From a virus: 64,000 bases of DNA. Below the pieces are notes generated by a model. It was given only the letters and a program-made list of their open reading frames with translations. It was not told where the DNA came from and searched no databases. Below are positions 1 through 64,000 of this stretch, one piece after another. Where the stretch lies: IMG/VR virus record IMGVR_UViG_3300033571_007537, positions 1 to 64,000 of that record. One strand, given 5' to 3'. Position numbers and translations under genes: made by a program. Numbering within the stretch: position 1 is the first letter of the stretch; each line of letters opens with the position of its first letter.

Positions 1-189
1 AGTGCCGTCAGCCACTGGTGGCTCCTCACGCATTGGGTCCCAATACTTAACGTTGATTGGGAGGAATCTGTGTCCACCCTCAACGTCAAGCATTAGACGA
101 GGATATGGTGATGTAACGGCAAAGGTAGATTTACCAACCTTTGATTCTCCGTACACCATCATGGTTAGAGAACGCTGTACTTCTGACAT
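1..189 (-). CDS. AAA-family ATPase (AAA_24/Sak4-like), N-terminal part; runs off the window
   Basis: My translation from ATG at 189: MSEVQRSLTMMVYGESKVGKSTFAVTSPYPRLMLDVEGG. Walker A GESKVGKST followed by LDVEGG; lies next to a PD-(D/E)XK nuclease. Confidence 0.75.
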   Translation of the reverse strand, partial: MSEVQRSLTMMVYGESKVGKSTFAVTSPYPRLMLDVEGGHRFLPINVKYWDPMREEPPVADGT

Positions 190-191
190 GC

Positions 192-1151
192 TTACTCCGT
201 ACCTTTCTTGTCGTCGATGTTGCTTTTGTAGTATCCGTATGGGTCGGCGACCTCATACATCTGCTCGATGGCTGCTTCAGCTGCACTACCGTCATCGATT
301 AGAGGACAGATACTGTAGAACTGGCATTTCCATTTGCAGTCTTTGCTCGGGCTTGGGTAAGCCACGAAGTTTGGGTCAGCCCCTGCATCGAGGGACTTCT
401 TTACATTCATTAGGTCAGTAATTGCACCGTGAATGCGTTGCCAGAAAGCGCGCATAGTGAAGATGTTGTGACGCACTTCAATCTGGTCATAAAACGGAGG
501 CTTAGCAGCAGCAGTACGCTTTACCTTTTTAAGCATGGTAAAGATACCACCCTCGGAGCGTTCGCCGGGTTCTTTGTTCTGAGCGTGTTCCAACATCATG
601 TAGGTAAGAATCTGCTCGTTCATTTGTGCTTGATTAGCAAAATCAGCGAATGAGCCACCAACAGTTTTGAAGTCACGGAACATACGCACACCGTCAGACT
701 TACGACGGACACGCATATCCAACTTACCTTGAAGAATAACTTCACCATCTAGTAGAGGCATCTCAATAATTTCTTCAGTAGAAATCATCTCTAGGTCAGC
801 ATCAATGCCTTGCTCGTCCATCCATTGTAGATAGCCCTCAAGCATAATGCGACCAAGTTCGCCCTCGGACTCTAGGTCAGTAGTGTCGCGATACTCGTCC
901 ATCAAAGTCTTGCGGTCAGTCTCCACGAGTGTTGCGTGAATCTGTAGCAAGTCTTTTTCACAGTTGGAACTGTAGTACTGGTCTAGAGCCTCGTGGATAC
1001 GAGAACCTAGTGCCAAAGCACCAGTGTATTGGGTCTGCTTAGGCATCAGACGACGGTAGTAGTTTAGCCACCACTTACGTCTGCAATCTTTGAATACCTG
1101 AATCTCTGAGTTAGAGAGACGGTATGGCGTTACTGTATTTTCGTCATTCAT
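192..1151 (-). CDS. PD-(D/E)XK (RecB/Cas4-like) exonuclease
   Basis: LSNSEI..F..C.RKW, GSRIHEAL, GKLD...DFKT, Q...Y motifs and a C-terminal Cys cluster (CKWKC...C). Confidence 0.85.
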   Translation of the reverse strand: MNDENTVTPYRLSNSEIQVFKDCRRKWWLNYYRRLMPKQTQYTGALALGSRIHEALDQYYSSNCEKDLLQIHATLVETDRKTLMDEYRDTTDLESEGELGRIMLEGYLQWMDEQGIDADLEMISTEEIIEMPLLDGEVILQGKLDMRVRRKSDGVRMFRDFKTVGGSFADFANQAQMNEQILTYMMLEHAQNKEPGERSEGGIFTMLKKVKRTAAAKPPFYDQIEVRHNIFTMRAFWQRIHGAITDLMNVKKSLDAGADPNFVAYPSPSKDCKWKCQFYSICPLIDDGSAAEAAIEQMYEVADPYGYYKSNIDDKKGTE

Positions 1152-1153
1152 AT

Positions 1154-2968
1154 TTATAGTCTACCAGCCTTATCTTCTTTTAGCAAATCGAGTAGTCTTG
1201 CCTTGTCGTGCACAATCTGCTCGAAGTTATCTGCTTTAGTTTCAAGAACCTGAATAACACGTTCTTCAATAGTTCCCTCAGTTACATAGTCCATGATGAT
1301 TACGGAATCGTGAATCTCAGAACCAATGCGGTGGATGCGGTCCAGTGCTTGCTTGTGGTCAACGAGCGACCAAGGGCGCTGTAGCATAACCAAACGACGA
1401 CCAGTAGTTAGAGTTACACCAACACCACCAGCCTGAACTGTAAACAGAATCCACTTGGTTTTACCAGATTGGAAATCGTCGATAGCCTTTTGACGTTCGT
1501 CTTCAGACTGAGCACCAGTAATCAAACCGTGGTCAATTCCTTCTTTAGTCAACCTAGCACTGAGGAGTTCAATTAGTTGACGCGACACAGCAGCTACTGC
1601 CACTGAGTCATCGCCAAAGTCACCGCTCTTGATATCATCCATTAGAGCATCTACCTTACAGGATGGCTCTGACAAAATAATCTTTTCTTCTCCAGTAACT
1701 TCATCAACTACAGACTGAGCAAAAGAACTTGCAAACTGATGTAGACGAGTTGTCTGAGTAAGAACACTAGGAGCAACAACAGCACTGCCATCGCCTTCAA
1801 GTTCGGCAATCATGTTGTCACGCATGTCTTTGTAAGCCTTTGCTTGCTTTGCTGACATCTCAACGTCGCGACGCTCAAACACCATCTCTGGTAGCCAAGG
1901 AAGAACCTTAGCCTTGAGCATACGACGCATGTGAGGGTTTACTGTAGCGTGGAACTCCTCCTCCATGTGTGGCTTAAGTCCTAGGACCATCATTCCACCA
2001 AAAGCATTGAGCATAGTATTCACCATGCGGTCAATCCAACGAGTCTTTGACGGCCAGTCAGCTGGACTTAGCCAGTGAAGAATAGACCACATATCCAGTA
2101 CGTTGTTTGCAACTGGAGTACCAGTCAATGCAAAACGAATCTCTGCATTACCAGTAGCAGCCCATAGTGCTCTAGTCTGCTTAGACTTAGGCTCTTTTGA
2201 GCGGTGAATCTCGTCAGCCACAACAGCCTTAAAGTCAATGCGGTTCAGTTCACGTTCGTGGACTTCACAGCGAGCCTCGGTAACTCTGAGGTCATGCCCC
2301 TTACATTCTGGACAGCGTGCCAAAGCAACTGAACCATAAGGTGCCAGACGTGAGTGAGAACGTAGTGACTCCCAGTTGATGATGTAGACATCTACATTTT
2401 CTTCTTCGAACTGCTTACGTCTCTGGGTTGCTGAACCCTTGATAACCTGAATGTTTAGTCCCGGCCACCACTTCTCAAACTCGCGTGCCCAGTTCTTTTT
2501 CAAAGTGTTAGGGCAGACAATTAAAGTAGGGAACGGCTCCCCACCCTCTTCCTGAATCTTTTTCAATGCACGAATAGCCTGAGCAGTCTTACCAAGACCC
2601 GGCTCGTCAGCTAGTAGTGCACGCTTAGCAGTAGATAGAAACTTTACTCCTGCACGCTGGTGCGGGAACAGGTCCTCGTCACCTTCGCCCTCAGGCAGCG
2701 ACTCCAACTCACGCAAAGCGTTAGATGGGTCAATACGCTCTAGGCGTTCTTTTGCAGCCCATGCTCGTAGGGCATCTCCTAGAACTAAGTCATCACGGAA
2801 TGTTGAGCGCAACGCCAAACAAGATGACCAAGATACAGGGACTTTCCAAAATTGAGTCTTTCCGTCATAAGTTGCACCGGGAATACTTTTACATAGTTCT
2901 TTGAAGCGCCAATCGGCTTCGATAATGATGTGTTGCTGAGTCTCGTCGAGTTCAACGTTTACTGGCAT
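1154..2968 (-). CDS. SNF2-family DNA helicase
   Basis: ADEPGLGKT, DEIH, LTGTP, QA.DRIHRIG motifs; a CxxC...CxxH insertion precedes motif II. Confidence 0.9.
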   Translation of the reverse strand: MPVNVELDETQQHIIIEADWRFKELCKSIPGATYDGKTQFWKVPVSWSSCLALRSTFRDDLVLGDALRAWAAKERLERIDPSNALRELESLPEGEGDEDLFPHQRAGVKFLSTAKRALLADEPGLGKTAQAIRALKKIQEEGGEPFPTLIVCPNTLKKNWAREFEKWWPGLNIQVIKGSATQRRKQFEEENVDVYIINWESLRSHSRLAPYGSVALARCPECKGHDLRVTEARCEVHERELNRIDFKAVVADEIHRSKEPKSKQTRALWAATGNAEIRFALTGTPVANNVLDMWSILHWLSPADWPSKTRWIDRMVNTMLNAFGGMMVLGLKPHMEEEFHATVNPHMRRMLKAKVLPWLPEMVFERRDVEMSAKQAKAYKDMRDNMIAELEGDGSAVVAPSVLTQTTRLHQFASSFAQSVVDEVTGEEKIILSEPSCKVDALMDDIKSGDFGDDSVAVAAVSRQLIELLSARLTKEGIDHGLITGAQSEDERQKAIDDFQSGKTKWILFTVQAGGVGVTLTTGRRLVMLQRPWSLVDHKQALDRIHRIGSEIHDSVIIMDYVTEGTIEERVIQVLETKADNFEQIVHDKARLLDLLKEDKAGRL

Positions 2969-3048
2969 GTGAAATCCTTTCGTCTTTGTGTATAGATACT
3001 ATCACAAAATTTAAAAAATTATTTGCATTTCGCGATAGTATCTCTAAA

Positions 3049-3516
3049 TTATTTTAGAAGTTTTAATGGCTTCCAACCACTTTTAACTAATCTTAGCAAA
3101 CCGTGGCGGATGCTGTCAAGTGCATGTCCTTCTCCACCACGGTGCCAGTAGTCAAGCATTTTTATCTTTTCATTGGTAAACATCATCTTGGCATCTGCTG
3201 GAGATTGAAAGTAGATGTCGTCTGGTGCTCGACCATTGTCCATCATAATCTGCTTGAGAATACCAATCTGCTCTAGTGAGTAAGGAGCCTGAGAGTTCCT
3301 AACAGTCTGAGCATTGATAGTAAATCTTTCGCACACAACTTCTAATCTTGCGCCCCTAGATTGAGAGAAAGCAAAAGCTCTTCTAATCGGGTCAGCATAT
3401 TCATGTTGTTGCACTTCCATTGACCAAAGCATTTCTGGCTCAACGTCTGGACCCTCCCATACAAAGTATGAAAGTCCTGATGCTTTTCCAGGGTCTACTG
3501 CAAGTATGTGTCTCAT
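3049..3516 (-). CDS. RuvC-like Holliday junction resolvase (start reassigned to MRHILAVDPG)
   Basis: ILAVDPG, VCE and HALD RNase H-fold acidic motifs; TAATG overlap with the polA stop at 3514-3518. Confidence 0.75.
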   Translation of the reverse strand: MRHILAVDPGKASGLSYFVWEGPDVEPEMLWSMEVQQHEYADPIRRAFAFSQSRGARLEVVCERFTINAQTVRNSQAPYSLEQIGILKQIMMDNGRAPDDIYFQSPADAKMMFTNEKIKMLDYWHRGGEGHALDSIRHGLLRLVKSGWKPLKLLK

Positions 3517-5333
3517 TAGTATTTGGCTCCCCAGTTTTCTAGTGGTCCGTCTACATCGGCAGTTAGCGGAACTGCCCAACCGTCTGTAGTTGTCATACAC
3601 TGACGAACAATGCGTTGAATCTCAATCGCATCTTCGCGTGGTGCGTTCAAAACAATTTCGTCGTGAACAGGGACAATTAGCAAATCTGTTAAATCGGCTT
3701 GGTCAAGTTTGATTAGGTTTGATTTAAACACCTCAGCAGCACCACCCTGAATCAAGTAGTTGGTCAAAGTATAAACACGGTCCTCGTCACAAGGTAGGCG
3801 ACGTCCAGTCCAAGTATTTACATAGCCCTGCCCCTCTGAGCGAAGACGACGCATACCAATGTCTTCTACTTTCTTTTGGAACAAGGTCATACCCGGAAAA
3901 CGCTGGTCGAAAGCATCAGATACAGCCTGCATCTGAGGCTTAGGAACACCAGCGGTCATAGCCTGCTTCTCTACACCTGCACCATAGAGACGTCCATAAA
4001 CCACACCTTTGATAAGACCACGACGCTTGTCTGACTTCTGCATAGTCGGGTCTTGGTAGATTTCACGACCAATCTCGGTAAACGGGTCAGAGCCAGTTGC
4101 GTCAGCAAGGTTGAATAGGTTGATTAGGTTTTCATCCTGAGACAAAGAGGCAAACATACGGAACTCGACTTGGTCAAGGTCGGAAGTAATAATTACGTGG
4201 TCTTCGTCTTTAGGCAAGAATGCTCGACGGACAGTGTCGTCACCCTTAGGCAAAGTTTGCAACGCAGGGTTAGTAATTGACATACGTCCAGTACGAGCAC
4301 CCATAGTTTTTACGGATGGATGTACAAAACCATTGACGTTATCAGTAAGGAAGTTTTTAAAGTAAGTGTTTGCCAACTTGTCAGACTTGCGTTGTTTTAG
4401 AACAACTTCAGCCAACTGCTGAACTTCTGGCGAGCCACTAATCATCAAAGCTTTTAGTTGGTCAGCTGATGCTGACTTTTGTCCAGACGGAGTAGTTTCG
4501 GTAATTTCTGCACCTAAGTTTTCCAAAAGACGAACTAGTTGAATGTTGCTAGTGATAGAAACTCCATAGCTGTCTTTACCCCACTGCTTTACAGATTCTC
4601 CATACTGAGTAAGTTCATCAAACTTCTTCTGCGAATAGTCAAGGTCGATGCGAGCACCATTTAGTTCCATGCGAGTAACAATTTTGCGGGTAGCCATTTC
4701 CAATTCGTACGCTCTAGCGTAGGGCTGTCCCGGACCACACTTCTCCCAGAACTGCTCAAATAGACGCATAGTAAGAACGGTGTCAAGTGCGCCATAGGAC
4801 CAGTAAGGTTGGAAGTTGGTAGGGACAGTTCCCCAAGTCCAACCGTTCTTAGACATAGCCTCGTCAAGATGAGATTGTAGGGCAGCTGCTTTACCATCGA
4901 CGTACTGAGCAGTCAGACGCTTTAGAGCACCAGAACCAAGTGGGTCAATAAGCTGAGCCATAATCATTGTGTCATGGGCTTTGTGCCAAGGCATACGCCA
5001 ATCAGATTGAATCTCAAACCACTTAGCTTCAAACGCAATGTTGTGACAAACAATTTGTCCGTCAAACTTATTCATTGCTTCGTAGAACACACCAGCCCAC
5101 TCTGCCCAAGGGATAGCCCAACCACGCTGACCATCGCCAACCTGTACAAGACGAATACGCCCATGCCAAGGAGAAAGAGCATCTTTTCTGTCATTACCAG
5201 CGAGTTCGCCAGTTTCAATGTCTACAGCAATAGCGTCCCAAGGGCGACGTTCACCGAGCCATGTAATAAATTCTTGAGCCTTGTCGACACTATCTATGAG
5301 TTCGAGTTTGACACTTTCGAGTCCGTTAGTCAT
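3516..5333 (-). CDS. polA: DNA polymerase family A (3'-5' exonuclease plus polymerase, no 5' nuclease)
   Basis: Exo DIET, HNIAFE, Y..LD; RTGRMS..NPALQ, DLDQVEFR, KGVVYGRLYG, NYLIQG, VHDE. Confidence 0.95.
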   Translation of the reverse strand: MTNGLESVKLELIDSVDKAQEFITWLGERRPWDAIAVDIETGELAGNDRKDALSPWHGRIRLVQVGDGQRGWAIPWAEWAGVFYEAMNKFDGQIVCHNIAFEAKWFEIQSDWRMPWHKAHDTMIMAQLIDPLGSGALKRLTAQYVDGKAAALQSHLDEAMSKNGWTWGTVPTNFQPYWSYGALDTVLTMRLFEQFWEKCGPGQPYARAYELEMATRKIVTRMELNGARIDLDYSQKKFDELTQYGESVKQWGKDSYGVSITSNIQLVRLLENLGAEITETTPSGQKSASADQLKALMISGSPEVQQLAEVVLKQRKSDKLANTYFKNFLTDNVNGFVHPSVKTMGARTGRMSITNPALQTLPKGDDTVRRAFLPKDEDHVIITSDLDQVEFRMFASLSQDENLINLFNLADATGSDPFTEIGREIYQDPTMQKSDKRRGLIKGVVYGRLYGAGVEKQAMTAGVPKPQMQAVSDAFDQRFPGMTLFQKKVEDIGMRRLRSEGQGYVNTWTGRRLPCDEDRVYTLTNYLIQGGAAEVFKSNLIKLDQADLTDLLIVPVHDEIVLNAPREDAIEIQRIVRQCMTTTDGWAVPLTADVDGPLENWGAKY

Positions 5334-5357
5334 TTATATCCTTTTGTCTTTGTATTT

Positions 5358-5385
5358 ATAGTACCGTTTATTTTTTAAAAGTCAA
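5358..5385 (-). promoter_or_regulatory. Sigma70-type promoter upstream of polA
   Basis: Minus strand TTGACT-N16-TACTAT, then leader ACAAAGACAAAAGGA and the ATG. Confidence 0.55.
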
Positions 5386-5637
5386 CTACACTAAATCTTC
5401 GCCATCATCCTCTTCAGGAAATTCTCGAATTGAGGGAAAGTCTTCAGGGCTAAAGTCTACAATTGGAAGCATAACTCCAGCAGCAACTGCTTGTCCAACT
5501 AGGTACAAAGCTTCTTTGTCTGTAAATCCTGAATCAACCAGTGCTTTTTTCATTTCATGTAGCTCGATAGCTATCGATAGCATGTATGAAACAGGGTCAT
5601 CACTAATACTAGAGGAGTCTCTAGGCTCGTCTGTCAT
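5386..5637 (-). CDS. Hypothetical acidic protein
   Basis: 83-aa ORF abutting its upstream neighbour in the same orientation. Confidence 0.65.
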   Translation of the reverse strand: MTDEPRDSSSISDDPVSYMLSIAIELHEMKKALVDSGFTDKEALYLVGQAVAAGVMLPIVDFSPEDFPSIREFPEEDDGEDLV

Positions 5638-6108
5638 TTATGGAATCATTTCAATCCGATAGATGGACTCGATAGCCTTATCTATGTCGGATGCGTTCTC
5701 CAATAGTCTTTGGGCGACGTTAGTCAGATAACGAGCACCGCCTTGGTCATACTTATATAAAGCTTCTAGAACAGCAATAGGCTCTTCTGAAACCTGTGCC
5801 CAGTAGCGATGCTTCTCAGGAAAAACTAAATCGGCTTCTTCTGTTGGCGAACACTCTTCACAAGGGAGAGCGTCTTTGTCTAGCACTTCAGGGGACGATT
5901 CAGTCAACCCATATCGTTTAACCAAGGCGCAAGCCGCACCGTGGTAGACAAGAGAGACTCCGACACGAGAAAGAATGTATGAACCGCTCTGAGTCTTATA
6001 AAGTTCAAACTCAATCCATCTGGTTGAGCCACGTCGCCATGAAGACGACTTACCTAATAGCGTTCCATCAAACTGTAACGTTCTAGAGCCATCTTTTACG
6101 TAATACAT
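5638..6108 (-). CDS. Hypothetical protein with Cys/His motifs (start reassigned to MYYVKDG)
   Basis: The longer ORF overlaps the upstream gene; H...C and CEEC motifs. Confidence 0.65.
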   Translation of the reverse strand: MYYVKDGSRTLQFDGTLLGKSSSWRRGSTRWIEFELYKTQSGSYILSRVGVSLVYHGAACALVKRYGLTESSPEVLDKDALPCEECSPTEEADLVFPEKHRYWAQVSEEPIAVLEALYKYDQGGARYLTNVAQRLLENASDIDKAIESIYRIEMIP

Positions 6109-6128
6109 GTCGGTTGTCCTGAGTCTGT

Positions 6129-6497
6129 CTATTCGGAAGTTGGAGGTTCGACTGGCGGGATGGACTCGTGCCCATCTCTCCACTCTATTATTAAGTCTAC
6201 CGCAAAAATTTTCCCATTCGTGTCTCTCCACGAATCATTTTTTCCAACCAATTTGTGCTCGTTGTTGCTGACGTCGGTGACAGTAATCTCAGAAATTGTG
6301 GTCGGGAGGTTTAGGTTAGCAAAGTCCTTTTTAACCACCTCTAAAGTCCAACCATTAGCAATGTCACATGGGAGTGCCCCACCCTCATATAGGGTGCCAT
6401 CTATGTTAGTTACTTTAAATCCCTGAGTAGCAACAGATTGAGTAGTCTCGTTGTAAAAAGTAGCGTGCACTACATCATTTACTTGAATGTTTGTCAT
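6129..6497 (-). CDS. Hypothetical protein at the end of the tail module
   Basis: 122 aa with AGGAGA RBS; follows the last minor tail gene. Confidence 0.65.
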   Translation of the reverse strand: MTNIQVNDVVHATFYNETTQSVATQGFKVTNIDGTLYEGGALPCDIANGWTLEVVKKDFANLNLPTTISEITVTDVSNNEHKLVGKNDSWRDTNGKIFAVDLIIEWRDGHESIPPVEPPTSE

Positions 6498-6508
6498 ATT
6501 ATCTCCTA

Positions 6509-9500
6509 TTATAGCTTATACGTGTAAGTCACTCGAAGTCTAGGTTCATCAGCCATCGTGTTTCCATCAAAATAGCCGTAGTTAGGTAGCCCGTTATAGT
6601 AGGCATCCGTACCAGAGCTATTGGTGATACCAAGTAAGATGCCTCGAGCTGTCTGCGAACCCGGCCTAAATGCTAGAGCAATAGCGCTAGCACTATTAGA
6701 GGTCAGTGTTACCCACTTTCCTTGACCTCTAGTAAAGGTAGATGTTACAGGGGTAAATCCATTTGGAGAATCTGGGACAGAGGAGCCTAGAGATGAGCTA
6801 TCGTGGACACCAATATATGCGGTTAATCCTCCAGAGTTATAAGAGTGGCGGTTTCGTAAATAAACTTCCACTCTTGTGACAGTTACATCTGTAGCACCTG
6901 ACGGTATGTTATTAGCGAACGCGGGGAAAAGTACAGCAGATTTTTTAACGCCGCTGGCAGTTCCAGGATTACCTTGATACAGAGAGTAACGATAGGCATA
7001 AGGGTCAGAAGTTCCCGTGCCCTTGCCATAGTTATCGTAATATGCAGAGTCAGAAGCATTAACTGTTTGAGTTTTTGTATAGGTAGTGGTATTGGTCCCC
7101 CCACCAGTCCCTCCACTGCTGCTAGTAAAAGTTAGGTCTAGTAGGCCAGTTATGCCCACCTTGGTGACGTTTACAGCCGTCTTTGCTTGTCCAACATCTA
7201 ATACTGAAAGCTCCATCTGCTGCGTACCACTTGGGGTGCCAAAGTCAGTGGTGATGTTGTATGAAGGAGTAGAACCGTGGCGTAATCTTAGTAGCCACCT
7301 AATCGGTACTCCAGCTGGCAGCTTACCAACTTCAGAAAGCAGAGGGTCAACCTTACGGACAGTACCTGAACTAGAACTATAGGAAGTATTGGCAGAACTT
7401 ACATAAGTAAATTGAGTAGTAGAAGGTGTTCCAGTGACTGCATAGGTCCCCTCTATAGTGTTTACAACTGGGTCAGGAGTGCCAGTAATATTTATACCTA
7501 CAAAATCAACATTGGCTACTAACCCATGAGGAGTTGCGGTGGTCACTGTAACTGTAGTACTAGGAGAAGTTCTAACAAGAGTAGAGATAGATAAAGTATT
7601 TGGAGCTGTTGTTGCCACTGCCGAGTATGTTCCAATCAGTGGTGCAAAAGAAGAAGCTACTCCATTTGCCATCAGTTGTCCCATATGCTTTGGAGCATTG
7701 CTAGCTCCTTCAGAGTTTAAAGGCTCCGTGCTCATTAGTAGTTCAAAAATAGCATTTACAGAAGGCGAAGCGCGGAGTCCATTAGTTGCCGCTATTATTT
7801 GATACTGCCTACCCTCTTCGACTGAAAATGTACCATGAGCAAGAGTATAAAATTGCTTGTCTATAAGCTGATTATTGGCTACATAAAAAGTACCTTGATA
7901 AATCAGCCCACGAGCTAGTCTCTCAAGTAGTGAGCCAGTGTATTCGATGTCGTTATACGTAGCATCATAAAAGTCTCCGACTAGATTATAATCATCGACC
8001 ACCACTTCACTAGTAGTGATTGATGGAGTAATTAAAGAAGAAAATGTGCCTATACCAGATTTATCAATCGACGCTACAGACTCCCCATCTACCCTAGTTA
8101 CGCTAAAGAAATTATCGGAGGACGTGCCCAAGTCGGTAGAGACCGAGTCGCTATCACCGCTAGATATAAACCTAAGCCCATCAGGGCCTGACTCTACTCT
8201 TACGTCGCTAGTTCCAGTGTGCGCGATAGCTCTTCTATTAGGTAGCGTTGTGTAGGGAATGGCCGCTGGGGGGACTACATCGACCTGAATAACAGTATCC
8301 GTACTATCAGCACTAACGACATATTCCCCATCAAAACCTGCATACGCTGGGTCGATAGCATCTATCCCGCTTATTCGTACCCTCTCCCCCTCCAACAGCC
8401 CATGACCTTCGAATGTAGAAAATTTAATAAAGTCACTAATTACGTTGACTACATAGCTTTCAATAGCAGTTATATAGGAGAAGCGAGGGGTTCCGACTTG
8501 AGCTAATCCTTCAGGAGATACTGCGGTAGCTGGATATGCGCCTCCAACAACACTTCTACTATAAGAAAAAGTATTGCTCGTGGTAGCAGATATCAAAGCC
8601 TGACCATTAAACACGCTTCCAGAGCGAGTGACAGTTTCGGTTATAGATGTAGAACCTACAGCAGCTAGAGCCGTTTGAACTCTAAATCTAGTGCTGTTAG
8701 GCACGCTGGCGACAGTATAACTACCATTAATGGTTGTTCCAGATATTGATATTGGTGCATCGGAGGAAAGCCCGTGAGCAGTTGTTGTATCTACAACTAA
8801 AAGATTTGGAGTGCTGCCAGAACCACCGCCAGCAAGCACTTGATACGAGCTGGTAGTTGCAACATCTACAATTCCAGAAATCTTAACGGCATCGCCAACA
8901 TAGAAACCATGGTCAGTAGCTGTGGTCAGTGTTGCTACGTTTGCAGTTATAGATTTAGAAGACACGTTAGCGGTTACTAGCGGGACAGCTCCAGAGCCAA
9001 TAATTTCAAAAACTTTTGCAGCCCTAAGAACCCTAGTGTCAGTAATCGTGTATGGGAGTTCTGCATAGACTGCATACTCTCCAGCCGTTTCAGGTAGGTC
9101 TACAGAAACTCTATCTTCAAGGGAAATATAGTCGAATACTTCAATAGAAACTCTTCCAGCAATAGCAAGATATATTTTTGCACTGTTGCTAGGAGCAGAA
9201 GCTGGGGCAGCATAAGTAAATGAGTCAGTGTCTACGGAGATAATGGTAGCCACGGAATCATAGCTCGGTCCGCAGCCAGTTATTTTTACAACATTGCCTA
9301 CGGAGTATCCATGAGGTTCTCTAGTAACAGCAGTAACTACACCGTCAATTGTTTCTAACTCATCAACGAGAAGCTTTTCAGCAGCGTTCCAATATACAAC
9401 CTTTACTGGAATAGGAGCAGCAGATTCCCAAGTCGCGTAAACCTTCTTGCTTTTTGGAACAGAAAGTCTGCCAGTCAGGTATATACGAGCGTCTCCGCCC

Positions 9501-9886
9501 GCAACACCAGTAGTGGTAAAAGATATACCAGCAGTCGTAACAGTAACATTTTGGATATCTTCGTTGTTGTGTATACCGCTTCTGTGAAGCTCATTCAGGC
9601 CAAAAATAACGTCAGTCCAATACTCAACGTTGTCAAGTGGTGCAGGAACTCTTTGGTTAGCCTCTCCGTTAGGAGTGTAAGCAGATAGAGATAAGGCTCT
9701 AGAACTAATTGAGCCCTCTGAAAAAGATGCCCCCGTGATGCTACCTAAGTCAATAGAGCCATCTATTACAGCACCATCAGCTAAAGAATATGGAGTGCTT
9801 GTATGCTCAACGCGGGTAACTACCTGATTGATGCTAGAAAGAGTAGCGGCTACTGATTTTTTAGAACGAATTCTTTTGCTAGGCAT
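6509..9886 (-). CDS. Minor tail / receptor-binding protein
   Basis: 1125 aa, S/T/G/V-rich, several T..HG...GD.V.ISG repeats, distinct C-terminal beta domain; position after the hub gene. Confidence 0.75.
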   Translation of the reverse strand: MPSKRIRSKKSVAATLSSINQVVTRVEHTSTPYSLADGAVIDGSIDLGSITGASFSEGSISSRALSLSAYTPNGEANQRVPAPLDNVEYWTDVIFGLNELHRSGIHNNEDIQNVTVTTAGISFTTTGVAGGDARIYLTGRLSVPKSKKVYATWESAAPIPVKVVYWNAAEKLLVDELETIDGVVTAVTREPHGYSVGNVVKITGCGPSYDSVATIISVDTDSFTYAAPASAPSNSAKIYLAIAGRVSIEVFDYISLEDRVSVDLPETAGEYAVYAELPYTITDTRVLRAAKVFEIIGSGAVPLVTANVSSKSITANVATLTTATDHGFYVGDAVKISGIVDVATTSSYQVLAGGGSGSTPNLLVVDTTTAHGLSSDAPISISGTTINGSYTVASVPNSTRFRVQTALAAVGSTSITETVTRSGSVFNGQALISATTSNTFSYSRSVVGGAYPATAVSPEGLAQVGTPRFSYITAIESYVVNVISDFIKFSTFEGHGLLEGERVRISGIDAIDPAYAGFDGEYVVSADSTDTVIQVDVVPPAAIPYTTLPNRRAIAHTGTSDVRVESGPDGLRFISSGDSDSVSTDLGTSSDNFFSVTRVDGESVASIDKSGIGTFSSLITPSITTSEVVVDDYNLVGDFYDATYNDIEYTGSLLERLARGLIYQGTFYVANNQLIDKQFYTLAHGTFSVEEGRQYQIIAATNGLRASPSVNAIFELLMSTEPLNSEGASNAPKHMGQLMANGVASSFAPLIGTYSAVATTAPNTLSISTLVRTSPSTTVTVTTATPHGLVANVDFVGINITGTPDPVVNTIEGTYAVTGTPSTTQFTYVSSANTSYSSSSGTVRKVDPLLSEVGKLPAGVPIRWLLRLRHGSTPSYNITTDFGTPSGTQQMELSVLDVGQAKTAVNVTKVGITGLLDLTFTSSSGGTGGGTNTTTYTKTQTVNASDSAYYDNYGKGTGTSDPYAYRYSLYQGNPGTASGVKKSAVLFPAFANNIPSGATDVTVTRVEVYLRNRHSYNSGGLTAYIGVHDSSSLGSSVPDSPNGFTPVTSTFTRGQGKWVTLTSNSASAIALAFRPGSQTARGILLGITNSSGTDAYYNGLPNYGYFDGNTMADEPRLRVTYTYKL

Positions 9887-12201
9887 TAGCTAAGTTCTCC
9901 TACGTCTACACCGAACTCCGTTACAAGTTCTAGGGTTACGGACTCAGGGAAAGTAGAACCTTCATTAATTGAGACAGAGAAACTGTTAATCTTCCTAAGA
10001 AGTAGGTCGTCTCTTTCTTCCGTATCACTAGCTAAACGAAGCGCGATAAATGGGTCATTTATAATAATTGTACACCAGTCGCCAGGAGAGTAGTCGCCAA
10101 CTGCTGGTGATAGGGAGCCATTTATGTTGATTGAGATGTCAGATAGTGGCGGCCTAGATTCATTTACGTATCTGTAAGCACCCTCATAAAGAATATCTTC
10201 ATCAGCGTTTTGGTCATCACTTGCGCTAGCATCTAGCAGTGGAAAATCAGTTGTAGAGAATCCGTTAAAAGTTGCAGCAGAGTACGGCTGCGAAGCTTCT
10301 CCGCTTAGACCTTCTTTATTTCCAACTAAGAAGAATCGGTTTGCAGCGTTCTCAGCAGATTCACTCATAGTAACTGAGCTAATGTTTCCCGGATACTCAA
10401 AGACAACTTTATCTGCGCCTAGAAGTTGTATTTTAGTTGTGTTATCAATTAGCCCCTCATAAGGCGGGTCGATAGGGATAACTCTAAAAATACGTCTAAA
10501 TTCATTTATATCAGCGTCGTATTCGCAGTCAATTCGATAGTCAAAGCCACCATTACTGTCAGTAAAGGTGTCTAGATATTCTCCTAATGAAATAAGCTCG
10601 AAGCCACGCACTGAAGCTGGAATCTTAGTTATGTCTAAGTTTTCATCGTCGTCGTTAAAAGTTATCCCGATATCAGAGTTTTCTTTGAACGGTCCGTATG
10701 TTTTAACAATAACTTCGGGGTAGGAATACGCTATAGCTCTAGTTAGAGGCTTATCTAGAGGTGTAGACGAGTTCTTAAAGACTACATCCGTATCTACTTG
10801 GAATGTAGTAGTTGATGGGACAACTTGTACTCTATAGGAACCATCATACTTGTGGACAATAGAGGAATCTTTTTTACCAACCTTATAATTTTCAGTCTCA
10901 CTAGGTATACCAGAAATTACTACATAGTCACCAGATGATAGGGTGTGAGCCTCGCTAGTGGTAAATGTAATAGTTTTGTTGATTACTCTCTTTTTAGTGA
11001 GCGAGTATTCCTTTAGAGATATGTCAGTTTCTGAGAAAGAGTTCACCCCAACAAAATACTCAAACGTTACGTCATCAATAATGCTTGAAACATTAAAGTC
11101 CCCGTTTAAGTCTCCACGAACGTTACGTACTACAATCTTTTGACCGACGCTCAAGTTGTGGGCATTAGATGTTCTTAAGATTGCGTATCCCTCTTGACAA
11201 GCAATTGTCTCGACGTCGAGAACGTTATTGACACCAGACTCGATAGCCGAGTTAGGGAACACGCTTCCATCAAAATCCAAAGCCATAGCTTCAATTAGTT
11301 TACGAACATAGTCATAAGTGCTAACAGATATGTCAAGAGTTACGGAATAAGTGCCCGGAGGGATTGAACCATCTAAAGCAGCATAAGCAGCTTTTGCTAA
11401 AGAAACAGTCTTGTCTTTTTCTTTTTTAAAGTTTGCCCAAGCGTTGACCTGAGCAGTAAACGTAGTCGAGTTTGGAACAGACTTAATGGTTCTTGTACCA
11501 TTCATTCTGGCATTGCCGCTACCTTTAATGGTGACAGTATCACCCTTGCGGAAAGTATGGTTGGTGGCAGTTTTGAACTCTACAGTCGCGCTGGAAGCCT
11601 CGGTAGCATCCTTAGTGTCATACTTAGTAATTTTTCTAGACTTAAGTCGATAAAACTTTTCGGCTGGGTCGATGTAAAAGAATGAAGGTCCTGGATTAGC
11701 AAGAATAGAAAAATATCCATTTAGGTTAGCAAGAGATGCATCAGTAAAGGCTAGATATACAGACTGACCCTCTTTAAAGTTATAAGTGCTTCCTAGTTCT
11801 AATTGTATAGACGCATCTCCAGAAGTAGGCACAGTTAGAGTTCCACCAACCTGAGTAGAAAAAGTTCTCCAAAGTTTGCGGTGATGAAAATAGCTAGTGA
11901 ACTCAGAGCCATTGATAGAGAGTGATTTCTCGTTAGCGTCATACTCCCTAGACCAAATAATGCCGCCCCACACGCAGACATTATTCCTCAGCACATATAG
12001 GCCAGTTCTTCCCGGCATAGTGTTGTGGTAGATGTCGCTCTGAGCCAACATGTTTGGGTCTTTGATAGTTCCAGAAAAACCACCAGCACCACGAATAGCT
12101 CGGGTGTAATTAGCCCCCTCAATTGGAAGCTGCCCCAAGATGCGATTGGTTAGCAAATCAGTTACCATGAACTGGTATTTAGGCGTCAATGAGTCTGTCA
12201 T
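9886..12201 (-). CDS. Minor tail protein (baseplate hub-like) with inserted repeat domains
   Basis: N-terminal DLLT...LP...YTR...G.F, VWGGIIW and C-terminal FEYPGNI...GD.C siphovirus hub-type segments; second gene after the tape measure. Confidence 0.75.
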   Translation of the reverse strand: MTDSLTPKYQFMVTDLLTNRILGQLPIEGANYTRAIRGAGGFSGTIKDPNMLAQSDIYHNTMPGRTGLYVLRNNVCVWGGIIWSREYDANEKSLSINGSEFTSYFHHRKLWRTFSTQVGGTLTVPTSGDASIQLELGSTYNFKEGQSVYLAFTDASLANLNGYFSILANPGPSFFYIDPAEKFYRLKSRKITKYDTKDATEASSATVEFKTATNHTFRKGDTVTIKGSGNARMNGTRTIKSVPNSTTFTAQVNAWANFKKEKDKTVSLAKAAYAALDGSIPPGTYSVTLDISVSTYDYVRKLIEAMALDFDGSVFPNSAIESGVNNVLDVETIACQEGYAILRTSNAHNLSVGQKIVVRNVRGDLNGDFNVSSIIDDVTFEYFVGVNSFSETDISLKEYSLTKKRVINKTITFTTSEAHTLSSGDYVVISGIPSETENYKVGKKDSSIVHKYDGSYRVQVVPSTTTFQVDTDVVFKNSSTPLDKPLTRAIAYSYPEVIVKTYGPFKENSDIGITFNDDDENLDITKIPASVRGFELISLGEYLDTFTDSNGGFDYRIDCEYDADINEFRRIFRVIPIDPPYEGLIDNTTKIQLLGADKVVFEYPGNISSVTMSESAENAANRFFLVGNKEGLSGEASQPYSAATFNGFSTTDFPLLDASASDDQNADEDILYEGAYRYVNESRPPLSDISININGSLSPAVGDYSPGDWCTIIINDPFIALRLASDTEERDDLLLRKINSFSVSINEGSTFPESVTLELVTEFGVDVGELS

Positions 12202-12208
12202 AAGGTCC

Positions 12209-15200
12209 TTAAGCTATCCAGCCAGAGCGGTAATACACACTCATTCTACCGTCACCATTGAGCACAACCTCGCCAGCAGTGTTAGATGTGGTGCCATTTA
12301 TTTGGTTAGTTACGTTTGTAGCTGGGCCAGTTTGGTTGTTGTATGTGAACGTAGTTGCATTAGGTACGGTAGTGATTGGGTAAGCTCTTGCAATTGTAGA
12401 TGTTTCGTAGTGTCTACCTACATAGCCAGTGGTGGATGTAAGAGAGCCAGGGCTGGTTAGGTTGTCAAACTGGAAGTGCGTAGTGTTAGCAAATGTAACT
12501 GTTCTAGCACCATTGATAGCAGACTTGTTGCTGTTCATCCACACAACGGTATCTCTAGTAAATCCATGACTAGTTGCCGTAACAGTGACGATGTTACCCG
12601 TACTAGATGCAGCGGTTATAGGGGCTGCTTTAACTAAAGAAAGATTGTCGGAGACAATAGTAAAGAACGTAGCATTAACGTTAGTAACTGTACCTTGAAG
12701 CCCATTAATAGATGAAGTCACGTTCTCTACGTAAACGTAGTCGCCAGTCACCAAGTTGTGATTAGTTTTTGTGTAGAACCAAACTGTAGTACCAGCCACA
12801 GTGTTGTAAGCACTACCACCAGCATTTTTTGTGTAATAAGCAACACGAATTTTATCCGCAGCAAAAGCACGCTCTTGGCTAGCCAAGCTAATAGTTCCAC
12901 TATCAATTGTGGTTACAGTGAAGTGAGTATTGTTTGCTGTAGAGGCTACTGAATACGTTCCATCCACAAATACGTCAGGTTCAGTTACTGAAGTTCCGTA
13001 GATTTGAACAATGTCGTTTGCAACTAAAGCATGGGCCGCAGCGGTTCTAACTGTAAGAGTGTTTCCTGCTCTAGCTACGTTAGCTACAGCAACAGGGTCG
13101 CCCACTCCTGCGTTAAATCCAGCACCAACATTCTCAACTTGAACCAAGTTGTTAGGCTCAAAGCCATGAGGTCTAGTAGTCACTACTGTAACAACGTTTG
13201 CGCTCTTTGTTACAGAACTTGGAGTAGCGTAGACGTCATCCACGGAAACAAGTGCACCAAATGTAGTAGTCGCAATAGATGATGCAGACCCGCCGTTGTC
13301 ATAGGTAAAGCTGTAAGGAGTGGTGGCGGTTATAGGGAATCTTCTAGCCACAGTTGCGCCAGTAACATTTGTAGTTGCCACAGTTGCTGAGCCAATAGTA
13401 GAGAAGGTGATTAGGTTGGCAGATACGTTGACAGCAGTAACCTTTTGAAGCCCATCAACACCATCTAGACCAGAACTAATTCCGTAGATGTTTACAAAAT
13501 TATTTACGTTTAGCCCATGAGCGGTAGTTGTGACGACATTTGCTGTATACCCAGAGCGGCTGTACTGAAGCACTTTAAGAATCTTTTTTGCATACGCGGA
13601 GCCAGTAGGCAGAGTAGTTGTATACACCGTAGCTGAAGACGTGGTTGTCACAGTGAAAGAGTTTGTGGCAGATGAAGCAACGGTATACTCGCCATCTACG
13701 TTCTCAGCATCGACTCCAGAGATTACTACAATGTCTGCCACAGAGAACCCGTGTGAAGTCGAGTTCAAGGTTAGTGTAGTTCCAGAACGGCTGTAAGAAG
13801 AGATTGTCTTACGAGTTGTAGTAGTAAATGTGTCCCCGCTAATGGACGGGACATCACTAACTAGAACAACGTCAGTGGTGCTAAACCCGTGCGGTACTGA
13901 AGTAGTGAGAGTTACTGGTGTAGATACAATACCTTTAGATACTTTATACACATAGATAGGGCTCTGGTTGCTATCATCTAGAGAGACTTCGTTATCTCCA
14001 GGTGCAAGAGTAGTCCAGTCAATAAGTGTGGCTAGCTTTGCACGCTGCTGGAATGTTTCGCCATTGACAGCTACTTCTTGGTTGTAGGTGTCGATTTCTA
14101 GAACATCTGCAGAACGCACAGCGAGCCCAAGGAAAGCTTGTACGTTAGTGTACGTCTCGCTATAAATAGTCGTGTAAGTTATTGTATTACTTATCGTGTT
14201 TACACTGTCGATAAAAAATGTGCCGTTGTAGCGGTCATTGGTGATATTAAACACCGTACCCGTAGTTGAGCTAAGGGAAGTGGTGGCAACGGTAGTAAAA
14301 CTAAAAGCCGCATCGCCACCTCGAGTAATCGAGTACTCTACATTATCAATTCCAGCATCAACGCCAGAAAGAACTACTCTGTCCCCCGTAGAATAGCCGT
14401 GGCTATTTGTTGTGGTAATAACCACCACAGAGCTTCCCGCAGTACGTGAAGCAGTAGCGACCGTACTAGTTTCTAAGAATCTAGTGTAGATTTCATCACC
14501 AGCTTGTAGGTCGCTTACTGTATTTAAAACTAGAGTGGCTACCCCAGATGCCATTGCTTTGTAGGTTACTTCAAGTTCCCTACGAGGACGCAGCGATTGA
14601 GCAAAAGTAATTAAGTCTGCATTGGCATTATTAAAGATAGTAGCACTAGGGCCAACTATTGGACCAGTGACTTCATAGATACCAGAAACAGAGTAGTTAC
14701 CTTTATTGTTTATGGTTACGGTACCAGTCTCACTGTTGTCATAGTTGCTAGCCTTTACGTTAGCAACAAAGTAACCATCTGAACGCTCTGTGTTCCACTC
14801 GTATTTAACTGGGTCCGCAGCCTTGAGGCCGATAGAGAAATCAATTCTTCCACGTGCGTTTACGGTCTCGATGTTTGGCTGACCATTTAGACGAACAAAT
14901 ACTGCACGGGTTGGGTCTTCATTAAACTTTAGCCAAGCTCCCTTACGAACTAAGTCAATAGTTGTAACAAGCTTTTGCTGAGCTGCAGGAACGTGCGTAC
15001 GGTCTGGAACCAAGATAGAGCCAGCAAGAGTTATTAGACGACTTTGGTATCTACCGTTTACGTCATAATCACCATCACCCTGAATACCTCTAGATACATC
15101 AGGAAATTGTGGCTCTGGTAGAGTAAGCCATCCATCGATTCCAGTAAGAATAAAAGCAATACCATCAACATCGATGGTGTTAAATACTAAATTGCCGAGG

Positions 15201-15301
15201 GATATATCAGCGTTGAGCTCGGCACCAGTGAGGTGCGGAACTGGTACAGGAGATAATGCTTTATTGAGAATTGCATTTTCTTGTCCTTGATTAACCGTCA
15301 T
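12209..15301 (-). CDS. Distal tail (Dit-like) protein with many inserted repeat domains
   Basis: Directly after the tape measure; GW....P, R.ITL.G, LKAADP.KY, N.GN and LAPGDN motifs; ends YRSGWIA. Confidence 0.8.
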   Translation of the reverse strand: MTVNQGQENAILNKALSPVPVPHLTGAELNADISLGNLVFNTIDVDGIAFILTGIDGWLTLPEPQFPDVSRGIQGDGDYDVNGRYQSRLITLAGSILVPDRTHVPAAQQKLVTTIDLVRKGAWLKFNEDPTRAVFVRLNGQPNIETVNARGRIDFSIGLKAADPVKYEWNTERSDGYFVANVKASNYDNSETGTVTINNKGNYSVSGIYEVTGPIVGPSATIFNNANADLITFAQSLRPRRELEVTYKAMASGVATLVLNTVSDLQAGDEIYTRFLETSTVATASRTAGSSVVVITTTNSHGYSTGDRVVLSGVDAGIDNVEYSITRGGDAAFSFTTVATTSLSSTTGTVFNITNDRYNGTFFIDSVNTISNTITYTTIYSETYTNVQAFLGLAVRSADVLEIDTYNQEVAVNGETFQQRAKLATLIDWTTLAPGDNEVSLDDSNQSPIYVYKVSKGIVSTPVTLTTSVPHGFSTTDVVLVSDVPSISGDTFTTTTRKTISSYSRSGTTLTLNSTSHGFSVADIVVISGVDAENVDGEYTVASSATNSFTVTTTSSATVYTTTLPTGSAYAKKILKVLQYSRSGYTANVVTTTAHGLNVNNFVNIYGISSGLDGVDGLQKVTAVNVSANLITFSTIGSATVATTNVTGATVARRFPITATTPYSFTYDNGGSASSIATTTFGALVSVDDVYATPSSVTKSANVVTVVTTRPHGFEPNNLVQVENVGAGFNAGVGDPVAVANVARAGNTLTVRTAAAHALVANDIVQIYGTSVTEPDVFVDGTYSVASTANNTHFTVTTIDSGTISLASQERAFAADKIRVAYYTKNAGGSAYNTVAGTTVWFYTKTNHNLVTGDYVYVENVTSSINGLQGTVTNVNATFFTIVSDNLSLVKAAPITAASSTGNIVTVTATSHGFTRDTVVWMNSNKSAINGARTVTFANTTHFQFDNLTSPGSLTSTTGYVGRHYETSTIARAYPITTVPNATTFTYNNQTGPATNVTNQINGTTSNTAGEVVLNGDGRMSVYYRSGWIA

Positions 15302-15304
15302 TTA

Positions 15305-18202
15305 TTAAATCCCTCCAGCGCGAAGTTGGAATGCCAGCTGTCGCGATACGATGTTTGCTAGTTCAGTTTCATTCATTCCAGGTGAAGGGTTAACAGTGAT
15401 GTTGACCCCGCCCCCGCCGCCACCAGATAGTGCAGCAATCATTGCCTTGTCACGCTTAGACATACCGTTCTCGTCTAGAGGCTCGATACGCTCTGGACGT
15501 CCAGCTTCAGCAACGTTAACTAGGGAACCGCCAAGAGATGGTGAAACAACGCCACCTTCGGCTAGACGAGGGAGACTTATTTTTCCCACTTTTGCAATAT
15601 CAAAACCAAGTGACTCTTCTCCATTAAAGAGAGGTCGCAGAAGTTCTGGAATTGGTATCTCTAGCGTATTAATTTTTTCAATAATAAAGTTGAGACCGTC
15701 GATAAAAAAGTTAACAAAACCTTCAGCAAAGCCAATTAGAGTATTGATTACTCCCTTATAGAAATTAAGAATATTGTTGAATACTGTTTTAAAGAATCCA
15801 AATATTGAATCGATTGCTGGTTTAATAAAGTTGATAAAGGCTTGGAACCCATTTGAAATATTCTCCCAGATACCAACAATAAATCCACCAATAGCACCAA
15901 ATACCGTAGTGAAGAAGTCGCCTACAGCCGTTAAAGCTGGCTGCAAGAAGTCAGATAGAGCTTGGAACCCAGCCTTTATACCGTCCCATACTGCTTGAAC
16001 TACTGTGCCAATAAGAACAAATATTATTGTAAATATTGCACCTATTACTTGCAATATTGCACCCATAATTTCAAAAGCTTTTGTAAAGTATGCAACAATT
16101 CCATCAATTACTGGTTGGAAGAAGGCTACTATACCTTCCCAAACACTAACAAAGAAATCACCTATAGCCTTTAGAGCAATCATAATAAAGTCTACAAAGC
16201 CTTGCCAAATTTCTTTCCCTAGCTCAGTCTGCGTGAAGAAGAAAACTAAAGCTGCAATCAGGGCTACCACTGCGGTAACAATTAGACCGATAGGGTTGGC
16301 TATAAATGCGGCCTTAATTGCTATGCCAATTGCCTTAATTACACCTAATAAAAACTTAAATATTTTTACTACTCTACCAATTTGCTTCCCAACAAAAAGA
16401 GCAATTCCAAAGAATGTAGCAAATACTGTTGATGCAACAGTAAGAATCGTTCCTATAGCTAAGAAGAATCCTGTCAGAGGAGCTATGGCGTCTAAAAACG
16501 CTTTTACTTGTTTAATACTCAAAAAGTCAGCGACTACTTTAGCCACCCCAGCAAGTGTTTCGAAGAAGGCCGTTGGTGCCCCAGCGTCAGCAAAAGCTGC
16601 AACAATTTTAGTAACTTGAACTACAAGATTAGCTAGGGCAGGTGCAGCCTTAATACCGTTTTCAAGAATTTCTCCAACAAAAGGAGCACCTTCTGCAAGA
16701 GTATCAAAAAACTCCTTAATTTCAGGCGCAGCGCCAAGGGCAAGGACTTCTTCAAATAGTGACCCAATTGATTTAAATATGGCCACCGTGTTAGTGGCAG
16801 TTCCTTGCAAGAATGTGCGTAACCCGCCAGCATCGTCACCTATGGCAGCAAATCCTGCAGTGGCGTCTATAAGCCATTTAAGAAGGATGTCTCCACCAGA
16901 ACCTGGCTTGAAGGAGTCAGCAATTAAGTCACCAAATCCATCAAAAATATTCTCGAATATCGAACCAAATTGTTTGGCAATTCTAGAAGAGTCTTTAAAA
17001 AACTGGACTAAATCGCCATTGGCTGCGGCACCACTTACCAAGTCTCGGAAGTTTTCAGCGCTGTCTTTAAGCCACCCAGTAAATTGTTCAGTTATTGGGG
17101 CAGCTGCTTCTAGTATAAGAAGCACGGACTCTAGGACAGCTGTAAGAGTGTCTCCTAAATCCTCAATCACTCCTTCAGAATTTTTAAACAAAGTTTCAAA
17201 TAGCTTTATTCCTCTAGAGCTATTTATAAAATCAAAAACTGAGCCTGTAGCATTACCTAAAGCAACACCAATTCCACTAAACATTTTTTCAATAGTAGGG
17301 AAGTTTTTTGTAAAGAGGGTATTTATTTGATTGCCTAAGATTGGCAAGAACCCTTTAGCCACTGCTTCCTTAAGCGCATCAAACTTAGGTTTTAAATCTA
17401 CAAGCGCTTTAGCAAATACTTTTTGAGACTTAGTAAGTCCTTCATATGGGTCAGCCCCAGCAACTCCAGCATTCTGCTTAGGGCCGTTTTGAATCTCTTC
17501 TTGAAGGTCATTGTTGCGGTCAATCGCGCGACGTAGGGCAAGGTCAGCCTGCTCAAAAGAGAGCTCGGCTTCACGTCTAGCCATAGAGTTTGGTGGTAGG
17601 TCTTGGACTCTAGCCAAAGTTTCACGGGCTTTTTCAAGATTTAACGCAGCTTCTTTCTCAGAGAGCGCGGCTTCTTCAGATTCAAATCTAAGTTGCTGCA
17701 TTTCTTCACGAAGCTGAGCAACAGTTCTACCAGTTCTGCCAGCAGCATTGCCGACTTGTTGTAGAGGTCTGGTAACTCCCTCGAGGGCCATACCAGCAAG
17801 TTTCATACCGATGCCAGCACCTACGGCTGCCCCGCCCACTGCCACCAATGCTGGGGCGGCGGCACCAGCAGAGCCAGCCAAAGAGCCTAGTGCCCCTACA
17901 AGAGAACCTATGGAACCTGCAAGAACACCGAAGACAGCTTGAAGCTGAAAACCATTCTTTTGGAGCTTCACGAAAGATTGTCGAGCGGCCTCGGCATTGT
18001 CTGTATTAAATAAGTCACCAAAAATGTCACCAGCATTGGCACCGCTAAAAGCTTTAGAAATGCCGCTTAGGAAAGAATTACCAGACCGACGCCCTTCTTT
18101 GTCGATGTCCCCCTGAGCAGCCTTAATTCCGCGTGAGATTTCATCGGCAACACCAGTTGTGATGGCTCTCACAATAATTTGTGCTTCACCCACTACTGCC
18201 AT
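15305..18202 (-). CDS. Tape measure protein
   Basis: 965 aa, helical, A/G-rich with periodic W/F repeats, ANPIGL and LAEGG...AEAG.PE motifs; follows the tail chaperones. Confidence 0.9.
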   Translation of the reverse strand: MAVVGEAQIIVRAITTGVADEISRGIKAAQGDIDKEGRRSGNSFLSGISKAFSGANAGDIFGDLFNTDNAEAARQSFVKLQKNGFQLQAVFGVLAGSIGSLVGALGSLAGSAGAAAPALVAVGGAAVGAGIGMKLAGMALEGVTRPLQQVGNAAGRTGRTVAQLREEMQQLRFESEEAALSEKEAALNLEKARETLARVQDLPPNSMARREAELSFEQADLALRRAIDRNNDLQEEIQNGPKQNAGVAGADPYEGLTKSQKVFAKALVDLKPKFDALKEAVAKGFLPILGNQINTLFTKNFPTIEKMFSGIGVALGNATGSVFDFINSSRGIKLFETLFKNSEGVIEDLGDTLTAVLESVLLILEAAAPITEQFTGWLKDSAENFRDLVSGAAANGDLVQFFKDSSRIAKQFGSIFENIFDGFGDLIADSFKPGSGGDILLKWLIDATAGFAAIGDDAGGLRTFLQGTATNTVAIFKSIGSLFEEVLALGAAPEIKEFFDTLAEGAPFVGEILENGIKAAPALANLVVQVTKIVAAFADAGAPTAFFETLAGVAKVVADFLSIKQVKAFLDAIAPLTGFFLAIGTILTVASTVFATFFGIALFVGKQIGRVVKIFKFLLGVIKAIGIAIKAAFIANPIGLIVTAVVALIAALVFFFTQTELGKEIWQGFVDFIMIALKAIGDFFVSVWEGIVAFFQPVIDGIVAYFTKAFEIMGAILQVIGAIFTIIFVLIGTVVQAVWDGIKAGFQALSDFLQPALTAVGDFFTTVFGAIGGFIVGIWENISNGFQAFINFIKPAIDSIFGFFKTVFNNILNFYKGVINTLIGFAEGFVNFFIDGLNFIIEKINTLEIPIPELLRPLFNGEESLGFDIAKVGKISLPRLAEGGVVSPSLGGSLVNVAEAGRPERIEPLDENGMSKRDKAMIAALSGGGGGGVNITVNPSPGMNETELANIVSRQLAFQLRAGGI

Positions 18203-18223
18203 AAGCCATCACCTCCTGATGTT

Positions 18224-18658
18224 TTAGCCCAAAGGTCCATCTAAAACGCCTCCAGCCGCGAACCCTGTGTCAGGGTCAAAACTGGTTGGCGGTATGTACG
18301 GTTTGACTGTTTGATTAGTCGAACCCAGGATGCCATCATCGAAATCGAATCCAGCATCTCCAGAAATATAGCTCCGACCACCGCTCCCAGCAGACGAAGC
18401 TCTGCCATTAGAGATAATGCCGTATTTATATTTGGTTTCATATAGTTCGTAGAAGTTTGTTCTAAACTTGGAAGCTGCCTCAGCGTGCTCTCCCGAGTCA
18501 AACCTGAGAGTGTCCTCTTCAAAGAAGAAATGGATGACGTCAAGCATGTCTCTTGCATCTAATTCTCCTAATTTAATTCCACTTACAAGGGCTTTTCCGT
18601 TTATATAGGGCCAGAGATTAATTGCCCAATCGATTAAACCTCTGGCTGCTGATTTGGG
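18224..18658 (-). CDS. Tail assembly chaperone, -1 frameshift extension (GT-like part)
   Basis: The frame of ORF 18224-18547 stays open back to the slippery heptamer CCCAAAT (18652-18658). Confidence 0.75.
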   Translation of the reverse strand, partial: PKSAARGLIDWAINLWPYINGKALVSGIKLGELDARDMLDVIHFFFEEDTLRFDSGEHAEAASKFRTNFYELYETKYKYGIISNGRASSAGSGGRSYISGDAGFDFDDGILGSTNQTVKPYIPPTSFDPDTGFAAGGVLDGPLG

Positions 18659-18969
18659 CGCTTTGTGTATTCTTCAATTAGCCACTGAATAATGTCACTA
18701 AGCGTTTCCATAGTGACGATTCTGTCAGGGTCTACCAGTAGAGATTGAAAGCGAACGTTGCTTTCTTCCAATAGAACATAGTTGAAGAAGCTATCGATTG
18801 TTTTGACTGCAGCTGACGCGTCTTCTTCGTTAGTAGTGGCTGCTAGGCTCATAAGAACCTTGCCCTGAATTGCAGGCTGGCAGAGGAATTCTTCACCGTG
18901 AAGTTTGAAGGATATTGGTTCTTTTGGAGTATCTGAAGAGCCTGAACCAAAGTCTTTGAATCTTGTCAT
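18634..18969 (-). CDS. Tail assembly chaperone (G-like)
   Basis: 111 aa upstream of the tape measure; ends WLIEEYTKRPN with the slippery site. Confidence 0.8.
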   Translation of the reverse strand: MTRFKDFGSGSSDTPKEPISFKLHGEEFLCQPAIQGKVLMSLAATTNEEDASAAVKTIDSFFNYVLLEESNVRFQSLLVDPDRIVTMETLSDIIQWLIEEYTKRPNQQPEV

Positions 18970-19069
18970 GTTATATATCTTTCTCGCTGTATGCGTCTGA
19001 TTGTAGGATTGAAAAGCGTGCGCTTCTCTTTTATTATTCTACCTTAAATTTCAAGTATGGATTGCTTGA

Positions 19070-19486
19070 TTAGCCTCTAAAATGCCTCAGCTGGGAGCGC
19101 AAATACGGATTTGGCTTAGTACCAGGATGGAACACCATGGTTGTATAAACGCTACGACCACCTGCTCTAAAATGTAAAATTTTACCATTTTGTGGAGTTA
19201 TTACGTGAGGCTTTGTACCTTCGTGGTGCATCAGCGCATAAGGTCTGTTTGCGCCGACAGTAACATATTGCCCAGTGGAGTTGCCTAGGTGCCTCCCAGT
19301 TATGTTTTTACGAAGAGCCCCCGTCTTTACTCCAACCATACCCTTAGCCCCAGCGACTGCAAGTTTTTTCTTTTTTTCCAGCCACTTCCACAGGTCTTGT
19401 CGGTCGCCAGAGTGGGGGGTGTTTAAAAATACGCGTAGTTTGTTTCTATCTAGCTTTAAGTTTACAAATTCAATAGAAGTTGCCAT
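19070..19486 (-). CDS. Neck/tail completion protein (HK97 gp10-like)
   Basis: VKTGALR, YA...HEGT.PH.I and HPGTKPNPYL motifs. Confidence 0.75.
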   Translation of the reverse strand: MATSIEFVNLKLDRNKLRVFLNTPHSGDRQDLWKWLEKKKKLAVAGAKGMVGVKTGALRKNITGRHLGNSTGQYVTVGANRPYALMHHEGTKPHVITPQNGKILHFRAGGRSVYTTMVFHPGTKPNPYLRSQLRHFRG

Positions 19487-19487
19487 T

Positions 19488-19994
19488 TTATGGAACCGCT
19501 ATGGTTAGCTGTAGGTTGGTAGAAGTGTAGCCACCCTCTGGACCAATCATGTCAAGAGTAGCAATCACTCCTAGACCGAAGCCAGTTTCGTCCCACTGGT
19601 CTAATTGGTTAATTGATTCCATCATTACCCAAGCATCGACAGCCGAGATGTAAGAAGACTCTTCAATCTTGCTAGCACTTGGTGCCTTACCGCTTTGACC
19701 GATAGTTGGGATTTGTCGTGTAAGAATGACATTGAGTACCGCAGTACGAGGAACGTGACAACGCTGAGGGTCTGTGGCTTGGTCTCCCGGAGTACCGAGA
19801 TACATCTGGGTAAAAGCCACAACTAACTGCTCGCAGTCTAGGGCTGGCTGCCCCATCGTCCAGTACTGACGACTAGGTAGGGTCACGTTGTATGACTGGA
19901 AGGTGTTGCATACTTTCTCAAGTACGCCATCCATCATCTCTTTAAGATTTAATGAATCCGAAGAGAAGTCGCTAATGTTTATAGGAAGAGCCAT
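19488..19994 (-). CDS. Putative tail terminator
   Basis: 168 aa, DCEQL.V and GPEGG motifs; position between adaptor and neck genes. Confidence 0.6.
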   Translation of the reverse strand: MALPINISDFSSDSLNLKEMMDGVLEKVCNTFQSYNVTLPSRQYWTMGQPALDCEQLVVAFTQMYLGTPGDQATDPQRCHVPRTAVLNVILTRQIPTIGQSGKAPSASKIEESSYISAVDAWVMMESINQLDQWDETGFGLGVIATLDMIGPEGGYTSTNLQLTIAVP

Positions 19995-19997
19995 GAG

Positions 19998-20177
19998 CTA
20001 CTCAGCTTCTGGCTGGGCTACCTCTGCTGCTGGAGCTTCTTCAACTACTACAGTCTCTTCGACTACAGGAGCAGCGGCCTTCTTAGGGGCAACCTTTTTA
20101 GGGGCTTCTACAACAACGGCAGGCTTAGCAGTGCCAAGCATGTCCTGAGCTCGGAAGTTGGTTTGGATTTGTGACAT
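19998..20177 (-). CDS. Small A/E/K/P/V-rich protein (59 aa), missing from the ORF track
   Basis: My translation: MSQIQTNFRAQDMLGTAKPAVVVEAPKKVAPKKAAAPVVEETVVVEEAPAAEVAQPEAE; fills the gap and has a GAAAG RBS. Confidence 0.6.
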   Translation of the reverse strand: MSQIQTNFRAQDMLGTAKPAVVVEAPKKVAPKKAAAPVVEETVVVEEAPAAEVAQPEAE

Positions 20178-20226
20178 GAGTTGCTACTTTCTGGTGTTTA
20201 TTGTTTAACCTAGTACTATTGTAATA

Positions 20227-21348
20227 CTAAGCAGTGGTGCTGATTCTTAGATTGGCAGAGTAAATCAAAACTACTTCGTTAATTGATGGATTCCCTACGC
20301 TAGGTCTTGTAGCGTACAAGTCATAAGACCCTGGGTCAGCCATACCTAGTAGAGAAATAACATTTGAATACGGAATTGTCACAGTTATGGTATCTGTAGC
20401 AGCGTCTGTAACCACTGCGTACTCAGCGCCTAAAGTTACTGACTTAGTCTGTGACCAGTTGCGTGCAACTACGCTAGTCACCCAGTTTGGTTGACTTAAA
20501 AGGAACTGAGCTGAGATAGAAGAAAGTGGAATAGTAACGGTGCCCGGGGTGGTTCGGTTAATTACAATGTCTTTAGTGGCGTCCGCTGTGTAAACAGCTG
20601 GCTTAGGAGTGTATCGACGTGCACGAGGGACATCTGGAGTAAAGACCTTAGCCTTTGCACGAGCCTTGTCTGGGTTGACGCTCTTTAGGAAAAGGTCTAC
20701 GGCATATAGACCTGTCTTCAGTTCGTCAATAAAGTCTTGCTGGTCAAGGATTGTGTAAGACACACCCTGACGAGATACAGATGTAATACGCTGCGGCAGA
20801 GCACAGTCGTCATCGCCAGCCCAGAGTTTAGCGAACTCTAGTGCGAGTGTGCGAGCAGCCATACGACCAGCCATTGGTGGTAGAGAGCCGTAAGAATAAG
20901 TGATTTCAGTATTACAAGGTGTCCACGGGGTTCCTGCAATGATGTGAACAGTTGAGTGGTCAACTAAATAAAACTGTGATGGGTCTAAGAAAGCTCCATG
21001 CCTGTTACGGATAGAGTGAACCCTAGTAACTGGGCGTCCACGTAATTTAATTCTAGATTCTGGAGACATACCGTCAGCAGTAAGTTCTGAATACTCGTCG
21101 TAGTCCCCAGATGGAATGTTGTAGACATCTCCACCAAAAAGAACCGCAGAGTTAGTTTTTCTAGACGGCCCTAGGCGGTTGTTGCGTAGAGTACAGGTGT
21201 AGCGTTCGGTAACAGTAGTCTCGCCAGAAAACTTTCGACCAGACATAGACCACATTAAGTATGATGCAGTCTCGCAAGCCTCTTGAGCGTACTCAGTGTT
21301 TGCGTAGTCGCCCAGCTCTTCTGGCTGGACCCACAGGGATGTTCCCAT
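20227..21348 (-). CDS. Head-to-tail adaptor with C-terminal extension
   Basis: LMW.MSGRKF.G, C.LP.RITSVSRQGVS, TGL..VD.FL..VNP motifs typical of actinophage adaptors. Confidence 0.75.
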   Translation of the reverse strand: MGTSLWVQPEELGDYANTEYAQEACETASYLMWSMSGRKFSGETTVTERYTCTLRNNRLGPSRKTNSAVLFGGDVYNIPSGDYDEYSELTADGMSPESRIKLRGRPVTRVHSIRNRHGAFLDPSQFYLVDHSTVHIIAGTPWTPCNTEITYSYGSLPPMAGRMAARTLALEFAKLWAGDDDCALPQRITSVSRQGVSYTILDQQDFIDELKTGLYAVDLFLKSVNPDKARAKAKVFTPDVPRARRYTPKPAVYTADATKDIVINRTTPGTVTIPLSSISAQFLLSQPNWVTSVVARNWSQTKSVTLGAEYAVVTDAATDTITVTIPYSNVISLLGMADPGSYDLYATRPSVGNPSINEVVLIYSANLRISTTA

Positions 21349-21371
21349 GTCTAATCCTCTACCTTAGTAGT

Positions 21372-21416
21372 AAGGCGACGCGTCTTGACTTTTTAGAATC
21401 AAAACGCGCCGCCTTC
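21372..21416 (-). terminator. Hairpin after the major tail gene
   Basis: Imperfect inverted repeat AAGGCGACGCGT...ACGCGCCGCCTT. Confidence 0.45.
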
Positions 21417-21428
21417 CTTATTTGACTT

Positions 21429-22601
21429 TTAGTCCTCGTTCGACTTGATGATAAAGTCGATGTTGTTGTCTGGGTTGTAGCTAATGCTTCCAGGAGTGTT
21501 GTAGCTAGTGCTGTTTGGAGTTGAACCTGCGTACTGAGTGTCAAGTTGTGCTGACGTTACAGTTACATAAGCAGGGGCCTCGGTTAGAGCGCCAACTACA
21601 GTAATACGGCTGAACTTATCTAATGTAGCGTTAGCTGTTGCTGGAGCTGCATCTGTAAGAAGGTAAGTAAAGGTATTTGTTGATGTGTTGACGTTAGTGA
21701 TAGCAACACCTGCACTGTTGAAGGTGTAAACTCCACCAACATTTAGGCTGGTGTTGAATACGTCTCCAGCACCAGAAACAGTGACGAAGTCACCGTTGGT
21801 GAGGCTTGAAGCAGCTACGTTGCTCATGTGTACTGTAGCAAGTTGGCTACCGCTAGTAGCAACAACGTTAGTAACAGTAACGGCAGTTGCACCTTGGATA
21901 CCACTCTTTGTGAAGAAGATAGCTTCAGGAGTTGCAACGTCAGACCAAGTGTAGAAGCCCTTTAGACCCTGCGGAGCCCATGAGCCGCGTGCGTATGAGT
22001 ATGGACGCTCTGCTGCTACTGGGAACTCCCAGCGACCATCTGGACCAGCACCGAATAGTGCGTTTCCTAGACCGTAGCCTTCGAATGTGTTAGCTAGCAT
22101 ACCGTTTTCAATTACACGGTCGCCAGACTGACGGAACTTAGCGTATGGGAATACCCAGTGGAAGTAAGGTAGGCTAGCTGCACGCTTTCCATCCTTAACT
22201 GCGTGTGACCAAACTTCAACGGCTACACCGTTACCAGCTGGGTCATCGCCAACGCCCGGAGCTGCCCAACCGATTGACTTAACTTCTCCACCAACAGTCT
22301 TACGAAGTAGTAGACCGCCTGATAGAAGCTGAGATAGTTCAGGGTCTGGCTCACAGATAGCGAGTTCCATGGTGATACGCTTTAGTACGTCTGGTGCCTT
22401 GTATGACACACAGATAACGCCGTTAGCGCCTTTTTCTACGATTTCTTCGCCCTCTTCATATTCTGGGGTGAAAGAAACACGCATGAAAGCCGAAGTAACA
22501 TAACTGTCACCAGGCTCGTTTAGCAGGTTTCCAGCAGCATCGAGACGAGTGACACGAATTGACACACCCTGAATGCTTGCTGCATAGTCTTGAGTAGGCA
22601 T
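21429..22601 (-). CDS. Major tail protein with C-terminal accessory domain
   Basis: RVTRLD..G, P.YEEGEE, C..DPEL, EVWS, Y.HWVFP motifs. Confidence 0.85.
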   Translation of the reverse strand: MPTQDYAASIQGVSIRVTRLDAAGNLLNEPGDSYVTSAFMRVSFTPEYEEGEEIVEKGANGVICVSYKAPDVLKRITMELAICEPDPELSQLLSGGLLLRKTVGGEVKSIGWAAPGVGDDPAGNGVAVEVWSHAVKDGKRAASLPYFHWVFPYAKFRQSGDRVIENGMLANTFEGYGLGNALFGAGPDGRWEFPVAAERPYSYARGSWAPQGLKGFYTWSDVATPEAIFFTKSGIQGATAVTVTNVVATSGSQLATVHMSNVAASSLTNGDFVTVSGAGDVFNTSLNVGGVYTFNSAGVAITNVNTSTNTFTYLLTDAAPATANATLDKFSRITVVGALTEAPAYVTVTSAQLDTQYAGSTPNSTSYNTPGSISYNPDNNIDFIIKSNED

Positions 22602-22634
22602 TACCTATTCTCCTTAATGGTTGTTGTTTATACT

Positions 22635-23726
22635 TTACGCAGTCAAGTCGACGCGTACAGCTAGGTGGATGGATGTGTCGAAGTAAACCGCAGCAGGGCG
22701 GATTGCCTTCAACCTCATGTCATTTTGATTTCCCGACACATCGTAAGCTTGCGCTAGATTGTCGTTTACGACATCAATATCGCCCACATAAGTGCGGACA
22801 GTTCCTGTGCCGTAAATCCATTTTGCAGAGTTGGTTCCCAACTGCTGAATATAACCAGTTACCGCTTCTTGTGAACGGTTAGTGGCGCTTGCAATAGTAA
22901 TTGTTACTGTGTCAGCGTCGACTTTAGTAACGACTGCTGTAGAAGTAGAAGACTGGTCGATGTTTGCTCCGACAACAGAGTAGCGAACAGTGTCACCTGC
23001 AAGTAGGTAGTGGTCGCCCGCTGTGTTGATAGTCAGCGTAGTGTTGCTAGTAATGCTTGCAGTAGCAGCAGCAATGCGAGGACCGTTACCTGTGTAACCG
23101 CCACCAACAACAACAGGTGTTCCACCCATAGTTTGTAGGTGGTCTTTTTCGGTTTCGTGGAAAAGCATGTTTGAGTTGCTTGAAAGAAGTGCAACTACAT
23201 CGCGGGTTGCGTGAATAACTCCCTGCTCACCAGCGTCTGATGCCTGACCAATACCGTTTTCTAGAATTGCCAAAGCACGTCTTGCTGTAAGCCCTGTACC
23301 ATCAAGCACAGTAACGCCAGAAGAAACTAAAGCGCGGTTAGGGTGGCCTTCGCCAATTCGGATAGCTCCGTCCCAGAGTTCCTGCTCCAAACCATGCTGA
23401 GTGATAGCCTCAAGCTGACGCTTGATACGCTCAATGCGGTCTAGTCCTAGGAAGCCTAGACCAGAGCGAAGTTCTTCCGCTTCAATAAAGAAAGGGTCAA
23501 TCTTAGTAAAGTAGTTAGGGACACCCGCAATTACAACTACAGAACTAGTAGTGTCAGTGTCATCCCAGTTTTTTGCTGCATAGAGTTCGGTCTCATACTC
23601 CTGTGAAAAACCACGAACCCACATATCCTCATCAGCTGAGTTTTCAGGCTTAATTACGGCAAGTAAGCCAAAAGCGGAGGGCACAATCTTTGGTGCCTCT
23701 ACAACGCCATTCTTTGGGAAAGCCAT
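22635..23726 (-). CDS. Second capsid protein (pentamer-type) with an inserted repeat domain
   Basis: Follows the major capsid gene; P...P.AFGLL N-terminus, GVIH, GTPVVVG.GY, WIYGTG motifs like the pentamer proteins of two-capsid-protein actinophages. Confidence 0.65.
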   Translation of the reverse strand: MAFPKNGVVEAPKIVPSAFGLLAVIKPENSADEDMWVRGFSQEYETELYAAKNWDDTDTTSSVVVIAGVPNYFTKIDPFFIEAEELRSGLGFLGLDRIERIKRQLEAITQHGLEQELWDGAIRIGEGHPNRALVSSGVTVLDGTGLTARRALAILENGIGQASDAGEQGVIHATRDVVALLSSNSNMLFHETEKDHLQTMGGTPVVVGGGYTGNGPRIAAATASITSNTTLTINTAGDHYLLAGDTVRYSVVGANIDQSSTSTAVVTKVDADTVTITIASATNRSQEAVTGYIQQLGTNSAKWIYGTGTVRTYVGDIDVVNDNLAQAYDVSGNQNDMRLKAIRPAAVYFDTSIHLAVRVDLTA

Positions 23727-23757
23727 TTGAAATCCTTAAAAGTTTAAAGTCTTGAAA

Positions 23758-23803
23758 CCTGTGGTAAGGGTGACCTCCGAAGAGGCCACCCCACCGACAA
23801 GGG
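23758..23803 (-). terminator. Hairpin between the two capsid genes
   Basis: GGGTGACCTC-CGAA-GAGGCCACCC stem (UUCG loop on the minus strand); may set hexamer:pentamer stoichiometry. Confidence 0.55.
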
Positions 23804-23817
23804 GTTTATCGAGAGGT

Positions 23818-25830
23818 TTAGAGCTCGATAGTTGCGGCAGCAGTGTTGCCAGTTGTGTCGCGTAGAGCAGCAGCCACACCGTTGACGTTGATAGTCGAGG
23901 TTACAGCTAGTGACTCAATTCCGACCTTAGCGACGTTCTCGAATGTTTCGATGAACATCTTGTAGTCGTTTGTACCAACCAGTGATGAGTCACGGATGAT
24001 ACCTAGGTCAAGTGTTCCACCGTCTAGGAACAAGAATGTTCCCTCAGCGAATAGGTACCACTTGAAGGTGTCTGGGAACTCTAGAAGTGCAGCTGCACCC
24101 TGAGCACCGAATACACCGTTTGCTGAGCTGTCGTCGTAGTGTGCTACTACGTCAACGTTTAGGTTACCTAGGTAGCCATCGATTTCAGACTTTGAAACAG
24201 ATAGGGTACCATCGCCAGGCATTGATAGAGCCAAGTCAGCTGCCATTGCGTCATATACCCAGTTAGGGATGATTAGCTTCAAGCGTGACTGTGGGTCAAT
24301 GCGGTGACGTGAACGGTAAGCAGTTGCAGCGCGACGAACCTGTACTAGGAAGTCACGACCGAAACCGATTAGGTTCGAGGTTGTTACAGCTGTTGAACCT
24401 GCTGAAATCTTGGCAAGCAAGTTGTCTTCAGCTTCACGAGCGTGCTGTACTAGAGCTAGCTCGTTGTGGCGAGCGATTAGTTCTGGGTATGCACGGGTCA
24501 TTAGGTTACCGAACTGTAGCTGTAGAGTTACAGCGTCTGTTGAGACGGTGTTTTCCTGAGCTGCAGTTACTGTAAGTGAGGTTTTGACGTTTGAGTAAGG
24601 AGCTGTGTCAGTTGCAGCAGTCCATACACCAACGGCGTTTGCGTAGTCACCACCAGCGAAAGTTGGTGGAGTTACGAAACGGATACCACCACGGTCAGCC
24701 TGGAAGCGAGGCAAAGCATCGCGAACTGGGCGTACAGTGGTTGAACCGATTGCGTAGATGTCATACTTAACCTCGAATGGCGCAGCGTGGCCACCAGAAG
24801 CAACAAGTGCCTGTGTGCCTGATACTGCGTTAATCTTAGCCATGTTTGACTCAGCGTCGGTTGATAGAGTGCGTGCCTCTGGGTACGCGGTGGTTACAGA
24901 TGCAACGATGTGCTGCTCTCCGTCTCCTCCGTTGACGCGACGAAGCGAGTGGATACGCTTTTCCATAGCCGAAGCTACTTCGTACATGTCGTTGATTGTG
25001 CTGCCTGCTGTGTAGCCAGGGATGTCAGCGCCTGCAGTGATTGCCACTGGTGCTGTCTCTACTACCTGAACTACAGGCTGACGGTCAGCTGGAGCCTCGA
25101 AAGACTGTTCTGCTGGAGTGGTCACTGGGGCCTGCTCTTCCTGCTCTTCTGGAGCAATTGGGGTTTCTGGTTCGATTGATTCCTCGACAACTTCCTCAAC
25201 AACCTCTTCTGATGCATCTGCAACAATAGGGGCTTCTTCGGTAGCTGGTTCGGCAACAGGCTCTTCGCCTGCTGGTTCTTCAGAAGTAGCGATTTCGCCA
25301 GCTTCTTCGGTAGAAAGCTCTGGGCTTTCCTCAACCGAAAGCTCAACACTCTCGGTGGTTGCGATTGATAGTTCAGTAGCTTCTACTGATTCAATTGACG
25401 CTGTCGCAGTTTCAGAAGAATATTCCATTTCTCCATCCTTCTTCTTCTTCATGTCGCCCATTTCCATCTCCTCTTTAGGAGTTTCTTCGGCTTCATCTTC
25501 AGAAGGTTCTGGAGATTCGGTAGGTGCTTCAGCAGGAGTTTCCTCTGCTGGTAGCATCTCTTCTTCAACTGGGACGTCCTCGCCTTTTACGCGCATAGCG
25601 GCCTCGGAGGCTCGCGCAGCAAGCTCCTCGGCGGCTGCCTCGCGACGCTTTGACTCTCCGCGAACGGTGTCAAGCATATCGGCAAGCGACGTCATAGCGT
25701 CAACTGTCTCTGCAGTAGGGTCCTGTGTTTCAACCGTTTCAAATTCGCTGATAATAGCTGTCTGAAGCTCAGCGATTGCTTCATCGCTTAGCTCTGACAG
25801 GTTATCAACCTGCGATTTAATTTGGTCCAC
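23818..25830 (-). CDS. Major capsid (hexamer-type) protein with acidic N-terminal scaffold region
   Basis: Helical then E/P-rich N-terminus, AITAGADIPG, LVASGG, RGGIRF, LDLGIIRDS.L..TNDY; AGGAGG RBS and GTG start. Confidence 0.85.
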   Translation of the reverse strand: MDQIKSQVDNLSELSDEAIAELQTAIISEFETVETQDPTAETVDAMTSLADMLDTVRGESKRREAAAEELAARASEAAMRVKGEDVPVEEEMLPAEETPAEAPTESPEPSEDEAEETPKEEMEMGDMKKKKDGEMEYSSETATASIESVEATELSIATTESVELSVEESPELSTEEAGEIATSEEPAGEEPVAEPATEEAPIVADASEEVVEEVVEESIEPETPIAPEEQEEQAPVTTPAEQSFEAPADRQPVVQVVETAPVAITAGADIPGYTAGSTINDMYEVASAMEKRIHSLRRVNGGDGEQHIVASVTTAYPEARTLSTDAESNMAKINAVSGTQALVASGGHAAPFEVKYDIYAIGSTTVRPVRDALPRFQADRGGIRFVTPPTFAGGDYANAVGVWTAATDTAPYSNVKTSLTVTAAQENTVSTDAVTLQLQFGNLMTRAYPELIARHNELALVQHAREAEDNLLAKISAGSTAVTTSNLIGFGRDFLVQVRRAATAYRSRHRIDPQSRLKLIIPNWVYDAMAADLALSMPGDGTLSVSKSEIDGYLGNLNVDVVAHYDDSSANGVFGAQGAAALLEFPDTFKWYLFAEGTFLFLDGGTLDLGIIRDSSLVGTNDYKMFIETFENVAKVGIESLAVTSTINVNGVAAALRDTTGNTAAATIEL

Positions 25831-25970
25831 TGGTCCTCCTTAGGACTAGTTCTATGAGGGACTCTCCCTCACTTGCTGTTCGGTCCAAGGCAAGGGACTT
25901 CATGCGCGATTGCATGGAGGCACTCCACCTAGGTTTATTTTACAATAGATTTAGGTAGTCTATTGTAAAA

Positions 25971-28900
25971 CTAAGTAAGAAGTCTGAGCAATTTACTCAT
26001 CTGAGATGAGATTTCTGCCTGACTGTAGACGTCGCTACCAGACTTAAAAGCACGAAGCTCCGCAGTCGCGATATCGGCATCTTCCTTACCAATTTTCTTC
26101 TCCACACGCTCAATCATGTCATCCATGAGGTTAGATAGTGCAGGAGGAAGGTCACTGTATTTGAGCTTTCGTGCTTGGTTACCAAACCCGAGTGGCAGGT
26201 TAGCGATAACCTTGCCTAGCTCAGCTGCTGAAGTACGAACGTTCTCCAGCGAAACTTTATTTAGGGCACCAGAATCTAGGCGGTCCACGATGTCGAGCAG
26301 CTTTCCAGCAGCGTTAGCCGATGCAGTATAGTCACCTACTTCGTGTAGGCCCTCTACATACTTAGCTTCTTCGACAATGTTTTGTAGACCAGCTACACCT
26401 AGGTCCTGCTTTAGACGAGCAAGAACCTTACGGAACTTGCCAGCCTCATCACGCGGTTGAGTCTTTCCAGGAACATACTTACCATCGACCATCTGACCAT
26501 CGAGGTCTGTTGATTCATCAACAACATCAATCTCGTCTGGAGTGTCAGTAATTTCTTCTGGAGTTACAGGCTCAACCGCATCAGCTTTTCCCGAGACATC
26601 ACCCTGAGGGGTTGGTGTCGGAGTTGGCGTAGGGTTTCCCATAATTGGGTTGCCGTTCTTATCTAGCATTGGCTCGCCATTCTCATCAAGAATTGGCTGC
26701 ATCTCTACTGGAGCGGCTACTACGGCTGAAAGCACTGAAGCAGTTAGGCGCATAGAATCTAGCTTGGAGTTAAACTCTGCGTTAGCAGCGTCCTTCCATT
26801 CCTGAGGAACTAGGTTGCTACGCTTTAGCTGACGTGCTCGCTTGATAATGAAGTTACGTACTGCTGCACGCTTACCTTCTTTAGCACGACCGTATGCGTG
26901 AATAGCATTCTTTAGGTCGTCCTCATTACGAATCGGGAACGAACCATCTGGAAGTGCCTTACCCTCTTGTGCAAGAGACTTACGCTCACGTCTAGAGATG
27001 TTAGCAAACTCGTCGTCGTAAGAGAATACAGAGTCAATCTTTGATGATAACTCGGCTACTCGAGCTGAAAGTTCAGCATTCTTCTGGGCTTTTACCTCAG
27101 CAAAAAGTGCTTTGGCAGACTCAGAACGAGTGTTCAATTCAGCCGTAGTAAAGGTCTCAAGGCGGGCAAGGCGCTCGTTAAGCTCGGTTAGAGGGTCACT
27201 CTTCATCTTTGCTAGCATCTGAGCACCAGCAGCAACAAGAGCCATAACCTGACCAGAAGCAACCATTGCACGAGCAATAGGGAATCCGGGAACGTTTACC
27301 TGACATACAGCAACAAGTTCTAGTGAGCCACGGATTGGACGCCAGTCACCTGAAGGAGCAGATGCACGAACTGCACGAACCTGCTCAGGGGTAATACCCG
27401 GACGTAGTGAGCCAGAGACCCAAATACCATAAGCGTCTTCGCCTGCGTGAACATCAGCAAAAGCTGAGGCTGTGTCGTCGTAGTGCTTAGCGGCTTGCTG
27501 AGCACTTGCGTGTAGTGGAGCGTGTCCACCTGCAAGGGTTAGTTGCCCTACTGGTACATCGGTTCCATCGGAGGTGCGAACTACACCTGAGTGGAAGTAT
27601 GCATACTTACTCTTTGAACGTGGCGGCTTTGTGCCTCCAGCCATTCCGATGTGGTCGACGTGCCAAGCGGCAATGTGTCCAAAGACTTTACCATCGTCGG
27701 TGACAGTTAGAGGTGTCGCCTTGGTTAGCTTAGGGTTGTCGAACCATTCGGTAGGTGGAGTTAGTGGAATAGCACCAGCAACGTATCCGCAAGCTACAAT
27801 AGCTGCGGCATCTGCCGGGTCCACTTCTTCCGCGTAGACTCCATCTGGAATCACGATATCCTCCTGTGGTGGGGTGGTTGGTTCCTCTTCTAAGAGGAAG
27901 ATTTGGCATTCTTGAAATGCTGGCTTCGGTACTATTGTAGCAGCCATTACGCGTGCTTTATTTATAACAAGTTTGTCTTTTTTGACATCTTTGCTATCTG
28001 ATGCTTCTTTTGCTTCTTCTGCTTCAAACTGGTCCATATCCGCAGAAACTCCACGGATAAAGCCATTACGAACTAGACGCTCAGCCTCTTTACCGTAAAC
28101 ACCTGAATCGAAGACTCCGAAAGCATTTCCGATACCGTTTTCGGTTCTTTCCATGCGGTCGATACGACCAACCACAACAGAGCCCATGTGGCCATCAGAA
28201 GTTTTAATCTGCCATAGCAGAGGCAAAGGCATCTCTCTCATTGTGATTGAGCCCTTACGGAACTTGCGTCCATCTCCAGACTCGATTCCCTCAGGGATAA
28301 CTAGAGGAATAGAGAACGCTGAGCCATAGCTGTCAAGCCCGCTAGCGGTGATTCCACTGATTCGGTCTTTGGCATCTTGGATGCGAGCATCACGAGTTGC
28401 AAGCTCGATGACGTGGTTAGTAGCGTTTAGAGATTCGTTGCTGAAAGACGCACTGCTAGTTAGTCCACGCTTACGCTTTGATAGTTGGCGGTTACGCTTG
28501 TCGCCCGGCCAAACACCATTAACTTCCTTGTGACGTAGAGCACAGTAACCTTTTGCACGAGGACCTAGGTACTTGCCGAGCTGACGAACACAGCGGGTCC
28601 AGTCGCCCGGAGTTCCCCAGCGAATCTTGGCAGCACCTTTACCGCGAGTCCAATAACGGCGAAGCTCTTCGGCGTTTCCTCTGTTGCGGTCTGCACCACC
28701 AGCAGCGGTGATAGAACTTTCAATGAAGCTCATTAAATCTTGGCTAGGTCCCCACAAAACCATAAACGCTTGGTCAGGATTGTAGCCAGCTGAAGCTAGG
28801 ACGCCATCAACCTGCTTTAGAACATCCTGAAGACTTGCCTCATCTAGAGCAATAGTCGGAGGAGGAGTTGCTGACTTCATGTCAGTAAGAATGTTTTCCG

Positions 28901-30698
28901 CACGGACCCACTTCTGGTCAGCACGACGGTAGGTCATTGGGGCAGTTGATTTGTTGCTAGCAGGAACTAAAGCAACTAGGTCAAGTACGGCACGAGGGTC
29001 GTCTTCAGCAACAATAACCATGTATAGAGGCTGGACATCTGAGGTGTCAGGGTTTACTTCGCGCTCTGGCTCTGAATCATTTTCAGTAGCGAACACTGGT
29101 TTTGCCCAAGCTTCGTTTGCTTCTACAGATTCAGAAGCAGTTTTTTTACGCTTCAGTTTCTTTAGAAGTTCGTGCTCGCCCTTAGGCTCTTCTGCAGATG
29201 ACACCATCGGGTCAGGCTTAAAAGATTCACGCTGCTCACGAACCCAAGTGTCCCAGTTGTAAAGAACATCGTGTAAGTCCTTGGTGCTCATTGGAGGTAG
29301 AGTTCCAGGCAGATGAGCCTTCGGTTGGTCAATAGGTGTGCGAGGCTCACCGAGGATTCCAGATGTATCTAGTGGAGCATCAAAGTCCGACTGGGCAGAA
29401 GTAGGGCGTAGGTTTGGCTCTTCAGCTTGACCACCTTCTCCCTCATTCTGAACAAGCTTAGGGTCAACGTTTACTTCGTTTCCGTTGTCAAGCTTGACCT
29501 TCAAAGTTCCATCTGGGTTAAGACCTGAAGAAGTTCCTGCAGCCCTAGGGTCTCCACCAATGGTGACTCTACCGTTGTTAGGGATAAACTTACCGAAAGC
29601 ATCACGTGCTTGGCTAGCTGCTCTTTGAGCACGTTCTTCTGGAGTATCAATTCCATCACCAGACGAAGTAGCCTTTTCAAAAGACTCTCCAGCAGCAATG
29701 ATTGCCTTGTCCATAAATGCCCAGTCGACGTCGTGCATGTGCTGAGACATAAGCTCTGCTTCATCGCGGTCGATGTCAAAGATAGAGATGTTAACGTGAG
29801 GTGCCTGCTCTAAACGGGCAGCAATAATAATCGCAGACTCGGGGTCAATCTCAATGTGAGACTTTTCAACTGTGTCGTATGGGTCATCGAGAGCTTTGTC
29901 GTAGGTCCAAACATCTCCATCAAGAGAGGCTAGGTCTTCCCAAATACCGTCGTCCCAAACATAGACGCGACCATCGACATCTACTTTGTATAGACGGTCA
30001 ATACCAGAGCCGTCCATGCGGACACGGGCTACAAACTCTGGACCACGTGCAACATCAAATGTGTAGGCTTCTTTGAAAGATTCAAGAGGGTCAGAGCCCT
30101 CATAAAAAACTGATTCAGACTCACTAAGGCCAGATGCTTTTAGAGCCTTCTTCTTGTTGTTTTCGGTTTCAACAATGTCAGCAGCCCAACGCCAAGCGGG
30201 GTTCCCGCCCCACAAGGCCCACGCGATTCGTCCGTTGCTTGGGAAGTTATCTTCTCCCGGAGACCAGCCTTTACCCTTTTTGTCTACTTCGTGACGAGGA
30301 AAATACTTAGCGATGTGGCGTACCTTCTCGATGCCAATCTGCCCGCCCTTGGCAAGAGTGCGAGCAGTGTTCAAGCCAACAGGGGTTCCACCACGTTTGT
30401 GCTCTTTACGCCACTTCAAAGCCTTAATAGCCTCTGCTTGGGCAGCTTTTGGAATTGTGTACTTACGGGCACCAGCAGCGACGATTGGGGACTGGACGTA
30501 GATTGCCAGTGCAGACGCTGTTAGGGTTTCAAGTTCTTCGGTTAGTACGTAGTCAGTCGACTCCCACTTGCGTGCACCCTGTAGGGTTGCGAGAGACCCG
30601 CCCTCAACAATGATGTTGAAGTCAGTGTCAAGCACTACAGCGTTGCTCCCATCGGTGATAAGAGCTAGCGAGTCAGTAAGACCAACGACTTTTGGCAT
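25971..30698 (-). CDS. Multidomain capsid maturation protease / scaffold polyprotein
   Basis: Protease core (EG.ESGDGR, LPLLWQ...GH, GVSAD) plus a RH...PSNGRIAWALWGG domain, an LRRYW...KIRWGTPGD..RC domain and an ALPDGSFPI domain. Confidence 0.8.
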   Translation of the reverse strand: MPKVVGLTDSLALITDGSNAVVLDTDFNIIVEGGSLATLQGARKWESTDYVLTEELETLTASALAIYVQSPIVAAGARKYTIPKAAQAEAIKALKWRKEHKRGGTPVGLNTARTLAKGGQIGIEKVRHIAKYFPRHEVDKKGKGWSPGEDNFPSNGRIAWALWGGNPAWRWAADIVETENNKKKALKASGLSESESVFYEGSDPLESFKEAYTFDVARGPEFVARVRMDGSGIDRLYKVDVDGRVYVWDDGIWEDLASLDGDVWTYDKALDDPYDTVEKSHIEIDPESAIIIAARLEQAPHVNISIFDIDRDEAELMSQHMHDVDWAFMDKAIIAAGESFEKATSSGDGIDTPEERAQRAASQARDAFGKFIPNNGRVTIGGDPRAAGTSSGLNPDGTLKVKLDNGNEVNVDPKLVQNEGEGGQAEEPNLRPTSAQSDFDAPLDTSGILGEPRTPIDQPKAHLPGTLPPMSTKDLHDVLYNWDTWVREQRESFKPDPMVSSAEEPKGEHELLKKLKRKKTASESVEANEAWAKPVFATENDSEPEREVNPDTSDVQPLYMVIVAEDDPRAVLDLVALVPASNKSTAPMTYRRADQKWVRAENILTDMKSATPPPTIALDEASLQDVLKQVDGVLASAGYNPDQAFMVLWGPSQDLMSFIESSITAAGGADRNRGNAEELRRYWTRGKGAAKIRWGTPGDWTRCVRQLGKYLGPRAKGYCALRHKEVNGVWPGDKRNRQLSKRKRGLTSSASFSNESLNATNHVIELATRDARIQDAKDRISGITASGLDSYGSAFSIPLVIPEGIESGDGRKFRKGSITMREMPLPLLWQIKTSDGHMGSVVVGRIDRMERTENGIGNAFGVFDSGVYGKEAERLVRNGFIRGVSADMDQFEAEEAKEASDSKDVKKDKLVINKARVMAATIVPKPAFQECQIFLLEEEPTTPPQEDIVIPDGVYAEEVDPADAAAIVACGYVAGAIPLTPPTEWFDNPKLTKATPLTVTDDGKVFGHIAAWHVDHIGMAGGTKPPRSKSKYAYFHSGVVRTSDGTDVPVGQLTLAGGHAPLHASAQQAAKHYDDTASAFADVHAGEDAYGIWVSGSLRPGITPEQVRAVRASAPSGDWRPIRGSLELVAVCQVNVPGFPIARAMVASGQVMALVAAGAQMLAKMKSDPLTELNERLARLETFTTAELNTRSESAKALFAEVKAQKNAELSARVAELSSKIDSVFSYDDEFANISRRERKSLAQEGKALPDGSFPIRNEDDLKNAIHAYGRAKEGKRAAVRNFIIKRARQLKRSNLVPQEWKDAANAEFNSKLDSMRLTASVLSAVVAAPVEMQPILDENGEPMLDKNGNPIMGNPTPTPTPTPQGDVSGKADAVEPVTPEEITDTPDEIDVVDESTDLDGQMVDGKYVPGKTQPRDEAGKFRKVLARLKQDLGVAGLQNIVEEAKYVEGLHEVGDYTASANAAGKLLDIVDRLDSGALNKVSLENVRTSAAELGKVIANLPLGFGNQARKLKYSDLPPALSNLMDDMIERVEKKIGKEDADIATAELRAFKSGSDVYSQAEISSQMSKLLRLLT

Positions 30699-30719
30699 AA
30701 GTAAAACCTTTAGAGTTAA

Positions 30720-31355
30720 CTATTCAGGGATAATTTCAAATGGCTTTAGGCTAGCTAAAGTCAAAACTTTTGTGTCATAGATTTCTAAGAACTGGTCAGA
30801 CATTTCTGGGTTGATAGGTACAGCAATAATGTCATCAAAAGCAGGGTCTGCATCATTCATCAAAACCCAGTCCCCACCAACACGAGCGTATCTACCTTGC
30901 TCGTTGTCATATAGAACGCCGATTACTACATCGTCCCCTGCAAAGACACAGGCGTAAAGTTCTTCAACTGGGGCGTCAGCATCTGCTGCCATAGGGTTTT
31001 TCTCCGTAATCCTCTTAAGATTTTGCTTAAGAACACTGACAGGTAGTGGGATTCGATAGTAAGAAAGCCAGATGCCATCTTCTTCTCGAAGGTCACGAAC
31101 TGTATAGTCAGAACTCAGCGTACTGAATTTAATTATACCTGTATTTTTATCAGTTGTTATGTCGCTAATGACTTGAAAGTTGGGGTCGTTACCCATCCAG
31201 TAGGAGATAGTCACAACAGCGTCACCTTGATGGGCAGTTATGCCATTAGCAACTCGGGCCATCTTTTCGCCAGTTTCACGGTCGACGTGAGTAACTACTC
31301 GGTAGCCGTCAAATATGAGTCTAGGCTCGGTTGGAGCTAAGGTCGATTCATCCAT
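30720..31355 (-). CDS. Hypothetical protein in the head module
   Basis: 211-aa ORF co-oriented and closely packed with its neighbours. Confidence 0.7.
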   Translation of the reverse strand: MDESTLAPTEPRLIFDGYRVVTHVDRETGEKMARVANGITAHQGDAVVTISYWMGNDPNFQVISDITTDKNTGIIKFSTLSSDYTVRDLREEDGIWLSYYRIPLPVSVLKQNLKRITEKNPMAADADAPVEELYACVFAGDDVVIGVLYDNEQGRYARVGGDWVLMNDADPAFDDIIAVPINPEMSDQFLEIYDTKVLTLASLKPFEIIPE

Positions 31356-31370
31356 AATTTAATCCTAACC

Positions 31371-34300
31371 CTACTTTCCGAAAATAAAGAATTTATTGAG
31401 TGGCTTGCCATTAATTTCAGTCACGCCTTGGTCTTGGAAGTACTGAAGTATTTCCGTAAGAAGAGGTTTCTCTCGTACTCGAATAACGTTTAGGTCTTCG
31501 TAAAGGACTTCTCCCTTGAGCATAACCTCTGACAAACTTTCACTAGACAAAGTAGAGAACTGGCTGCCCTCTAGTTTACCCCACTTATCATTAGGGTTTC
31601 CATAGAGTCCTAATCTAGCGATTACTTTCTGAGAGTCAATATCAAATTTCAAATCTCGCATGTCGCCTACGTGACCGCTAGAGGTTTCGTTCGGAGTTTT
31701 ATTAGTAAACACGTAAGCACCGCCAACGTTGTTGATGTCTGCATCGCCAGAACCTGGAGTGAAGTAGATGCCGTGCAATGCTCGGTCTGCTGCTGAACGT
31801 GATGCTCCAGAGCCGTTTCCAAAGATTTCGTTGTATACCCATTTAGCTTTATCTGAATAAGTATCTGAGGCATAGGTCGGGACAGCAAAGCCGTGGAATA
31901 GGTTTGTAAAGTTCAGAGCTTTAGTTAGTTTTTCAGCGGACTCTTTTGGCATCATAAAGTGCACCGCTCCACGCTCATTACGAGGTTTCATGTCTGCGGC
32001 AGTAAAGCCATAATTGTCTTTGACTGAGTCTAGAACCTTTTGACGAGCTTCTCCAGTTAAGTTTTCGCTTCCATCAGGTACGTCGCCAAATAGAGCGATA
32101 ATCTTGTTCTCCAACATTGCTTGAGTGTCAATAGTAGTGGCTGGTCTAACCTGCTGCACACCAACAGCCTTTAGAGCAGCTTCAATCTGCTCTGGAGTTG
32201 CAATGTCATCAAACTGAACCTGTACTTTGTTATGGTAAGCCAACGGACCCTCTGCCCCTCCTTGTGTGTTTACTCCAACAAATTTAGGAGTTGAAGTTCC
32301 AGCGTTAGCTCTAAAAATCGATGCTCTACCTATGATATTTCCGTTGCTGTCTTTAATCGGAATAACATAGGTTTTACCCTCACCCTTCCCAGTTTTTGTG
32401 GAAGTCACGTAGTCGTTTTCATAGACCTTAGAAATTTTACCTTCTTCGTGGGTGATTCTAGATATTTTTACACCCGGTAAAGTTTTTACTTCTGGATTAG
32501 AAATTATCTGCTCACGTAAAAAGCCTGGCTTAGTGGTACTAGCGTCATCTAATGTCCAAGAAGTTAAGCCAAAGGTTAGCCTAGTTGCTGGCTTGCCTTT
32601 GTTTTCCACGACTCCAATAGATAGGGTGCTATCCTCAATGCTGTCAGCATCAACCAAGACTTCTTGTCCGAATACGCCCTGTAGTCCAGTCTTGTTTTTA
32701 GACTCGTCTAGTGCAGTTTGTAGGCTAGGAAGTTCAGGATAAGCAGACTCGTCCCAGCCGATGACTGGGGCTACATCAACAATCTGAGCTCCAGAGCCCT
32801 TCACTAGAGCAGCAGCTTTAGCGGCTTTAAGTTCTTTGGCTAGCTTTTCAGCGGCTAGCTGGTTAGCTATCGAAGCCTTTTTAGCTTCAATAGTCGGGCC
32901 GTAAGTATCTACGACGTATTTAATTTTTGAAGCAATGATATCTTTACCCTGCTGAATTTTTTCAGCATTGACTTCTACACCTGCAGTCTTAGCACCTTCT
33001 GGGCTTACCCAGTTTTCAGTGTCGTCAACTGTGTTGCTTAGGATGTTGTTTTCCTTGTTTCCAGCGGCAGGGCCGTGAAGCCATACGACAGAAAGCGTAG
33101 CGTTAGGCTTGTCTGTATCGGTTACGATACCTGTAGAGAGTCCGTCTTGTGAGGTAACAACAGCACCAGTAATGACATATTTATCATTCTTGGTTTTAAC
33201 TTTTTGAGCGTCAAATGCCTCTTTCCAAACCACAGTTGGGTTGAAATTTGTTGGCAGCATGTTGTAAGGAACTCCCATAATCTCCCCGCTGAGGCCAAGC
33301 TGAGCAAGGCCAGCCTCGCTCTTCTTATTTACACCCACGTCTTTTACGCCCTGAGCATTGAGGAATCCAGCTAGGCCATCAACCTTTTCAGCAGTCGCTG
33401 AGAGTGGTTGAGGGGTTCCGCTAACAGGAGTAGATATGTAGCCATTTGCTATATTGGATTCTGTAGGTCTGTAGATTTTAAATGAGTTCCAGCTGTAGTA
33501 GGTGCCTGTTTCTAGTTTTCCTTGATTCTTTTGGAATCCAGACATGGTGTACACACTGTTACCCTCGGTTGGGTAGATAATACGAGTAGTTATCCTGCCA
33601 CGTATCCCGTCGACGCCAACAGCTACTATTTGTCTATACATAGTTTTGTCGCCAACCCCCCTACGTATGACGTCACCAACTTTAAGTTCGTTTGTAGTTA
33701 TTTTACCAATTGAGGTAAATGGAGCTTTCTTTCCACCCTTAATAGTTACATCTTCAAACTTAAGCTTCTTTACTGGGTAGCCATCATAGTTTGGGTCAGC
33801 ATCTGCTGCTGGAGACTTAGAGGCATCTAGCTCAGTAGCCAACTCTTTAACTTCAGTTGCAGCATTTGCAACCTCTTCGCCAATAGGAGTGTTAGCCATT
33901 GATGTTTCTACGCTGTCTGCTAGACCTGTAACATCTTCGGTGGTTAGTTCTTTGTCTGATTTAGCAAGGATATCTGAATTAACAATTCCAGCATTTATCT
34001 CAGCTACTAACTCGTTGACTGCTAATTGCTTAATCTGTTCTGGGGTGTTGAACAGAAGTGAAGCAATAAAGTCATTATACTTTTTCTCTAGGTCTGGGCT
34101 TGTAGATAGGTCCCAGTTATTGGCTATCGAAACTAGTGTATCGATACTCTCTTGAGTAGCAGGAGTGTCTTTGTCGATTACCTTGTCTAGTTCAACTGAA
34201 CCTGGAACCTTTGGCTCGTTAGGAACTACAACTGCAGAAGTCTGCATGTCCAAGAACATCTTCTTTTTCTCGTCCAAAGAAATGGTCTTTAGAGTGTGGT

Positions 34301-37300
34301 TGCCATCGTTGTCTATTGAATCTGTGAGGATGCGGAATACGCCGTCATCTCCGTAACCAGCGGATACAACGTGTACCCACTCATCGTTAACGTGAAGTAG
34401 GTCTCCAGACTGCAACTCTGACCACTTTCTTGGAGTGTTAGTTCCTAGAATTGCATCAGAGTATAGGGCGTTGTTTGAGTCGTATAGCGGATGCTTTACG
34501 CCATCTACATCTACGAACGAAGGTCCAAGGTCAGACTTTTGGATTTCTGGAGTTGCGTCGCTCTGAAGAGCTGGAGTCTTTGCTGGCTCAGGAGCAGAAG
34601 CTGGGTCAACTTTTTGTACTAGGTTGAAGGCAGAGCCCGAGGTCTCGTTGTCGATGGTTTCTTTAGTGCCATCATTGTATTCGATTGTGAAGCCCGCGTA
34701 TCCGCTTGGAGCCATAAAGTTACCTGTAACCTTACCGCTCTTACCATTCTGAGGATTAAACACTGAATCGCCAGTTACAACAGGAGTGTCGCCAAACCAG
34801 TTGAAGATGTCTTCCTTGCTTGGTCCAGAGGATTGCTCTGTTGTTGAAGGAGTGATTGGCTTAGGGGTTTTATTAGTAGGAGCAGGTGGAGTAGTTGGCT
34901 CAACGAACTCAGGGGTCTCGCCTGTTCCAACGTTCTCTTGAGTCATAGCTTCTTTTAGCTTTGGATAGAACGGTTCGCTTAGTGAAGAGCTTGGTTCTGC
35001 AACTTTTAGGTTAGAAGATACACGCCAACGCTGACGGTTGGATTCATAGCCCTGCTCAGCGTTTAGGTCAGGGAAGATTACCAACATCTGGTCAGAGTAT
35101 AGGTAGTCCTTTGAGTTGTGCTTGTAAATTACGCTTTCAACGACGCCTCGATAGACCTTGCCAGTCTTCTGGTCAGTCCAGTCAACGGTGTCGCCCTTCT
35201 TAACAATGGTTTCGCCATCGTAAGAAACGTGAGGAGCCTTAGGAACACCCTTACCTTCGAAGAAACTGTCTGGCAAAGACTGCGCAGACTTAGCCTTGTT
35301 CTCAGCCATCTTTGCAATAACCTCGTCAACAAAGCTAGATGGCAATCCAGCATCTGCTGCAAGTTTGTCTAGAACATCCTTGCTAACTGTGTAGTTATCG
35401 TTGCTAATGTCAGCAAAGAAACTTGATAGTGCGGTTGCTAGTTCAGCAGGAGTCTTAGGACCAACCTCGCTGTTAACGTATGACTTCAAACCTTCGGTTA
35501 GGTCTACCTCAGGTGCGCCAGCAATAGGGACGTACTTCTGAATCTTGGTCTTGTCGTGGTTAAAGAATCCACGTGGGTTTCCACCATCGATTGCTGTCTT
35601 AGCCTTGTCGATACGACTACTTAGAGCCTTGAAGGAGTGGAACTCTTTACCAATTTTTAGAACACGCTGTTCGCCAGTGATAAGGTCAGTTTCTTTCATG
35701 TAGACGTAGAAACGCTCACGCTTAGTACGACGAGCATACGCCTCGTACTTGTAAATTTTGCCACCAATCTTCATAGTTTGGGTGGCTTCGCCAATCTTGA
35801 TATCACCGTTAGGCATAACTTCAAAGTCTGGGTTGTTCTTTAGAAGCTGGTCTGTGATTAGGTTCGGGTCAAGAATATCTGTTGGGTCTTTAGGAGTGAG
35901 GTCGTTGTTGTCATCATCGCTAATGATTTGGTCAGCTGCAGTTTCTGCTTCAGGAGCATTTTCTTCTGGAGCGTTACCGTAAGGGTTTTGTGCAAAAGTA
36001 CCGTTAGCAGTGTGGTAGCTACCAAAAGCATCTAGAGCAGCAGCTTCGCTAGCGTAATCGGTTAGTTTGATGGTAGAGACATCGCCATCTTGAGTGATAG
36101 CTGTCCAAGCACCAGACTTAGACTTGCTTGGCATTACTGCACCAATATTTAGTCCATCCTTACTGAATAGACTTCCATCTTTAGTCTTTACTTCCATGAT
36201 TTCGCCATTGCCAACAGACACCTTGTTGACGGCAAGAACTCCAGGTGAACTCTCTGACAGAGCTGGGTTAAGCTTCTCTTCAGGAAGACTCTGAGCCTGC
36301 TTAAGCTCTCCAATAACTACACCAATCTCACCCTTGTTTAGGTCTTCTTTGGTTAGTAGGTTTTCAATTTCTTGCTTACGCTCTGGAGTAATGTCCTTAG
36401 CAGCAAGCATCTTCTTTATTGACTCAACCTGAGCCTCAGTTGCTGGAGCTAAGAATCCACCCTTGTGAACAGAGAATCCCTTAGAGGCTTCGCCTGCTGG
36501 GTTCTTTGTGATTGGGTTTTCTTCTAGAGCAGTTGCCTCAGCAATTACATCTCCAACCCAAGCTTCGGCTGCTTCCTTAGTTTTGAAGTTAGCCTTCTTG
36601 TCGTTGCCTTGGGCATCTTTAACGAACGCATCGAAAGTGTTGTTTACTGTAGGAGTGATTGTTGCTGTTGAAAGTCCCCAGTTGATTACGCTACCTTCAC
36701 CGACGTCTTTAATCTTGACATCTAGGTTGGTAGTTTCGGTGTTAATCTGAATGACTTCTCTGTTAGTTTCTACTACTTCTGAAACTAATTCTTCTTCAGG
36801 AACATCTACTACCTCTGGTTCGGCTTTAGAAACCTGCCCATCTGCCTTTGTGTCAACCAATAGCTGTGCAGCTGCCGCTTTACCATCTGCAAATGTTGCC
36901 TCGCCAGAGCCAAAACTCTTTTGCGCAATCTTGTTGCGATTTTCGTCTAGGAGCTGGGCTGTTACGTAATCTGCTTTGCTGGCAGAGCCTCCACTTGATG
37001 AACTATTTTGCTCATACACTACCCTGAGAATGTACCCAGTTTCTGGGTCGACCGCTTCATCAACACTCACGCCTCCAACATTCACGACGGACTTCCACTC
37101 TAGAGGAGGCGTAGGCTCGGCAGCAGGGGTAGGAGCAGGAGTTGTAGCAGAAGGTGGTGCGCTCTGCTCTGCTTTCTTCTTGTTGTATTCAGCTTGATAC
37201 TGGGTAGAGATTTCGCCAGCACTCTTGTTGTTTCTGATGTGAGCAATAGTGGTAGATGGGCTCCACTGATAAGTCTTAATCTTGCCAGTCTTTGGGTTAA

Positions 37301-40300
37301 GAACTGAGAAAGTAGTTAGCTGCTTAGATACACCAAGCTTCACACCCTTGCCAGTCTTTACGCCAACTACTACACCGACGTAGTCATCAACACCTGCTAC
37401 GTCTCCATACTGGAGTTTGCTTGCAGGGATGTATTCAAATACTTCGCCAGCCTCTGTTGTGAGTTTAGGGTAAGGCTGTTCTTCTAGTCCTGCGGCTTCT
37501 GGTTCTGCTGGGACAGCATCGAGTCCACTATCTGCTGGTAGCTGGTCTCCGCCCACTGGGCTAGTTCCTGCTGGCTCATCTCCTGCGGGTTCTTCGGTAG
37601 CTGGACCATCTGAATCTTGTTCGGTTCCGCTTGTGGATTCTCCATTTTGCTGTGCCTTGCCTTTCTCGGTATACACGTAATTGCCTGTTGAAATATCATA
37701 CACTGAAAGCTCTCCGCGTGCATCTGCACGTGCAAGGGCTTCCTCTTCTGTTGCGGCTACTTCGCTGACGTCTAGGTAAACTTTACCGTTTTCAGCATCG
37801 TGCCATGTTCCTAGGAAGAACCCTGGTTCTCCTAGTTTCTCTGCGTTCTTAAGCGCGAACGCTTCTAGAATCGCTCTACCCTTTGCAGCGTCAAAGAAGT
37901 CTGCCGCTTCGACAACTTCTTCACGCTTAGTTAGGGTTCCGTCTGGAAGTGCTACATCTGGTTCCATCGCAACGATGAATCCTTGAGCAGGTGAACTGCC
38001 ATCAACGAAGTCAATAGTGCCACCGCCGTTAGCACCTGTACGGCTAACGATACTTTCTAGACCCTTTGGTGTAGTTGTGGCAGGAACAAAAATTGTGGAT
38101 AGGTCGTACTTGTCTAGGATGCTCTTACGACGAAGCTTTAGAAGGTCAGCTAGGACGCCAGCTTTTTCAGGGTCGCTGGAAACAATTCCATTTACCAACT
38201 GGTCAATCTGCTGGTCGCTAATCTTTTGAAGAGCCTTGGCTGATTCGAGCTTCTGCTCTTCTGTCATACTGCCAAATACTGCTGTGCTGTACGGGTTCTT
38301 TCCGTTAATCAGAGTATCAATTTCAGTGGCTTCTTCATTGAAAGCATCGCCCTTAGGGGCACCTTGAGCACGGAATAGTAGTGCGCCACCCGGGTCAACA
38401 CGAACTGGTTCGCCATTTGCATCTGAAACAATGTTGTCGTATCCAGTACCAGCAACGTCCCAGTTTGCTAGCCATGCGTCAACTGCAAAGCCCTCTTGGA
38501 TTTTTCCAATAAAGTTCTTGTCGTCTAGCTTTTGACCTAGGTCTGGCTTGGCACCTTCAATCATTGGAGAGAATACAACTTCAGTACCGTCAGCCAAAAT
38601 ACCCTTACGAAGTTTGGCGGTTTCAATGCCTAGAGCTTCGTATAGTGCTGCTGCTAGAACTTCGTTATCTGCGTGCAGTTTGCTTTGAGCAACCTTTGCG
38701 TAGATTCTGTTGCCGTTCTCGTCTTCGTAAGTTCCGCCCTCGTTTGAGCCCTGCTTCTCGCCAACTTTTTTATAACCGCTTAGGTCTGCGAAAAGGCTAG
38801 CGTCTTCAGTTACCTGAGCAACTGTTGCTTTAGAAACTGTTGGAGCAGCATCTTCTGTTTTAGAAACTTCGTCAAGGTCTGCAAGAATCTTGTTAGTGTC
38901 GACGCCCTGAAGTTGTAGAGCATCACGAACAGCGTCCGCTTCTACGGTGTACGCTGGGCCCTTGTTGTTACCCTCTTCGTCTTTCATCTGAAGACGTACT
39001 GAGGAGTCTCCTCTGTTCAGAGCAATACGCAATCCACCCTCTAGGGCGAACTTGTTAAAGTTGTCAGCGATGAACTGTGGCTCGTCGCTAACACCCTCAG
39101 GGAAGCCACTCTTGTCCTCTAGAGGGACGTAAGGGTCAATACCTAGTCCATACTGGATACTTAGGTCAGGGTCGTTCTCAAGTAGCTTGGAGCCCTCTGC
39201 CGGGGTCTCTGGAAGTACTGCTTTAACCTCTGGAGCCTTGGCTGGCTTAGCTTCATCAATCTTGTCCAATTCGCTAGGAGCCTTCTCCTGAGCGGCTGGC
39301 TTGATTAGTTCAGCCTTGACTTCATCTTTGTTCTTTTTGCTGTTAGCAGCCTTAGCCTTTTTAAGGTCTTTGTCCTCGACTTCAAGAGTTGCATCTACAA
39401 CAGCAACCAAAGCGTCTTTTAGATTTGAAAGGTCTTTTGGAAGTGAAAGAGCAGCAGCCATCATCTGTGCAGTGATAACTTCTTCGTCTCCGCCATTAGC
39501 AATCTGCTTGATGCGGTCAGTTATAGGTGAGTCAGAATTTCCAACAAACTGGGTTAGAGCAGGGGTTGTCAGATTTGAACCAGCAAGGCTCTTTAGGGCA
39601 GCGTCAACCTTTGATAGGTTCTTGCCAGACTTAGCGGCAACAGCAGCAACTCGGTCTTCTGCGCTATAGGTTTCTGTCTCGGCTGCGGCTGGCTTCTCTA
39701 GAACATCTGGAGCGTCTTCAATTGCTTTGTCAAACTTTTCGGTGTCTTTGTTAGCAGCGACCTGAACTTTGCCCCAGCTCTGAACACGAGCAACAACTTC
39801 AGTTTCACCCTCGCCCTTGTAGATTGTAGCGTCACGCTTTACAACGTAAACTGGCTCGTTCTTTTGGAACTTTCCATCTAAACCGCTACCAGAGTTTTCA
39901 GCACCGCCATCAATCTCGGCTTGCTTCTTGAACGCAGGGTCAGACTTTTTACCTGAGTAGTTGTTGTAGACATCAACGATGTAGCCATCTTCAGACTTGT
40001 AACGCTTGTCTGGGTCAGAGTCTGATTCTTTTTTGTAGTTAGGGTCTTCGGTCCAACCATTAGGGACATCTTTTTTGGTCTTAAGAAGTTCGGCAACATC
40101 AAGAAAGTCAGTTCTAGTTTGGTCTACGTTCTGACCCTTGCTATCTTTTAGCAGGTTCTCAGGAGTAACACCTTGTAGTGCTTGGGTACGGTCAGCTGGA
40201 GCGACAATGATACCGCTACCTAGTTCAGGGTGGTTCTTGACCTCAATCTCAACGGTGCTTGGGTCTTTACCGCTACCTAGCGAGGTACCAATGTGAGAGT

Positions 40301-41006
40301 CAATCTTTCCAGCGGAGCTACGGATGTATAGACGTACTCCATCACCAGTTCCAGCGAAGCGACCTTCGGAGTCACGAGCTTGAGCCTTAGCACGTAGGGA
40401 ACGGGCTAGCTTGGAGTTTCCTCCAGCGTATGGGTTGAAGGCTGCAAGAAGAGCAGAAACCTGTTCGTTGTTTCTAATCTCTGCTGGAACCATAGTGCCA
40501 GTAGCAGACAGCTTTGCAAAGAGGTAGACACGCTCGGCGCTCTCGGGACGGGCGGCGTAGGCGGACGCAACAAGCGGACGAACGGAGTCATCAATACGCG
40601 GGTCAGCGGCAATCCAACGCGCACGAGCGTGTCTGATTCCAGCAGCAGTGAGTGAGTGTGGTGCTGTGGAAAGAGGGTTGGTGATTGGGAGGAGGTCTGT
40701 GTTTTTAGTTCCGTTGCGGGTAGCTGTACCCTTAGCAGATAGGTCTAGGAAGTTGGTTACGTCGCGGACTACTAGAAACTTACGGGTGTCTAGAGGCAGA
40801 CTTGCGCTAGCTACAAGAGAGCGTTCTGCTACTTCGTAAGCAGTATCAACTGGAATCTGACGTACTGTTGGAGTGCCCTCGTTGTGAGAAGACACTAGGT
40901 CGAAGATTACTTGACGTAAGCCTTTGGTTGGTACGAATGTCTCTGACACAACGATGTCTGAGTCGAGGTTCTCGATTAATGAGTTGAGAATGGAGCTCAC
41001 GCCCAC
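31371..41006 (-). CDS. Giant polyvalent protein (3211 aa) with a HipA/PI3K-like kinase domain, SH3/KOW-like modules and a possible C-terminal enzymatic domain
   Basis: Kinase-like GSNEGG..YAK..NEVLA..LY..DAWLANWD..DN..VDPGG at about 38.2-38.8 kb; repeated (E/K)L..GD modules; AGGAAGG RBS and GTG start. Confidence 0.75.
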   Translation of the reverse strand: MGVSSILNSLIENLDSDIVVSETFVPTKGLRQVIFDLVSSHNEGTPTVRQIPVDTAYEVAERSLVASASLPLDTRKFLVVRDVTNFLDLSAKGTATRNGTKNTDLLPITNPLSTAPHSLTAAGIRHARARWIAADPRIDDSVRPLVASAYAARPESAERVYLFAKLSATGTMVPAEIRNNEQVSALLAAFNPYAGGNSKLARSLRAKAQARDSEGRFAGTGDGVRLYIRSSAGKIDSHIGTSLGSGKDPSTVEIEVKNHPELGSGIIVAPADRTQALQGVTPENLLKDSKGQNVDQTRTDFLDVAELLKTKKDVPNGWTEDPNYKKESDSDPDKRYKSEDGYIVDVYNNYSGKKSDPAFKKQAEIDGGAENSGSGLDGKFQKNEPVYVVKRDATIYKGEGETEVVARVQSWGKVQVAANKDTEKFDKAIEDAPDVLEKPAAAETETYSAEDRVAAVAAKSGKNLSKVDAALKSLAGSNLTTPALTQFVGNSDSPITDRIKQIANGGDEEVITAQMMAAALSLPKDLSNLKDALVAVVDATLEVEDKDLKKAKAANSKKNKDEVKAELIKPAAQEKAPSELDKIDEAKPAKAPEVKAVLPETPAEGSKLLENDPDLSIQYGLGIDPYVPLEDKSGFPEGVSDEPQFIADNFNKFALEGGLRIALNRGDSSVRLQMKDEEGNNKGPAYTVEADAVRDALQLQGVDTNKILADLDEVSKTEDAAPTVSKATVAQVTEDASLFADLSGYKKVGEKQGSNEGGTYEDENGNRIYAKVAQSKLHADNEVLAAALYEALGIETAKLRKGILADGTEVVFSPMIEGAKPDLGQKLDDKNFIGKIQEGFAVDAWLANWDVAGTGYDNIVSDANGEPVRVDPGGALLFRAQGAPKGDAFNEEATEIDTLINGKNPYSTAVFGSMTEEQKLESAKALQKISDQQIDQLVNGIVSSDPEKAGVLADLLKLRRKSILDKYDLSTIFVPATTTPKGLESIVSRTGANGGGTIDFVDGSSPAQGFIVAMEPDVALPDGTLTKREEVVEAADFFDAAKGRAILEAFALKNAEKLGEPGFFLGTWHDAENGKVYLDVSEVAATEEEALARADARGELSVYDISTGNYVYTEKGKAQQNGESTSGTEQDSDGPATEEPAGDEPAGTSPVGGDQLPADSGLDAVPAEPEAAGLEEQPYPKLTTEAGEVFEYIPASKLQYGDVAGVDDYVGVVVGVKTGKGVKLGVSKQLTTFSVLNPKTGKIKTYQWSPSTTIAHIRNNKSAGEISTQYQAEYNKKKAEQSAPPSATTPAPTPAAEPTPPLEWKSVVNVGGVSVDEAVDPETGYILRVVYEQNSSSSGGSASKADYVTAQLLDENRNKIAQKSFGSGEATFADGKAAAAQLLVDTKADGQVSKAEPEVVDVPEEELVSEVVETNREVIQINTETTNLDVKIKDVGEGSVINWGLSTATITPTVNNTFDAFVKDAQGNDKKANFKTKEAAEAWVGDVIAEATALEENPITKNPAGEASKGFSVHKGGFLAPATEAQVESIKKMLAAKDITPERKQEIENLLTKEDLNKGEIGVVIGELKQAQSLPEEKLNPALSESSPGVLAVNKVSVGNGEIMEVKTKDGSLFSKDGLNIGAVMPSKSKSGAWTAITQDGDVSTIKLTDYASEAAALDAFGSYHTANGTFAQNPYGNAPEENAPEAETAADQIISDDDNNDLTPKDPTDILDPNLITDQLLKNNPDFEVMPNGDIKIGEATQTMKIGGKIYKYEAYARRTKRERFYVYMKETDLITGEQRVLKIGKEFHSFKALSSRIDKAKTAIDGGNPRGFFNHDKTKIQKYVPIAGAPEVDLTEGLKSYVNSEVGPKTPAELATALSSFFADISNDNYTVSKDVLDKLAADAGLPSSFVDEVIAKMAENKAKSAQSLPDSFFEGKGVPKAPHVSYDGETIVKKGDTVDWTDQKTGKVYRGVVESVIYKHNSKDYLYSDQMLVIFPDLNAEQGYESNRQRWRVSSNLKVAEPSSSLSEPFYPKLKEAMTQENVGTGETPEFVEPTTPPAPTNKTPKPITPSTTEQSSGPSKEDIFNWFGDTPVVTGDSVFNPQNGKSGKVTGNFMAPSGYAGFTIEYNDGTKETIDNETSGSAFNLVQKVDPASAPEPAKTPALQSDATPEIQKSDLGPSFVDVDGVKHPLYDSNNALYSDAILGTNTPRKWSELQSGDLLHVNDEWVHVVSAGYGDDGVFRILTDSIDNDGNHTLKTISLDEKKKMFLDMQTSAVVVPNEPKVPGSVELDKVIDKDTPATQESIDTLVSIANNWDLSTSPDLEKKYNDFIASLLFNTPEQIKQLAVNELVAEINAGIVNSDILAKSDKELTTEDVTGLADSVETSMANTPIGEEVANAATEVKELATELDASKSPAADADPNYDGYPVKKLKFEDVTIKGGKKAPFTSIGKITTNELKVGDVIRRGVGDKTMYRQIVAVGVDGIRGRITTRIIYPTEGNSVYTMSGFQKNQGKLETGTYYSWNSFKIYRPTESNIANGYISTPVSGTPQPLSATAEKVDGLAGFLNAQGVKDVGVNKKSEAGLAQLGLSGEIMGVPYNMLPTNFNPTVVWKEAFDAQKVKTKNDKYVITGAVVTSQDGLSTGIVTDTDKPNATLSVVWLHGPAAGNKENNILSNTVDDTENWVSPEGAKTAGVEVNAEKIQQGKDIIASKIKYVVDTYGPTIEAKKASIANQLAAEKLAKELKAAKAAALVKGSGAQIVDVAPVIGWDESAYPELPSLQTALDESKNKTGLQGVFGQEVLVDADSIEDSTLSIGVVENKGKPATRLTFGLTSWTLDDASTTKPGFLREQIISNPEVKTLPGVKISRITHEEGKISKVYENDYVTSTKTGKGEGKTYVIPIKDSNGNIIGRASIFRANAGTSTPKFVGVNTQGGAEGPLAYHNKVQVQFDDIATPEQIEAALKAVGVQQVRPATTIDTQAMLENKIIALFGDVPDGSENLTGEARQKVLDSVKDNYGFTAADMKPRNERGAVHFMMPKESAEKLTKALNFTNLFHGFAVPTYASDTYSDKAKWVYNEIFGNGSGASRSAADRALHGIYFTPGSGDADINNVGGAYVFTNKTPNETSSGHVGDMRDLKFDIDSQKVIARLGLYGNPNDKWGKLEGSQFSTLSSESLSEVMLKGEVLYEDLNVIRVREKPLLTEILQYFQDQGVTEINGKPLNKFFIFGK

Positions 41007-41131
41007 ACCTTCCTGCTATACGTATAAAAGATTGCGTCATTACGATTTAATAAGCTTAGGAAGATTTTATCCTATTATTTAGCCAATGATTCCGCTTTTT
41101 GCGCAAAAAGATACGCTAGACACAAAAACTA

Positions 41132-41323
41132 TTATAGCTCGTCATCAATCTTCTGATTAATGGAAAAGTCAGTTATTTTGCTGACATCATGGTGGATTGC
41201 AGCAGTGACTGGTTTCACTTCTGGTTTTGGTTCTGGCTTCTTTTTCTTAACAAGGTCTTCCAAATTATAAACTTGGTACTCGTCATCACCAGAGGTGAAT
41301 CTATCTAGGCGGTCTTTGTCCAT
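41132..41323 (-). CDS. Small hypothetical protein (63 aa)
   Basis: TAATG coupling to the upstream stop; contains a VTAA motif. Confidence 0.55.
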   Translation of the reverse strand: MDKDRLDRFTSGDDEYQVYNLEDLVKKKKPEPKPEVKPVTAAIHHDVSKITDFSINQKIDDEL

Positions 41324-44300
41324 TAGCTAATCCTTTCAAATACTGCGTAACCATCTGAATCCCAGCCCAAGAACCTTAGGGCAGTGTTACGTGGGAGAAG
41401 GTATTCGTCCTCTGTATCATACCAGCTAATGGTGCTTAGGTCAATTCCGCTGGTGTTGTTAGGCATGACAATACGCATCGGGATTTGGTTAACATCTCCT
41501 GTACTTATGTCAATATCGCGGGCCTCATCAGAAAATACTTTGGTATGAGATGTTGATGAATAAGCTCTGTCAATAAGAACTTGCCCCGGTTGAGGGTTTA
41601 GTCTCTCCCAAGTAGATAGCTTCAACATTCTATAAACAGTCGACCCCGGCGGTAAATGAGCACTGAGAGTCATAGCTTCGTCAATGTCTTTAACTTGCTT
41701 TGAGTTTTCCATATCTGGGTCAGCATCACGCAATCCATTGTTAATTAGTAGCGAGCTGTCAACGTAGGTAAAGGCAGATTCACCAACGGAAGTGAGTGCA
41801 TCGAAGTCAGCATCCTGTGGAGGTAGTGGCTTGTAGTTCGGGTCCTTCGTTAAAACTTCAAGAGTCTTTTTACGTAAAGCATCACGGTCTTTTTTGCTTG
41901 GGTCCTTACCTATTTTAGAAAGCGCGTCAGCTTCAGGAGAACTTGGGACAGCAATAAATCCGTTTATATAAACTGGCTTATCTTTATTGAGGGTGTTGTA
42001 GACAGGCTCGTTGACTTCTACCTCTGGCATAGGCAGCTTACTGCGGTCTACCTTAACTTTTTCTTTTGGCTTTACTTTAGGTAGAGGCTTGATTGGAGTT
42101 GGGATTGGGGCTTTAGGTTTAGGGGCATCTACTTTAGGTCTTACTGTTAGGTGTAGACCCTCAACTCCATTAGAGCCAATAGGTTTTCTTTCAGCGGAGA
42201 CAACCTCAAACTTGGCGTTTCTAGCTAAAAGGACTTCCTCTTCATCGCCATAGCCTCCATCGATATCTAAGATGTCAATGTCTAATCCGCTACTACCTTT
42301 AGGCATATCGAACTGTACAACTACAGGAACCTTGCCCTCAACGTCAGTAGCAAATCTCTCGGCTATGGCAGGGTCTTTACTGGTAGAAGAAAATGTAGAG
42401 AAAGACCAAGTGCTACCCTCCGTGGTCCTGCTAGCAAACTCTTCAAATTTTTCTGGCGAGATGCGAATACCGCGATGGACAGAAGTGTCTGTCTCAAATT
42501 TAGTATTGGCAATAGCAGAGTCCAAACCTTCAATGGCTTTAATTGCGTCTATCTGGTCCTTTGTTAGACCATCTAGGTCGACATCGGAGTCTTTGCCATT
42601 AACTGCGTCGATATAGCTTTGAATAGGTTTATCTTTTAGAGCCAGTATTGTTTCGTTGATTTTGTCTTCGAAAATATAGTTGTAAATCGAAGACATCTCT
42701 TTACTGGAGTAGTTAGCTTGAAGTGCTTGGTCTGGCTGTGGCTTTTGTGGAACTATTGGTTCTGGTTCTGGGTCTGTGGCTTCTGAAGTTGCATTAACGG
42801 CGTAGTCATCAACGGTGGCACGCTTAGGCTCTTGCTCGATGATTTCGACGTCAACGATTCTTGTGCCTTCAACTGTGTTGATTCCAGTAACTCTGTATTT
42901 AGTGTTTGGCGGAAGAAGAACTTCCTGCTCCTGCGAACCATAGCTGGAGACGTTGTCTGGAATCTTAAAACCCTTTTGACCCTTACGTGCTACAACTCTG
43001 AATAGTGCACGACCGACTGTTCCTGTGAGGTCCATGTCTGTATAGAAAGCTGCCCGCTGTCTGTCAGTTGTGTTTGAGGCGATTCCTCGGTCGACATACT
43101 CGTCGCCTACTTTTAGATTCAACAACTCTTCCCATTGGTTGGCATCTTCCTCGGGATATGCCCTACCTCTGTAGATTAGAGTGTCTACTTTTACTTCACT
43201 ATCGTCAATCAAATCAAGAAGTACTTGGATTCCCTTTTTTGACTTTTCTGTTACATCTTCTCCAGCTCGTAAGAACTTAGTTGCTTGTTCGTAGCCAGTG
43301 TCAGTAAACCATTCAAGAACGTTCTCTTGTCTATCAGTTAGGTCTGGATTCTCGGTGAATGGGTCGTTGAATGAATTCGTGCCTTCGACCTCTGGTTCGT
43401 CGGCGAAGTAGTTGTCTAGTTCTTTGAATTCCTGAGGTTGTACTTCAGGTGTGGCTTCGGGTGTAGGAGGGTCTAACTCAATCCAAATATGGGCTTGCCC
43501 ATCGATAGGCTCTGCCTTAACTACTGTATACGAGAGACCGTGAGGCATCAAGAACTCGCGCTCCTCGAAACCTAAAGTCACGCCATGAGAACCTGCTGGA
43601 GCTAAGACATGTAATTGGAATTTCATCTCTTTGCCGTACCTGTTTTTTAGAGGTTTACCAGCAGACAGCTCAGTAGTCGTAGATAAAAATCCTTTGCTTT
43701 CCCACTTTTCACCGACTATAGATTCTAAAGACCTAACCTCTTTATCCCCCGAATCAGTAGATTTCTCTAGCTTGTACGTACCGTCTTCTTGCTGGACAAA
43801 ATCATAACCTCCCCAAGTGGTCTGAGACCTTAAGAAAGACATTGGTTCAGGCAAAGTAGTAGACATAGCATGTTCTTGTAAAGCATCAATTTGTGCTTTA
43901 ATCTCGTCATCGACATCAGCTACATTGCCTCTTAGATAGTCATTCATGTAATTAAAGCCCATACCAGTGTATTCGTCAATCGCGTCATTTAAGACGTCGC
44001 TATACTCGTCCTCGTCTGTCTCATCGAGTCTAATCACTTCACCGTACTCTGACGGCTTATATCCGTCAGTGACATCTGGTGTGGCAGTTTCTTTTATATC
44101 AGCTGGAAGCTCATCTGTGCGGCTACGGTGAACCATGAAAGGCTGACCAGAAAGTTCTTGGAAAACAGAAAGCATCTTGAGGGTGTTGTCTGTCTTATCG
44201 TTCTTGAAAGACGCTGGGTCACCATTTCCATAGCCAGCTGGAGCCAAGGACCCATCCATGCCACCAATTCGTGTAATGTCTAGACCAACCTTGCCGTCAC

Positions 44301-45681
44301 CAACATCAACAAACAATCTCTTGATGTCGCTAAAACCCAGTGACTCGTCAGACGCTTTGTATTCGTCGTAAGCACCTTCGCCATAAAGCTCGTCAAACTT
44401 TGCTTTGATGTCAGCGGCAGTCTTACCATGCTTCCCGAGGAACTCGGCTGCATCGTTACCTAGAGGGTCAACTGGTAGTAGGTCGAACTGTCCTGCCAAA
44501 GCGTAGTGGCGATACGGAGTGCTACCAGTAGACCTGCCAACACCATCTTGATACTTCTCAAGCCAAGGGGCTAGTTCAGGTTGTGCCAAATCTCCAACGC
44601 GACGTACACGGTCAGGTTGTGAAGTTACGCCACGACCAATGACAACTCCGAACTCGTCTTCAAGTTGGCTGTAGCCAATCATTCCAAAAACTTCGTCTGG
44701 CTTAACGTCGATTTCGTAACGTCCGTTGCCGTTGATGTTCGGTGCTTGGCTGTTGTAGTCATAAGCAAAGTCAGCGTTGGTTGTAACGTAACCTAGTGCT
44801 GATTCCTCTGGGGTGCCCTTTTGGTTTGTAGCGTTGCGATAAAAGGTAATCTTGCCATCAGGGTTCATGTTCAAGACACGCTCTGCGTAAGCCTTGTTGA
44901 TGTCCTTCATTTCCTGAGGGATTTCATCAAGACTGTTAGGAGACTGACTCATCTGTCCGACAGAGAGTTCTTTTACTCTGCCCCAGAAGTCTTCAAAGGT
45001 TGGATACTTTTCTTTCCAACTCGGGTCTTGGTTCTTTAGGTTTTCGTAGACAAGGTTGTAGTCTTCCTTAGCACCCTTAGCAATGTCTGACTCTTCTCCC
45101 CAGAAGTTGGTGTTCGTCTGACGAGGAACTGGGAATCGCCCCTCTTCTTTAAGATTCTGAGTAACTGTAGAAAGTTTACGTTCCTGAACCTCGCTACCAG
45201 AAAGATTTTCTTTTCTTTCGGTTACTGGTTTAGCGACACCCAATTCCTTAGGCTCGTACTTGATTGACCCGATGTCTTGAATTGCTGCCTCGTCGCGAGC
45301 ACTTACTTCATTGCCCTCGTAATCCTTACCCGGTTGGATTCCCATGCGGTCAAGGTCTTCTTGCTTGAGGGTAGCAATTACAGTTGAGCCATTGTCAGAA
45401 CTTACGTAGTAGTAGCCATCTGGAACGTTCGGGTCGCCCTGAACATAAACTCTTCCGAAAACGGAGTCGTTGCTTCCTTCAAACTTGCCAATAACATTTA
45501 CAACTCGTCCGTCTGCAAGACGTACTTTGAATTTAATTGACCTACCCATATCAACGAACCGCTTATAGCGGTCACGCCATTGTCTACGCCAGAAGCCCTT
45601 GTTGGCTCCTTCGTTACCGATAACGGCAACTAGAGCGGTGCTCTGCGGCTTAGGTATGCTAAAGGACGTTATGTGACGCAT
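41323..45681 (-). CDS. Tandem ADP-ribosyltransferase protein (4 VIP2-like R-S-E domains plus 1 divergent ART-like domain)
   Basis: FYR/VTT/EDE; FLR/FLSTT/ERE; YRG/ASNT/EQE; HRG/FSSTS/EEE; VYR/YSSTS/EDE. Confidence 0.85.
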   Translation of the reverse strand: MRHITSFSIPKPQSTALVAVIGNEGANKGFWRRQWRDRYKRFVDMGRSIKFKVRLADGRVVNVIGKFEGSNDSVFGRVYVQGDPNVPDGYYYVSSDNGSTVIATLKQEDLDRMGIQPGKDYEGNEVSARDEAAIQDIGSIKYEPKELGVAKPVTERKENLSGSEVQERKLSTVTQNLKEEGRFPVPRQTNTNFWGEESDIAKGAKEDYNLVYENLKNQDPSWKEKYPTFEDFWGRVKELSVGQMSQSPNSLDEIPQEMKDINKAYAERVLNMNPDGKITFYRNATNQKGTPEESALGYVTTNADFAYDYNSQAPNINGNGRYEIDVKPDEVFGMIGYSQLEDEFGVVIGRGVTSQPDRVRRVGDLAQPELAPWLEKYQDGVGRSTGSTPYRHYALAGQFDLLPVDPLGNDAAEFLGKHGKTAADIKAKFDELYGEGAYDEYKASDESLGFSDIKRLFVDVGDGKVGLDITRIGGMDGSLAPAGYGNGDPASFKNDKTDNTLKMLSVFQELSGQPFMVHRSRTDELPADIKETATPDVTDGYKPSEYGEVIRLDETDEDEYSDVLNDAIDEYTGMGFNYMNDYLRGNVADVDDEIKAQIDALQEHAMSTTLPEPMSFLRSQTTWGGYDFVQQEDGTYKLEKSTDSGDKEVRSLESIVGEKWESKGFLSTTTELSAGKPLKNRYGKEMKFQLHVLAPAGSHGVTLGFEEREFLMPHGLSYTVVKAEPIDGQAHIWIELDPPTPEATPEVQPQEFKELDNYFADEPEVEGTNSFNDPFTENPDLTDRQENVLEWFTDTGYEQATKFLRAGEDVTEKSKKGIQVLLDLIDDSEVKVDTLIYRGRAYPEEDANQWEELLNLKVGDEYVDRGIASNTTDRQRAAFYTDMDLTGTVGRALFRVVARKGQKGFKIPDNVSSYGSQEQEVLLPPNTKYRVTGINTVEGTRIVDVEIIEQEPKRATVDDYAVNATSEATDPEPEPIVPQKPQPDQALQANYSSKEMSSIYNYIFEDKINETILALKDKPIQSYIDAVNGKDSDVDLDGLTKDQIDAIKAIEGLDSAIANTKFETDTSVHRGIRISPEKFEEFASRTTEGSTWSFSTFSSTSKDPAIAERFATDVEGKVPVVVQFDMPKGSSGLDIDILDIDGGYGDEEEVLLARNAKFEVVSAERKPIGSNGVEGLHLTVRPKVDAPKPKAPIPTPIKPLPKVKPKEKVKVDRSKLPMPEVEVNEPVYNTLNKDKPVYINGFIAVPSSPEADALSKIGKDPSKKDRDALRKKTLEVLTKDPNYKPLPPQDADFDALTSVGESAFTYVDSSLLINNGLRDADPDMENSKQVKDIDEAMTLSAHLPPGSTVYRMLKLSTWERLNPQPGQVLIDRAYSSTSHTKVFSDEARDIDISTGDVNQIPMRIVMPNNTSGIDLSTISWYDTEDEYLLPRNTALRFLGWDSDGYAVFERIS

Positions 45682-45708
45682 GACCAGCGTCCCTACTTTC
45701 TGTAAGGA

Positions 45709-46236
45709 CTAGGCGCTGTACTCGTCTACAACAACTGGGTTAGAGATTGCCTGCTTAAGTTCTGAAACACTCATGCCTAAGCTTGCAGCAACATACCACA
45801 TGTGCTTCTTTAGCTTGTCATCGCGACCTGCTAAGAAGTCAGCAATGCCCTGCTCGTTGCAGTCGTTAGCGATTGAGAACGCACGTAGGTTACACGCAAT
45901 AATCTGTACTAGGTGTCCAGCCAAGTCCATCAACATTGTTTCTGGAGCTGCTGATGAAACGCGAACTGCCTTAACAGATGTAAGTGCTAGGAAGTCTTCT
46001 AGTAGGTATGGTGCATCAAAACCTAGCTTAAGAATGTTCTCAGCTGTTGGGTCAATGCTGTCTTCGATGTCTTCGTAGATTCCTGCGAAGAAAGCGTGGT
46101 ACTCAGAAAAGTCTGAGCCCTTTACGTTCCAGTGGAACCCCTGAACAACCTTGCTCAGTACTACTGCATCGGCTAGTACTTCTGCCAGTGCACCTGCAAG
46201 AGCTTCGTGCTTTGCATCCTTGTTAATTGGGTACAT
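45709..46236 (-). CDS. dps: Dps / ferritin-like DNA protection protein (start reassigned to MYPINK)
   Basis: FHWNVKG..F...H..F...Y......D..AE signature and C-terminal K..W; AAGGAA RBS. Confidence 0.9.
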   Translation of the reverse strand: MYPINKDAKHEALAGALAEVLADAVVLSKVVQGFHWNVKGSDFSEYHAFFAGIYEDIEDSIDPTAENILKLGFDAPYLLEDFLALTSVKAVRVSSAAPETMLMDLAGHLVQIIACNLRAFSIANDCNEQGIADFLAGRDDKLKKHMWYVAASLGMSVSELKQAISNPVVVDEYSA

Positions 46237-46246
46237 TTTTATTTCC

Positions 46247-48031
46247 TTATAGTTCAGGTTCTGCCAAAGGCGGAACTGCTTCTTCTGTTGGTTGAGCCTC
46301 TGCTGGTGCTTCGGCTTGTGGATTACCGCCCTCTGGAGCAGGCGCACTGTTTAGTGCTTCCGCAACTTCTGGAGGTAGTGGAGCGACGCTTGTAGCTTGT
46401 TGAGCTGAACGTGCGGCGTTCATAATCTCTGGGGCAACGGCGTTCATCAAAGCTTCTGTAAGCTCTGGTGTAATCATGCCCTTCTCTAGCATAATGCGAA
46501 GTCCAAGTTCTGTTGGGCTTGGGGCATCTGCTTCAGAGAATCCGTGTGCTCGACGCCATGTGTCGTAAGACACTGCCATCTTGTCAAATCCAGCATCGGC
46601 GTCTGCTGCACGGTCGTTACGAGTTGCAACCTGTGATGGGTCATACCAAATAACAATCTTGTCAACTGCTTCTGGAGGGAAGCCATTTGCTTTCAAATAC
46701 GGACGTAGGTAGACAACAGTAAGTGCGTCAGCAATCAAAAGCATTAGCGGCTCAATGTGTGCCTTGTATAGGCTCTCGTCAATCTGAAGTGCGTTTGAAT
46801 ACTTAACGTTAGCAAGACCAGTAACGATGTCCTTAGGGACGTCGAGACCTTGCATAATTCTTTCAAGCACTCGGTCAGCACGGTCAGCAAGAACAGAGTC
46901 AAATGAACGCTCAAACTTGAACTGCTTAATCTTGTCGCCAAGTTCTGCTGGACCACGAATGATAAGTGGAACAACTGCGGACGCTGAGTCTTCATCCTTA
47001 ATAGGAGTTGTCATCGCGTCGATTAGTTGCTCTTCGAAGTCGTCTTGAGCTTCCTCAGGAGTTGGCTCTGCGTATAGACCATCTTCATCTTCGTAAGGAT
47101 AGTTTGGGTCTGGAGACGCGGCTACTGAAAGACCGTCTGGTAGGTAGAGAGCGCCAGCGTTCAGTCTGGAACGCGCAGTCGCACGGAACGTGCGGTTAAG
47201 TAGAAGTAGTTCAGCACAAAGGTCAAGTAGACCTCGCATTGAAGAATCAGACTCTTGAGTGTAACGTGGGTGAGTCTTCCAAATACGTCCAACGAACGCG
47301 TCCTTTGGTAGACGGATTGCACTCTTGCTTGCAGCACTTGAAGCAGAGCCACCAACGTCGCGCATCGGGTTTACAACATAGTTGCCACGTGCGTCAATCT
47401 GAAGTTCGTCAGTTGAGCGGATGTCCCAAGACTCTGGAAGTCCAGTTCCGATACGCTCTGGAATCTGAACTAGGTAGCATTCGCCAGTAACCTGTAGGTT
47501 GAGAGCCATATCCTTAAGCATTCCCGGAACGCCACCATAAGCAGACTCAAGACGAGCAAGTGCACGTTCTGATGCTGAGGCAAGCTGAGGGTCAATCTTC
47601 TCTGAACGAGAAACTGGAGCAGGTGCGTGGCTCGGGTCTTCAATGATTGCAGGGTAAAGACGGATGCGAGATACAACTGAGGCAACTAGGTTGAAAGCGT
47701 ATTTGATTTCACCGATTGCGTCGTAGTATTCCCAAGCTTCTTGCTGCCATGAGAAAGCGGCAGACTGACGTCGATTCTTAAAACGCTCTGCTTCACCTTT
47801 GTCATTCAAGTTCATCTGTGCAGCGGCAGCTGTAAGTGGACGTACGTCAGAGTATGAAGGAGACTCTTGGTAGACAACACCAAATGCGTCTACGCCAACA
47901 CGAACGCCTGATGGCAAAGTCATAGGAGTTACTGAAGCACGGCGTGAGTTCGCAGACGTGGCACGGAACGGACTCGCACCTTGAGGTGCACGGTTCGGTG
48001 CGTCTTTTGCGTTACGTTTGAAAATGCCCAA
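46247..48031 (-). CDS. Portal protein
   Basis: WQ.EAW.YYD.IGE, L.V.GE.Y, R.W..HP, SRL..G, SAVVP motifs of actinophage portals. Confidence 0.85.
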   Translation of the reverse strand: MGIFKRNAKDAPNRAPQGASPFRATSANSRRASVTPMTLPSGVRVGVDAFGVVYQESPSYSDVRPLTAAAAQMNLNDKGEAERFKNRRQSAAFSWQQEAWEYYDAIGEIKYAFNLVASVVSRIRLYPAIIEDPSHAPAPVSRSEKIDPQLASASERALARLESAYGGVPGMLKDMALNLQVTGECYLVQIPERIGTGLPESWDIRSTDELQIDARGNYVVNPMRDVGGSASSAASKSAIRLPKDAFVGRIWKTHPRYTQESDSSMRGLLDLCAELLLLNRTFRATARSRLNAGALYLPDGLSVAASPDPNYPYEDEDGLYAEPTPEEAQDDFEEQLIDAMTTPIKDEDSASAVVPLIIRGPAELGDKIKQFKFERSFDSVLADRADRVLERIMQGLDVPKDIVTGLANVKYSNALQIDESLYKAHIEPLMLLIADALTVVYLRPYLKANGFPPEAVDKIVIWYDPSQVATRNDRAADADAGFDKMAVSYDTWRRAHGFSEADAPSPTELGLRIMLEKGMITPELTEALMNAVAPEIMNAARSAQQATSVAPLPPEVAEALNSAPAPEGGNPQAEAPAEAQPTEEAVPPLAEPEL

Positions 48032-48046
48032 GGGCTTCTCCTAAAT

Positions 48047-48346
48047 CTATTTGTCTAGCTTGGTTGAAATTATGCCAGCAACGGCAGACAAGGCAAGCAT
48101 GGTGCAAAACAACAAAGTTGCCGTAGGAACTATTGTATAGCAAATAAGTGTAAGTGATGAGGCCCAAATGGACATACACCAGTTGCAGGTGAACAAATAT
48201 CCAATTTGAGTGCTAGGGTTCTTCCACTTCCAGATTGCATTACGAAGTGGTTCGAATATTTGGTCTGTAGTTACTAAACGTGAAAGACGGAATACTCCGA
48301 GCGCGAGGATTACTAATTCATATAATTCTGGAACTTGAATTTGCAT
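48047..48346 (-). CDS. DUF1360-like membrane protein (start reassigned to MQIQVP)
   Basis: FRLSRLVTTD.IFEPLR and YLFTC.WCMSIW with hydrophobic helices. Confidence 0.75.
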   Translation of the reverse strand: MQIQVPELYELVILALGVFRLSRLVTTDQIFEPLRNAIWKWKNPSTQIGYLFTCNWCMSIWASSLTLICYTIVPTATLLFCTMLALSAVAGIISTKLDK

Positions 48347-48347
48347 C

Positions 48348-48728
48348 TTAGCCTTTCGTTGAGTAAAGCGTCTTGTAAGGATTCCAGCTTCGTAGACGTG
48401 AGCCACAACCGCAATTGGTGTCCTTCTTGAAGGCTATCACCTTTCCGCTTACAGTGACAACTACTGAGTCTTGTTCTGGTGTTGCGGACTTAAAGAAGTT
48501 CTCTGGGCTGTAGCCCTCGTTGAACACAACTTGGGCACCTTCTGGAGTATCTTGTGCAATAAGAATGTTGGTCTCTGTAACGATAACTCGGGCGGTGTCT
48601 ATTTGGTAAGTGTTGGGCAACGTCGATAGGGACGTGAACTCTTTTGGCTCAGCGATTGTGTTCGCTGGGGCAGCGGAGACGTGGGCTGGAAACAGGTCGT
48701 AAATAATCTTTGGTACTGGACTAGTCAT
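48348..48728 (-). CDS. Hypothetical protein with C-terminal CGCG motif
   Basis: 126 aa, ends CGCGSRLRSWNP. Confidence 0.7.
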   Translation of the reverse strand: MTSPVPKIIYDLFPAHVSAAPANTIAEPKEFTSLSTLPNTYQIDTARVIVTETNILIAQDTPEGAQVVFNEGYSPENFFKSATPEQDSVVVTVSGKVIAFKKDTNCGCGSRLRSWNPYKTLYSTKG

Positions 48729-49230
48729 TCTTGCTTAATCTCCTTGCGATTGCTCTATGAGTAACATTAGCAGCTCTGGCAATGTCTGCAATGGAAACGT
48801 CGTTATCTTTTAGTTCTCGGGTAAGTTGGTCCATCTCCTCGTTGGCTAACGAAGCAGGGTGGCTTGCTGCCATACCACTGCGATAGTTCTTAGCTAGTGG
48901 AGCAATATCGCGGAGTCTATCTGCAATGTCATTAGGGACGCCCGGAGATTTGGGGGTCAGACGCTGGTAGCCACCCTCAGGGGTGCGGAGTCTTGGAAAG
49001 TCAATAGGGACGTCGACGTTGTGAGGTGAGACTTGGTCGAGGCGGTCAATCCACGCCTTTACTGTGGAACGTCCTTTGGGCGGGTCGAGGGCCTCACCGA
49101 TTGCTTGGAGCGTCCAACCTACTTGGTAGAGCTGCTTGGCTCGAATATGTAGACGTTCGCCAGAAAGCGAGCGGAGGAATAGGGACTCTGTTTTGGAGAG
49201 GGACTGGCCTCTTGCGGAACGTCTAGACAT
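48721..49230 (-). CDS. Tandem HTH DNA-binding protein (paralog of 53902-54486)
   Basis: GWTLQAIGEA and VSIADIARAANVTHRAIARRL helix-turn-helix segments; leaderless start. Confidence 0.75.
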   Translation of the reverse strand: MSRRSARGQSLSKTESLFLRSLSGERLHIRAKQLYQVGWTLQAIGEALDPPKGRSTVKAWIDRLDQVSPHNVDVPIDFPRLRTPEGGYQRLTPKSPGVPNDIADRLRDIAPLAKNYRSGMAASHPASLANEEMDQLTRELKDNDVSIADIARAANVTHRAIARRLSKND

Positions 49231-49404
49231 GTATTTATTGTATCATGTCTGCGGCTAAGTTTATGTACTTTAATTAAAAATGATACCTTAACGTATTTTG
49301 CTTTTGGGGTGCGAGATGGCTGCGTATGTTTTCGCGACACGCCCGAATTGTTTCCTGTCCCGTTCAGGTTCTATCATAGATTCGCTTTTGCCAGAGCCTC
49401 AATT

Positions 49405-49920
49405 CCAGACAAAACAAACAACATCAAGCACATAAGCACACATCAAACAAGACAAACAAACAACAAACATCAAGAGTCAATCAACTCAATCAAACACACA
49501 CACACAAACAAGCACATAGACACATCAAACACACATCAACAACACATCAAGCACATCAAACACACATCAAGCAGACTTTTACTCAATCAAGCACATCAAA
49601 CACACACTAAGCACGCCCAGACACCCGTCTAGACCCACTTAGCACCCAGACCCACTTAGACACACCCAGACCCCCTTGAAGTCAATCCCAGACCCTCCCA
49701 GAGCAACTAAGCACACATCTAGGCACACAAACAAACACCCACTAGCCCAGACCCGCCCAGAGCAACCTAAATACCCAGCACAGCGACCAAACACCCGCCT
49801 CGATACGCCCCCAGCGACCAGACCCTCGCTCAAACACCCACCGCAACCCAGTAATCGCCCCATAGAGCCGTGTAGCCCTCAAAGAGCCGTGTAGCCCCCC
49901 AGACCCAGACACGCCCCCCA
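49405..49920. repeat. Strand-skewed low-complexity tract: A/C-rich repeats then C-rich repeats
   Basis: Imperfect AAGCACATCAAAC / ACACATCAA units up to about 49620, then CCCAGAC-like units; direct repeat AGAGCCGTGTAGCCC at 49864 and 49883. Confidence 0.85.
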
Positions 49921-49933
49921 GAGGCGACCCGCA

Positions 49934-49985
49934 ACACGCCGAACATCAAACTCAATTTGACAAACTATAAACAAAACCTCATACT
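49934..49985 (+). promoter_or_regulatory. Early-type sigma70 promoter with upstream ACACGCCG box
   Basis: TTGACA (49957) -N17- CATACT (49980). Confidence 0.8.
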
Positions 49986-50016
49986 TGATACATAGCCACT
50001 AGAAAGGAAATCACAA

Positions 50017-50277
50017 ATGGCAACTCGCAACTCAATCACCGCAATCGAAACCTATGATGTTCTAGGTGAAACAAAGTCAATCGCACCTACCACTCACGCA
50101 CTAGTAGAGGCGGTAACTTGGACTGAGGCAGGAGCAATCGCTACCGCACTAGACCACATGGCAAGCGACATGTCCGACAGTCCAGCAAGTCAGGCATACG
50201 CCACTTACCTCAGAGGCATTGCCCAGAAGTTCGAGGGCGTTCTAAACGCAATCGCAATCGCTAAGGGCATGGACTAG
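50017..50277 (+). CDS. Hypothetical early protein (86 aa)
   Basis: Own promoter, GAAAGGA RBS and downstream terminator. Confidence 0.8.
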   Translation: MATRNSITAIETYDVLGETKSIAPTTHALVEAVTWTEAGAIATALDHMASDMSDSPASQAYATYLRGIAQKFEGVLNAIAIAKGMD

Positions 50278-50287
50278 CCCCCAGCAA

Positions 50288-50325
50288 CAATAAACCCCTC
50301 TAGCAGGTTGCTAGGGGGGTTATTT
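50288..50325. terminator. Intrinsic terminator between convergent genes
   Basis: AACCCCTCTAGCA-GGT-TGCTAGGGGGGTT stem. Confidence 0.75.
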
Positions 50326-50352
50326 GCTACTGAGGCGACTTACGGCAAGCCT

Positions 50353-51756
50353 CTACCTAATCTTGAACCCTCCACCATTGCCACCTCTAAACGGACTAAT
50401 CTTGCGAGCACCCATAGAGCGGGCAGTAATCTTGCCACCACTAAACCCAGCAGGAGGCTTGATTAGAAGAGCCGTGAGGGCGTGAACCAACGCGTCCACG
50501 CGGTCAGGCGACTTGCCCTCTCCGGGAATCCAAGAATACATTTGCGATTCTAAGTCCGTGAGGTACCCGACATGATGGACGCGACCTTGCTCATAGGCAA
50601 GCGTGATAGGTTCTGCCCGCAACGCTTTTCCGTATTTGGAGTGAACCTCTAACACCGTGACGCTAGGGTCTATTGTGTGTATCGCGTTCTTCACTAATGC
50701 TCCACCTTGATTCACCTCCGCAACCACAGGGCAACCCCACTTGCGAGCCATCTCGACCACCCGCATTGCCCAAACATTAGGCGACCCCAAGACTGAGGCG
50801 TCCTCGACCACCCACGCTTGACGCTTATACAAATCTCTATCTGCCGTGCTTGAAACCACTACGATACCGCACTCATCTCGAGGGTTCTCCGCGACTGAGG
50901 GGTCTACCCCAATTACGCGAAGAGGCGTGCTTGAGGGGTAATTGCCGTGTCTATGCTTTTCAATCATTTCCTCAGTCCAGAGAGCACCCTCAACATTGTC
51001 CAACATCTCGCCATAAAGTTCTTGCTTAGCAAGTGAAGTTCCCGCGTATACGCCCAGCATTGTATCCAGATACGCACCAGAGAGGTTACCCGCATTGTCC
51101 AGCGTCGAGCCACGAGTTACGACCACATTGCGACCCTTATCCGCCTCCTCGAGCAACTTGTAGAGCAACGGCACACGCTTAGGAGTTGTAGTTACGACCA
51201 TTTTCGGATACGCACCCAAACGAGTTCCAACACGCAAGTTATCAAACGCAGTCATACCAGCCGCGTCGGGAGTCTGCCTCCAAGCCGCAATCTCATCTCC
51301 CCAAGCGTGAGTGAACTGAGGTCCACGCAGAGAGTCAGGCTCATCAGCAGTAAACAGAGTTGCCGTGTTGCCATTAGGCCAGGTCAGGCGACGCTTAGAC
51401 GGCTCATACAGAGGCTTTTCAGATGGAGGCGAAACATTCATAATCCCAGACTCACCCTCAACGATTACATCTCGCACATCAGCCGCAGTTCGGGCTACGA
51501 GGGCAAAACGGCGTTGCCCAGTTGTAGTGTATTTCGCTTGCTCCCGCACCCACTCAGAGGCGAGGCGAGTCTTCCCAAAACCACGACCCGCAAGCACTAA
51601 CCAGATGTTCCAGTCTTCACCCTCAGGGCAGAATTGCTCAGGGCGACCCCAGACAGACCAGTCCCAGAGCAGAGAGTCCGCGTCCATACCAGCCAGCACC
51701 ATCGCCCGTTCAGCCTCAGGGAGGTCAGCGATTTGTTCCATTATAGATTTACCCAT
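50353..51756 (-). CDS. terL: Terminase large subunit
   Basis: AGRGFGKT Walker A, LRGPQF..AWGDE, TTTP, GVDP, E.NQGG, SPDRVDA. Confidence 0.95.
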   Translation of the reverse strand: MGKSIMEQIADLPEAERAMVLAGMDADSLLWDWSVWGRPEQFCPEGEDWNIWLVLAGRGFGKTRLASEWVREQAKYTTTGQRRFALVARTAADVRDVIVEGESGIMNVSPPSEKPLYEPSKRRLTWPNGNTATLFTADEPDSLRGPQFTHAWGDEIAAWRQTPDAAGMTAFDNLRVGTRLGAYPKMVVTTTPKRVPLLYKLLEEADKGRNVVVTRGSTLDNAGNLSGAYLDTMLGVYAGTSLAKQELYGEMLDNVEGALWTEEMIEKHRHGNYPSSTPLRVIGVDPSVAENPRDECGIVVVSSTADRDLYKRQAWVVEDASVLGSPNVWAMRVVEMARKWGCPVVAEVNQGGALVKNAIHTIDPSVTVLEVHSKYGKALRAEPITLAYEQGRVHHVGYLTDLESQMYSWIPGEGKSPDRVDALVHALTALLIKPPAGFSGGKITARSMGARKISPFRGGNGGGFKIR

Positions 51757-51845
51757 CTTCCCAGTCTACCGCATCTTTTCCCGGTCTTCCGTGTGTTCCC
51801 TCCTCCGGGCCGGGCCGCCTTCATCAACTTTTCACGGAGCAACCA

Positions 51846-51897
51846 GACACGCCGAAGAACCTTCCAATTTGACAAACCAAACTTCATAGCCCATAAT
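51846..51897 (+). promoter_or_regulatory. Early promoter with GACACGCC box
   Basis: GACACGCCG (51846), TTGACA (51869) -N17- CATAAT (51892). Confidence 0.8.
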
Positions 51898-51939
51898 TAC
51901 TACATAAGCAAAAATGCTTATCCAACCAAAGGAGATTCA

Positions 51940-52299
51940 ATGACCACCACACTAAACACAATAACCGCAACTGCTACTGAATTTGGTTTTGACGCAGGTA
52001 TTACTTTCAGCACTCAAGAGCAACTTGATACTTTTATTGCTCTATTCCCAAAATCAACTAAAGTAGTTGCCACTCGCCTCACCACCCTTGACGGAGCAAC
52101 ATCTCCGCACGCTACTTTTGGTATTCGCCTAGTCGCAGATAATGTCAATGGCGGAACTAACGAAACAGGTCTCAAAAGACTTCACAAGTTCGTCGCGGTA
52201 GCAACTTCAAACGGATACGAAATCCACAACAACCCTTGCTACGGAAACTCACTAACCCAAGAAGCGTTCGACAAACTAATCGGGAGGGTGATTGCCTAA
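51940..52299 (+). CDS. Hypothetical early protein (119 aa; start reassigned to MTTTLN)
   Basis: AAGGAGATTCAATG leader; terminator at about 52320-52352. Confidence 0.8.
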   Translation: MTTTLNTITATATEFGFDAGITFSTQEQLDTFIALFPKSTKVVATRLTTLDGATSPHATFGIRLVADNVNGGTNETGLKRLHKFVAVATSNGYEIHNNPCYGNSLTQEAFDKLIGRVIA

Positions 52300-52506
52300 C
52301 GGCAACCCCGCCTCAACAAAGAAGCCCCCGCCCAGAAGCGGGGGTTTTCTTTTACCCGAAGCGAAGCGAAGCACTTGACTTTTTATAGAAAGCGTGATGA
52401 CCGACTTTTTTCGCCAACTTCCGGGTTTTCCGTGTGGTCCAGGTTTCCAGGCCCCTTCGCGATTTCCTCATCAAAACTTTTCATCAAAAGTTAGCCGTAT
52501 CCCGAT

Positions 52507-52536
52507 TTGACAAAACAATACCGCGTCCCTCATAAT
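52507..52536 (+). promoter_or_regulatory. Early promoter
   Basis: TTGACA -N18- CATAAT. Confidence 0.75.
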
Positions 52537-52579
52537 TGCTACATAAACAGAAATGTTTATCTGACCCCAAGGAGATTCA

Positions 52580-52906
52580 ATGACCAATTCAAACACCGCG
52601 ACTCAAACTGAACTACTAGACGCTTACATGATTGGCAACGGCGACTTCACTGATGTTGCTTGCCTAGACTGTGCCCGCGAGTTCGCAAGAACAAACAAAC
52701 TCAAGTGGGACTCTCCGTCCGAGGACACCTTCACGATTGAGAAGGGGACGGGTGCTTACGCCTCCTACATACACTCCTCCGAGGGTGAGGCGGACTCTCC
52801 GTATTCTTGTTGCGGACTTTACCTCCACACAAACTTCACCACTGAGGGCGAGGTTTACCTAATGGACGAGTTCCCGAGTTGGGTTGCGGAACTCTACGGG
52901 TTCTAA
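52580..52906 (+). CDS. Acidic Cys-containing early protein
   Basis: Same leader; CxxC and CC; terminator at about 52916-52950. Confidence 0.8.
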   Translation: MTNSNTATQTELLDAYMIGNGDFTDVACLDCAREFARTNKLKWDSPSEDTFTIEKGTGAYASYIHSSEGEADSPYSCCGLYLHTNFTTEGEVYLMDEFPSWVAELYGF

Positions 52907-53050
52907 CCCGAACACAAACTAGCCCCCTCCAAGTGAGGGGGTTTAGTTTTATCCGCCCGTAAATGCCCCGCTACGCCCCTCAGCGGGTGAGGGCGACTAA
53001 CTTTACCTACTACATCACTTCAACCCCTCAGCGGGCGTCCTAGACCCGAT

Positions 53051-53080
53051 TTGACAGATTGACCCCCTAACCCTCATACT
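53051..53080 (+). promoter_or_regulatory. Early promoter
   Basis: TTGACA -N18- CATACT. Confidence 0.75.
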
Positions 53081-53122
53081 TGATACATAGAGCAGAGATG
53101 CTCCCCGACTAAAGGAGATTCA

Positions 53123-53329
53123 ATGAGCAGTTATTACGATTACCAAGATGACGCGGATTACGCGAAGGAGATTTATTGGGAGGCGAAGGGACTTGGAAAC
53201 GCTAATCCTTCAACCGCAACTCCTAACCGCACTCCAGCACCTCAGATTGAATGCGAGAGATGCCACCGCAGAGGTTCAGCAGAACAAGTTGCTAGCCACA
53301 ACATCAAATACCCGAACTGTGCTGACTAA
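53123..53329 (+). CDS. Small Zn-finger-like early protein
   Basis: CERC...H...C; AAGGAGATTCAATG leader; terminator at about 53343-53380. Confidence 0.75.
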   Translation: MSSYYDYQDDADYAKEIYWEAKGLGNANPSTATPNRTPAPQIECERCHRRGSAEQVASHNIKYPNCAD

Positions 53330-53522
53330 CCCTCAGCACTCAAAGATTTCCCCTCGTAGAGATACGGGGGTTTTCTTTTATCCAAACTGAAGCAGAAGCA
53401 GAACACCAGCACTTGACTTTTCACGAAATTCGCGTAGCCCCGGCTATTCCGGGTTTTCCGTGTAGCTTCCCCGCAGCGAGCAACTTTTTACGAACTCCTC
53501 TTCAAAACTTTTTTTATTAGTC

Positions 53523-53563
53523 CGCGTGTCGATTTGACAAAATGTATGCCTATACCCCATACT
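53523..53563 (+). promoter_or_regulatory. Early promoter with adjacent GCGTGTC box
   Basis: GTGTC-N3-TTGACA (53534) -N18- CATACT (53558). Confidence 0.75.
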
Positions 53564-53606
53564 TGATACATAAGCAGAAATGCTTACCAACCTAAAGGAG
53601 ATTCAA

Positions 53607-53846
53607 ATGAAGAAAGTTGTTCTAGTTAGCAAGTCAGAAGGTCAGCGTGGACAGAACGGTAAGAAGAAGGTTTACGAGATTATCGTTGAAGGAAACAAAG
53701 TAGTTCTGTCTTGGGGTATGGCAGAGAAGTCAGTCCGTCAAACCAAGACCGAGTGGTTCAATAACCCTTACTCCGCAGAGAACTTTGTGTTCGAAAAGCA
53801 ATGGGAAAAGATTGCTAAGGGCTACGAAGTGGCATACACCGCGTAG
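53607..53846 (+). CDS. Stand-alone WGR-domain protein (start reassigned to MKKVVL)
   Basis: K.YEI.V.G..V..SWG....Q.....F.....A......EKIAKGY pattern, with WGM in place of WGR. Confidence 0.75.
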   Translation: MKKVVLVSKSEGQRGQNGKKKVYEIIVEGNKVVLSWGMAEKSVRQTKTEWFNNPYSAENFVFEKQWEKIAKGYEVAYTA

Positions 53847-53851
53847 CACTT

Positions 53852-53895
53852 ACGAAAAGACCCCCTAGTCGAAATGACTGGGGGGTTCTTTCGTA
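53852..53895. terminator. Bidirectional terminator at the +/- convergence point
   Basis: ACGAAAAGACCCCCTAGTC-GAAAT-GACTGGGGGTTCTTTCGT. Confidence 0.75.
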
Positions 53896-53901
53896 TCTGG
53901 A

Positions 53902-54486
53902 TTACCGCACTCGGTTCTTCTCCAAAATAGGGTGATAGACCTTGCTAGTTCCATTACTAGGTTTTAGGTAGCCGTATCTGGCAAGTCTAAATCTAATCGC
54001 ACCGTGAGTAGTTCCTAACCGCTTACCTAATCTGTAAAGCGTTACGCCCTCTGTTGTGTGTGAGTAATTTAGTAGCCTCGTGTATTCTTCTGCCTCTGCC
54101 CTAAACTTTGGTGAATTAGACCGCACCTTGCGTGCTAGAGGTTGAAGTTCTAGCAGTCGTGCCAAAGTTTCTGGCGAAGGTTCAATGTAAACTGGTGAAG
54201 GTTTTACGGGCTTCAATGGAAGTTCTGGAATAGTTAGTCCATAAGATTTCGTAAGTTCTTCAGCAGTCGAAGCGTCAGTAATTTTTGCCACTTGGCGAAC
54301 TCTCTCCCTTGACCAATGGAATAGTTCAGCGACACTTTGTAATGTCCACCCGTGATTTCTCAATGTGGTTGCGTAAGCGTTTCGTATTTCTTTCCACTCC
54401 GCAGTCGGAAGTGTTGCGTGAAGTTTCGCAACATCAGTCGCAACCTCAGTTGGAAGTTGGTGATTATTTTTCTTGAATTGAGTCAT
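53902..54486 (-). CDS. Tandem HTH DNA-binding protein (start reassigned to MTQFKK; paralog of 48721-49230)
   Basis: GWTLQSVAELFHWSRERVRQ (sigma region 4-like HTH) and GVTLYRLGKRLGTTHGAIRFRL. Confidence 0.8.
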   Translation of the reverse strand: MTQFKKNNHQLPTEVATDVAKLHATLPTAEWKEIRNAYATTLRNHGWTLQSVAELFHWSRERVRQVAKITDASTAEELTKSYGLTIPELPLKPVKPSPVYIEPSPETLARLLELQPLARKVRSNSPKFRAEAEEYTRLLNYSHTTEGVTLYRLGKRLGTTHGAIRFRLARYGYLKPSNGTSKVYHPILEKNRVR

Positions 54487-54591
54487 TTTGTTTTTCTTTC
54501 TCCGAGTTTTGTCCCGGTTTTCCGTGTTGAACTTTTGACGAAGAAGAAGCGGGACGCTGAGGTCCCGCACCTTCTTCAGTTTGGTTTGATT

Positions 54592-54978
54592 TTAGAAGCG
54601 ACGATTGTGATAAAAGTCTGAGTCCGAGATTGATTTTCCCGTTTCTTCTTCGAGTTCTATCTTCTCCGCACCGAGCATAATGCCCCATACATCGGATAGA
54701 AGATGAGCAAAGTTCTTACCGCGAGTTTGATAAACGCGGTTCTTGAAGTTTGGATAGTCAATCTTCAACGCTTGTTCCGCAACCCACGCTGACCACTCTG
54801 AGTCCTCGATGATTACTCTATACGGGTAGTCCGTATTAGTCTTCTTGATAATCTTCGCACCCGTAAAGTCCACGATGCTTCTGAGGGATTTCTTGTCCCT
54901 CGCACGAACTGTGATTTCGTCTTTGTCATTTTTGTATCGAATCGCCGAAACGAATCCATTTTCAGTAAATAGCCACAT
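54592..54978 (-). CDS. Conserved phage hypothetical protein
   Basis: MW.F...GF.S, VRAR, DYPYR, IDYPNFK pattern; GAGAGGA RBS. Confidence 0.75.
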   Translation of the reverse strand: MWLFTENGFVSAIRYKNDKDEITVRARDKKSLRSIVDFTGAKIIKKTNTDYPYRVIIEDSEWSAWVAEQALKIDYPNFKNRVYQTRGKNFAHLLSDVWGIMLGAEKIELEEETGKSISDSDFYHNRRF

Positions 54979-55097
54979 AAGTATTTGTCCTCTCGTCTTT
55001 GTGTCTTACCGCAAGGAGAAATCTACTCCTTGCTAATCAAGTCTTGAGTTATGCCCTTACGGCGTTATCACAATGTTATCATTTACACTTGTGCTTG

Positions 55098-55265
55098 TCA
55101 AGCCCGGAGATTTAGGACGGCAAGAGCAAGCGCAGAAGCACCCAGTCCCACTACCGCAGACAGTTCTCCTCCGACTAACACCAGCACAATAGTCCCAGCA
55201 ACAAGAAGCAAAGACCCAACAGCAGTCCAAGCAACCTCCCGCAGTAAAGCGAATAATCTATTCAT
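55098..55265 (-). CDS. Small membrane protein (55 aa, about 2 TM), missing from the ORF track
   Basis: MNRLFALLREVAWTAVGSLLLVAGTIVLVLVGGELSAVVGLGASALALAVLNLRA; GAGGAG RBS; ATGA coupling. Confidence 0.7.
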   Translation of the reverse strand: MNRLFALLREVAWTAVGSLLLVAGTIVLVLVGGELSAVVGLGASALALAVLNLRA

Positions 55266-55420
55266 TTCTTTTTCTCCTCAGTTTGTTTTGGAAGCACAAC
55301 TCCCAGAAGGGGTTGAACCTTTCTTGATTTTCTCTCCACCCAGATAACAATCCCAGTAGTGAGCAACGCTGAGGCGACCAGCACCGCAACGAGAAGTTGA
55401 GTAGCGTCGAAGTTAGTCAT
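55262..55420 (-). CDS. Small membrane protein (52 aa, 1 TM), missing from the ORF track
   Basis: MTNFDATQLLVAVLVASALLTTGIVIWVERKSRK...; overlaps its neighbours by 4-8 nt. Confidence 0.6.
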   Translation of the reverse strand: MTNFDATQLLVAVLVASALLTTGIVIWVERKSRKVQPLLGVVLPKQTEEKKK

Positions 55421-55529
55421 CGTCTAGCCCACTCTCCGTGCCCTCAACGAACACCGCAGTAATCATCGCCAGCACAAATACCCCAGCAAGAATTCCAAAT
55501 CCGCCCAGTATCCATAAAAAGATTTCCAT
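55413..55529 (-). CDS. Small membrane protein (38 aa)
   Basis: MEIFLWILGGFGILAGVFVLAMITAVFVEG...; AGGAGA RBS. Confidence 0.65.
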   Translation of the reverse strand: MEIFLWILGGFGILAGVFVLAMITAVFVEGTESGLDDD

Positions 55530-55670
55530 TGTTTCTCCTAAATCATTTGACACATCACACTCTAACATAAAAATCTTCTGAGGCACCATCTTTTCCGGGT
55601 AGTCCGTGTAGCTTCCGCCATCGCACAAAAAACTCCCTCACCCTGAGGCGAGAGAGTTCTTCGATTTTGT

Positions 55671-55835
55671 TTACGCTAGTTCAGGTTTCTTTATTCTGAC
55701 CATACGCCTAACTCGAAAGTTGGCGTCAATTGGAATTATTCCCGCACGCATAGCCCAGTAAAACAGTTCATACTCCTTGCGAACCGCAAACTTATCCAGT
55801 TCAGCAATTCTTTCTTGCGTTAGTTTCTTTCTCAT
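55671..55835 (-). CDS. Small basic protein (54 aa), missing from the ORF track
   Basis: MRKKLTQERIAELDKFAVRKEYELFYWAMRAG...; GAAAGGA RBS; hairpin downstream. Confidence 0.65.
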   Translation of the reverse strand: MRKKLTQERIAELDKFAVRKEYELFYWAMRAGIIPIDANFRVRRMVRIKKPELA

Positions 55836-55859
55836 TTGATTTCCTTTCACTTGTTATAA

Positions 55860-56018
55860 CTACTTATCTTTGAGATTTATTCCCGCCCTAGAACGACGCT
55901 TACGCTTAGGCGGAACATAGAAGTAATTCACCCACAAAGACCGCGACACGACCGCGAGGAGGGCGAACCCAGTAGCAACCGCGACCATTGACAGAACCAG
56001 CACAGTTGATTTGTCCAT
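55860..56018 (-). CDS. Small membrane protein (52 aa) with basic tail, missing from the ORF track
   Basis: MDKSTVLVLSMVAVATGFALLAVVSRSLWVNYFYVPPKRKRR... Confidence 0.6.
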   Translation of the reverse strand: MDKSTVLVLSMVAVATGFALLAVVSRSLWVNYFYVPPKRKRRSRAGINLKDK

Positions 56019-56021
56019 TGA

Positions 56022-56186
56022 CTATTTCCCCGCTTTCTTTCTGAGGTCAAAGTAATAAAGAACTAGCGACTGAGCAATCAAAATAGTTCCGAGTCCCGCA
56101 CCAATTACAAACGAGTTCACGCCCTCTGAGGTTGCCCCAACAAAGTAAGCGAACGCCCCAAGTAGGAATACTAAATACTTCAACAT
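56022..56186 (-). CDS. Small membrane protein (54 aa, 2 TM; start reassigned to MLKYLV)
   Basis: Two hydrophobic segments; AAGGTGG RBS. Confidence 0.65.
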   Translation of the reverse strand: MLKYLVFLLGAFAYFVGATSEGVNSFVIGAGLGTILIAQSLVLYYFDLRKKAGK

Positions 56187-56188
56187 AA

Positions 56189-56407
56189 CTAGCCCACCTT
56201 TCTTGCCAAGTTCAAAACTTGTGGAGCAAAGGTTAGGAACACCGCACCTAGTCCACCAATCCAAAGTCCAGTTGCCCAAACTTCACTAGCACTTGAACTA
56301 GCACCCGCACCCGCACCTACCATCAACGCGTAAGCAAACAAGTAAGCACCCGCAACGAACGGAACTGCTATTAGTCCTACTACTGCTCTACGAAAATAAA
56401 ACTTCAT
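56189..56407 (-). CDS. Small membrane protein (72 aa, 2 TM)
   Basis: AAGGAGA RBS; two hydrophobic helices. Confidence 0.75.
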   Translation of the reverse strand: MKFYFRRAVVGLIAVPFVAGAYLFAYALMVGAGAGASSSASEVWATGLWIGGLGAVFLTFAPQVLNLARKVG

Positions 56408-56648
56408 TTATTTCTCCTTTTGTCTTTTAGTCTTTCGACTTACTACAAAGGTAGCACATAACCCAATTGAACGCAAGTCCATTTCACCTCAGCGTGTCGC
56501 ACTTGACAAAAGTCTTCCTTCGTGAAAAGTCTTCCTCCGTAAAAAGTTGAACGAGTTAGGCAACCCTAACTTTTCCGGGTGCTCCGTGTGAAGTCCCCGC
56601 GTCAAAAAAAAAATCCCCGCCATTTCTGACGGGGAAACTTTTTACTGA

Positions 56649-56837
56649 CTAACCCAAGTCTGGGTAGTAAGGTGTTGGGTCGCAACAACCGATACAAGAA
56701 CCGAACGCTGTGCTGTATCTGGTTTCATCTACCAAAGGGTTATCTGCTGTGATTAGTTCTTCGCAGTCTGGGCAGGTTTCAGGTGCTAGTCCTACTAGGT
56801 TTGCTACGAAGTTGATGTTTGTGAAGTTGGTAATCAT
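56649..56837 (-). CDS. Small Cys-rich protein
   Basis: CPDC...CIGCC; own promoter, RBS and terminator. Confidence 0.7.
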   Translation of the reverse strand: MITNFTNINFVANLVGLAPETCPDCEELITADNPLVDETRYSTAFGSCIGCCDPTPYYPDLG

Positions 56838-56987
56838 TTGAGTTCCTTTCTTGAACTACTACAATGGTAATGCTTTTGTTTAGGTTTGTCAAGTTCATTT
56901 GACGGCGTGTCGTGAATAACAAAATCCCCCCTGCTGTGTGCTGACAAGGGGGATTTTTTGAGTGTGTCCGACACTCGGCGGGTTCTT

Positions 56988-57176
56988 TTACTTTTCCAAG
57001 TCTTCCAAGTTTTCCATCTCTTCAACAATCTTCATAATTCTTGCTTGCTGAGTTCCATCTAGACTTGCCCAAGCCAATCCAAAAGCGTATGAGTAAGGGT
57101 GTGTGCTTGCCATACCTGCTTTTAGTTCTAGTGCTTCGATTAGGTCGCTTGAGTTGATGTAAGTGTTAGTTGTCAT
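56988..57176 (-). CDS. Small hypothetical protein
   Basis: Own promoter, GAAAGGA RBS and terminator. Confidence 0.75.
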   Translation of the reverse strand: MTTNTYINSSDLIEALELKAGMASTHPYSYAFGLAWASLDGTQQARIMKIVEEMENLEDLEK

Positions 57177-57242
57177 TTGAGTTCCTTTCTCGAACTACTA
57201 CAATTGTATTGCTTTTGGTGTTGCTTGTCAAATCCAAAACAT

Positions 57243-57389
57243 TTACGGCGTGTTGTGAACTTCGTGAACACTAACCCGCACTCGTGATAATCCCTCTGAG
57301 ATTGCCCACTCGTGAACTCGTGCTTCGGCTTCGCGTTCTGTATCTGCTTTTACTAAGAAGATGTTTCCGTATCCATTTACCTCGAACAC
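57243..57389 (-). CDS. Possible small protein (48 aa, GTG start)
   Basis: MFEVNGYGNIFLVKADTEREAEARVHEWAISEG...; start overlaps the upstream stop. Confidence 0.45.
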   Translation of the reverse strand: MFEVNGYGNIFLVKADTEREAEARVHEWAISEGLSRVRVSVHEVHNTP

Positions 57390-57577
57390 TATGACCCCTG
57401 TCCGTAAAGTGAAAACCTAATTGTGTTTTCTGGATTAGCACTCTCGGCAATAAGTTTGCGAGTGTTGCTGATAATTCTTTCGGCGTCTTCCCAAGTGTGA
57501 ACTTCGTAAAGAGGAGAAAGAACTTCTTCTCCATTGCTGTTGATGATGTTGATTACTAGTGTGTCTATTCTTGCCAT
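57389..57577 (-). CDS. Small hypothetical protein
   Basis: GAAAGGA RBS and promoter at 57630. Confidence 0.75.
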   Translation of the reverse strand: MARIDTLVINIINSNGEEVLSPLYEVHTWEDAERIISNTRKLIAESANPENTIRFSLYGQGS

Positions 57578-57965
57578 TTTATTTTTCCTTTCTCTGGCGT
57601 GTTTCTATTGTAAGACTTTGAGGTCATCTTGTCAAATTGTATGTTGAGTCAGTTTAGCCACCCCTCGCGGGATTTATAACTCAGGTGGTCGCCTGTTGCT
57701 GTAAGTCGCATCTTCTACAACTCTGGCTCATACCAACTCCATCTCGGCTGGCTGAGGCTAGGACACTATGCGAGTTCCTAACTCGTAGAACTACTATACC
57801 CAACTTCTTCCTTTGGATTAGCAACTCCTCCCCAACTTCACACGAGTCTTCGTCAAAAGTTTCCGCCCGCGGTCGAGGCTTCCATCTATTCCCAGTATTC
57901 CGTGTAGCTTCGAGGTAAAAAGAAACCCCCGCAAGTTTCCTCACGGGGGATTTCTTTTTGAGCGA

Positions 57966-58643
57966 TTACCTACTCGAAGCGAACAATAGAGATTTCTGCT
58001 GTTCTCTTTCCCTCTGTGCTTTTTGTTCTTTGAAGGATTTATTTTCTAGAACCCGCACATAAGTAATCGTTGAGTAAGTCCCGCCCCAATTCTTTATTGA
58101 AGCGACACTCGTAACTTGTCCGCGATTTCCGCCAGCGTGAATCATTTTATCTTTTCCAAGATAAATCGCGACGTGGTAGATGTTCTTGCTTCTCGTGTAT
58201 GAAAAGATAACAAGGTCGCCTACCTTTGGCTTCTTAGTTACTTTACCCGCGTGGCGTTGTTTGGAAGCAGAGTGTTCAAGTTCAACACCTATCTTGCCAT
58301 AAGCCCAGCGTGTCATACCTGAGCAGTCCCACCCTCGCGGGGTAGACCCTGAGAATACATACCAAGTTTTACCAACTTGATTTCTCAAAGTCTTCACCAT
58401 CTTTTTTATTTTGACGGCGTTGCTATTTAGTTTTTTGTTTTTAGCAATCTCTTTTACCATAAGAGTTTGTCTTGCTTCTTGACTTTCCAGCGACTCAAAG
58501 AAGTTTGCTGATGAAGTTGTTGAAACATTTGTTGCTTTTATGTTTATTGACTCGGCGGTCATCTTAGGCTCTTCTGCGTTTGACGGCGTAGAACCAGATA
58601 ACACGAGTAGCGTTGCTAATCCGATTGTCAGTAACCTTTTCAT
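57966..58643 (-). CDS. Secreted NlpC/P60 peptidoglycan endopeptidase
   Basis: Signal peptide (MKRLLTIGLATLLVLSG...SNA), YVFSG....WDCSG, GDLV.F, HVAIYLG...MIHA. Confidence 0.9.
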   Translation of the reverse strand: MKRLLTIGLATLLVLSGSTPSNAEEPKMTAESINIKATNVSTTSSANFFESLESQEARQTLMVKEIAKNKKLNSNAVKIKKMVKTLRNQVGKTWYVFSGSTPRGWDCSGMTRWAYGKIGVELEHSASKQRHAGKVTKKPKVGDLVIFSYTRSKNIYHVAIYLGKDKMIHAGGNRGQVTSVASIKNWGGTYSTITYVRVLENKSFKEQKAQREREQQKSLLFASSR

Positions 58644-58752
58644 TTAGCGACCTACCTTTCCTGGTTTTACGAGTTAGCACTCGGTCGTTTATTGTTGGGG
58701 TTCTCCCTGATGTTTCGCTATTCAGTTATCACTCGTCCAAAGGACAAGTTCC
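58644..58752 (-). ncRNA. Structured 5' leader resembling a reduced c-di-AMP (ydaO/yuaA) riboswitch
   Basis: CTGAAT ... CAGGGAGAACCCC ... CCGAGTGCTAACTCGT in the ydaO order, upstream of an NlpC/P60 gene; TATACT -10 at 58756-58761. Confidence 0.45.
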
Positions 58753-58898
58753 TCCAGTATACCCAAAAAGAGTGGAAAAAACCTAATCCTCCAAGTTTTC
58801 CGGGTAGTCCGTGTCAGGCGTCCCTCCCGAAATCCGCGTCAAACCAACGAAGAATCCCCCCACCTTTCGGCAGGGGGTTCTTCCAAAGTGTGTCGGAA

Positions 58899-59231
58899 TT
58901 AGGCGAACCAAGTCTTCCTGAGTCCCTCAATCTGTGAATCTGAGAGTCCAATCGTATCTCCCTCGTCATCTGTTCCACCTGTGAATACGGCAGTTCCAAC
59001 GATGACATCGGTAGCACCAAAGAACTCGTTCCACATCACAGTTCCAAAGGCGTTGAATGGTAGACCTACCATCTTGCCCTCTTCGTTCACCCAAAGGGTC
59101 AGAGTCGGGGTCAGGTCTATTGCTTGAATCCAACCATCAACTAATCCTTGAAGAGTTTTCAATTCGTTTCCTGCGATGTCCACAACTGAGAAAATCCCAT
59201 CTGGAGTTATTGCTACGGCGTTCTTAGTCAT
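58899..59231 (-). CDS. DUF3846-like protein
   Basis: LQ.LV.GWI.AI, VNEEGK..GLP.N, DVIVG.AVFTG. Confidence 0.8.
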   Translation of the reverse strand: MTKNAVAITPDGIFSVVDIAGNELKTLQGLVDGWIQAIDLTPTLTLWVNEEGKMVGLPFNAFGTVMWNEFFGATDVIVGTAVFTGGTDDEGDTIGLSDSQIEGLRKTWFA

Positions 59232-59394
59232 TTTGTTTTCCTTTCTATTGACTACAATTACTATCTTACGCGTTCAATCGGCGTTTGTCAAATTAGACAC
59301 GCCAAAGGTAAAACCCCCCTACCTAAAGGAAATCTAAAAGGTAGAGGGGTTTTGAAGGAGGGGCTGGTTAGGAGCAACCCCCTCCTCCAACTTC

Positions 59395-59721
59395 TTACAG
59401 GTTTTGTAAGAAAGTGTATTCAGTTTGGGTCAGCGTTTCGGCATACGCTTCTGGAAACATCTCGGCAAGTTTCTTGCCATCTGTTCCCTTGCGAGTTCTT
59501 GAAGCAACCTTGACGACAACCATGCCCTCAACTAATCCTGCTTCGGCGTTGCCTAGTGCTTCGCGAAGAATTGCTTCGGCGTTAGCCTTCTGCTCTTCAA
59601 GAGCCTTGATGGCTTCCTTAGCGTTAGCAAAGTCGGCAAGTGCCTTCTGTGCTTCGGCGTTCAGTTCTACTGCTGTGGTGCTGGTGGTGATTACCTGAGT
59701 GTTCTTTACAATGCTGTTCAT
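59395..59721 (-). CDS. Coiled-coil early protein (paralog of 63481-63795)
   Basis: ALG.AE, D.KKLAEMFPEAYAETL. Confidence 0.8.
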   Translation of the reverse strand: MNSIVKNTQVITTSTTAVELNAEAQKALADFANAKEAIKALEEQKANAEAILREALGNAEAGLVEGMVVVKVASRTRKGTDGKKLAEMFPEAYAETLTQTEYTFLQNL

Positions 59722-60056
59722 TGGTTATCTCTTTCTGTTAGGTAAGCATTTCTGCTTATGTATCTAAGGTAGCCTATTTGATTTGATTTGTCAAATCCAT
59801 TTGGTTCTCGGCGTGTCGTTTGTTGTTGCCTCCCCCTCAGCCCGACCTAAGGAATAAATCTGAGGGGGAGGTTTACCAATCAACCAACCAAGGGAATCAA
59901 CCTTGATAACTAAAAGATACCATCTCAGGTTTCGTTTGTCAAATCGAGATGGGACGGCGTTCTTCGTAAAAAGTTGAAGGGAAGCACCAGCCCACACGGA
60001 ACTCCGGGAAGAGGATAAAAAGAAACCCGACGAGATTTCTCCCATCGGGTTTTCTT

Positions 60057-60350
60057 CTACCTAAGTTCTGACAACACTTCTTTCGAGAACCCCTCTGGGA
60101 CTTCATCTGGGATTCTCCAAGAGGCGAGTCTTAGCCCTGCGTCAATCACAATGGACGGAACATCTGTGCGTAGACTCTTTGCCCAAGTTTCCAAGAACGC
60201 TGAGGATACTTCTTTATGCCCGCGTTCAACCTCGCTGAGGTATCCAAGTGCGATGGTCGCCTCAGTAGAAACTCTCCTGAGTGTGTAGCCCAACTTGTGT
60301 CGGCGTTCACGGAGGATTTCTCCTAGTGCGTCTTTATACATTAGCGTCAT
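60057..60350 (-). CDS. XRE-family HTH regulator, ClgR-like
   Basis: LGEILRERR...G.TLR.VS..A.IALGYLSEVERG.KE.SS matches the actinobacterial ClgR signature as I recall it. Confidence 0.8.
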   Translation of the reverse strand: MTLMYKDALGEILRERRHKLGYTLRRVSTEATIALGYLSEVERGHKEVSSAFLETWAKSLRTDVPSIVIDAGLRLASWRIPDEVPEGFSKEVLSELR

Positions 60351-60636
60351 CTGAACCTGCTTTCTTTTCTTCTCGCAACCTCTTTTGACGGAGGCGTTCT
60401 TTTTCGATTAGTTCCGCATACTTTTCCGGGAAGTTTTCACGGAGGTTGTTCAAATACTTCTGACGCTTGACTCTGTTGTATTCACGGTAAGCGTCTGGGT
60501 CTGTTTCTTTCAAACGCTTTATCCAATCATTACTGCGTCCCGCGTATTTTTCTTTGTTCTTCTGGTAATACAATTTAGCGTATTCCCGCTGTGCTTGCCT
60601 CAGTTCTTCGAGGGTCGTGTATTTCTGTTTCGGCAT
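60334..60636 (-). CDS. Basic helical protein (start reassigned to MPKQKY)
   Basis: K/R/Y-rich repeats; TAATG coupling with the upstream gene. Confidence 0.65.
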   Translation of the reverse strand: MPKQKYTTLEELRQAQREYAKLYYQKNKEKYAGRSNDWIKRLKETDPDAYREYNRVKRQKYLNNLRENFPEKYAELIEKERLRQKRLREEKKAGSDDANV

Positions 60637-61106
60637 TATTTCTTTTCCTCTCCTGCTTCGGCGTGTAGAACTTGTGCTTGACCAATTGCGTCTTCTAGCG
60701 AGTGGTATGGCTCTGAGAAAAACTCTGGGTCTTTCTCTGTGTAAACTTCGAACCACGAGTTGTTCTGCCAAGAGAAAACTTCTTCTCCCTTGTTTGACCA
60801 CTCTTCGAGTTGCTGGTCATTAGTTATACCAAACTCTTCGAGTTTGTCTGTGTAGCGAATAACCTCAATGTGTCCGTCGTCTGTTGTTGCGTGGATACGC
60901 ATTTCTCCATTACGAACCACATAGTAGTCGCAACTCTCGTGTTCCCATACAACTTCTACTCCGGGTTCATTTGTGAAAAACGCTGAGTCATTTCTTGTTT
61001 CCATTTTGTATGTTCCTTTCTCTGAACAATTGTGGGTGTTTGGTGCTTCTGGCGTTTGCGAGTATCCGCAATCGAAACACACATACAAAGTATTACTCTG
61101 TGTCAT
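60636..61106 (-). CDS. Acidic hypothetical protein (start MTQSN at 61106; alternative METRN at 61004)
   Basis: Both starts have an RBS; promoter at 61158. Confidence 0.7.
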   Translation of the reverse strand: MTQSNTLYVCFDCGYSQTPEAPNTHNCSEKGTYKMETRNDSAFFTNEPGVEVVWEHESCDYYVVRNGEMRIHATTDDGHIEVIRYTDKLEEFGITNDQQLEEWSNKGEEVFSWQNNSWFEVYTEKDPEFFSEPYHSLEDAIGQAQVLHAEAGEEKK

Positions 61107-61269
61107 TATTGCTTCTCCTCTTTCTGTTATTACTAAGGTATCAAGTAAAAAGATGTTTGTCAAATCCTGAGTCTGACGGCGGGTCGTCAAAAGTTTTCCG
61201 GGGGTTCCGTGTGCGTCTTCAAACAAAAAAGAAACACCCGCGTTCCCGCGAGTGCTTCCCTCGAAACTT

Positions 61270-61494
61270 TTACTGCTTGAGATGACCCTTGAGGAAATTA
61301 CTCGGGTGTCGAGCAATACTTGCTTCAAGCCCCTTTGGGTCTGGGTTCGGCACACCTGCTTCGCTTGAAACAACTATAATTCGATACTTTGTTCCTGACC
61401 AACTCAGGAACGCCATCGCATAATCTTTCGCTTCTTGCTGAGTTGCGAACTCGTAAGGGAGAACTCCCTGCTTAGTTTCTACTTTGAAAATCAT
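61270..61494 (-). CDS. Small hypothetical protein (start MIFKVE)
   Basis: GAGAGGA RBS; promoter at 61541. Confidence 0.65.
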   Translation of the reverse strand: MIFKVETKQGVLPYEFATQQEAKDYAMAFLSWSGTKYRIIVVSSEAGVPNPDPKGLEASIARHPSNFLKGHLKQ

Positions 61495-61598
61495 TTGTTT
61501 CCTCTCTTTCTGTATCAAGTATTACAAATACTTTTAGTTTTGTCAAGCCCGACACGCGGTAAAACCCTCACCTTTTGATGAGGGTTTCCGCGTAGCCC

Positions 61599-61871
61599 CT
61601 AGACTTCCCAGGGTTCATCGAACTCGGCACTAGCAAGGTGGTCTTCCCTAATCTCTTGTAGGTGCTGTTCAACGAACTGCTTGAACGCATCTAGGTTCTT
61701 TTCAATGCGAGGTTCGCCCTTTGCGTAATCCCAAACGTTGATGATGTCAAACGCTGACTTTGGAAATAAATCTGTGTCTAAATCTCTAAAGAAGATTTCA
61801 ATGTATTCGCCACCGCTCCAAACGAAACGCATGTCTTCTGTGCTGTCGTAAACCATCTTTGCTTTTGCCAT
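61599..61871 (-). CDS. Hypothetical early protein
   Basis: GAAAGGA RBS, promoter and terminator. Confidence 0.75.
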   Translation of the reverse strand: MAKAKMVYDSTEDMRFVWSGGEYIEIFFRDLDTDLFPKSAFDIINVWDYAKGEPRIEKNLDAFKQFVEQHLQEIREDHLASAEFDEPWEV

Positions 61872-62095
61872 TTTTATTTTCCTTTCGTTGGCTATGTATC
61901 AAGTATAGGGTTTATGCCCGCATCTGTCAAATCCAAACTTTGAACGGCGTGTCCCATAAAAAGTTGCGAAGGGAGGGCCGAGATGCTGAACTTATCCGGG
62001 GCTTCCGTGTGGAGGGACGCGGCGGAAAAACTTTTCACGAAGAAAAAAAAACACCCCCTCCCAAATCGGGAGGAGGCATTTTTATTTAGCAGAAC

Positions 62096-62347
62096 TTATC
62101 TGTCGTTATACTCGTCGTAGCGGTCTGCCTCGTAGTCATCTCTGTCATCAGAGATAGAACTCTCTAAATAGGTTGAACCGCAGAACTCGCACTCAATCGC
62201 GTAGTTGCCGTAGTCATCAGTTGTGGTTTCACCCGCACCATTTTCTTTTAGGCACTCGTCGTTCTCACACTCGAACTCGTCGTATGAAACTTCTTTGGCA
62301 TAAATGCCTGAACCCATCATTGAACCATCTGGATAGTTGTCGCTCAT
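62096..62347 (-). CDS. Very acidic Zn-ribbon-like protein (start MSDNYP)
   Basis: About 25 D/E versus 5 K/R in 83 aa; C....C and CEFC. Confidence 0.75.
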   Translation of the reverse strand: MSDNYPDGSMMGSGIYAKEVSYDEFECENDECLKENGAGETTTDDYGNYAIECEFCGSTYLESSISDDRDDYEADRYDEYNDR

Positions 62348-62457
62348 TTTGTTCCTTTCTCGAACAATTACTACATTACAGGAAACGGCACAGCAAGTCA
62401 AATCGCCACGCCGAAGAAGAACCCCCCGCACTCGGCGGGAGGTCTTCTAGCGAACGC

Positions 62458-62889
62458 CTAGACGTTCTTGGCACAGACCGGGCCGATACCAACCGCAACC
62501 GACTTAGGGTCAGTTAGGAACTTGGCACAGACACAGCAGAAACCAGTTTCTACTCCGAACGCTTTTGCCTCGTCAAGACTCATCTTGTCCGAAGACTTTA
62601 GTGTGCGAATAGCACCAGAGGCGAAGATGAACTTCATCTCGATAATGTCCAACTTCTTTGCGTAGAGGTTGCCAGACTCCAGCGAACGCTGAACGCGGAA
62701 GATTTCGTCGCCCTTGCGATACATACCCTCTTCTTCAACGCCACCCGCAGTTGGCATTGCTAGCAGTTGTGCGATTAGGTTTGACGCGTCTTTCGAGGTC
62801 ATTGTTGAGAAATCAACCGCGTCGCTGACGCCACGCTCTACGCGTAGGTTGTTGATGAAACTTACTTGCTTGATGGTGATTGGGTTCAT
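62458..62889 (-). CDS. DUF6011-like Zn-finger protein
   Basis: CCVCAKFLTDPKSVAVGIGPVCA; N-terminal T.KQ..FI..L. Confidence 0.8.
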   Translation of the reverse strand: MNPITIKQVSFINNLRVERGVSDAVDFSTMTSKDASNLIAQLLAMPTAGGVEEEGMYRKGDEIFRVQRSLESGNLYAKKLDIIEMKFIFASGAIRTLKSSDKMSLDEAKAFGVETGFCCVCAKFLTDPKSVAVGIGPVCAKNV

Positions 62890-63139
62890 AATTTGTTCCT
62901 TTCTCGAACAATTACTACATTAGCCTAAATCGGCGTTGATGTCAAATTAGAAAGATTACGGCGTGTCGTCTTTTTCTTCTCCTTCCTCTTTTTCTTTTTA
63001 CGAGTTCCATCAAAAGTTGCGAAGGGACGCAAGGCGTCTTGCGAGTTTTCACCAACCGCGACTTTTCCCGGTGTTTCGTGTTGCCCGCACACATAAAAGA
63101 AAGCCCCCGCATTTCTGCGGGGACTTCCTCAACCAACCC

Positions 63140-63355
63140 TCACCACGAGGTTTTTTCGGCGAACTCCTTTTGATGTTCTACCGAGAACTTGATGTTCGGG
63201 ATTGTTTCCGCGAACTTCGGCATTTCATTTTTCAAAATGCCCTCCACGATTGCGAACTCTTTTGCTGGAAGTTTCTTGTAAAGCGTTTCCAACATTGAAC
63301 GCATACCCGCGTTAGCACCGAACTCGTAAATCTCTATCTTTTCATTTTTACCCAT
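63140..63355 (-). CDS. Small hypothetical protein (start MGKNEK)
   Basis: GAGAGGA RBS; promoter at 63410. Confidence 0.65.
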   Translation of the reverse strand: MGKNEKIEIYEFGANAGMRSMLETLYKKLPAKEFAIVEGILKNEMPKFAETIPNIKFSVEHQKEFAEKTSW

Positions 63356-63480
63356 TTTTATCTTCCTCTCTCTGGGTGATGTATCTATTGAACCATACTT
63401 ACCGCAATAAGTCAAATCTCGTGCCTCCCCGCGTGTCGCGAGGTTGAGGGCGGGTTTCCCCGCCCCCTCGCTCACCGCCC

Positions 63481-63795
63481 TTAGAGGGTGATGATTTTTA
63501 CTACTGGTGTTTCGCGGAGGGTTTCCGCGTAAGCCTCTGGGAACTTTTCCGCAAGGGCTTTGAGGTCATTGCTACGACGAGTTGAAGTTTGTGTCTTGTA
63601 GACCACAACGCCTCCAAAAGTCGCCTCCTCTGCCTCGCCAAGAGCATTTAGCAAATGCTCTTTGAGCATTGCCTCTTTCTTGGCAAGTTCACGCTGAGTT
63701 TCTCGCAACTGGGCGAGTTCCAAAGCGTTCTGGACTAGAACTGCTGATACCTCAACTGAGGTTGAGATAGTGGTGCTGGTAGTGATTTTAGCCAT
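63481..63795 (-). CDS. Coiled-coil early protein (paralog of 59395-59721)
   Basis: ALGEAE, DLKALAEKFPEAYAETL. Confidence 0.8.
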   Translation of the reverse strand: MAKITTSTTISTSVEVSAVLVQNALELAQLRETQRELAKKEAMLKEHLLNALGEAEEATFGGVVVYKTQTSTRRSNDLKALAEKFPEAYAETLRETPVVKIITL

Positions 63796-64000
63796 TTGTG
63801 ATTTCCTTTCTAGTGGCTGATGTATCTATTGAACCACAACTGATTACATTTGTCAAATCGAACTTGCCTCTGGCGTGTCGCGTGTTTGTTCAGTTGTGTA
63901 GTTCTTTGGTGCTAAGTCAATTATGAGGGACTACATACCTTTTTGTCAAATCGAGATTTGATGAGAGATGACGCAACTTTTCACGAAGCGAAGCGAGGCA

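Follow-up and report, generated by a model that had tools for sequence, protein, structure and literature searches.

Why a virus should carry several ADP-ribosyltransferase (ART) domains in one protein of its head module, and how many of these domains are genuine, are the questions raised by this locus. The window, the whole stretch of 64,000 nucleotides analyzed here (positions 1 to 64,000 of the 91-kb IMG/VR record IMGVR_UViG_3300033571_007537), contains a minus-strand gene at 41323-45681 that a preliminary description had credited with five ART domains. The reading frame had been delimited correctly: it encodes 1452 aa (P0001) from an ATG preceded by an AGGGA-like ribosome-binding site. We find that four of the proposed domains are ARTs, and that the N-terminal 540 aa form the conserved two-module anchor (A+B) of a large family with exchangeable cargo.

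The ART gene and its neighbourhood

The gene occupies the head-module position first suggested for it, surrounded by terminase, portal, Dps and capsid genes. The order is terminase, portal, Dps, ART gene, a gene for a 3211-aa giant, a gene for a protease-like giant and the major capsid protein gene.

46247..48031, minus strand: portal gene (phrog_776, E 8e-104)
45709..46347, minus strand: Dps/ferritin-like gene between the portal and ART genes (PF00210, E 9e-11; same position in 17 of 19 related loci)
41323..45681, minus strand: whole ART gene, 1452 aa, with module A, module B and four ART domains separated by disordered linkers
41132..41323, minus strand: 63-aa acidic ORF whose ATG overlaps the ART gene stop (TAATG), a possible partner protein

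Among the 19 related IMG/VR loci, the A+B gene is found beside the portal, after Dps, in 12 and just upstream of terL in 7.

Four ART domains of separate lineages

Segments D1-D4, scanned singly, each score above the gathering cut-off of PF03496 (ADPrib_exo_Tox; 23.4 bits) with E values of 3.7e-10 to 5e-13, and a six-frame search of the genome recovers the same four matches, which bears out the four VIP2-like domains of the preliminary description.

43474..44004, minus strand: ART domain D1 (aa ~560-736), PF03496 39.9 bits; R618, S667-T-T, E707-R-E709
43336..43473, minus strand: linker 1, P/E-rich, from low pLDDT and sequence
42835..43335, minus strand: ART domain D2 (aa ~783-949), PF03496 34.7 bits; R838, S869-N-T, E918-Q-E920
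42733..42834, minus strand: linker 2, P/E/Q-rich, pLDDT <50 at model residues 423-460
42136..42732, minus strand: ART domain D3 (aa ~984-1182), PF03496 49.2 bits; R1070, S1099-T-S, E1147-E-E1149
41896..42135, minus strand: linker 3, P/K-rich, pLDDT <50 at model residues 646-659, then a short structured lead-in to D4
41332..41895, minus strand: ART domain D4 (aa ~1263-1450), PF03496 48.5 bits; R1351, S1376-T-S, E1424-D-E1426

The arginine, the serine and the ExE motif follow one another in the correct order in all four domains; D2 has S-N-T rather than S-T-S, with the first serine kept. The ERE, EQE, EEE and EDE motifs had been located accurately (43552-43566 in D1, 42919-42933 in D2, 42232-42246 in D3 and 41401-41415 in D4), and the P/E/K-rich linkers described between the domains are apparent both in composition and in low pLDDT. 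Mutual divergence of the domains, also noted earlier, amounts to 19-26% pairwise identity. D1-D4 fall into four separate ART clades of 14 to 81 members each, and the catalytic residues (R, S and ExE) are kept in the relatives of D2 (26 sequences), D3 (6) and D4 (13). D1 has only two close relatives. D4 serves the family as a constant C-terminal cap, ending the protein in 12 of 13 relatives.

Predicted models of D1-D4 display the ART fold, and their best Foldseek matches are two-domain ART toxins: structures of iota Ia and CDTa cover D1 plus D2, and iota Ia covers D3 plus D4. Model pLDDT is 40-60 for D1, which is weak, 73-88 for D3 and 80-94 for D4. Judged by their motifs, the four domains are apparently active ADP-ribosyltransferases. 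With R, S and ExE intact, each of them probably moves ADP-ribose from NAD+ onto arginine, the acceptor being predicted by the ExE rule of characterized ARTs. An array of different ARTs within a head-module protein, as first proposed, is therefore supported for four domains, which represent four lineages, retain catalytic residues in distant relatives and are encoded beside the portal; the fifth member is unproven as an ART.

The N-terminal modules and the putative fifth ART

Ahead of D1 lie two modules, the first of which recurs in the neighbouring giant.

45232..45612, minus strand: module A (aa ~24-150), a small SH3/Tudor/KOW-like beta-barrel after the peptide QWRDRYKRF (45556-45582); a candidate domain for capsid loading or anchoring
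40128..40427, minus strand: module A copy in the neighbouring 3211-aa protein (aa ~194-293; HMM E 2.4e-15, BLASTP E 0.002)
44077..45231, minus strand: module B (aa ~151-535), a conserved alpha/beta domain with pLDDT mostly >90
44593..44868, minus strand: module B core (aa 272-363), the earlier "fifth ART-like unit", conserved over about 85 sequences

The peptide, generalized as Q-x-R-D-x-x-G/K-R/K-F, has four occurrences among the ORFs of the window, all within the three head-module giants. Module A has no match in PHROGs, Pfam or NCBIfam. Module B occurs alone, joined to module A or within larger proteins, and sequence and structure searches found no family for it in Pfam, PHROG, NCBIfam, PDB or BFVD. 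Its fold was matched neither by Foldseek (PDB, BFVD) nor by the VIA wide and second-look searches on the N-terminal model, whose lists were dominated by the module A barrel. No recognized packaging domain is present in the ART protein. We considered the N-terminus as a MuF domain and rejected it: it consists of the beta-barrel module A and then module B, and a search for MuF (PF04233) at E<=1 drew a blank both in the protein and across the 91-kb record but succeeded in control genomes. A Tub match to the N-terminal modules (E 9e-4) fell below the cut-off and was dismissed.

The fifth ART had been placed at 44650-44850 (aa 277-344) from an FYR/VTT/EDE motif. The motif itself is real and highly conserved: it is the most conserved part of module B, itself a conserved ~390-aa module, and Y281-R282-N283, G297-Y298-x-[ST]300 and D342-E343 are invariant in the core over about 85 sequences. 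Its identity as an ART is not confirmed. The unit has no Pfam match, to an ART family or otherwise, even at E<=10; its hhalign E value is 0.09, and its best ART matching in Foldseek gives E 0.7-1 (1og3, E 0.74, TM 0.22) from a model with pLDDT >90. Aligned by hhalign to a 147-sequence ART profile, module B gives E 0.04-0.09 at a probability of <2%, colinear with R/STS/ExE; 5 of 150 column permutations attain this score, which makes it suggestive, not significant. Against a four-sequence ART alignment the probability is 0.06%. The order of strands and helices in the core parallels that of the ART core, and by language model the named clusters closest to it are ART-fold families (0.81-0.85), a lead only. 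Because the module lacks a Pfam, PDB or BFVD match and shows just weak signs of an ART-like fold, such a fold is unproven for the fifth unit, and we put it at somewhat below even chances.

Several other candidate links fell away. DUF4765 has been described as ART-like (PMC7883292), and this family (PF15962) has no match anywhere in the 91-kb record. A PDB-sequence match of the module B profile is a chance hit (E 0.58), and an ART-PolyVal match in the module-B protein P0055 sits in its C-terminal cargo, outside module B.

A bolder reading, which we regard as rather doubtful, would make module B an unrecognized, highly derived enzyme of the ART superfamily. It would then be a core head-module gene across a lineage of uncultured actinophage-like viruses, present even without cargo, and the non-MuF hub of capsid-loaded proteins with up to seven R-S-E ARTs. 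If so, the protein would hold five NAD+-using domains and the anchor would itself be an enzyme; as an enzyme of any kind, module B would bring a new conserved activity to phage heads.

Relatives and exchange of cassettes

Modules A and B recur in >100 metagenomic protein clusters, accompanied by 0-7 ARTs, GNAT, or ArdC plus MPTase; 68 cluster representatives are found at E<=1e-30, mostly through module B. The cargo behind the same anchor comprises 0-7 ARTs, GNAT, DUF3626, ArdC-N plus MPTase-PolyVal, and a weak ART-PolyVal. Close relatives exchange single ART cassettes between constant ends. P0002 is 84-100% identical to P0001 save in the D1 slot (22-38%), where D1 is replaced; P0003 is without D3, and P0005 retains the anchor and D4 only. 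Near-identical relatives that differ by one replaced ART cassette form a series made by nature, in which one can ask what host targets or defences lie behind the swaps.

All of these relatives are metagenomic proteins. In a set of 50,697 phage records, megablast of positions 40000-47000 found no match, and tblastn of the whole protein matched module A alone, in seven Microbacterium phage records, with no module B or ART match at E<=1e-5. In Pumpernickel gp82 and related portal-adjacent giants of Microbacterium phages, module A is likewise N-terminal (45-47% identity over about 130 aa) and the gene also follows the portal; unlike the ART protein, these giants have no module B or ART match.

The 63-aa ORF has no family match. 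In loci L019 and L025 a homologue occupies the equivalent position behind a D4-type end, and in L027 a distant terminal ART is followed by an analogous acidic ORF. No more than two or three loci keep the coupled ORF behind a D4-type end; a single-sequence scan found no D4-type ends in the related loci, and an alignment scan found three only. Small ORFs of weak similarity are also found behind terL at loci where no ART is close by.

Proposed mode of action and alternatives

We favour, with some reserve, a polyvalent effector that is loaded into the virion. The ART protein would be made together with the head proteins and packed into the capsid, held at its N-terminus by the conserved 540-aa A+B anchor, in which module B would be an enzyme-like domain. 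Behind the anchor, the four R-S-E ARTs of four lineages would be strung on flexible P/E/K linkers, at which the chain may be cleaved. The protein would be injected into the next host cell along with the DNA, and each ART might then modify arginine, or another acceptor, on a different host protein early in infection.

A late-made protein might instead act in the producing cell, where its ARTs, working like ModA/ModB, could for instance modify host or phage proteins as assembly proceeds; there would be no injection, and the anchor would serve assembly only. Stand-alone A+B proteins without cargo do exist and are conserved beside terL, and the anchor accordingly has its own role. We nevertheless consider injection-free action unlikely, as the cargo forms part of a head-module protein and is swapped like conflict effectors, and homologues carry ArdC-N plus MPTase-PolyVal, hallmarks of proteins co-transferred with DNA (PMC5512222). 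The variable cargo and the small acidic ORF coupled to the stop codon and kept after D4-type ends recall MuF-type polymorphic toxins, which share such a layout (PMC5576092); the protein would then be aimed at competing bacteria or superinfecting phages, and the 63-aa ORF would be its immunity protein. This is improbable in our view: the MuF domain is absent, a single small ORF would face four ARTs, weakly similar ORFs follow terL where no ART is near, and the window bears no sign of lysogeny.

Two further explanations concern the chemistry. ART folds are able to hydrolyze NAD+ (PMC9503650), and some or all of the domains could be mainly NAD+ glycohydrolases, an NAD sink shutting down host metabolism or an NAD-dependent defence. 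The lack of macro or ARH ADP-ribose eraser genes in the 91-kb record would fit, though weakly, as the record is only about 53% complete and may lack partner genes. Against the sink stands the combination of an intact ExE with R and S, the transferase signature of the VIP2/C3/Alt type, and four divergent lineages kept in one protein point to several acceptors and not to a single shared substrate, which makes the sink quite improbable. We give very little credence to catalytically dead modules, structural or adaptor in function like the N-terminal ART-like domain of VIP2 and iota Ia, in a protein serving as an internal or spacer component of the capsid. Binary-toxin enzymes do hold an inactive ART duplicate, and those two-domain proteins are the best Foldseek matches; R, S and ExE are nonetheless present in all four domains and in distant relatives of D2 to D4.

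Comparison with known systems

Head-packaged ARTs are already known or predicted from T4 Alt and from polyvalent and MuF-fused proteins, and the virion-loaded effector proposed here would be a new variant of the theme of capsid-packed, DNA-co-injected enzyme cargo, with four ARTs behind a conserved anchor. Conceptually, the protein stands nearest to the class of polyvalent proteins or MuF effectors, and not to T4 Alt alone. This class had escaped the preliminary description, as had the two-module anchor and the module A copy in the 3211-aa neighbour.

Binary toxins have an inactive N-terminal ART fold that acts as an adaptor. Among known structures their enzymes (VIP2, iota Ia, C2-I, CDTa) match best, and they likewise have tandem ART folds per chain. 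Identity is just 12-20%, and the present protein differs in keeping the catalytic residues in four domains, in its phage head module and in the lack of any evident pore-forming partner.

T4 Alt is a virion-packaged, injected R-S-E ART, its packaging known by experiment, and ModA/ModB modify host proteins. Our protein resembles Alt as a head-associated R-S-E ART, with a match to the PHROG "Alt-like" family (E 1.6e-14), but Alt has a single ART, and packaging here is inferred. The alt gene of T4-like phages is associated with baseplate genes (PMC5512222); here the gene is beside the portal instead.

Polyvalent proteins of phages and conjugative elements were defined by Iyer, Burroughs, Anand, de Souza and Aravind in 2017 (PMC5512222). 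The ART protein is a single chain with several effector domains, the four ARTs and module B, and is encoded in a head module. It shares with polyvalent proteins the large multi-effector chain among virion genes, the multi-copy ARTs and the shuffling of domains, and its module-B homologues P0025 and P0026 carry ArdC-N and MPTase-PolyVal. The multi-copy ARTs of that survey belong to the H-Y-D clade (Tox-ART-HYD2/ART-PolyVal), with up to 12 copies per protein (PMC5512222), whereas all four here are R-S-E, and MPTase-PolyVal, ArdC-N and ART-PolyVal are absent from P0001 and the 91-kb record. The stacking of four to seven R-S-E (Alt/VIP2-type) ARTs in a polyvalent-style polypeptide goes beyond the founding survey, which had stacking only for the H-Y-D clade.

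Head proteins can also bear fused Alt/VIP2 ARTs (PMC9503650), and clusters EH and EJ of Microbacterium phages have MuF-VIP2 fusions that are predicted virion components (PMC7302621). With MuF-effector fusions and toxins (PMC5576092, PMC7302621, PMC9503650) the ART protein shares the portal-adjacent slot, a VIP2-type ART on a head-module protein, variable cargo and a small downstream ORF. It differs in having four ARTs instead of one, no detectable MuF, and a different two-module unit, matching no Pfam family, as its anchor. Modules A and B constitute a second head-module anchor, unrelated in sequence to MuF, that organizes cargo in a sizeable unannotated metagenomic family.

Four ADP-ribosyltransferase domains in one protein

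A minus-strand ORF (41323-45681) specifies a protein of 1452 aa, in which Pfam identifies four PF03496 (ADPrib_exo_Tox) domains, D1-D4, separated by disordered linkers. Scanned singly, the four segments score 39.9, 34.7, 49.2 and 48.5 bits, respectively, all exceeding the gathering score of 23.4 bits. A six-frame search of the IMG/VR virus record to which the window belongs (90,990 bp, estimated ~53% complete) returned no PF03496 site beyond these places, even at E ≤ 10. The motifs of R-S-E ADP-ribosyltransferases (ARTs), namely the catalytic Arg, the Ser motif and ExE, lie where the preliminary description placed them, and map to the following residues.

Catalytic motifs of the four ART domains
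D1: R618; S667-T-T; E707-R-E709
D2: R838; S869-N-T; E918-Q-E920
D3: R1070; S1099-T-S; E1147-E-E1149
D4: R1351; S1376-T-S; E1424-D-E1426

Each domain was aligned with its best relatives from 169 family proteins. Relatives of D2 retain R, the first S and ExE in 26 sequences, at identities down to 26%, and the middle position of their S-x-S/T is T, H, S or N; because this residue varies, the S-N-T of D2 is an ordinary variant. The motifs are likewise retained in 6 relatives of D3 and 13 of D4; D1 has just two close relatives, so conservation there says little. Pairwise identity among D1-D4 is only 19-26%, and a tree of 147 family ART domains assigns them to four separate clades of 25, 81, 14 and 27 members, respectively, with modest support (0.66-0.81). 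By these sequence comparisons, the four domains are evidently ancient paralogues assembled together and not products of recent tandem duplication. The distinction between ExE and QxE is an established rule for the acceptor in characterised R-S-E ARTs; by analogy, ExE in place of QxE suggests arginine as the acceptor.

For aa 540-1452, AlphaFold2 was run on a 12-sequence alignment and gave a model of mean pLDDT 70: D2-D4 reach 75-94, D1 is weak at only 40-60, and the P/E/K-rich linkers stay below 50. The top PDB matches of this model in Foldseek are iota Ia, CDTa, C2-I and VIP2 (E 1e-15 to 1e-13 over ~450 columns), all two-domain enzymatic components of binary toxins. The single-domain ARTs Vis, Certhrax and C3 rank next (E ~1e-9 to 1e-8).

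Exchange of cassettes between constant ends

The N-terminus consists of two modules, the small SH3/Tudor/KOW-like beta-barrel A and the larger module B, which together form the anchor. Among the metagenomic relatives, P0002 is 84-100% identical to the 1452-aa protein lengthwise, with a drop to 22-38% in the D1 slot (aa ~520-750). P0003 lacks D3 and is ~78-98% identical elsewhere; P0005 retains the anchor and D4 (~70-98% identical) and differs in the remainder. Of 13 relatives, 12 end with D4. Both ends of the chain, anchor and C-terminal D4, stay constant, and the cassettes between them are swapped.

Module B is found in ~60 cluster representatives at variable positions, sometimes by itself (P0062, 495 aa; P0070, 468 aa). 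The anchor-bearing relatives, all of them metagenomic proteins without names, carry as cargo zero to seven R-S-E ARTs, GNAT, DUF3626, ArdC-N with MPTase-PolyVal, or a weak ART-PolyVal; at least four R-S-E ARTs occur in ten of them. The single polypeptides P0073 (4285 aa) and P0072 (2759 aa) hold seven and five R-S-E ART domains, respectively. P0008 (aa 619-774) and two related IMG/VR loci (L018:3603-4061 and L023:6036-6596) have module B a second time, in partial form. These copies span the helical part and, in P0008, also the conserved YRN...DE core.

Is module B a fifth ART?

The preliminary description counted five ARTs in this protein. Four of them stand as PF03496 domains above the cut-off; the fifth, with its FYR, VTT and EDE motifs, corresponds to aa 277-344, the best-conserved portion of the 390-aa module B. 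Across ~85 homologues, Y281, R282, N283, G297, Y298, S/T300, D342 and E343 are invariant, and E341 varies. Confidence is high in the model of aa 1-545, whose mean pLDDT is 83.5, with module B mostly >90. Pfam ART models do not match module B, a search of PDB sequences with the module B profile found nothing, and a BFVD structure search with the N-terminal model gave no match for it. The top ART match of that model in Foldseek is ART2.2, with an E of 0.74 and a TM of 0.22. The VIA structure lists are taken up by matches to the small barrel at the N-terminus and therefore barely probe module B.

Some signs, all weak, favour an ART. Aligned by hhalign, an 88-sequence module B profile and a 147-sequence ART profile are colinear, pairing YRN with YRG, GY-x-S with the STS strand and DE with ExE, at an E of only 0.09; 5 of 150 column permutations equal the score. 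The order of strands and helices flanking the three motifs resembles that of D2-D4. Among named language-model clusters, those closest to P0062, a stand-alone A+B protein without a canonical ART, are PF03496, PF01129, Mod_ADP_RT and DUF4765 (0.81-0.83), which are leads only; the crystal structure of CNFY shows DUF4765 with an ART-like fold (PMC7883292). We regard an ART-like fold of module B as a tentative reading, leaning somewhat to the doubtful side, and for this reason five ARTs are not established.

A head-module gene

On the minus strand, the order of genes is terminase, portal, Dps/ferritin-like, ART gene, a 3211-aa giant, a 211-aa ORF, a 1575-aa protein and the major capsid protein.

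Features around the ART gene
50353-51756 (-): terminase
46247-48031 (-): portal
45709-46347 (-): Dps/ferritin-like gene between portal and ART gene (PF00210, E 9e-11)
41132-41323 (-): 63-aa acidic ORF, its ATG overlapping the ART gene stop (TAATG)
25971-30698 (-): 1575-aa protein, PHROG matches to head maturation protease or portal at aa ~800-1220

The 1575-aa giant, encoded upstream of the major capsid protein, probably includes a protease. Across 19 related IMG/VR loci, two alternative positions are seen for the A+B gene: it follows terL-portal-Dps in 12 and lies just upstream of this block in 7, with slight or no cargo space in some of these (L009, L010). This marks it as a core head-module gene of the lineage. 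The Dps/ferritin-like gene stands directly behind the portal in 17 of the 19 and is therefore a fixed component of the head module. No MuF domain (PF04233) was found in the 1452-aa protein or in the 90,990-bp record. One related locus, L008, has a split terL match at 5029-7473 (residues 1-103 at 5029-5334, residues 103-467 at 6358-7473); the ~1 kb insertion, in a gene otherwise 77% identical, might be an intron, intein or homing-endonuclease gene.

The best-supported reading, drawn from sequence and predicted structure, makes the 1452-aa protein an effector of the polyvalent class that is loaded into the capsid. In this view its conserved N-terminal anchor would take the polypeptide into the head; the four ARTs, all different and of the arginine type, would ride on flexible, possibly cleavable linkers, enter along with the DNA and modify several host targets. 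An NAD sink is an alternative role for them. Polyvalent proteins hold ARTs in up to 12 copies (PMC5512222); subsequent work records MuF joined to a single Alt/VIP2 ART (PMC9503650), and Microbacterium phages are reported to encode MuF-VIP2 fusions (PMC7302621). The present protein departs from all of these in that its four R-S-E ARTs sit together behind an anchor that is not MuF.

A small acidic ORF and a shared peptide

The 63-aa ORF that follows the ART gene has no family match. A homologue lies behind a D4-type end in the related loci L019/L025 (52% identity over 40 aa, with a common ...DDEL / DEEL end), L027 has an analogous acidic ORF behind a distant terminal ART, and weak look-alikes occur behind terL in L008, L012 and L013. 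After the ORF, at ~41100-41120, there is a hairpin (ctttttgcgcaaaaag).

Among window ORFs of at least 60 aa, the peptide Q-x-R-D-x-x-G/K-R/K-F occurs 4 times, always in one of the three giants that succeed one another in the head module (1452, 3211 and 1575 aa).

Listed peptide and module A sites
40128-40427 (-): module A copy in the 3211-aa protein
29590-29610 (-): peptide site
26437-26457 (-): peptide site

The complete module A barrel is common only to the 1452-aa and 3211-aa proteins.

Follow-up and report, generated by a model that had tools for sequence, protein, structure and literature searches.

A Sharply Bounded Block Purged of 4-bp Palindromes in an Uncultured Lake Actinophage, a Candidate First-Exposed Early Region

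In a 90,990-bp viral contig (IMGVR_UViG_3300033571_007537, here G000) an internal block of 25.2 kb was identified, which has a sharp edge at both sides and in which ten out of the 16 palindromes of 4 bp are rarer by factors of 4 to more than 50. On balance, this zone appears to be a T5-like first-exposed early block of an uncultured lake actinophage, and probably a terminal repeat. The window, meaning the whole 64,000-nucleotide stretch analyzed here (bases 1–64,000 of the contig), contains the first 14.7 kb of it.

49,292 to about 74,447, in coordinates of the 90,990-bp record (unstranded): purged zone; window part 49292..64000

Extent and Boundaries of the Purged Zone

Right of position 49,300 of the window, TGCA, TTAA, and ATAT are absent, as compared to 189, 187, and 106 copies in the 49.3 kb to the left, and GTAC occurs once (vs. 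129), exactly as had been stated in the original prediction. AGCT was counted three times (vs. 286), the number stated beforehand, and each copy sits within a CCGTGTAGCTTC box (Box A), whereas the flank of a Box A had been named. For ACGT (3 vs. 205) a single copy at 58,171 had been claimed; two others are located at 61,735 and 62,462. Three further depleted words had been missed, namely GCGC (1 vs. 66), CATG (7 vs. 94), and GGCC (6 vs. 44). The last sites left of the edge are TGCA at 48,922, AGCT at 49,130, GTAC at 49,265, TTAA at 49,288, and ACGT at 49,291, in agreement with the positions read beforehand. GATC is missing from the whole contig on both sides of the edge, so that nine of the ten depleted words are avoided in one block only, whereas the avoidance of GATC is genome-wide.

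A second-order Markov model expects 28–68 copies per word in the right part of the window, and the ten most depleted 4-mers of this part are all palindromes. For the entire zone, 34–74 copies per depleted word are expected from codon-preserving shuffles, in which synonymous codons are exchanged while proteins and codon usage are kept, and 0–13 were observed. This control, which had been proposed together with the original prediction, yields observed/expected ratios of 0.00–0.20 for the ten words in the zone and of 0.5–0.95 outside, GATC excepted (0). The predicted step near 49.3 kb was recovered by a two-change-point fit on the full record, which placed the edges at 49,300 and 74,440 with a log-likelihood gain of 404 and a site density of 1.7 per kb in the zone vs. 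25.9 per kb outside. Non-palindromic 4-mers have a median zone/outside density ratio of 0.99 (minimum 0.37). Among the palindromes, AATT, CTAG, TCGA, and TATA show no strong depletion in the zone, and CCGG and CGCG are enriched there.

Genes and gaps of G000 are purged alike, and untranscribed gaps are purged in six relatives as well. Since only palindromes are affected, in genes and gaps alike, the pattern points to enzymes which read double-stranded DNA. Within 68.1–69.0 kb of G000, eight ACGT copies are found again, while the other words are still absent there. A protection that acts on single genes and not on the DNA molecule is not seen here, and G005 is the only genome in which sites are piled up in gaps.

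Each edge lies in a short spacer, that at 74.4 kb within the 39 nt before the first gene. A divergent promoter at 74.45 kb was considered and rejected, as the plus-strand ORFs are spurious and the zone borders on minus-strand genes of the lysis type. Megablast of both window halves against phage records gave no match, and scanning the zone for Rfam families and tRNAs found nothing.

The Terminase Gene as a Natural Experiment

The positional nature of the purge can be followed in the large terminase gene, with the portal gene as a control.

46247..48031 (minus strand): portal gene, 1.3 kb outside the zone
50353..51756 (minus strand): terL (large terminase), purged by synonymous changes

Lying inside the zone, terL contains three sites of the purged set in G000 and few in G006, as compared to 54 in the ortholog of G005, which lies outside. 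Thirty-four of these 54 sites are located on codons for residues which are identical in G000. The same gene is thus purged inside the zone and normal outside of it, which bears out the earlier claim that the depletion is positional. The palindrome density of the portal gene is normal in every genome examined.

Genes and Promoters of the Zone

The following features of the zone are located in the window:

49908..49985 (plus strand): early-type promoter with GACACGCC box, TTGACA, 17 nt, and CATACT, reading into an 86-aa ORF
51846..53887 (plus strand): rightward block of small ORFs with a terminator at its end, each ORF with a TTGACA promoter (51,869; 52,507; 53,051; 53,534)
53444..53469 (plus strand): Box A copy TTCCGGGT..TCCGTGTAGCTTC, holding one of the three AGCT
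53902..54570 (minus strand): 222-aa basic protein with a sigma-70 region 4 domain (Pfam PF04545, 31.9 bits, above cut-off)
55,590–55,615 and 57,886–57,911: other Box A copies
56845..56911 (minus strand): leftward early promoter, the first of five in the window, with CGACACGCC, 11–13 nt, TTGACA, 17 nt, and TAnnnT
57966..58643 (minus strand): p225pept, a 225-aa secreted protein with a tail-lysin or peptidase-like domain, purged in G000
59,810; 61,946; 62,960; 63,872 (minus strand): remaining four leftward promoter boxes of the window

Nearly all consensus promoters of host type in the genome lie in the zone, which also encodes many small acidic proteins; across the genomes, consensus promoters are 3–7 times denser inside the zones. 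Promoter boxes of the GACACGCC class are found in the zone only (14 leftward and four rightward, none outside), nine more of the leftward promoters being located at 65.0–74.2 kb of the record. The first four genes from the 74.4-kb edge encode proteins with a pI of 4.1–4.6. This early-gene block with host-type promoters agrees with the early region that had been predicted, but the zone is an internal 25-kb block and not the end of the sequence.

The 222-aa protein shares 46% identity with gene 41 of the cultured phage A3Wally, which is the final gene in the terminal repeat of that phage. About 30 zone proteins, with the smallest ORFs left out, were scanned against PHROGs and Pfam. Most of them gave no family, and no homolog of T5 A1, A2, or dmp, no known anti-restriction protein, and no nuclease family was found among them.

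The Inner Edge of the Zone

At its inner edge the zone holds a non-coding tract, and a promoter region lies between the zone and the first unpurged gene:

48721..49230 (minus strand): p169, first gene outside the zone, with two helical HTH-like domains
49231..49291 (minus strand): first stretch without the purge, an AT-rich promoter region (TTAAGGTATCATTTTTAA ... TGATACAAT) located immediately ahead of the ATG of the 169-aa gene
49400..49950 (unstranded): non-coding, repeat-rich A/C tract of about 550 bp, inner zone edge
50017..50277 (plus strand): 86-aa acidic ORF (pI 4.7), convergent with terL
50293..50321 (unstranded): G+C-rich hairpin between the convergent terL and 86-aa ORF, read from the sequence

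The promoter region before p169 contains five sites of the purged set in its last 30 bp, and its TTAAGGTATCATTTTTAA ... TGATACAAT motif is kept at the corresponding position in G004, G007, and G006. The tract, which contains the units ACATCAA(A/G)CACA, CCCAGACCC, and two AGAGCCGTGTAGCC, is the sole strong repeat array of the 91-kb record. No A/C-skewed tract was found at the zone edge of relatives at the same threshold, but repeat arrays of other sequence are located before p169 in G004, G007, and G003.

For the 86-aa ORF, PHROGs and Pfam scans gave no family match. The hairpin next to it is probably a two-way terminator. The p169 protein is possibly a small terminase or a regulator: its Pfam matches to HTH_23 and Terminase_5 are weak and below cut-off, PF06056 is carried by many of its homologs, and the predicted model has a pLDDT of 85. 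A profile search of solved structures and a fold search gave nothing clear for it.

Distribution Among Relatives

In one viral collection, 441 terL relatives were found. Of eight large relatives, seven have one zone at the same syntenic place, as do most of the 80 terL loci whose flanks are long enough. It extends from a homolog of the 75-aa gene, which follows the lysis genes, to before the p169 promoter. The sets of purged words are lineage-specific and differ from genome to genome, even between close relatives; in G001, AGCT is purged in half of the zone only. Complete relatives assemble as circles with end overlaps of 103–124 bp, and with the AAA ATPase as probe the zone was found twice on one contig in none of 33 loci.

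A different layout was identified in lineage ii (G004, G007, and others), in which the main zone is followed by an unpurged island of 3.7 kb, comprising p225pept and terL, and a purged mini-zone of 2.5 kb. The island is at background site density, and the layout is stable over 11–15% nucleotide divergence. In G004, 13 promoter-like sites are located in the main zone, none in the island, and three in the mini-zone. A zone edge inside the terL of lineage ii was considered and discarded as too weak, as sites are merely thin in its last third. A recent import of the island was also rejected, since it is common to G004 and G007 at 85% nucleotide identity and its TerL forms an own clade.

Among the genomes, G005 alone possesses a C5 DNA methylase (PF00145), and it is also the only one to keep AGCT, GATC, GGCC, GCGC, and CGCG in its zone, as expected were restriction the selective force. 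PF00145, PF01555, and PF02086 were not found in G000–G004, nor was PF00145 in G006, G007, and G009. As the genomes other than G005 gave no C5, N4/N6, or D12 methylase, the bulk of the genome does not seem to be self-methylated.

Comparison With Cultured Relatives

Two cultured phages belong to the same TerL clade, namely A3Wally (MZ150783, TerL 63% identical) and GodonK (NC_048176, 47%). They share with the present phage the order 310-aa protein, endolysin, many small genes, sigma-region-4 gene, terL, p169, and portal. The terminal repeat of A3Wally, as read from the sequence, is exactly 15,503 bp long, that of GodonK about 7.6 kb according to annotation coordinates. The A3Wally repeat reaches from genes homologous to those of the 310-aa protein and the endolysin as far as the sigma-region-4 homolog, ends in a repeat-rich non-coding tract of about 600 bp, and overlaps most of the stretch which is syntenic to the purged zone. 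By synteny it would start about 3 kb outside the zone and end about 4.6 kb inside, so that the match is approximate; the endolysin lies within the repeat of A3Wally but outside the zone here. The left termini of A3Wally and GodonK are located 62 and 37 nt before gene 1, which the 74.4-kb edge, 39 nt before its first gene, resembles. In contrast to the uncultured phages studied here, both are high-GC soil phages, and their repeats are not palindrome-poor: neither in these repeats nor in the first-step DNA of T5 was a poverty of 4- or 6-bp palindromes found.

Discussion

The reading favored here takes T5 as its model. The zone DNA would be bare inside the cell while phage protection is still lacking, and this early (pre-early) block would most likely be delivered first in a staged genome transfer. 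It would most likely equal, or lie inside, a long direct terminal repeat which short-read assembly collapsed to one copy. Host Type II enzymes cutting 4-bp palindromes would select against all such words in it, host RNA polymerase would read it from about 18 strong promoters to give small acidic proteins and the sigma-region-4 protein, and the rest of the genome, with its sites kept, would become safe afterwards. We infer restriction as the selective force, staged entry, a terminal repeat, and a leading edge; for the last, the 74.4-kb edge is favored, with the tract at 49.4–49.95 kb as a T5-like stop region.

That T5 is an apt parallel, as originally proposed, is supported by the finding that restriction acts only on sites in the first-step-transfer DNA of this phage (PMC10644984; bioRxiv 10.1101/866236), although this DNA has not itself become palindrome-poor. 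The early-injected region of murciaviruses behaves alike (PMC12455610). T5 and BF23 (Tequintavirus) also possess a discrete block of small early genes with strong promoters read by the host polymerase, and the repeat-rich non-coding stop region at the inner edge of T5 first-step DNA may have its counterpart in the tract bounding the zone, albeit with no sequence likeness between the two. In T5 and BF23 the first-step DNA is contained in a terminal repeat of 10.2 kb, whereas the blocks described here measure 12–27 kb and a repeat is known only in the cultured relatives. Further differences are that TerL is not T5-like, that terL is inside the block, that homologs of A1, A2, and dmp were not found, and that up to ten words are erased here.

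Several observations stand against a first-exposed block: the late function terL lies inside the zone, neither the A3Wally and GodonK repeats nor T5 first-step DNA have lost palindromes, and the about 30 zone proteins scanned include no homolog of A1, A2, dmp, or a known anti-restriction protein. The assembly of G000 shows one copy of the block and no terminus, and the circular assembly of complete relatives and the finding of no related contig carrying the zone twice also count against a terminal repeat. The leading end or long terminal repeat that had been predicted is backed by the long repeats of the cultured relatives of the same TerL clade, but does not account for the lineage ii island: as this lies between purged stretches, one contiguous first-entering stretch does not explain the layout.

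The island is accounted for, as it is not by linear entry, if accessibility rather than entry order is decisive. The genome would then enter whole and shielded, for instance by condensation or by a coat of co-injected giant head proteins (candidates of 3,211, 1,575, and 1,452 aa), and only early promoter units would be open to RNA polymerase and hence to restriction enzymes also. In favor of this, the purge follows host-type promoter units, as seen from the 13, 0, and 3 promoter-like sites in the main zone, island, and mini-zone of G004, and giant proteins of the head module, which have MuF and ADP-ribosyltransferase domains, are encoded beside the zone. No siphophage read by host polymerase is, however, known to have such a coat, in G000 and six relatives the purge is as strong in untranscribed gaps as in genes, the late-function terL is purged in G000 and G006, and the edges are sharp within tens of bases. 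We regard this explanation as rather unlikely. Sharpness of the edge also counts against a T7-like, transcription-coupled entry from about 74.4 kb, in which host RNA polymerase would pull the block in and the first acidic proteins would be Ocr-like; gradual entry predicts a fading edge. Fourteen of the 18 boxed promoters do point from 74.4 toward 49.3 kb, the first four proteins from the 74.4-kb edge have a pI of 4.1–4.6, and in murciaviruses sensitivity is decided only by motifs of the early-injected region (PMC12455610). Nevertheless, the 2-kb rightward block (51.9–53.9 kb) and several leftward terminators upstream of terL would stop the polymerase, yet the purge reaches 49,292, and a single-subunit RNA polymerase (PF00940) was not found in G000–G004 in a search run without a positive control. 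Entry of this type is considered unlikely. T7-like phages (T7 with Ocr; Murciavirus) would resemble the present case in leading DNA exposed first, largely inward promoters, and acidic first products, but they have 40-kb genomes, short repeats, and an own RNA polymerase, no wholesale tetranucleotide purge is reported for them, and gene orientation is not uniform here.

It is very unlikely that the zone avoids enzymes of the phage itself, i.e., early nucleases which cut short palindromes to degrade host DNA while the zone alone is inside, as proposed for T5 A1 by Davison (bioRxiv 10.1101/866236). Word sets differing between close relatives would be expected of fast-changing accessory nucleases, but 8–10 specificities per phage would be needed, no nuclease family was found in about 30 zone proteins, staged entry would still be required, and G005, which has a methylase and keeps the cytosine words, fits host restriction better. 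A mosaic history, with the zone imported from a genome-wide-purged phage, an assembly chimera, or a composition effect, is extremely improbable. Cassettes do move between zones, as suggested by the return of ACGT at 68.1–69.0 kb of G000 and by the half-zone purge of AGCT in G001; against this, no relative is purged of the zone words genome-wide, independent assemblies agree on the syntenic place of the zone, GATC is missing to either side of the edge, whether a conserved gene is purged depends on its position, and non-palindromic words are unaffected.

Genome-wide avoidance of palindromes is known in phages (Rusinov et al., 2018, PMC6286503), and earlier site-avoidance surveys ignored the location of sites (PMC12455610). 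There, too, short palindromic Type II targets are under-represented; the present case differs in one block with base-sharp edges for nine of ten words. In conjugative plasmids, the leading region enters first, carries anti-defence genes, and shows a depletion of short palindromes in some groups (Samuel et al., 2024; Shaw et al., bioRxiv 10.1101/2025.04.03.647016), but it belongs to a different kind of element, enters single-stranded, and its depletion is modest and group-dependent.

According to the work on T5 and the 2025 work on T7-like phages, only sites in the first-exposed DNA count, and in the phages described here this rule would be written in the sequence. If the favored T5-like reading is true, the purge allows the first-exposed block, and probably the terminal repeat, to be marked from sequence alone in phages which cannot be grown. 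It would also give a list of the 4-bp specificities of the host, including words without a known enzyme, and a set of small early proteins in which broad anti-restriction factors can be sought. For ATAT, no restriction enzyme is known. G005, with its methylase and its retained cytosine words, serves as a natural control, and the unpurged island could separate entry-order from accessibility models. If accessibility is true instead, the purge would be a base-resolution map of the DNA which is accessible in the first minutes of infection, and the sets of purged words would reveal which restriction repertoire uncultured lake Actinobacteria have, ATAT included. The signal can be read by eye, in a phage family which is abundant and uncultured.

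Gene layout and relatives

The source contig is linear with 90,990 bp and an estimated completeness of 53% (CheckV), and nearly all genes of the record lie on the minus strand. The head and tail module is located left of 49.3 kb and includes three giant proteins, which are probably injected cargo. About 60 small ORFs lie past terL, and lysis-type genes and a dNMP kinase follow past an AAA ATPase/VWA pair.

25,971-30,698: head-module protein, 1,575 aa
31,371-41,006: head-module protein, 3,211 aa, almost without family match
41,323-45,681: head-module protein, 1,452 aa, MuF-like with several ADP-ribosyltransferase matches
46,247-48,031 (-): portal
50,353-51,756 (-): terL
record 69,103-70,965: VWA protein, beyond the window
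record 71,083-72,174: MoxR-type AAA ATPase, beyond the window
record 75,356-76,117: endolysin

Among named records, the TerL is closest to those of Actinomycetia phage DSL-LC01 (74% identity), Microbacterium phages of the A3Wally type (63%) and Gordonia phage GodonK (47%). A scan through a collection of viral contigs yielded 441 terL relatives; identity ranges from 79 to 92% among the 80 listed, and complete relatives measure 136-154 kb. A WhiB gene in DSL-LC01 points to Actinobacteria of fresh water as hosts.

An internal block purged of tetranucleotide palindromes

The original prediction described a zone without 4-bp palindromes from 49,300 to 64,000. The depletion stands, but it does not stop at the end of the window: the zone is an internal block of 25.2 kb, which reaches from 49,292 to about 74,447 of the record. 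A fit with two change-points placed the steps at 49,300 and 74,440 (log-likelihood gain 404), so that the step anticipated near 49.3 kb is recovered, and the site density over the full record is 1.7 per kb in the zone vs. 25.9 per kb outside. The near absence of TGCA, TTAA, ATAT, GTAC and AGCT right of 49.3 kb was reproduced on recount, except that ACGT occurs three times instead of once; GCGC, CATG, and GGCC are depleted as well. All ten 4-mers with the lowest observed/expected ratios in this region are palindromes.

The depletion also holds against a shuffle of synonymous codons across the genes of the zone, which left proteins and codon usage unchanged: 34-74 copies are expected per word and 0-13 were observed. 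Outside the zone, the observed/expected ratios of the codon shuffle are 0.5-0.95. Non-palindromic 4-mers show a median zone/outside ratio of 0.99 (minimum 0.37), and some interrupted palindromes (GCNGC, GGNCC, GTNAC) are low, too. The purge is equal in genes and intergenic gaps, and this, together with the specificity for palindromes, speaks for selection acting on duplex DNA rather than on proteins or messages.

GATC occurs nowhere in the 91 kb, although the genes outside the zone by themselves would be expected to hold about 188 copies. Avoidance has two tiers, GATC being avoided genome-wide and nine words in the zone only. Seven ACGT reappear within 0.9 kb (record 68,121-68,948, beyond the window), where the remaining purged words are still absent; this segment resembles an imported cassette whose source zone leaves ACGT unpurged.

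In the literature searched, no phage is described in which most tetranucleotide palindromes are erased from one block only. Surveys of site avoidance had left position unconsidered (PMC12455610), and the leading region of some conjugative plasmids is depleted of short palindromes (bioRxiv 10.1101/2025.04.03.647016).

Zone edges

The sharp edge proposed at about 49.3 kb is precise to a few bases, as the 400 bp before 49,292 contain 18 sites, five of them in the final 30 bp, and the next 860 bp contain none. The last 60 bp before the edge are an AT-rich promoter region abutting the ATG of a 169-aa gene (p169), and its TTAAGGTATCATTTTTAA motif is kept at the same position in the relatives G004, G006, and G007. 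Just within the edge lies the sole strong repeat array of the whole record:

49,400-49,950: non-coding tract, 550 bp, nearly all A and C, with units ACATCAA(A/G)CACA and CCCAGACCC

A boxed promoter at 49,336 is directed into this tract, so that it may give rise to an unstructured RNA rich in A and C. The right edge (about 74,447) coincides with the start of the gene for an acidic 75-aa protein, at its start codon, and this gene begins 39 nt after a secreted transglycosylase-like gene. A divergent promoter was considered there and rejected, since the plus-strand ORFs at this place are spurious and lysis-type genes of the minus strand border the zone.

Promoters and proteins of the zone

The boxed promoters consist of CGACACGCC, 11-13 nt, TTGACA, 17 nt and TAnnnT, with GAAAGGA and a start codon downstream in each case. 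Between 49.3 and 74.2 kb, 14 copies point leftward and 4 rightward; none was found elsewhere in the 91 kb. The upstream box CGACACGCC is fixed in the early promoters, e.g., at 56,845-63,879 of the window and 65.0-74.2 kb of the record, and contains GACAC, the WhiA binding core. In all eight genomes with a zone, this virus and seven relatives, the density of promoter-like consensus sites is 3-7 times higher in the zone. Many proteins of the zone are small and strongly acidic (pI 4.1-4.6), among them those of the first four genes counted from the 74.4-kb edge. PHROGs and Pfam scans of about 30 zone proteins recovered no known anti-restriction family. Judging from its sequence, the zone is interpreted as an early block, and a sigma factor-like protein is a candidate for the switch to later promoters.

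53,902-54,570 (-): sigma-70 region 4 protein, 222 aa, basic
53,444-53,469, 55,590-55,615 and 57,886-57,911 (+): TTCCGGGT..TCCGTGTAGCTTC box, spacing about 2.2 kb

As had been noticed from the sequence, the only AGCT of the zone, three in number, sit in the copies of this box, which indicates that it is retained against the purge. Two half-copies are found at 49,864 and 49,883.

Distribution among relatives and selective force

Eight large relatives were compared. Seven of them have exactly one region, 12-27 kb long, in which extended site-free intervals of many palindromes fall together, and no zone was found in the eighth (G009). The zone begins at or close to the 75-aa gene homolog in each of the seven, 1-3 kb past the endolysin, and its end lies before the p169 homolog or close to the gene for the peptidase-like protein. 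This pattern recurs at most of those among the 80 terL loci that have sufficient DNA upstream. The AAA ATPase/VWA pair is kept within the zone in all relatives and also occurs in DSL-LC01.

TTAA, ATAT, TGCA, GTAC, and ACGT are purged from nearly all zones, and AGCT, GATC, CATG, CGCG, GGCC, AATT, TCGA, and CCGG from some. Genome-wide losses comprise GATC and CCGG in G001 as well as AGCT, CGCG, and GATC in G006. The zone is missing in more distant relatives, namely DSL-LC01, G009, A3Wally and many contigs found with the AAA ATPase probe. In DSL-LC01 (OQ999401, 1-50,000; 55% G+C, no zone) neither ATAT nor TTAA occurs across the 50 kb examined; this phage avoids genome-wide two words which are purged from nearly all zones of its relatives.

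The original prediction held that the depletion is positional and not gene-specific, and terL bears this out. The gene lies within the zone in G000 (this virus) and G006 and beyond it in G001, G002, G003, and G005, with TerL proteins 81-85% identical to that of G000 in the compared genomes. It carries 3 sites of the purged set in G000 vs. 54 in the G005 ortholog, 34 of which sit on codons for residues identical in G000, so that their removal was synonymous. The portal gene, 1.3 kb away, has normal palindrome density in every genome.

As a natural control, only G005 (zone at 46.1-63.9 kb) among the genomes encodes a C5 DNA methylase (24,395-24,952, the match carrying one in-frame TGA). No C5, N4/N6 or D12 methylase was found in G000-G004 and no C5 methylase in G006, G007, and G009. 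G005 alone retains AGCT, GATC, GGCC, GCGC, and CGCG in its zone, and AGCT, GATC, and TGCA have accumulated in its intergenic gaps. This coincidence of methylase and retained words makes host restriction the most likely selective force.

Models of DNA entry

Thousands of sites lie outside the zone, so free access to the bulk DNA is not compatible with active host enzymes; this DNA must enter later or be shielded. The region had been read as a first-injected end or long terminal repeat. Long repeats occur in the packaged genomes of phages with related terminases: A3Wally (MZ150783) has an exact direct terminal repeat of 15,503 bp and GodonK (NC_048176) one of about 7.6 kb, according to duplicated genes in its annotation. 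The first gene of the A3Wally repeat is a homolog of the 310-aa protein preceding the endolysin in G000, gene 4 is an endolysin homolog and the last gene matches the sigma-region-4 protein; a repeat-rich non-coding tract of about 600 bp forms its end. The repeat overlaps most of the stretch purged in G000, although the overlap is inexact, as by synteny it would start about 3 kb outside the zone and end about 4.6 kb inside. No palindrome loss was found in either repeat.

We lean slightly towards a staged transfer as in T5, in which the zone would enter first, led by its 74.4-kb edge. Most zone promoters point from 74.4 to 49.3 kb, the A3Wally repeat genes read inward from the left end, and the repeat tract lies at the far edge, like the stop region of T5. 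The first-step-transfer DNA of T5 is its left repeat of 10.2 kb, with a 1-kb repeat-rich non-coding stop region at its inner edge, and restriction and CRISPR hit only targets within this DNA (PMC10644984; bioRxiv 10.1101/866236). In murciaviruses, sensitivity likewise depends only on motifs of the early-injected region (PMC12455610). A purely polymerase-driven entry as in T7 fits less well, since it would meet several terminators and a block of 2 kb read rightward, yet the purge continues to 49,292.

What keeps the preference for staged transfer slight is an arrangement in G004, G007 and their kin, where the main zone is followed by a 3.7-kb island, a purged 2.5-kb stretch and the conserved p169 promoter.

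G004 46,250-52,850 and G007 61,300-67,000: terL island with purged flanks

The island carries terL and the gene for the peptidase-like protein, and its site density (28 per kb) is that of the unpurged background; the 2.5-kb stretch holds small genes reading back to terL and 13-15 CAGGCTCA-type repeat copies. Over the whole arrangement, the nucleotide sequences of G004 and G007 diverge by 11-15%, with TerL proteins 97% identical, so that the pattern is old and maintained. One contiguous first-entering stretch leaves it unexplained. If only promoter units were accessible to the enzymes, the island would be accounted for, as early-type promoters are absent from it and present in its flanks, but the purged gaps and the purged terL of G000 fit this poorly. 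Since the TerL of G000 is not T5-like and the first-step DNA of T5 shows no loss of 4-bp palindromes, the resemblance of a staged entry to that of T5 would be a likeness of design and not of descent.

Follow-up and report, generated by a model that had tools for sequence, protein, structure and literature searches.

In the window analysed here, a stretch of 64,000 nucleotides from an actinobacterial phage, a short box recurs in the intergenic gaps of the early region that adjoins the large terminase gene. An earlier note took this array for a directional ruler, or for a set of loading sites on terminal DNA, which raises the question of what the box marks and what might read it. Relatives carry their own versions of the box in the same arm, in either orientation; the likeliest reading is therefore that a phage regulator binds it, and not that it forms a directional ruler.

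The motif CCSGG-N4-CCGTGT was found at all 12 positions previously listed, ten times exactly (against 0 expected from 100 shuffles) and twice with one mismatch, at 57891 (CCCAG) and 63067 (TCGTGT). Eleven of these copies lie on the + strand and one, at 59994, on the - strand; the gaps between them measure 641-1316 bp, and motif and PWM scans detected no copy in 1-49 kb, all as originally described. The PWM also confirmed a T-rich flank 5' of the motif, so that the complete box is an asymmetric, bipartite element of 20 bp with the consensus CTTTTCCnGGTnTTCCGTGT. Information is restricted to these ~20 bp, in two conserved blocks, with free spacer positions and unconserved flanks, a distribution which suggests selection on contacts and not the copying of a duplicated segment. 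The array had been thought to end at 63081. On the 90,990-bp contig it continues to 76.3 kb and comprises 18 sites, all of them intergenic, 15 on the + and three on the - strand (binomial p = 0.008). When half-sites are included, its limits in this phage are 49.9-76.3 kb (Table 1).

Table 1. Box copies, half-sites and genes considered in the text. Distances "past" a terminator run to the box, those "on" from the box to the -35 hexamer.
Feature	Position	Strand	Context
Protein B gene, 169 aa	48721..49230	-	paralogue of protein A; two HTH modules and flexible linker
Two right-hand half-sites (CCGTGTAGCCC)	49864..49897 (starts 49864, 49883)	+	19 bp apart; upstream of early-type promoter 49957+
86-aa protein gene	50017-50277		
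terL gene	50353..51756	-	
Box	51780..51794	+	exact, PWM 31.9; divergent gap between terL and first + strand cassette; inverted in orthologous L084 gap
Box	52421..52435	+	+ strand island; 77 nt past terminator 52325-52344; -35 at 52507, 71 nt on
Box	53449..53463	+	+ strand island; 79 nt past terminator 53351-53370; -35 at 53534, 70 nt on
Protein A gene, 194 aa	53902..54486	-	two sigma-region-4-like HTH modules
Box	54513..54527	+	22 nt past terminator 54568-54549; 26 nt upstream of protein A start codon; place and orientation kept in L084, L197, L198
Box	55595..55609	+	27 nt past weak hairpin 55648-55636; conserved in L224, L197, L198
Box	56575..56589	+	25 nt past terminator 56635-56614
Box, one mismatch	57891..57905	+	PWM 27.4; 21 nt past terminator 57949-57926
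NlpC/P60-like gene	57966-58643		
Box	58800..58814	+	42 nt past terminator 58877-58856; upstream of NlpC/P60-like gene; inverted in orthologous L084 gap
Box	59994..60008	-	15 nt past terminator 60052-60023; -35 at 59942-59937, 51 nt on; orientation kept in L240, inverted in L084
XRE-type HTH gene	60057-60350		
Box	61198..61212	+	15 nt past terminator 61262-61227; -35 at 61163-61158, 34 nt on
Box	61996..62010	+	37 nt past terminator 62083-62047; -35 at 61930-61925, 65 nt on
Box, one mismatch	63067..63081	+	PWM 30.1; 16 nt past terminator 63130-63097
Box	64000	-	contig beyond window
Box	66240	+	contig beyond window
Box, weaker	67824	-	contig beyond window
Box, weaker	74213	+	contig beyond window
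Box	75260	+	contig beyond window
Box, weaker	76306	+	contig beyond window
gp1 homologue gene	76298-77230		

Boxes are present at about half of the gene-cassette boundaries of the early arm, and at long gaps the order is terminator, box and sigma-70-type early promoter, the last being 34-121 nt from the box. Between 54 and 63.2 kb, each of the nine genuine - strand terminators reported by the scan is followed by a box 15-42 nt later. The rule of a box at every terminator holds for these scan-reported terminators, but four shorter hairpin terminators, located in short gaps, have none, and many early promoters are likewise devoid of it; the box is thus unnecessary for termination or initiation as such. 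Gaps with a box are longer than those without (105-335 against 64-163 nt; Mann-Whitney p = 9e-5). The terL gene is flanked on both sides by early-type cassettes with box sequences.

Spacing had been held to follow distance independently of gene structure. This is contradicted by the placement of boxes in long gaps, after terminators, while the underlying observation of evenness stands: compared with random choice among 23 hand-listed gaps, the coefficient of variation (CV) is low both in the window part of the array (0.16, P about 1e-4) and over 54-68 kb (0.33, P = 0.004), so that cassette length does not fully explain the ~1 kb evenness seen here. Transcription does change direction near 53.9 kb, and box orientation relative to local gene direction is 12:6 over the 18 sites. 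Orientation is not tied to transcription, as was already argued against a stoperator of the L5 type. Neither a conserved -10 or -35 nor any other element was detected at a constant distance from the box, on whichever side and in whichever orientation it was sought, which agrees with the view that it is not a core promoter element and disposes of a promoter for another sigma factor or polymerase. A single-strand hairpin of the N4 type, or an RNA element, was rejected too, as the box forms a 3-bp stem only (about -1.9 to -2.8 kcal/mol, z-scores +0.4 to -3.3). An Rfam search of 49-64 kb returned a single sub-threshold chance match and no RNA family, and no tRNA was found.

The phage belongs to a family with hundreds of uncultured relatives in public viral collections; among its cultured members are Microbacterium phages of about 186 kb. 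Scanning those collections for the exact box gave chance matches only, with the exception of relative L018, and a longer box pattern gave no match; in metagenomes, an exact-box scan gave mostly chance matches and four true relatives (L197, L198, L224 and L240). No copy of this phage's box is contained in the Actinomycetia phage DSL-LC01. The same two-part design recurs across genera with a different sequence: ACACGGAA-N4/5-YGGAA in the closest relative, L084; GCGTGGAAAA-N7-ACCCTT at 14 sites in G001; CATGGAAAA-N6-ACCCTT in L100 and L126; a version of their own in L123 and L128; and, in the cultured phages, ACGCARRAGAA-N6-YCTAAT in Pumpernickel and CGCAAG-N8-CACTAA in Cece. Such a combination of recurring design and lineage-specific sequence is what co-evolution of each site with its reader would be expected to produce.

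In the relatives, too, boxes are found just past terminators in the same early arm. Ten of the 14 boxes of G001 lie 0-40 nt after the T tail of a terminator and 9-10 of the 13 boxes of Cece about 4-20 nt after it; in both phages, as here, they precede early promoters. In L018, L084 and L197 a box directly follows the terL stop. Cassette content is very different between close relatives and box positions persist. The two properties behind the term "directional ruler" are not shared. Five relatives whose arrays are homologous or analogous show no orientation bias (5:3, 6:8, 5:4, 3:5 and 4:9), and of four gaps that are orthologous in this phage and L084, three hold the box in opposite orientations in the two. 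Spacing is even in this phage and in L084, and was counted as fairly even in Cece, but its CV ranges from 0.42 to 0.84 in four relatives; what is tight is the position relative to terminators and promoters. The early arm appears to be organised by one recurring, previously undescribed element, in each lineage a two-part box of 20-25 bp, which seems to follow early-cassette terminators in any orientation and to occur nowhere else in the genome.

On these grounds we give even chances to the proposal that the boxes are operator-like sites for a phage-encoded two-HTH protein, acting at early transcription-unit boundaries. A sequence-specific protein would read the two unlike half-sites; a copy lies at the main boundaries, past the intrinsic terminator and before the next sigma-70-type early promoter, and the bound protein would most likely affect transcription there. 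It might serve as a steric roadblock or insulator against read-through into the next cassette, or as a handle for switching off the whole early arm later in infection. Free orientation, with flips at orthologous gaps, is compatible with a site that acts by being occupied, and speaks against both a promoter and an RNA element. Binding by a protein, its identity and the sign of its effect are what we infer from sequence, which is equally compatible with roadblock, repression and activation. The operator proposal predicts neither the excess of + strand copies (15:3) nor the even spacing found in this genome.

Two paralogous two-HTH proteins, A and B, are found family-wide. Protein A would be an improbable reader, since both its recognition helices stay the same all the way from this phage to Pumpernickel, although the box differs completely. 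Protein B, encoded in all relatives between the terminase genes and the portal gene and adjoining the large terminase, is the best candidate, if still a weak one. Its recognition-helix classes (KA/H, QY/N, QY/F and RY/Y) match four box classes, although both track clades and phylogeny alone might explain the match. No array was found within 10 kb of terL in the relatives L093, L124, L140 and L162, which have a KA/H-type protein B; their arm may lie further off, as in Pumpernickel. A fold search with the model of protein B, in which a flexible linker joins two small helical modules and which for that reason offers little to match, gave nothing significant, and a profile search of solved structures gave weak HTH matches only. 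Two other candidates were discarded: the 86-aa protein is shared with L018 and L084 alone, both of them box-bearing, but it is acidic and lacks any DNA-binding signature, and too few relatives have the XRE-type HTH protein.

The location of protein B among packaging genes would fit a packaging role as well, and the first idea of an array on terminal DNA was borne out by synteny of the arm with DNA that is terminal in cultured relatives, the direct terminal repeats, 18-20 kb long, of Cece and Pumpernickel. A role of the boxes in packaging or DNA entry is nonetheless, in our estimate, unlikely. In its simplest form, which is the earlier idea minus directionality, the boxes would label the long terminal repeat for some transaction on DNA and not for transcription, and their reader would be associated with terminase, being protein B or else the gp1-like protein, which is annotated as small terminase; the boxes could define, duplicate or hold the repeat at packaging, or tether the first-entered DNA during stepwise entry. 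In the two complete genomes with known ends, Pumpernickel and Cece, all boxes are contained within the direct terminal repeats (18.1 and 20.0 kb) and none within the unique parts of roughly 146-150 kb. Protein A is encoded by the last gene of the repeat in both, and the arm of this phage, from the gp1 homologue to gene A, is syntenic with it; the constant location of protein B, the fairly even spacing in this phage, L084 and Cece, and the strand bias in this genome point the same way. Early cassettes, however, are likewise confined to the repeat, so that restriction to it is confounded. Moreover, the boxes at 51780, 52421 and 53449 and the half-sites at 49864/49883 lie beyond gene A, some on the far side of terL, as do the boxes following the terL stop in relatives, and the matching region of Cece and Pumpernickel falls outside the repeat. 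Wherever there are early-type cassettes, boxes are found to either side of terL, as would suit transcription units better than a feature of DNA ends. Neither orientation nor spacing is conserved, and why boxes are held so closely, and across relatives, to their place between terminator and promoter is left unexplained, except as the only free space. For these reasons the marking of the repeat is considered doubtful. Somewhat less credible still is a stronger version, in which the array would be an identity code of an 18-23 kb long terminal repeat: the terminase-linked two-HTH protein would let the packaging or entry machinery distinguish repeat from unique DNA, which could be used for repeat duplication at packaging or for holding the first-entered segment, placement between terminator and promoter being secondary.

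We regard as improbable that the box is an upstream promoter element, activator-bound or UP-like, which boosts the next early promoter and is read by a host factor, or by host RNA polymerase with a phage cofactor. Boxes are regularly upstream of early promoters, may abut the -35 hexamer in relatives (3-12 nt), and have a 5' extension similar to a nearby AACTTTTNAYG motif. Against this, the distances to the -35 in this phage vary as reported above without helical phasing, both orientations are found beside the -35 in relatives, the copy at 54513 has no sigma-70-type promoter between it and the start codon of protein A, many equally good early promoters have no box, and a lineage-specific sequence is hard to square with a conserved host factor. 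Least probable, and in our view very unlikely, is a box without function of its own, which would belong to a boundary module of terminator and promoter that moves or recombines, similar to the PeSL of T4-like phages, and would spread by cassette duplication and exchange: cassette architecture (terminator, conserved boundary sequences, early promoter, small ORFs; PMC4122927) and the strongly variable cassette content around stable box positions would suit it, but only two short blocks with a free spacer are conserved and no copied segment, the two-block design recurs with a different sequence in other genera, and module exchange does not predict in-place inversion of the box alone.

If a phage protein reads the box, the array would represent a new way to insulate or shut off the host-takeover region of a lytic phage, and its lineage-specific versions would amount to orthogonal protein-operator pairs supplied by nature; should the box mark the terminal repeat, it would bear on the means by which such long repeats are recognised and duplicated. 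Since Pumpernickel and Cece are cultured, both the transcription and the terminal-repeat readings are directly testable.

Among known systems, T5 and SPO1 have long direct terminal repeats full of short operons for early functions or host takeover, with strong host-type promoters and terminators, and the SPO1 DNA-binding protein TF1 prefers sites at terminal-repeat early promoters. We know of no dispersed bipartite box array described in these repeats, and the entry-stop and nick sites of T5 differ from it in kind. The boxes also differ from polar sequences similar to Chi or KOPS, their polarity being confined to this genome and absent in relatives, including the two with known ends. The C1 operators of phage P1 are asymmetric 17-bp sites, present in more than a dozen copies in either orientation, read by one repressor and overlapping promoters across a whole temperate genome; the boxes resemble them in asymmetry, dispersal and the use of both orientations, but are located after terminators and, in the two complete genomes, restricted to the terminal repeat. 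In T4-like phages, PeSL are composite terminator and early-promoter units which bound cassettes of small variable ORFs and recur along a hyperplastic region (PMC4122927, PMC2839356). Small variable ORFs are similarly flanked here by stem-loop terminators and early promoters; in PeSL, however, the repeated sequence is the promoter and stem-loop themselves, whereas the box is a separate 20-bp element with its own conservation, and the PeSL descriptions include no separate protein-binding box, nor one that is lineage-specific and orientation-free. The stoperators of cluster A mycobacteriophages (L5 gp71, TipsytheTRex repressor) share with the boxes many short, asymmetric, intergenic copies in an actinobacteriophage. 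Stoperators are 13 bp long, genome-wide and strictly oriented with transcription, and reversal abolishes their function, whereas the boxes are ~20 bp long, bipartite, limited to the early arm, orientation-free and placed just past terminators. Stoperators belong to temperate-phage immunity, while this family looks lytic: no integrase or repressor was found, and no Phage_integrase or Resolvase match in the 53% of the genome searched. Stoperators are nevertheless lineage-specific, act on both elongation and initiation of transcription, and provide a precedent, with a solved structure, for an asymmetric dispersed site read by a monomer with two DNA-binding domains (PMC9283540), the part for which the two-HTH proteins A and B are candidates only.

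The box, a two-part motif of about 20 bp with the core CCSGG-N4-CCGTGT, gives 10 exact matches in the window and none in 100 dinucleotide-preserving shuffles. All 12 sites listed in the earlier note, between 51780 and 63081, are present, two of them (57891 and 63067) one base off the core, but the array goes on past 63081: a scan of the whole contig located further copies at 64000(-), 66240(+) and 75260(+). A weight matrix built on 15 sites has the consensus CTTTTCCnGGTnTTCCGTGT, in which two blocks are conserved, spacer positions are free and flanks are unconserved. The matrix adds three intermediate sites, at 67824(-), 74213(+) and 76306(+), and detects no box above background in 1-49 kb or 77-91 kb of the contig. 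Overall, 15 of 18 boxes lie on the + strand (p = 0.008). Two right-hand half-sites are found at 49864 and 49883. A different motif, AACTTTTNAYG, is present on either strand in the vicinity of the boxes (window 51825-63988) and is shared with L084, the closest relative, only; the box resembles it in its 5' extension, CTTTTCC.

The viral contig measures 90,990 bp, the window being its first 64 kb, and is reported by CheckV as 53% complete, linear and without end repeat. It belongs to an actinobacteriophage; its portal protein is 73% identical to that of Actinomycetia phage DSL-LC01 and 64% to that of Microbacterium phage Pumpernickel. The large terminase gene (terL) has the portal, capsid and tail genes on its left, an island of four + strand cassettes is found at 51.9-53.85 kb, and small genes occupy the - strand from 54 to about 75 kb. 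The head module includes a 3211-aa ORF without Pfam match (31371-41006) and a 1452-aa protein containing multiple ADP-ribosyltransferase domains (41323-45681; Pfam ADPrib_exo_Tox, four stretches). Two early proteins, at 59395-59721 (E = 1.5e-11) and 63481-63795 (E = 2.4e-9), are small paralogues that resemble the C-terminal part of a PHROG family labelled RecE-like recombination exonuclease. Just 3' of terL, ahead of gene B, many relatives carry a short tandem-repeat tract, conserved in position and lineage-specific in sequence; in the window, the promoter region of the structural operon likely sits in this tract.

Early promoters have the form GACACGCC-N13-TTGACA-N17-(-10) and follow the direction of the genes, unlike the boxes, whose orientation is independent of it. 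GACACGCC is found about 13 nt ahead of TTGACA in some 20 early promoters (window 49934-63885, continuing to 74.2 kb in the contig), and also in the relatives L084, L093, L097, L100 and L126. In L093, where no box was detected, a leader hairpin (AGTTAGGTAA...CCTAAC) present nine times between 2571 and 13426 sits immediately behind the early promoters, an arrangement analogous to that of the duplicated leaders found after the window promoters. Read in gene orientation, a box-bearing gap contains an intrinsic terminator, the box, at least one AACTTTTNAYG motif and a promoter. The box lies 15-42 nt past the terminator stem and the promoter 34-121 nt past the box; in the + strand island the distances are 77-79 nt from terminator to box and 70-74 nt from box to -35. 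All nine - strand terminators judged genuine in the scan of 54-63.2 kb are followed by a box. Some cassettes do lack it, as previously noted, since four hairpin and T-tail elements, recognized by eye, shorter and located in short gaps, have none. No partner element at a fixed position was found on either flank, which agrees with the initial view that the box is not a promoter core.

Location of features in the window and in related loci, and carriers of the helix classes of protein B
Feature	Location or carriers	Strand
Large terminase gene (terL)	50353-51756	
Early promoters	49957, 51869, 52507, 53534	+
Early promoters	from 56.9 to 74.2 kb	-
Box-less hairpin and T-tail elements	upstream of promoters 59286, 61541, 62396, 63410	
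Tandem-repeat tract downstream of terL	window 49300-49900; L162 ~12.0 kb; L140 12.4-13.1 kb; L093 12.4-13.1 kb	
Protein B, class KA/H	this phage, L084, L018	
Protein B, class QY/N	L085, L100, L126	
Protein B, class QY/F	L123, L128	
Protein B, class RY/Y	Pumpernickel, Cece	

Because of its constant place, immediately behind a terminator and before an early promoter, and because boxes occur only where early-type cassettes do, including both sides of terL, the box is most likely tied to early transcription units. That it is a putative transcription-boundary operator is a reading to which we assign an about even chance. Such an operator would act by occupancy, for example as a roadblock or insulator guarding against read-through, or as a handle for shut-off of the early arm, the region of small early gene cassettes. 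Free orientation and variable distances favor this mode of action over a precise contact with the polymerase. In four phages the box copy preceding gene A, which encodes a protein with two HTH modules, is not followed by a separate promoter; under this reading it would gate read-through into A.

Spacing was evaluated on 23 hand-listed intergenic gaps (54.4-68.5 kb), 12 of which contain a box. Box-bearing gaps are 105-335 nt long, versus 64-163 nt for box-less ones (p = 9e-5). Compared with a random choice of gaps, boxes are more evenly spaced, both in the window part (CV 0.16, P about 1e-4) and overall (CV 0.33, P = 0.004). The regularity pointed out in the earlier note is thus real in this genome, and cassette structure explains only part of it. 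The CV in relatives is 0.21 (L084), 0.42 (Cece), 0.60 (Pumpernickel), 0.67 (L100) and 0.84 (G001).

Homologues of A and of its paralogue B are found in the cultured Microbacterium phages Pumpernickel, Cece, Big4, Zooman and A3Wally. In the linear genome of Pumpernickel (186,095 bp), ACGCARRAGAA-N6-YCTAAT occurs eight times between 4.4 and 18.2 kb; the same set recurs 166,132 bp further on, and no copy lies elsewhere. As genes 302-353 repeat genes 1-52, these boxes are confined to a 20.0-kb direct terminal repeat. Similarly, in Cece 13 sites of the form CGCAAG-N8-CACTAA lie between 2.4 and 16.9 kb and recur 168,434 bp further on (18.1-kb repeat), with none in the unique part; orientation is 4:9, and 9-10 of the 13 lie about 4-20 nt past a T-tailed hairpin, ahead of a promoter. 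The first gene of both phages, annotated as small terminase in Cece, has a homologue at 76298-77230 of the contig, their endolysin matches 75356-76117, and in both the repeat has gene A as its final gene. Judging from these homologies, 54-77.4 kb of this phage probably represents a long direct terminal repeat in collapsed form, and the similarity of 75356-77230 (L083:356-2230) to their left-end genes places the predicted physical left end near 77.3-77.5 kb. The main alternative is that the boxes serve a DNA transaction of the terminal repeat, for instance its duplication, packaging or staged entry. It is kept in play by the location of B among packaging genes and by the absence, in two complete genomes, of any box outside the repeat, but we regard it as improbable beside the transcription-boundary operator.

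A terminase search of IMG/VR detected 441 relatives; among the 80 loci retained, a loose box pattern is found only in L018 and L145, with one match each. Yet boxes homologous or analogous to that of this phage are widespread. In L084, whose terL is 92% identical, ACACGGAA-N4/5-YGGAA with AAsTT behind it occurs eight times, the right half-site being shared with the box of this phage, at a spacing of 843-1463 bp and in 5:3 orientation. Box position is conserved in all four orthologous gaps; orientation is kept upstream of gene A and inverted in the other three (upstream of terL, 59994 and 58800 gaps). A metagenome scan yielded four relatives having the exact box type, L197, L198, L224 and L240, with orientations, in the frame of this phage, of 4:2, 4:1, 2:0 and 1:2. 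L240 retains the - strand exception at 59994, but flips occur elsewhere. The directional ruler proposed earlier is therefore not supported, and any polar, end-oriented signal is rejected, orientation being free in relatives and flipping at orthologous sites. The box was also rejected as a hairpin, its stem being of 3 bp only, and as a known RNA.

In more distant relatives the design of the box is kept, whereas its sequence differs. The 102-kb record behind L085 contains 14 copies of GCGTGGAAAA-N7-ACCCTT, all within the 22 kb adjoining terL, oriented 6:8, with 10 located 0-40 nt past a terminator T tail. L100 and L126 carry CATGGAAAA-N6-ACCCTT (5:4 and 4:1), and L123 and L128 one more variant. 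Two blocks, a free spacer and a lineage-specific sequence within a conserved design are most likely the signature of a binding site co-evolving with its own reader.

A (53902-54486, - strand) and B (48721-49230, - strand), both family-wide, share 26% identity over 147 residues (E = 7e-4) and contain two HTH modules each, separated by a Pro-rich linker; B is modeled as two helical modules and a flexible linker (mean pLDDT 86). A is unlikely to read the variable box positions, since neither of its recognition helices changes from one box class to another, between this phage and Pumpernickel, and its first HTH is close to the sigma-70 region 4.2 pattern (Pfam Sigma70_r4, E = 1e-7); it might instead read the invariant pair of -35 and GACACGCC. 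The helices of B vary in classes which parallel the box classes, and classes with a common helix 1 also have a common short half-site. This correspondence, confounded by phylogeny, is suggestive of B as candidate reader. Other relatives with a KA/H-type B have no array within 10 kb of terL, a distance which may fall short of the early arm.

The box array is a family-wide variant of dispersed asymmetric operator arrays, not described before, and its element is testable in cultured phages. Stoperators of the L5 type are transcription-oriented, distributed genome-wide and part of temperate immunity (PMC9283540). The boxes are, in contrast, not tied to gene direction, and no integrase or resolvase was found in the 53% complete contig; in the strict sense they are not stoperators of that type, as initially held.
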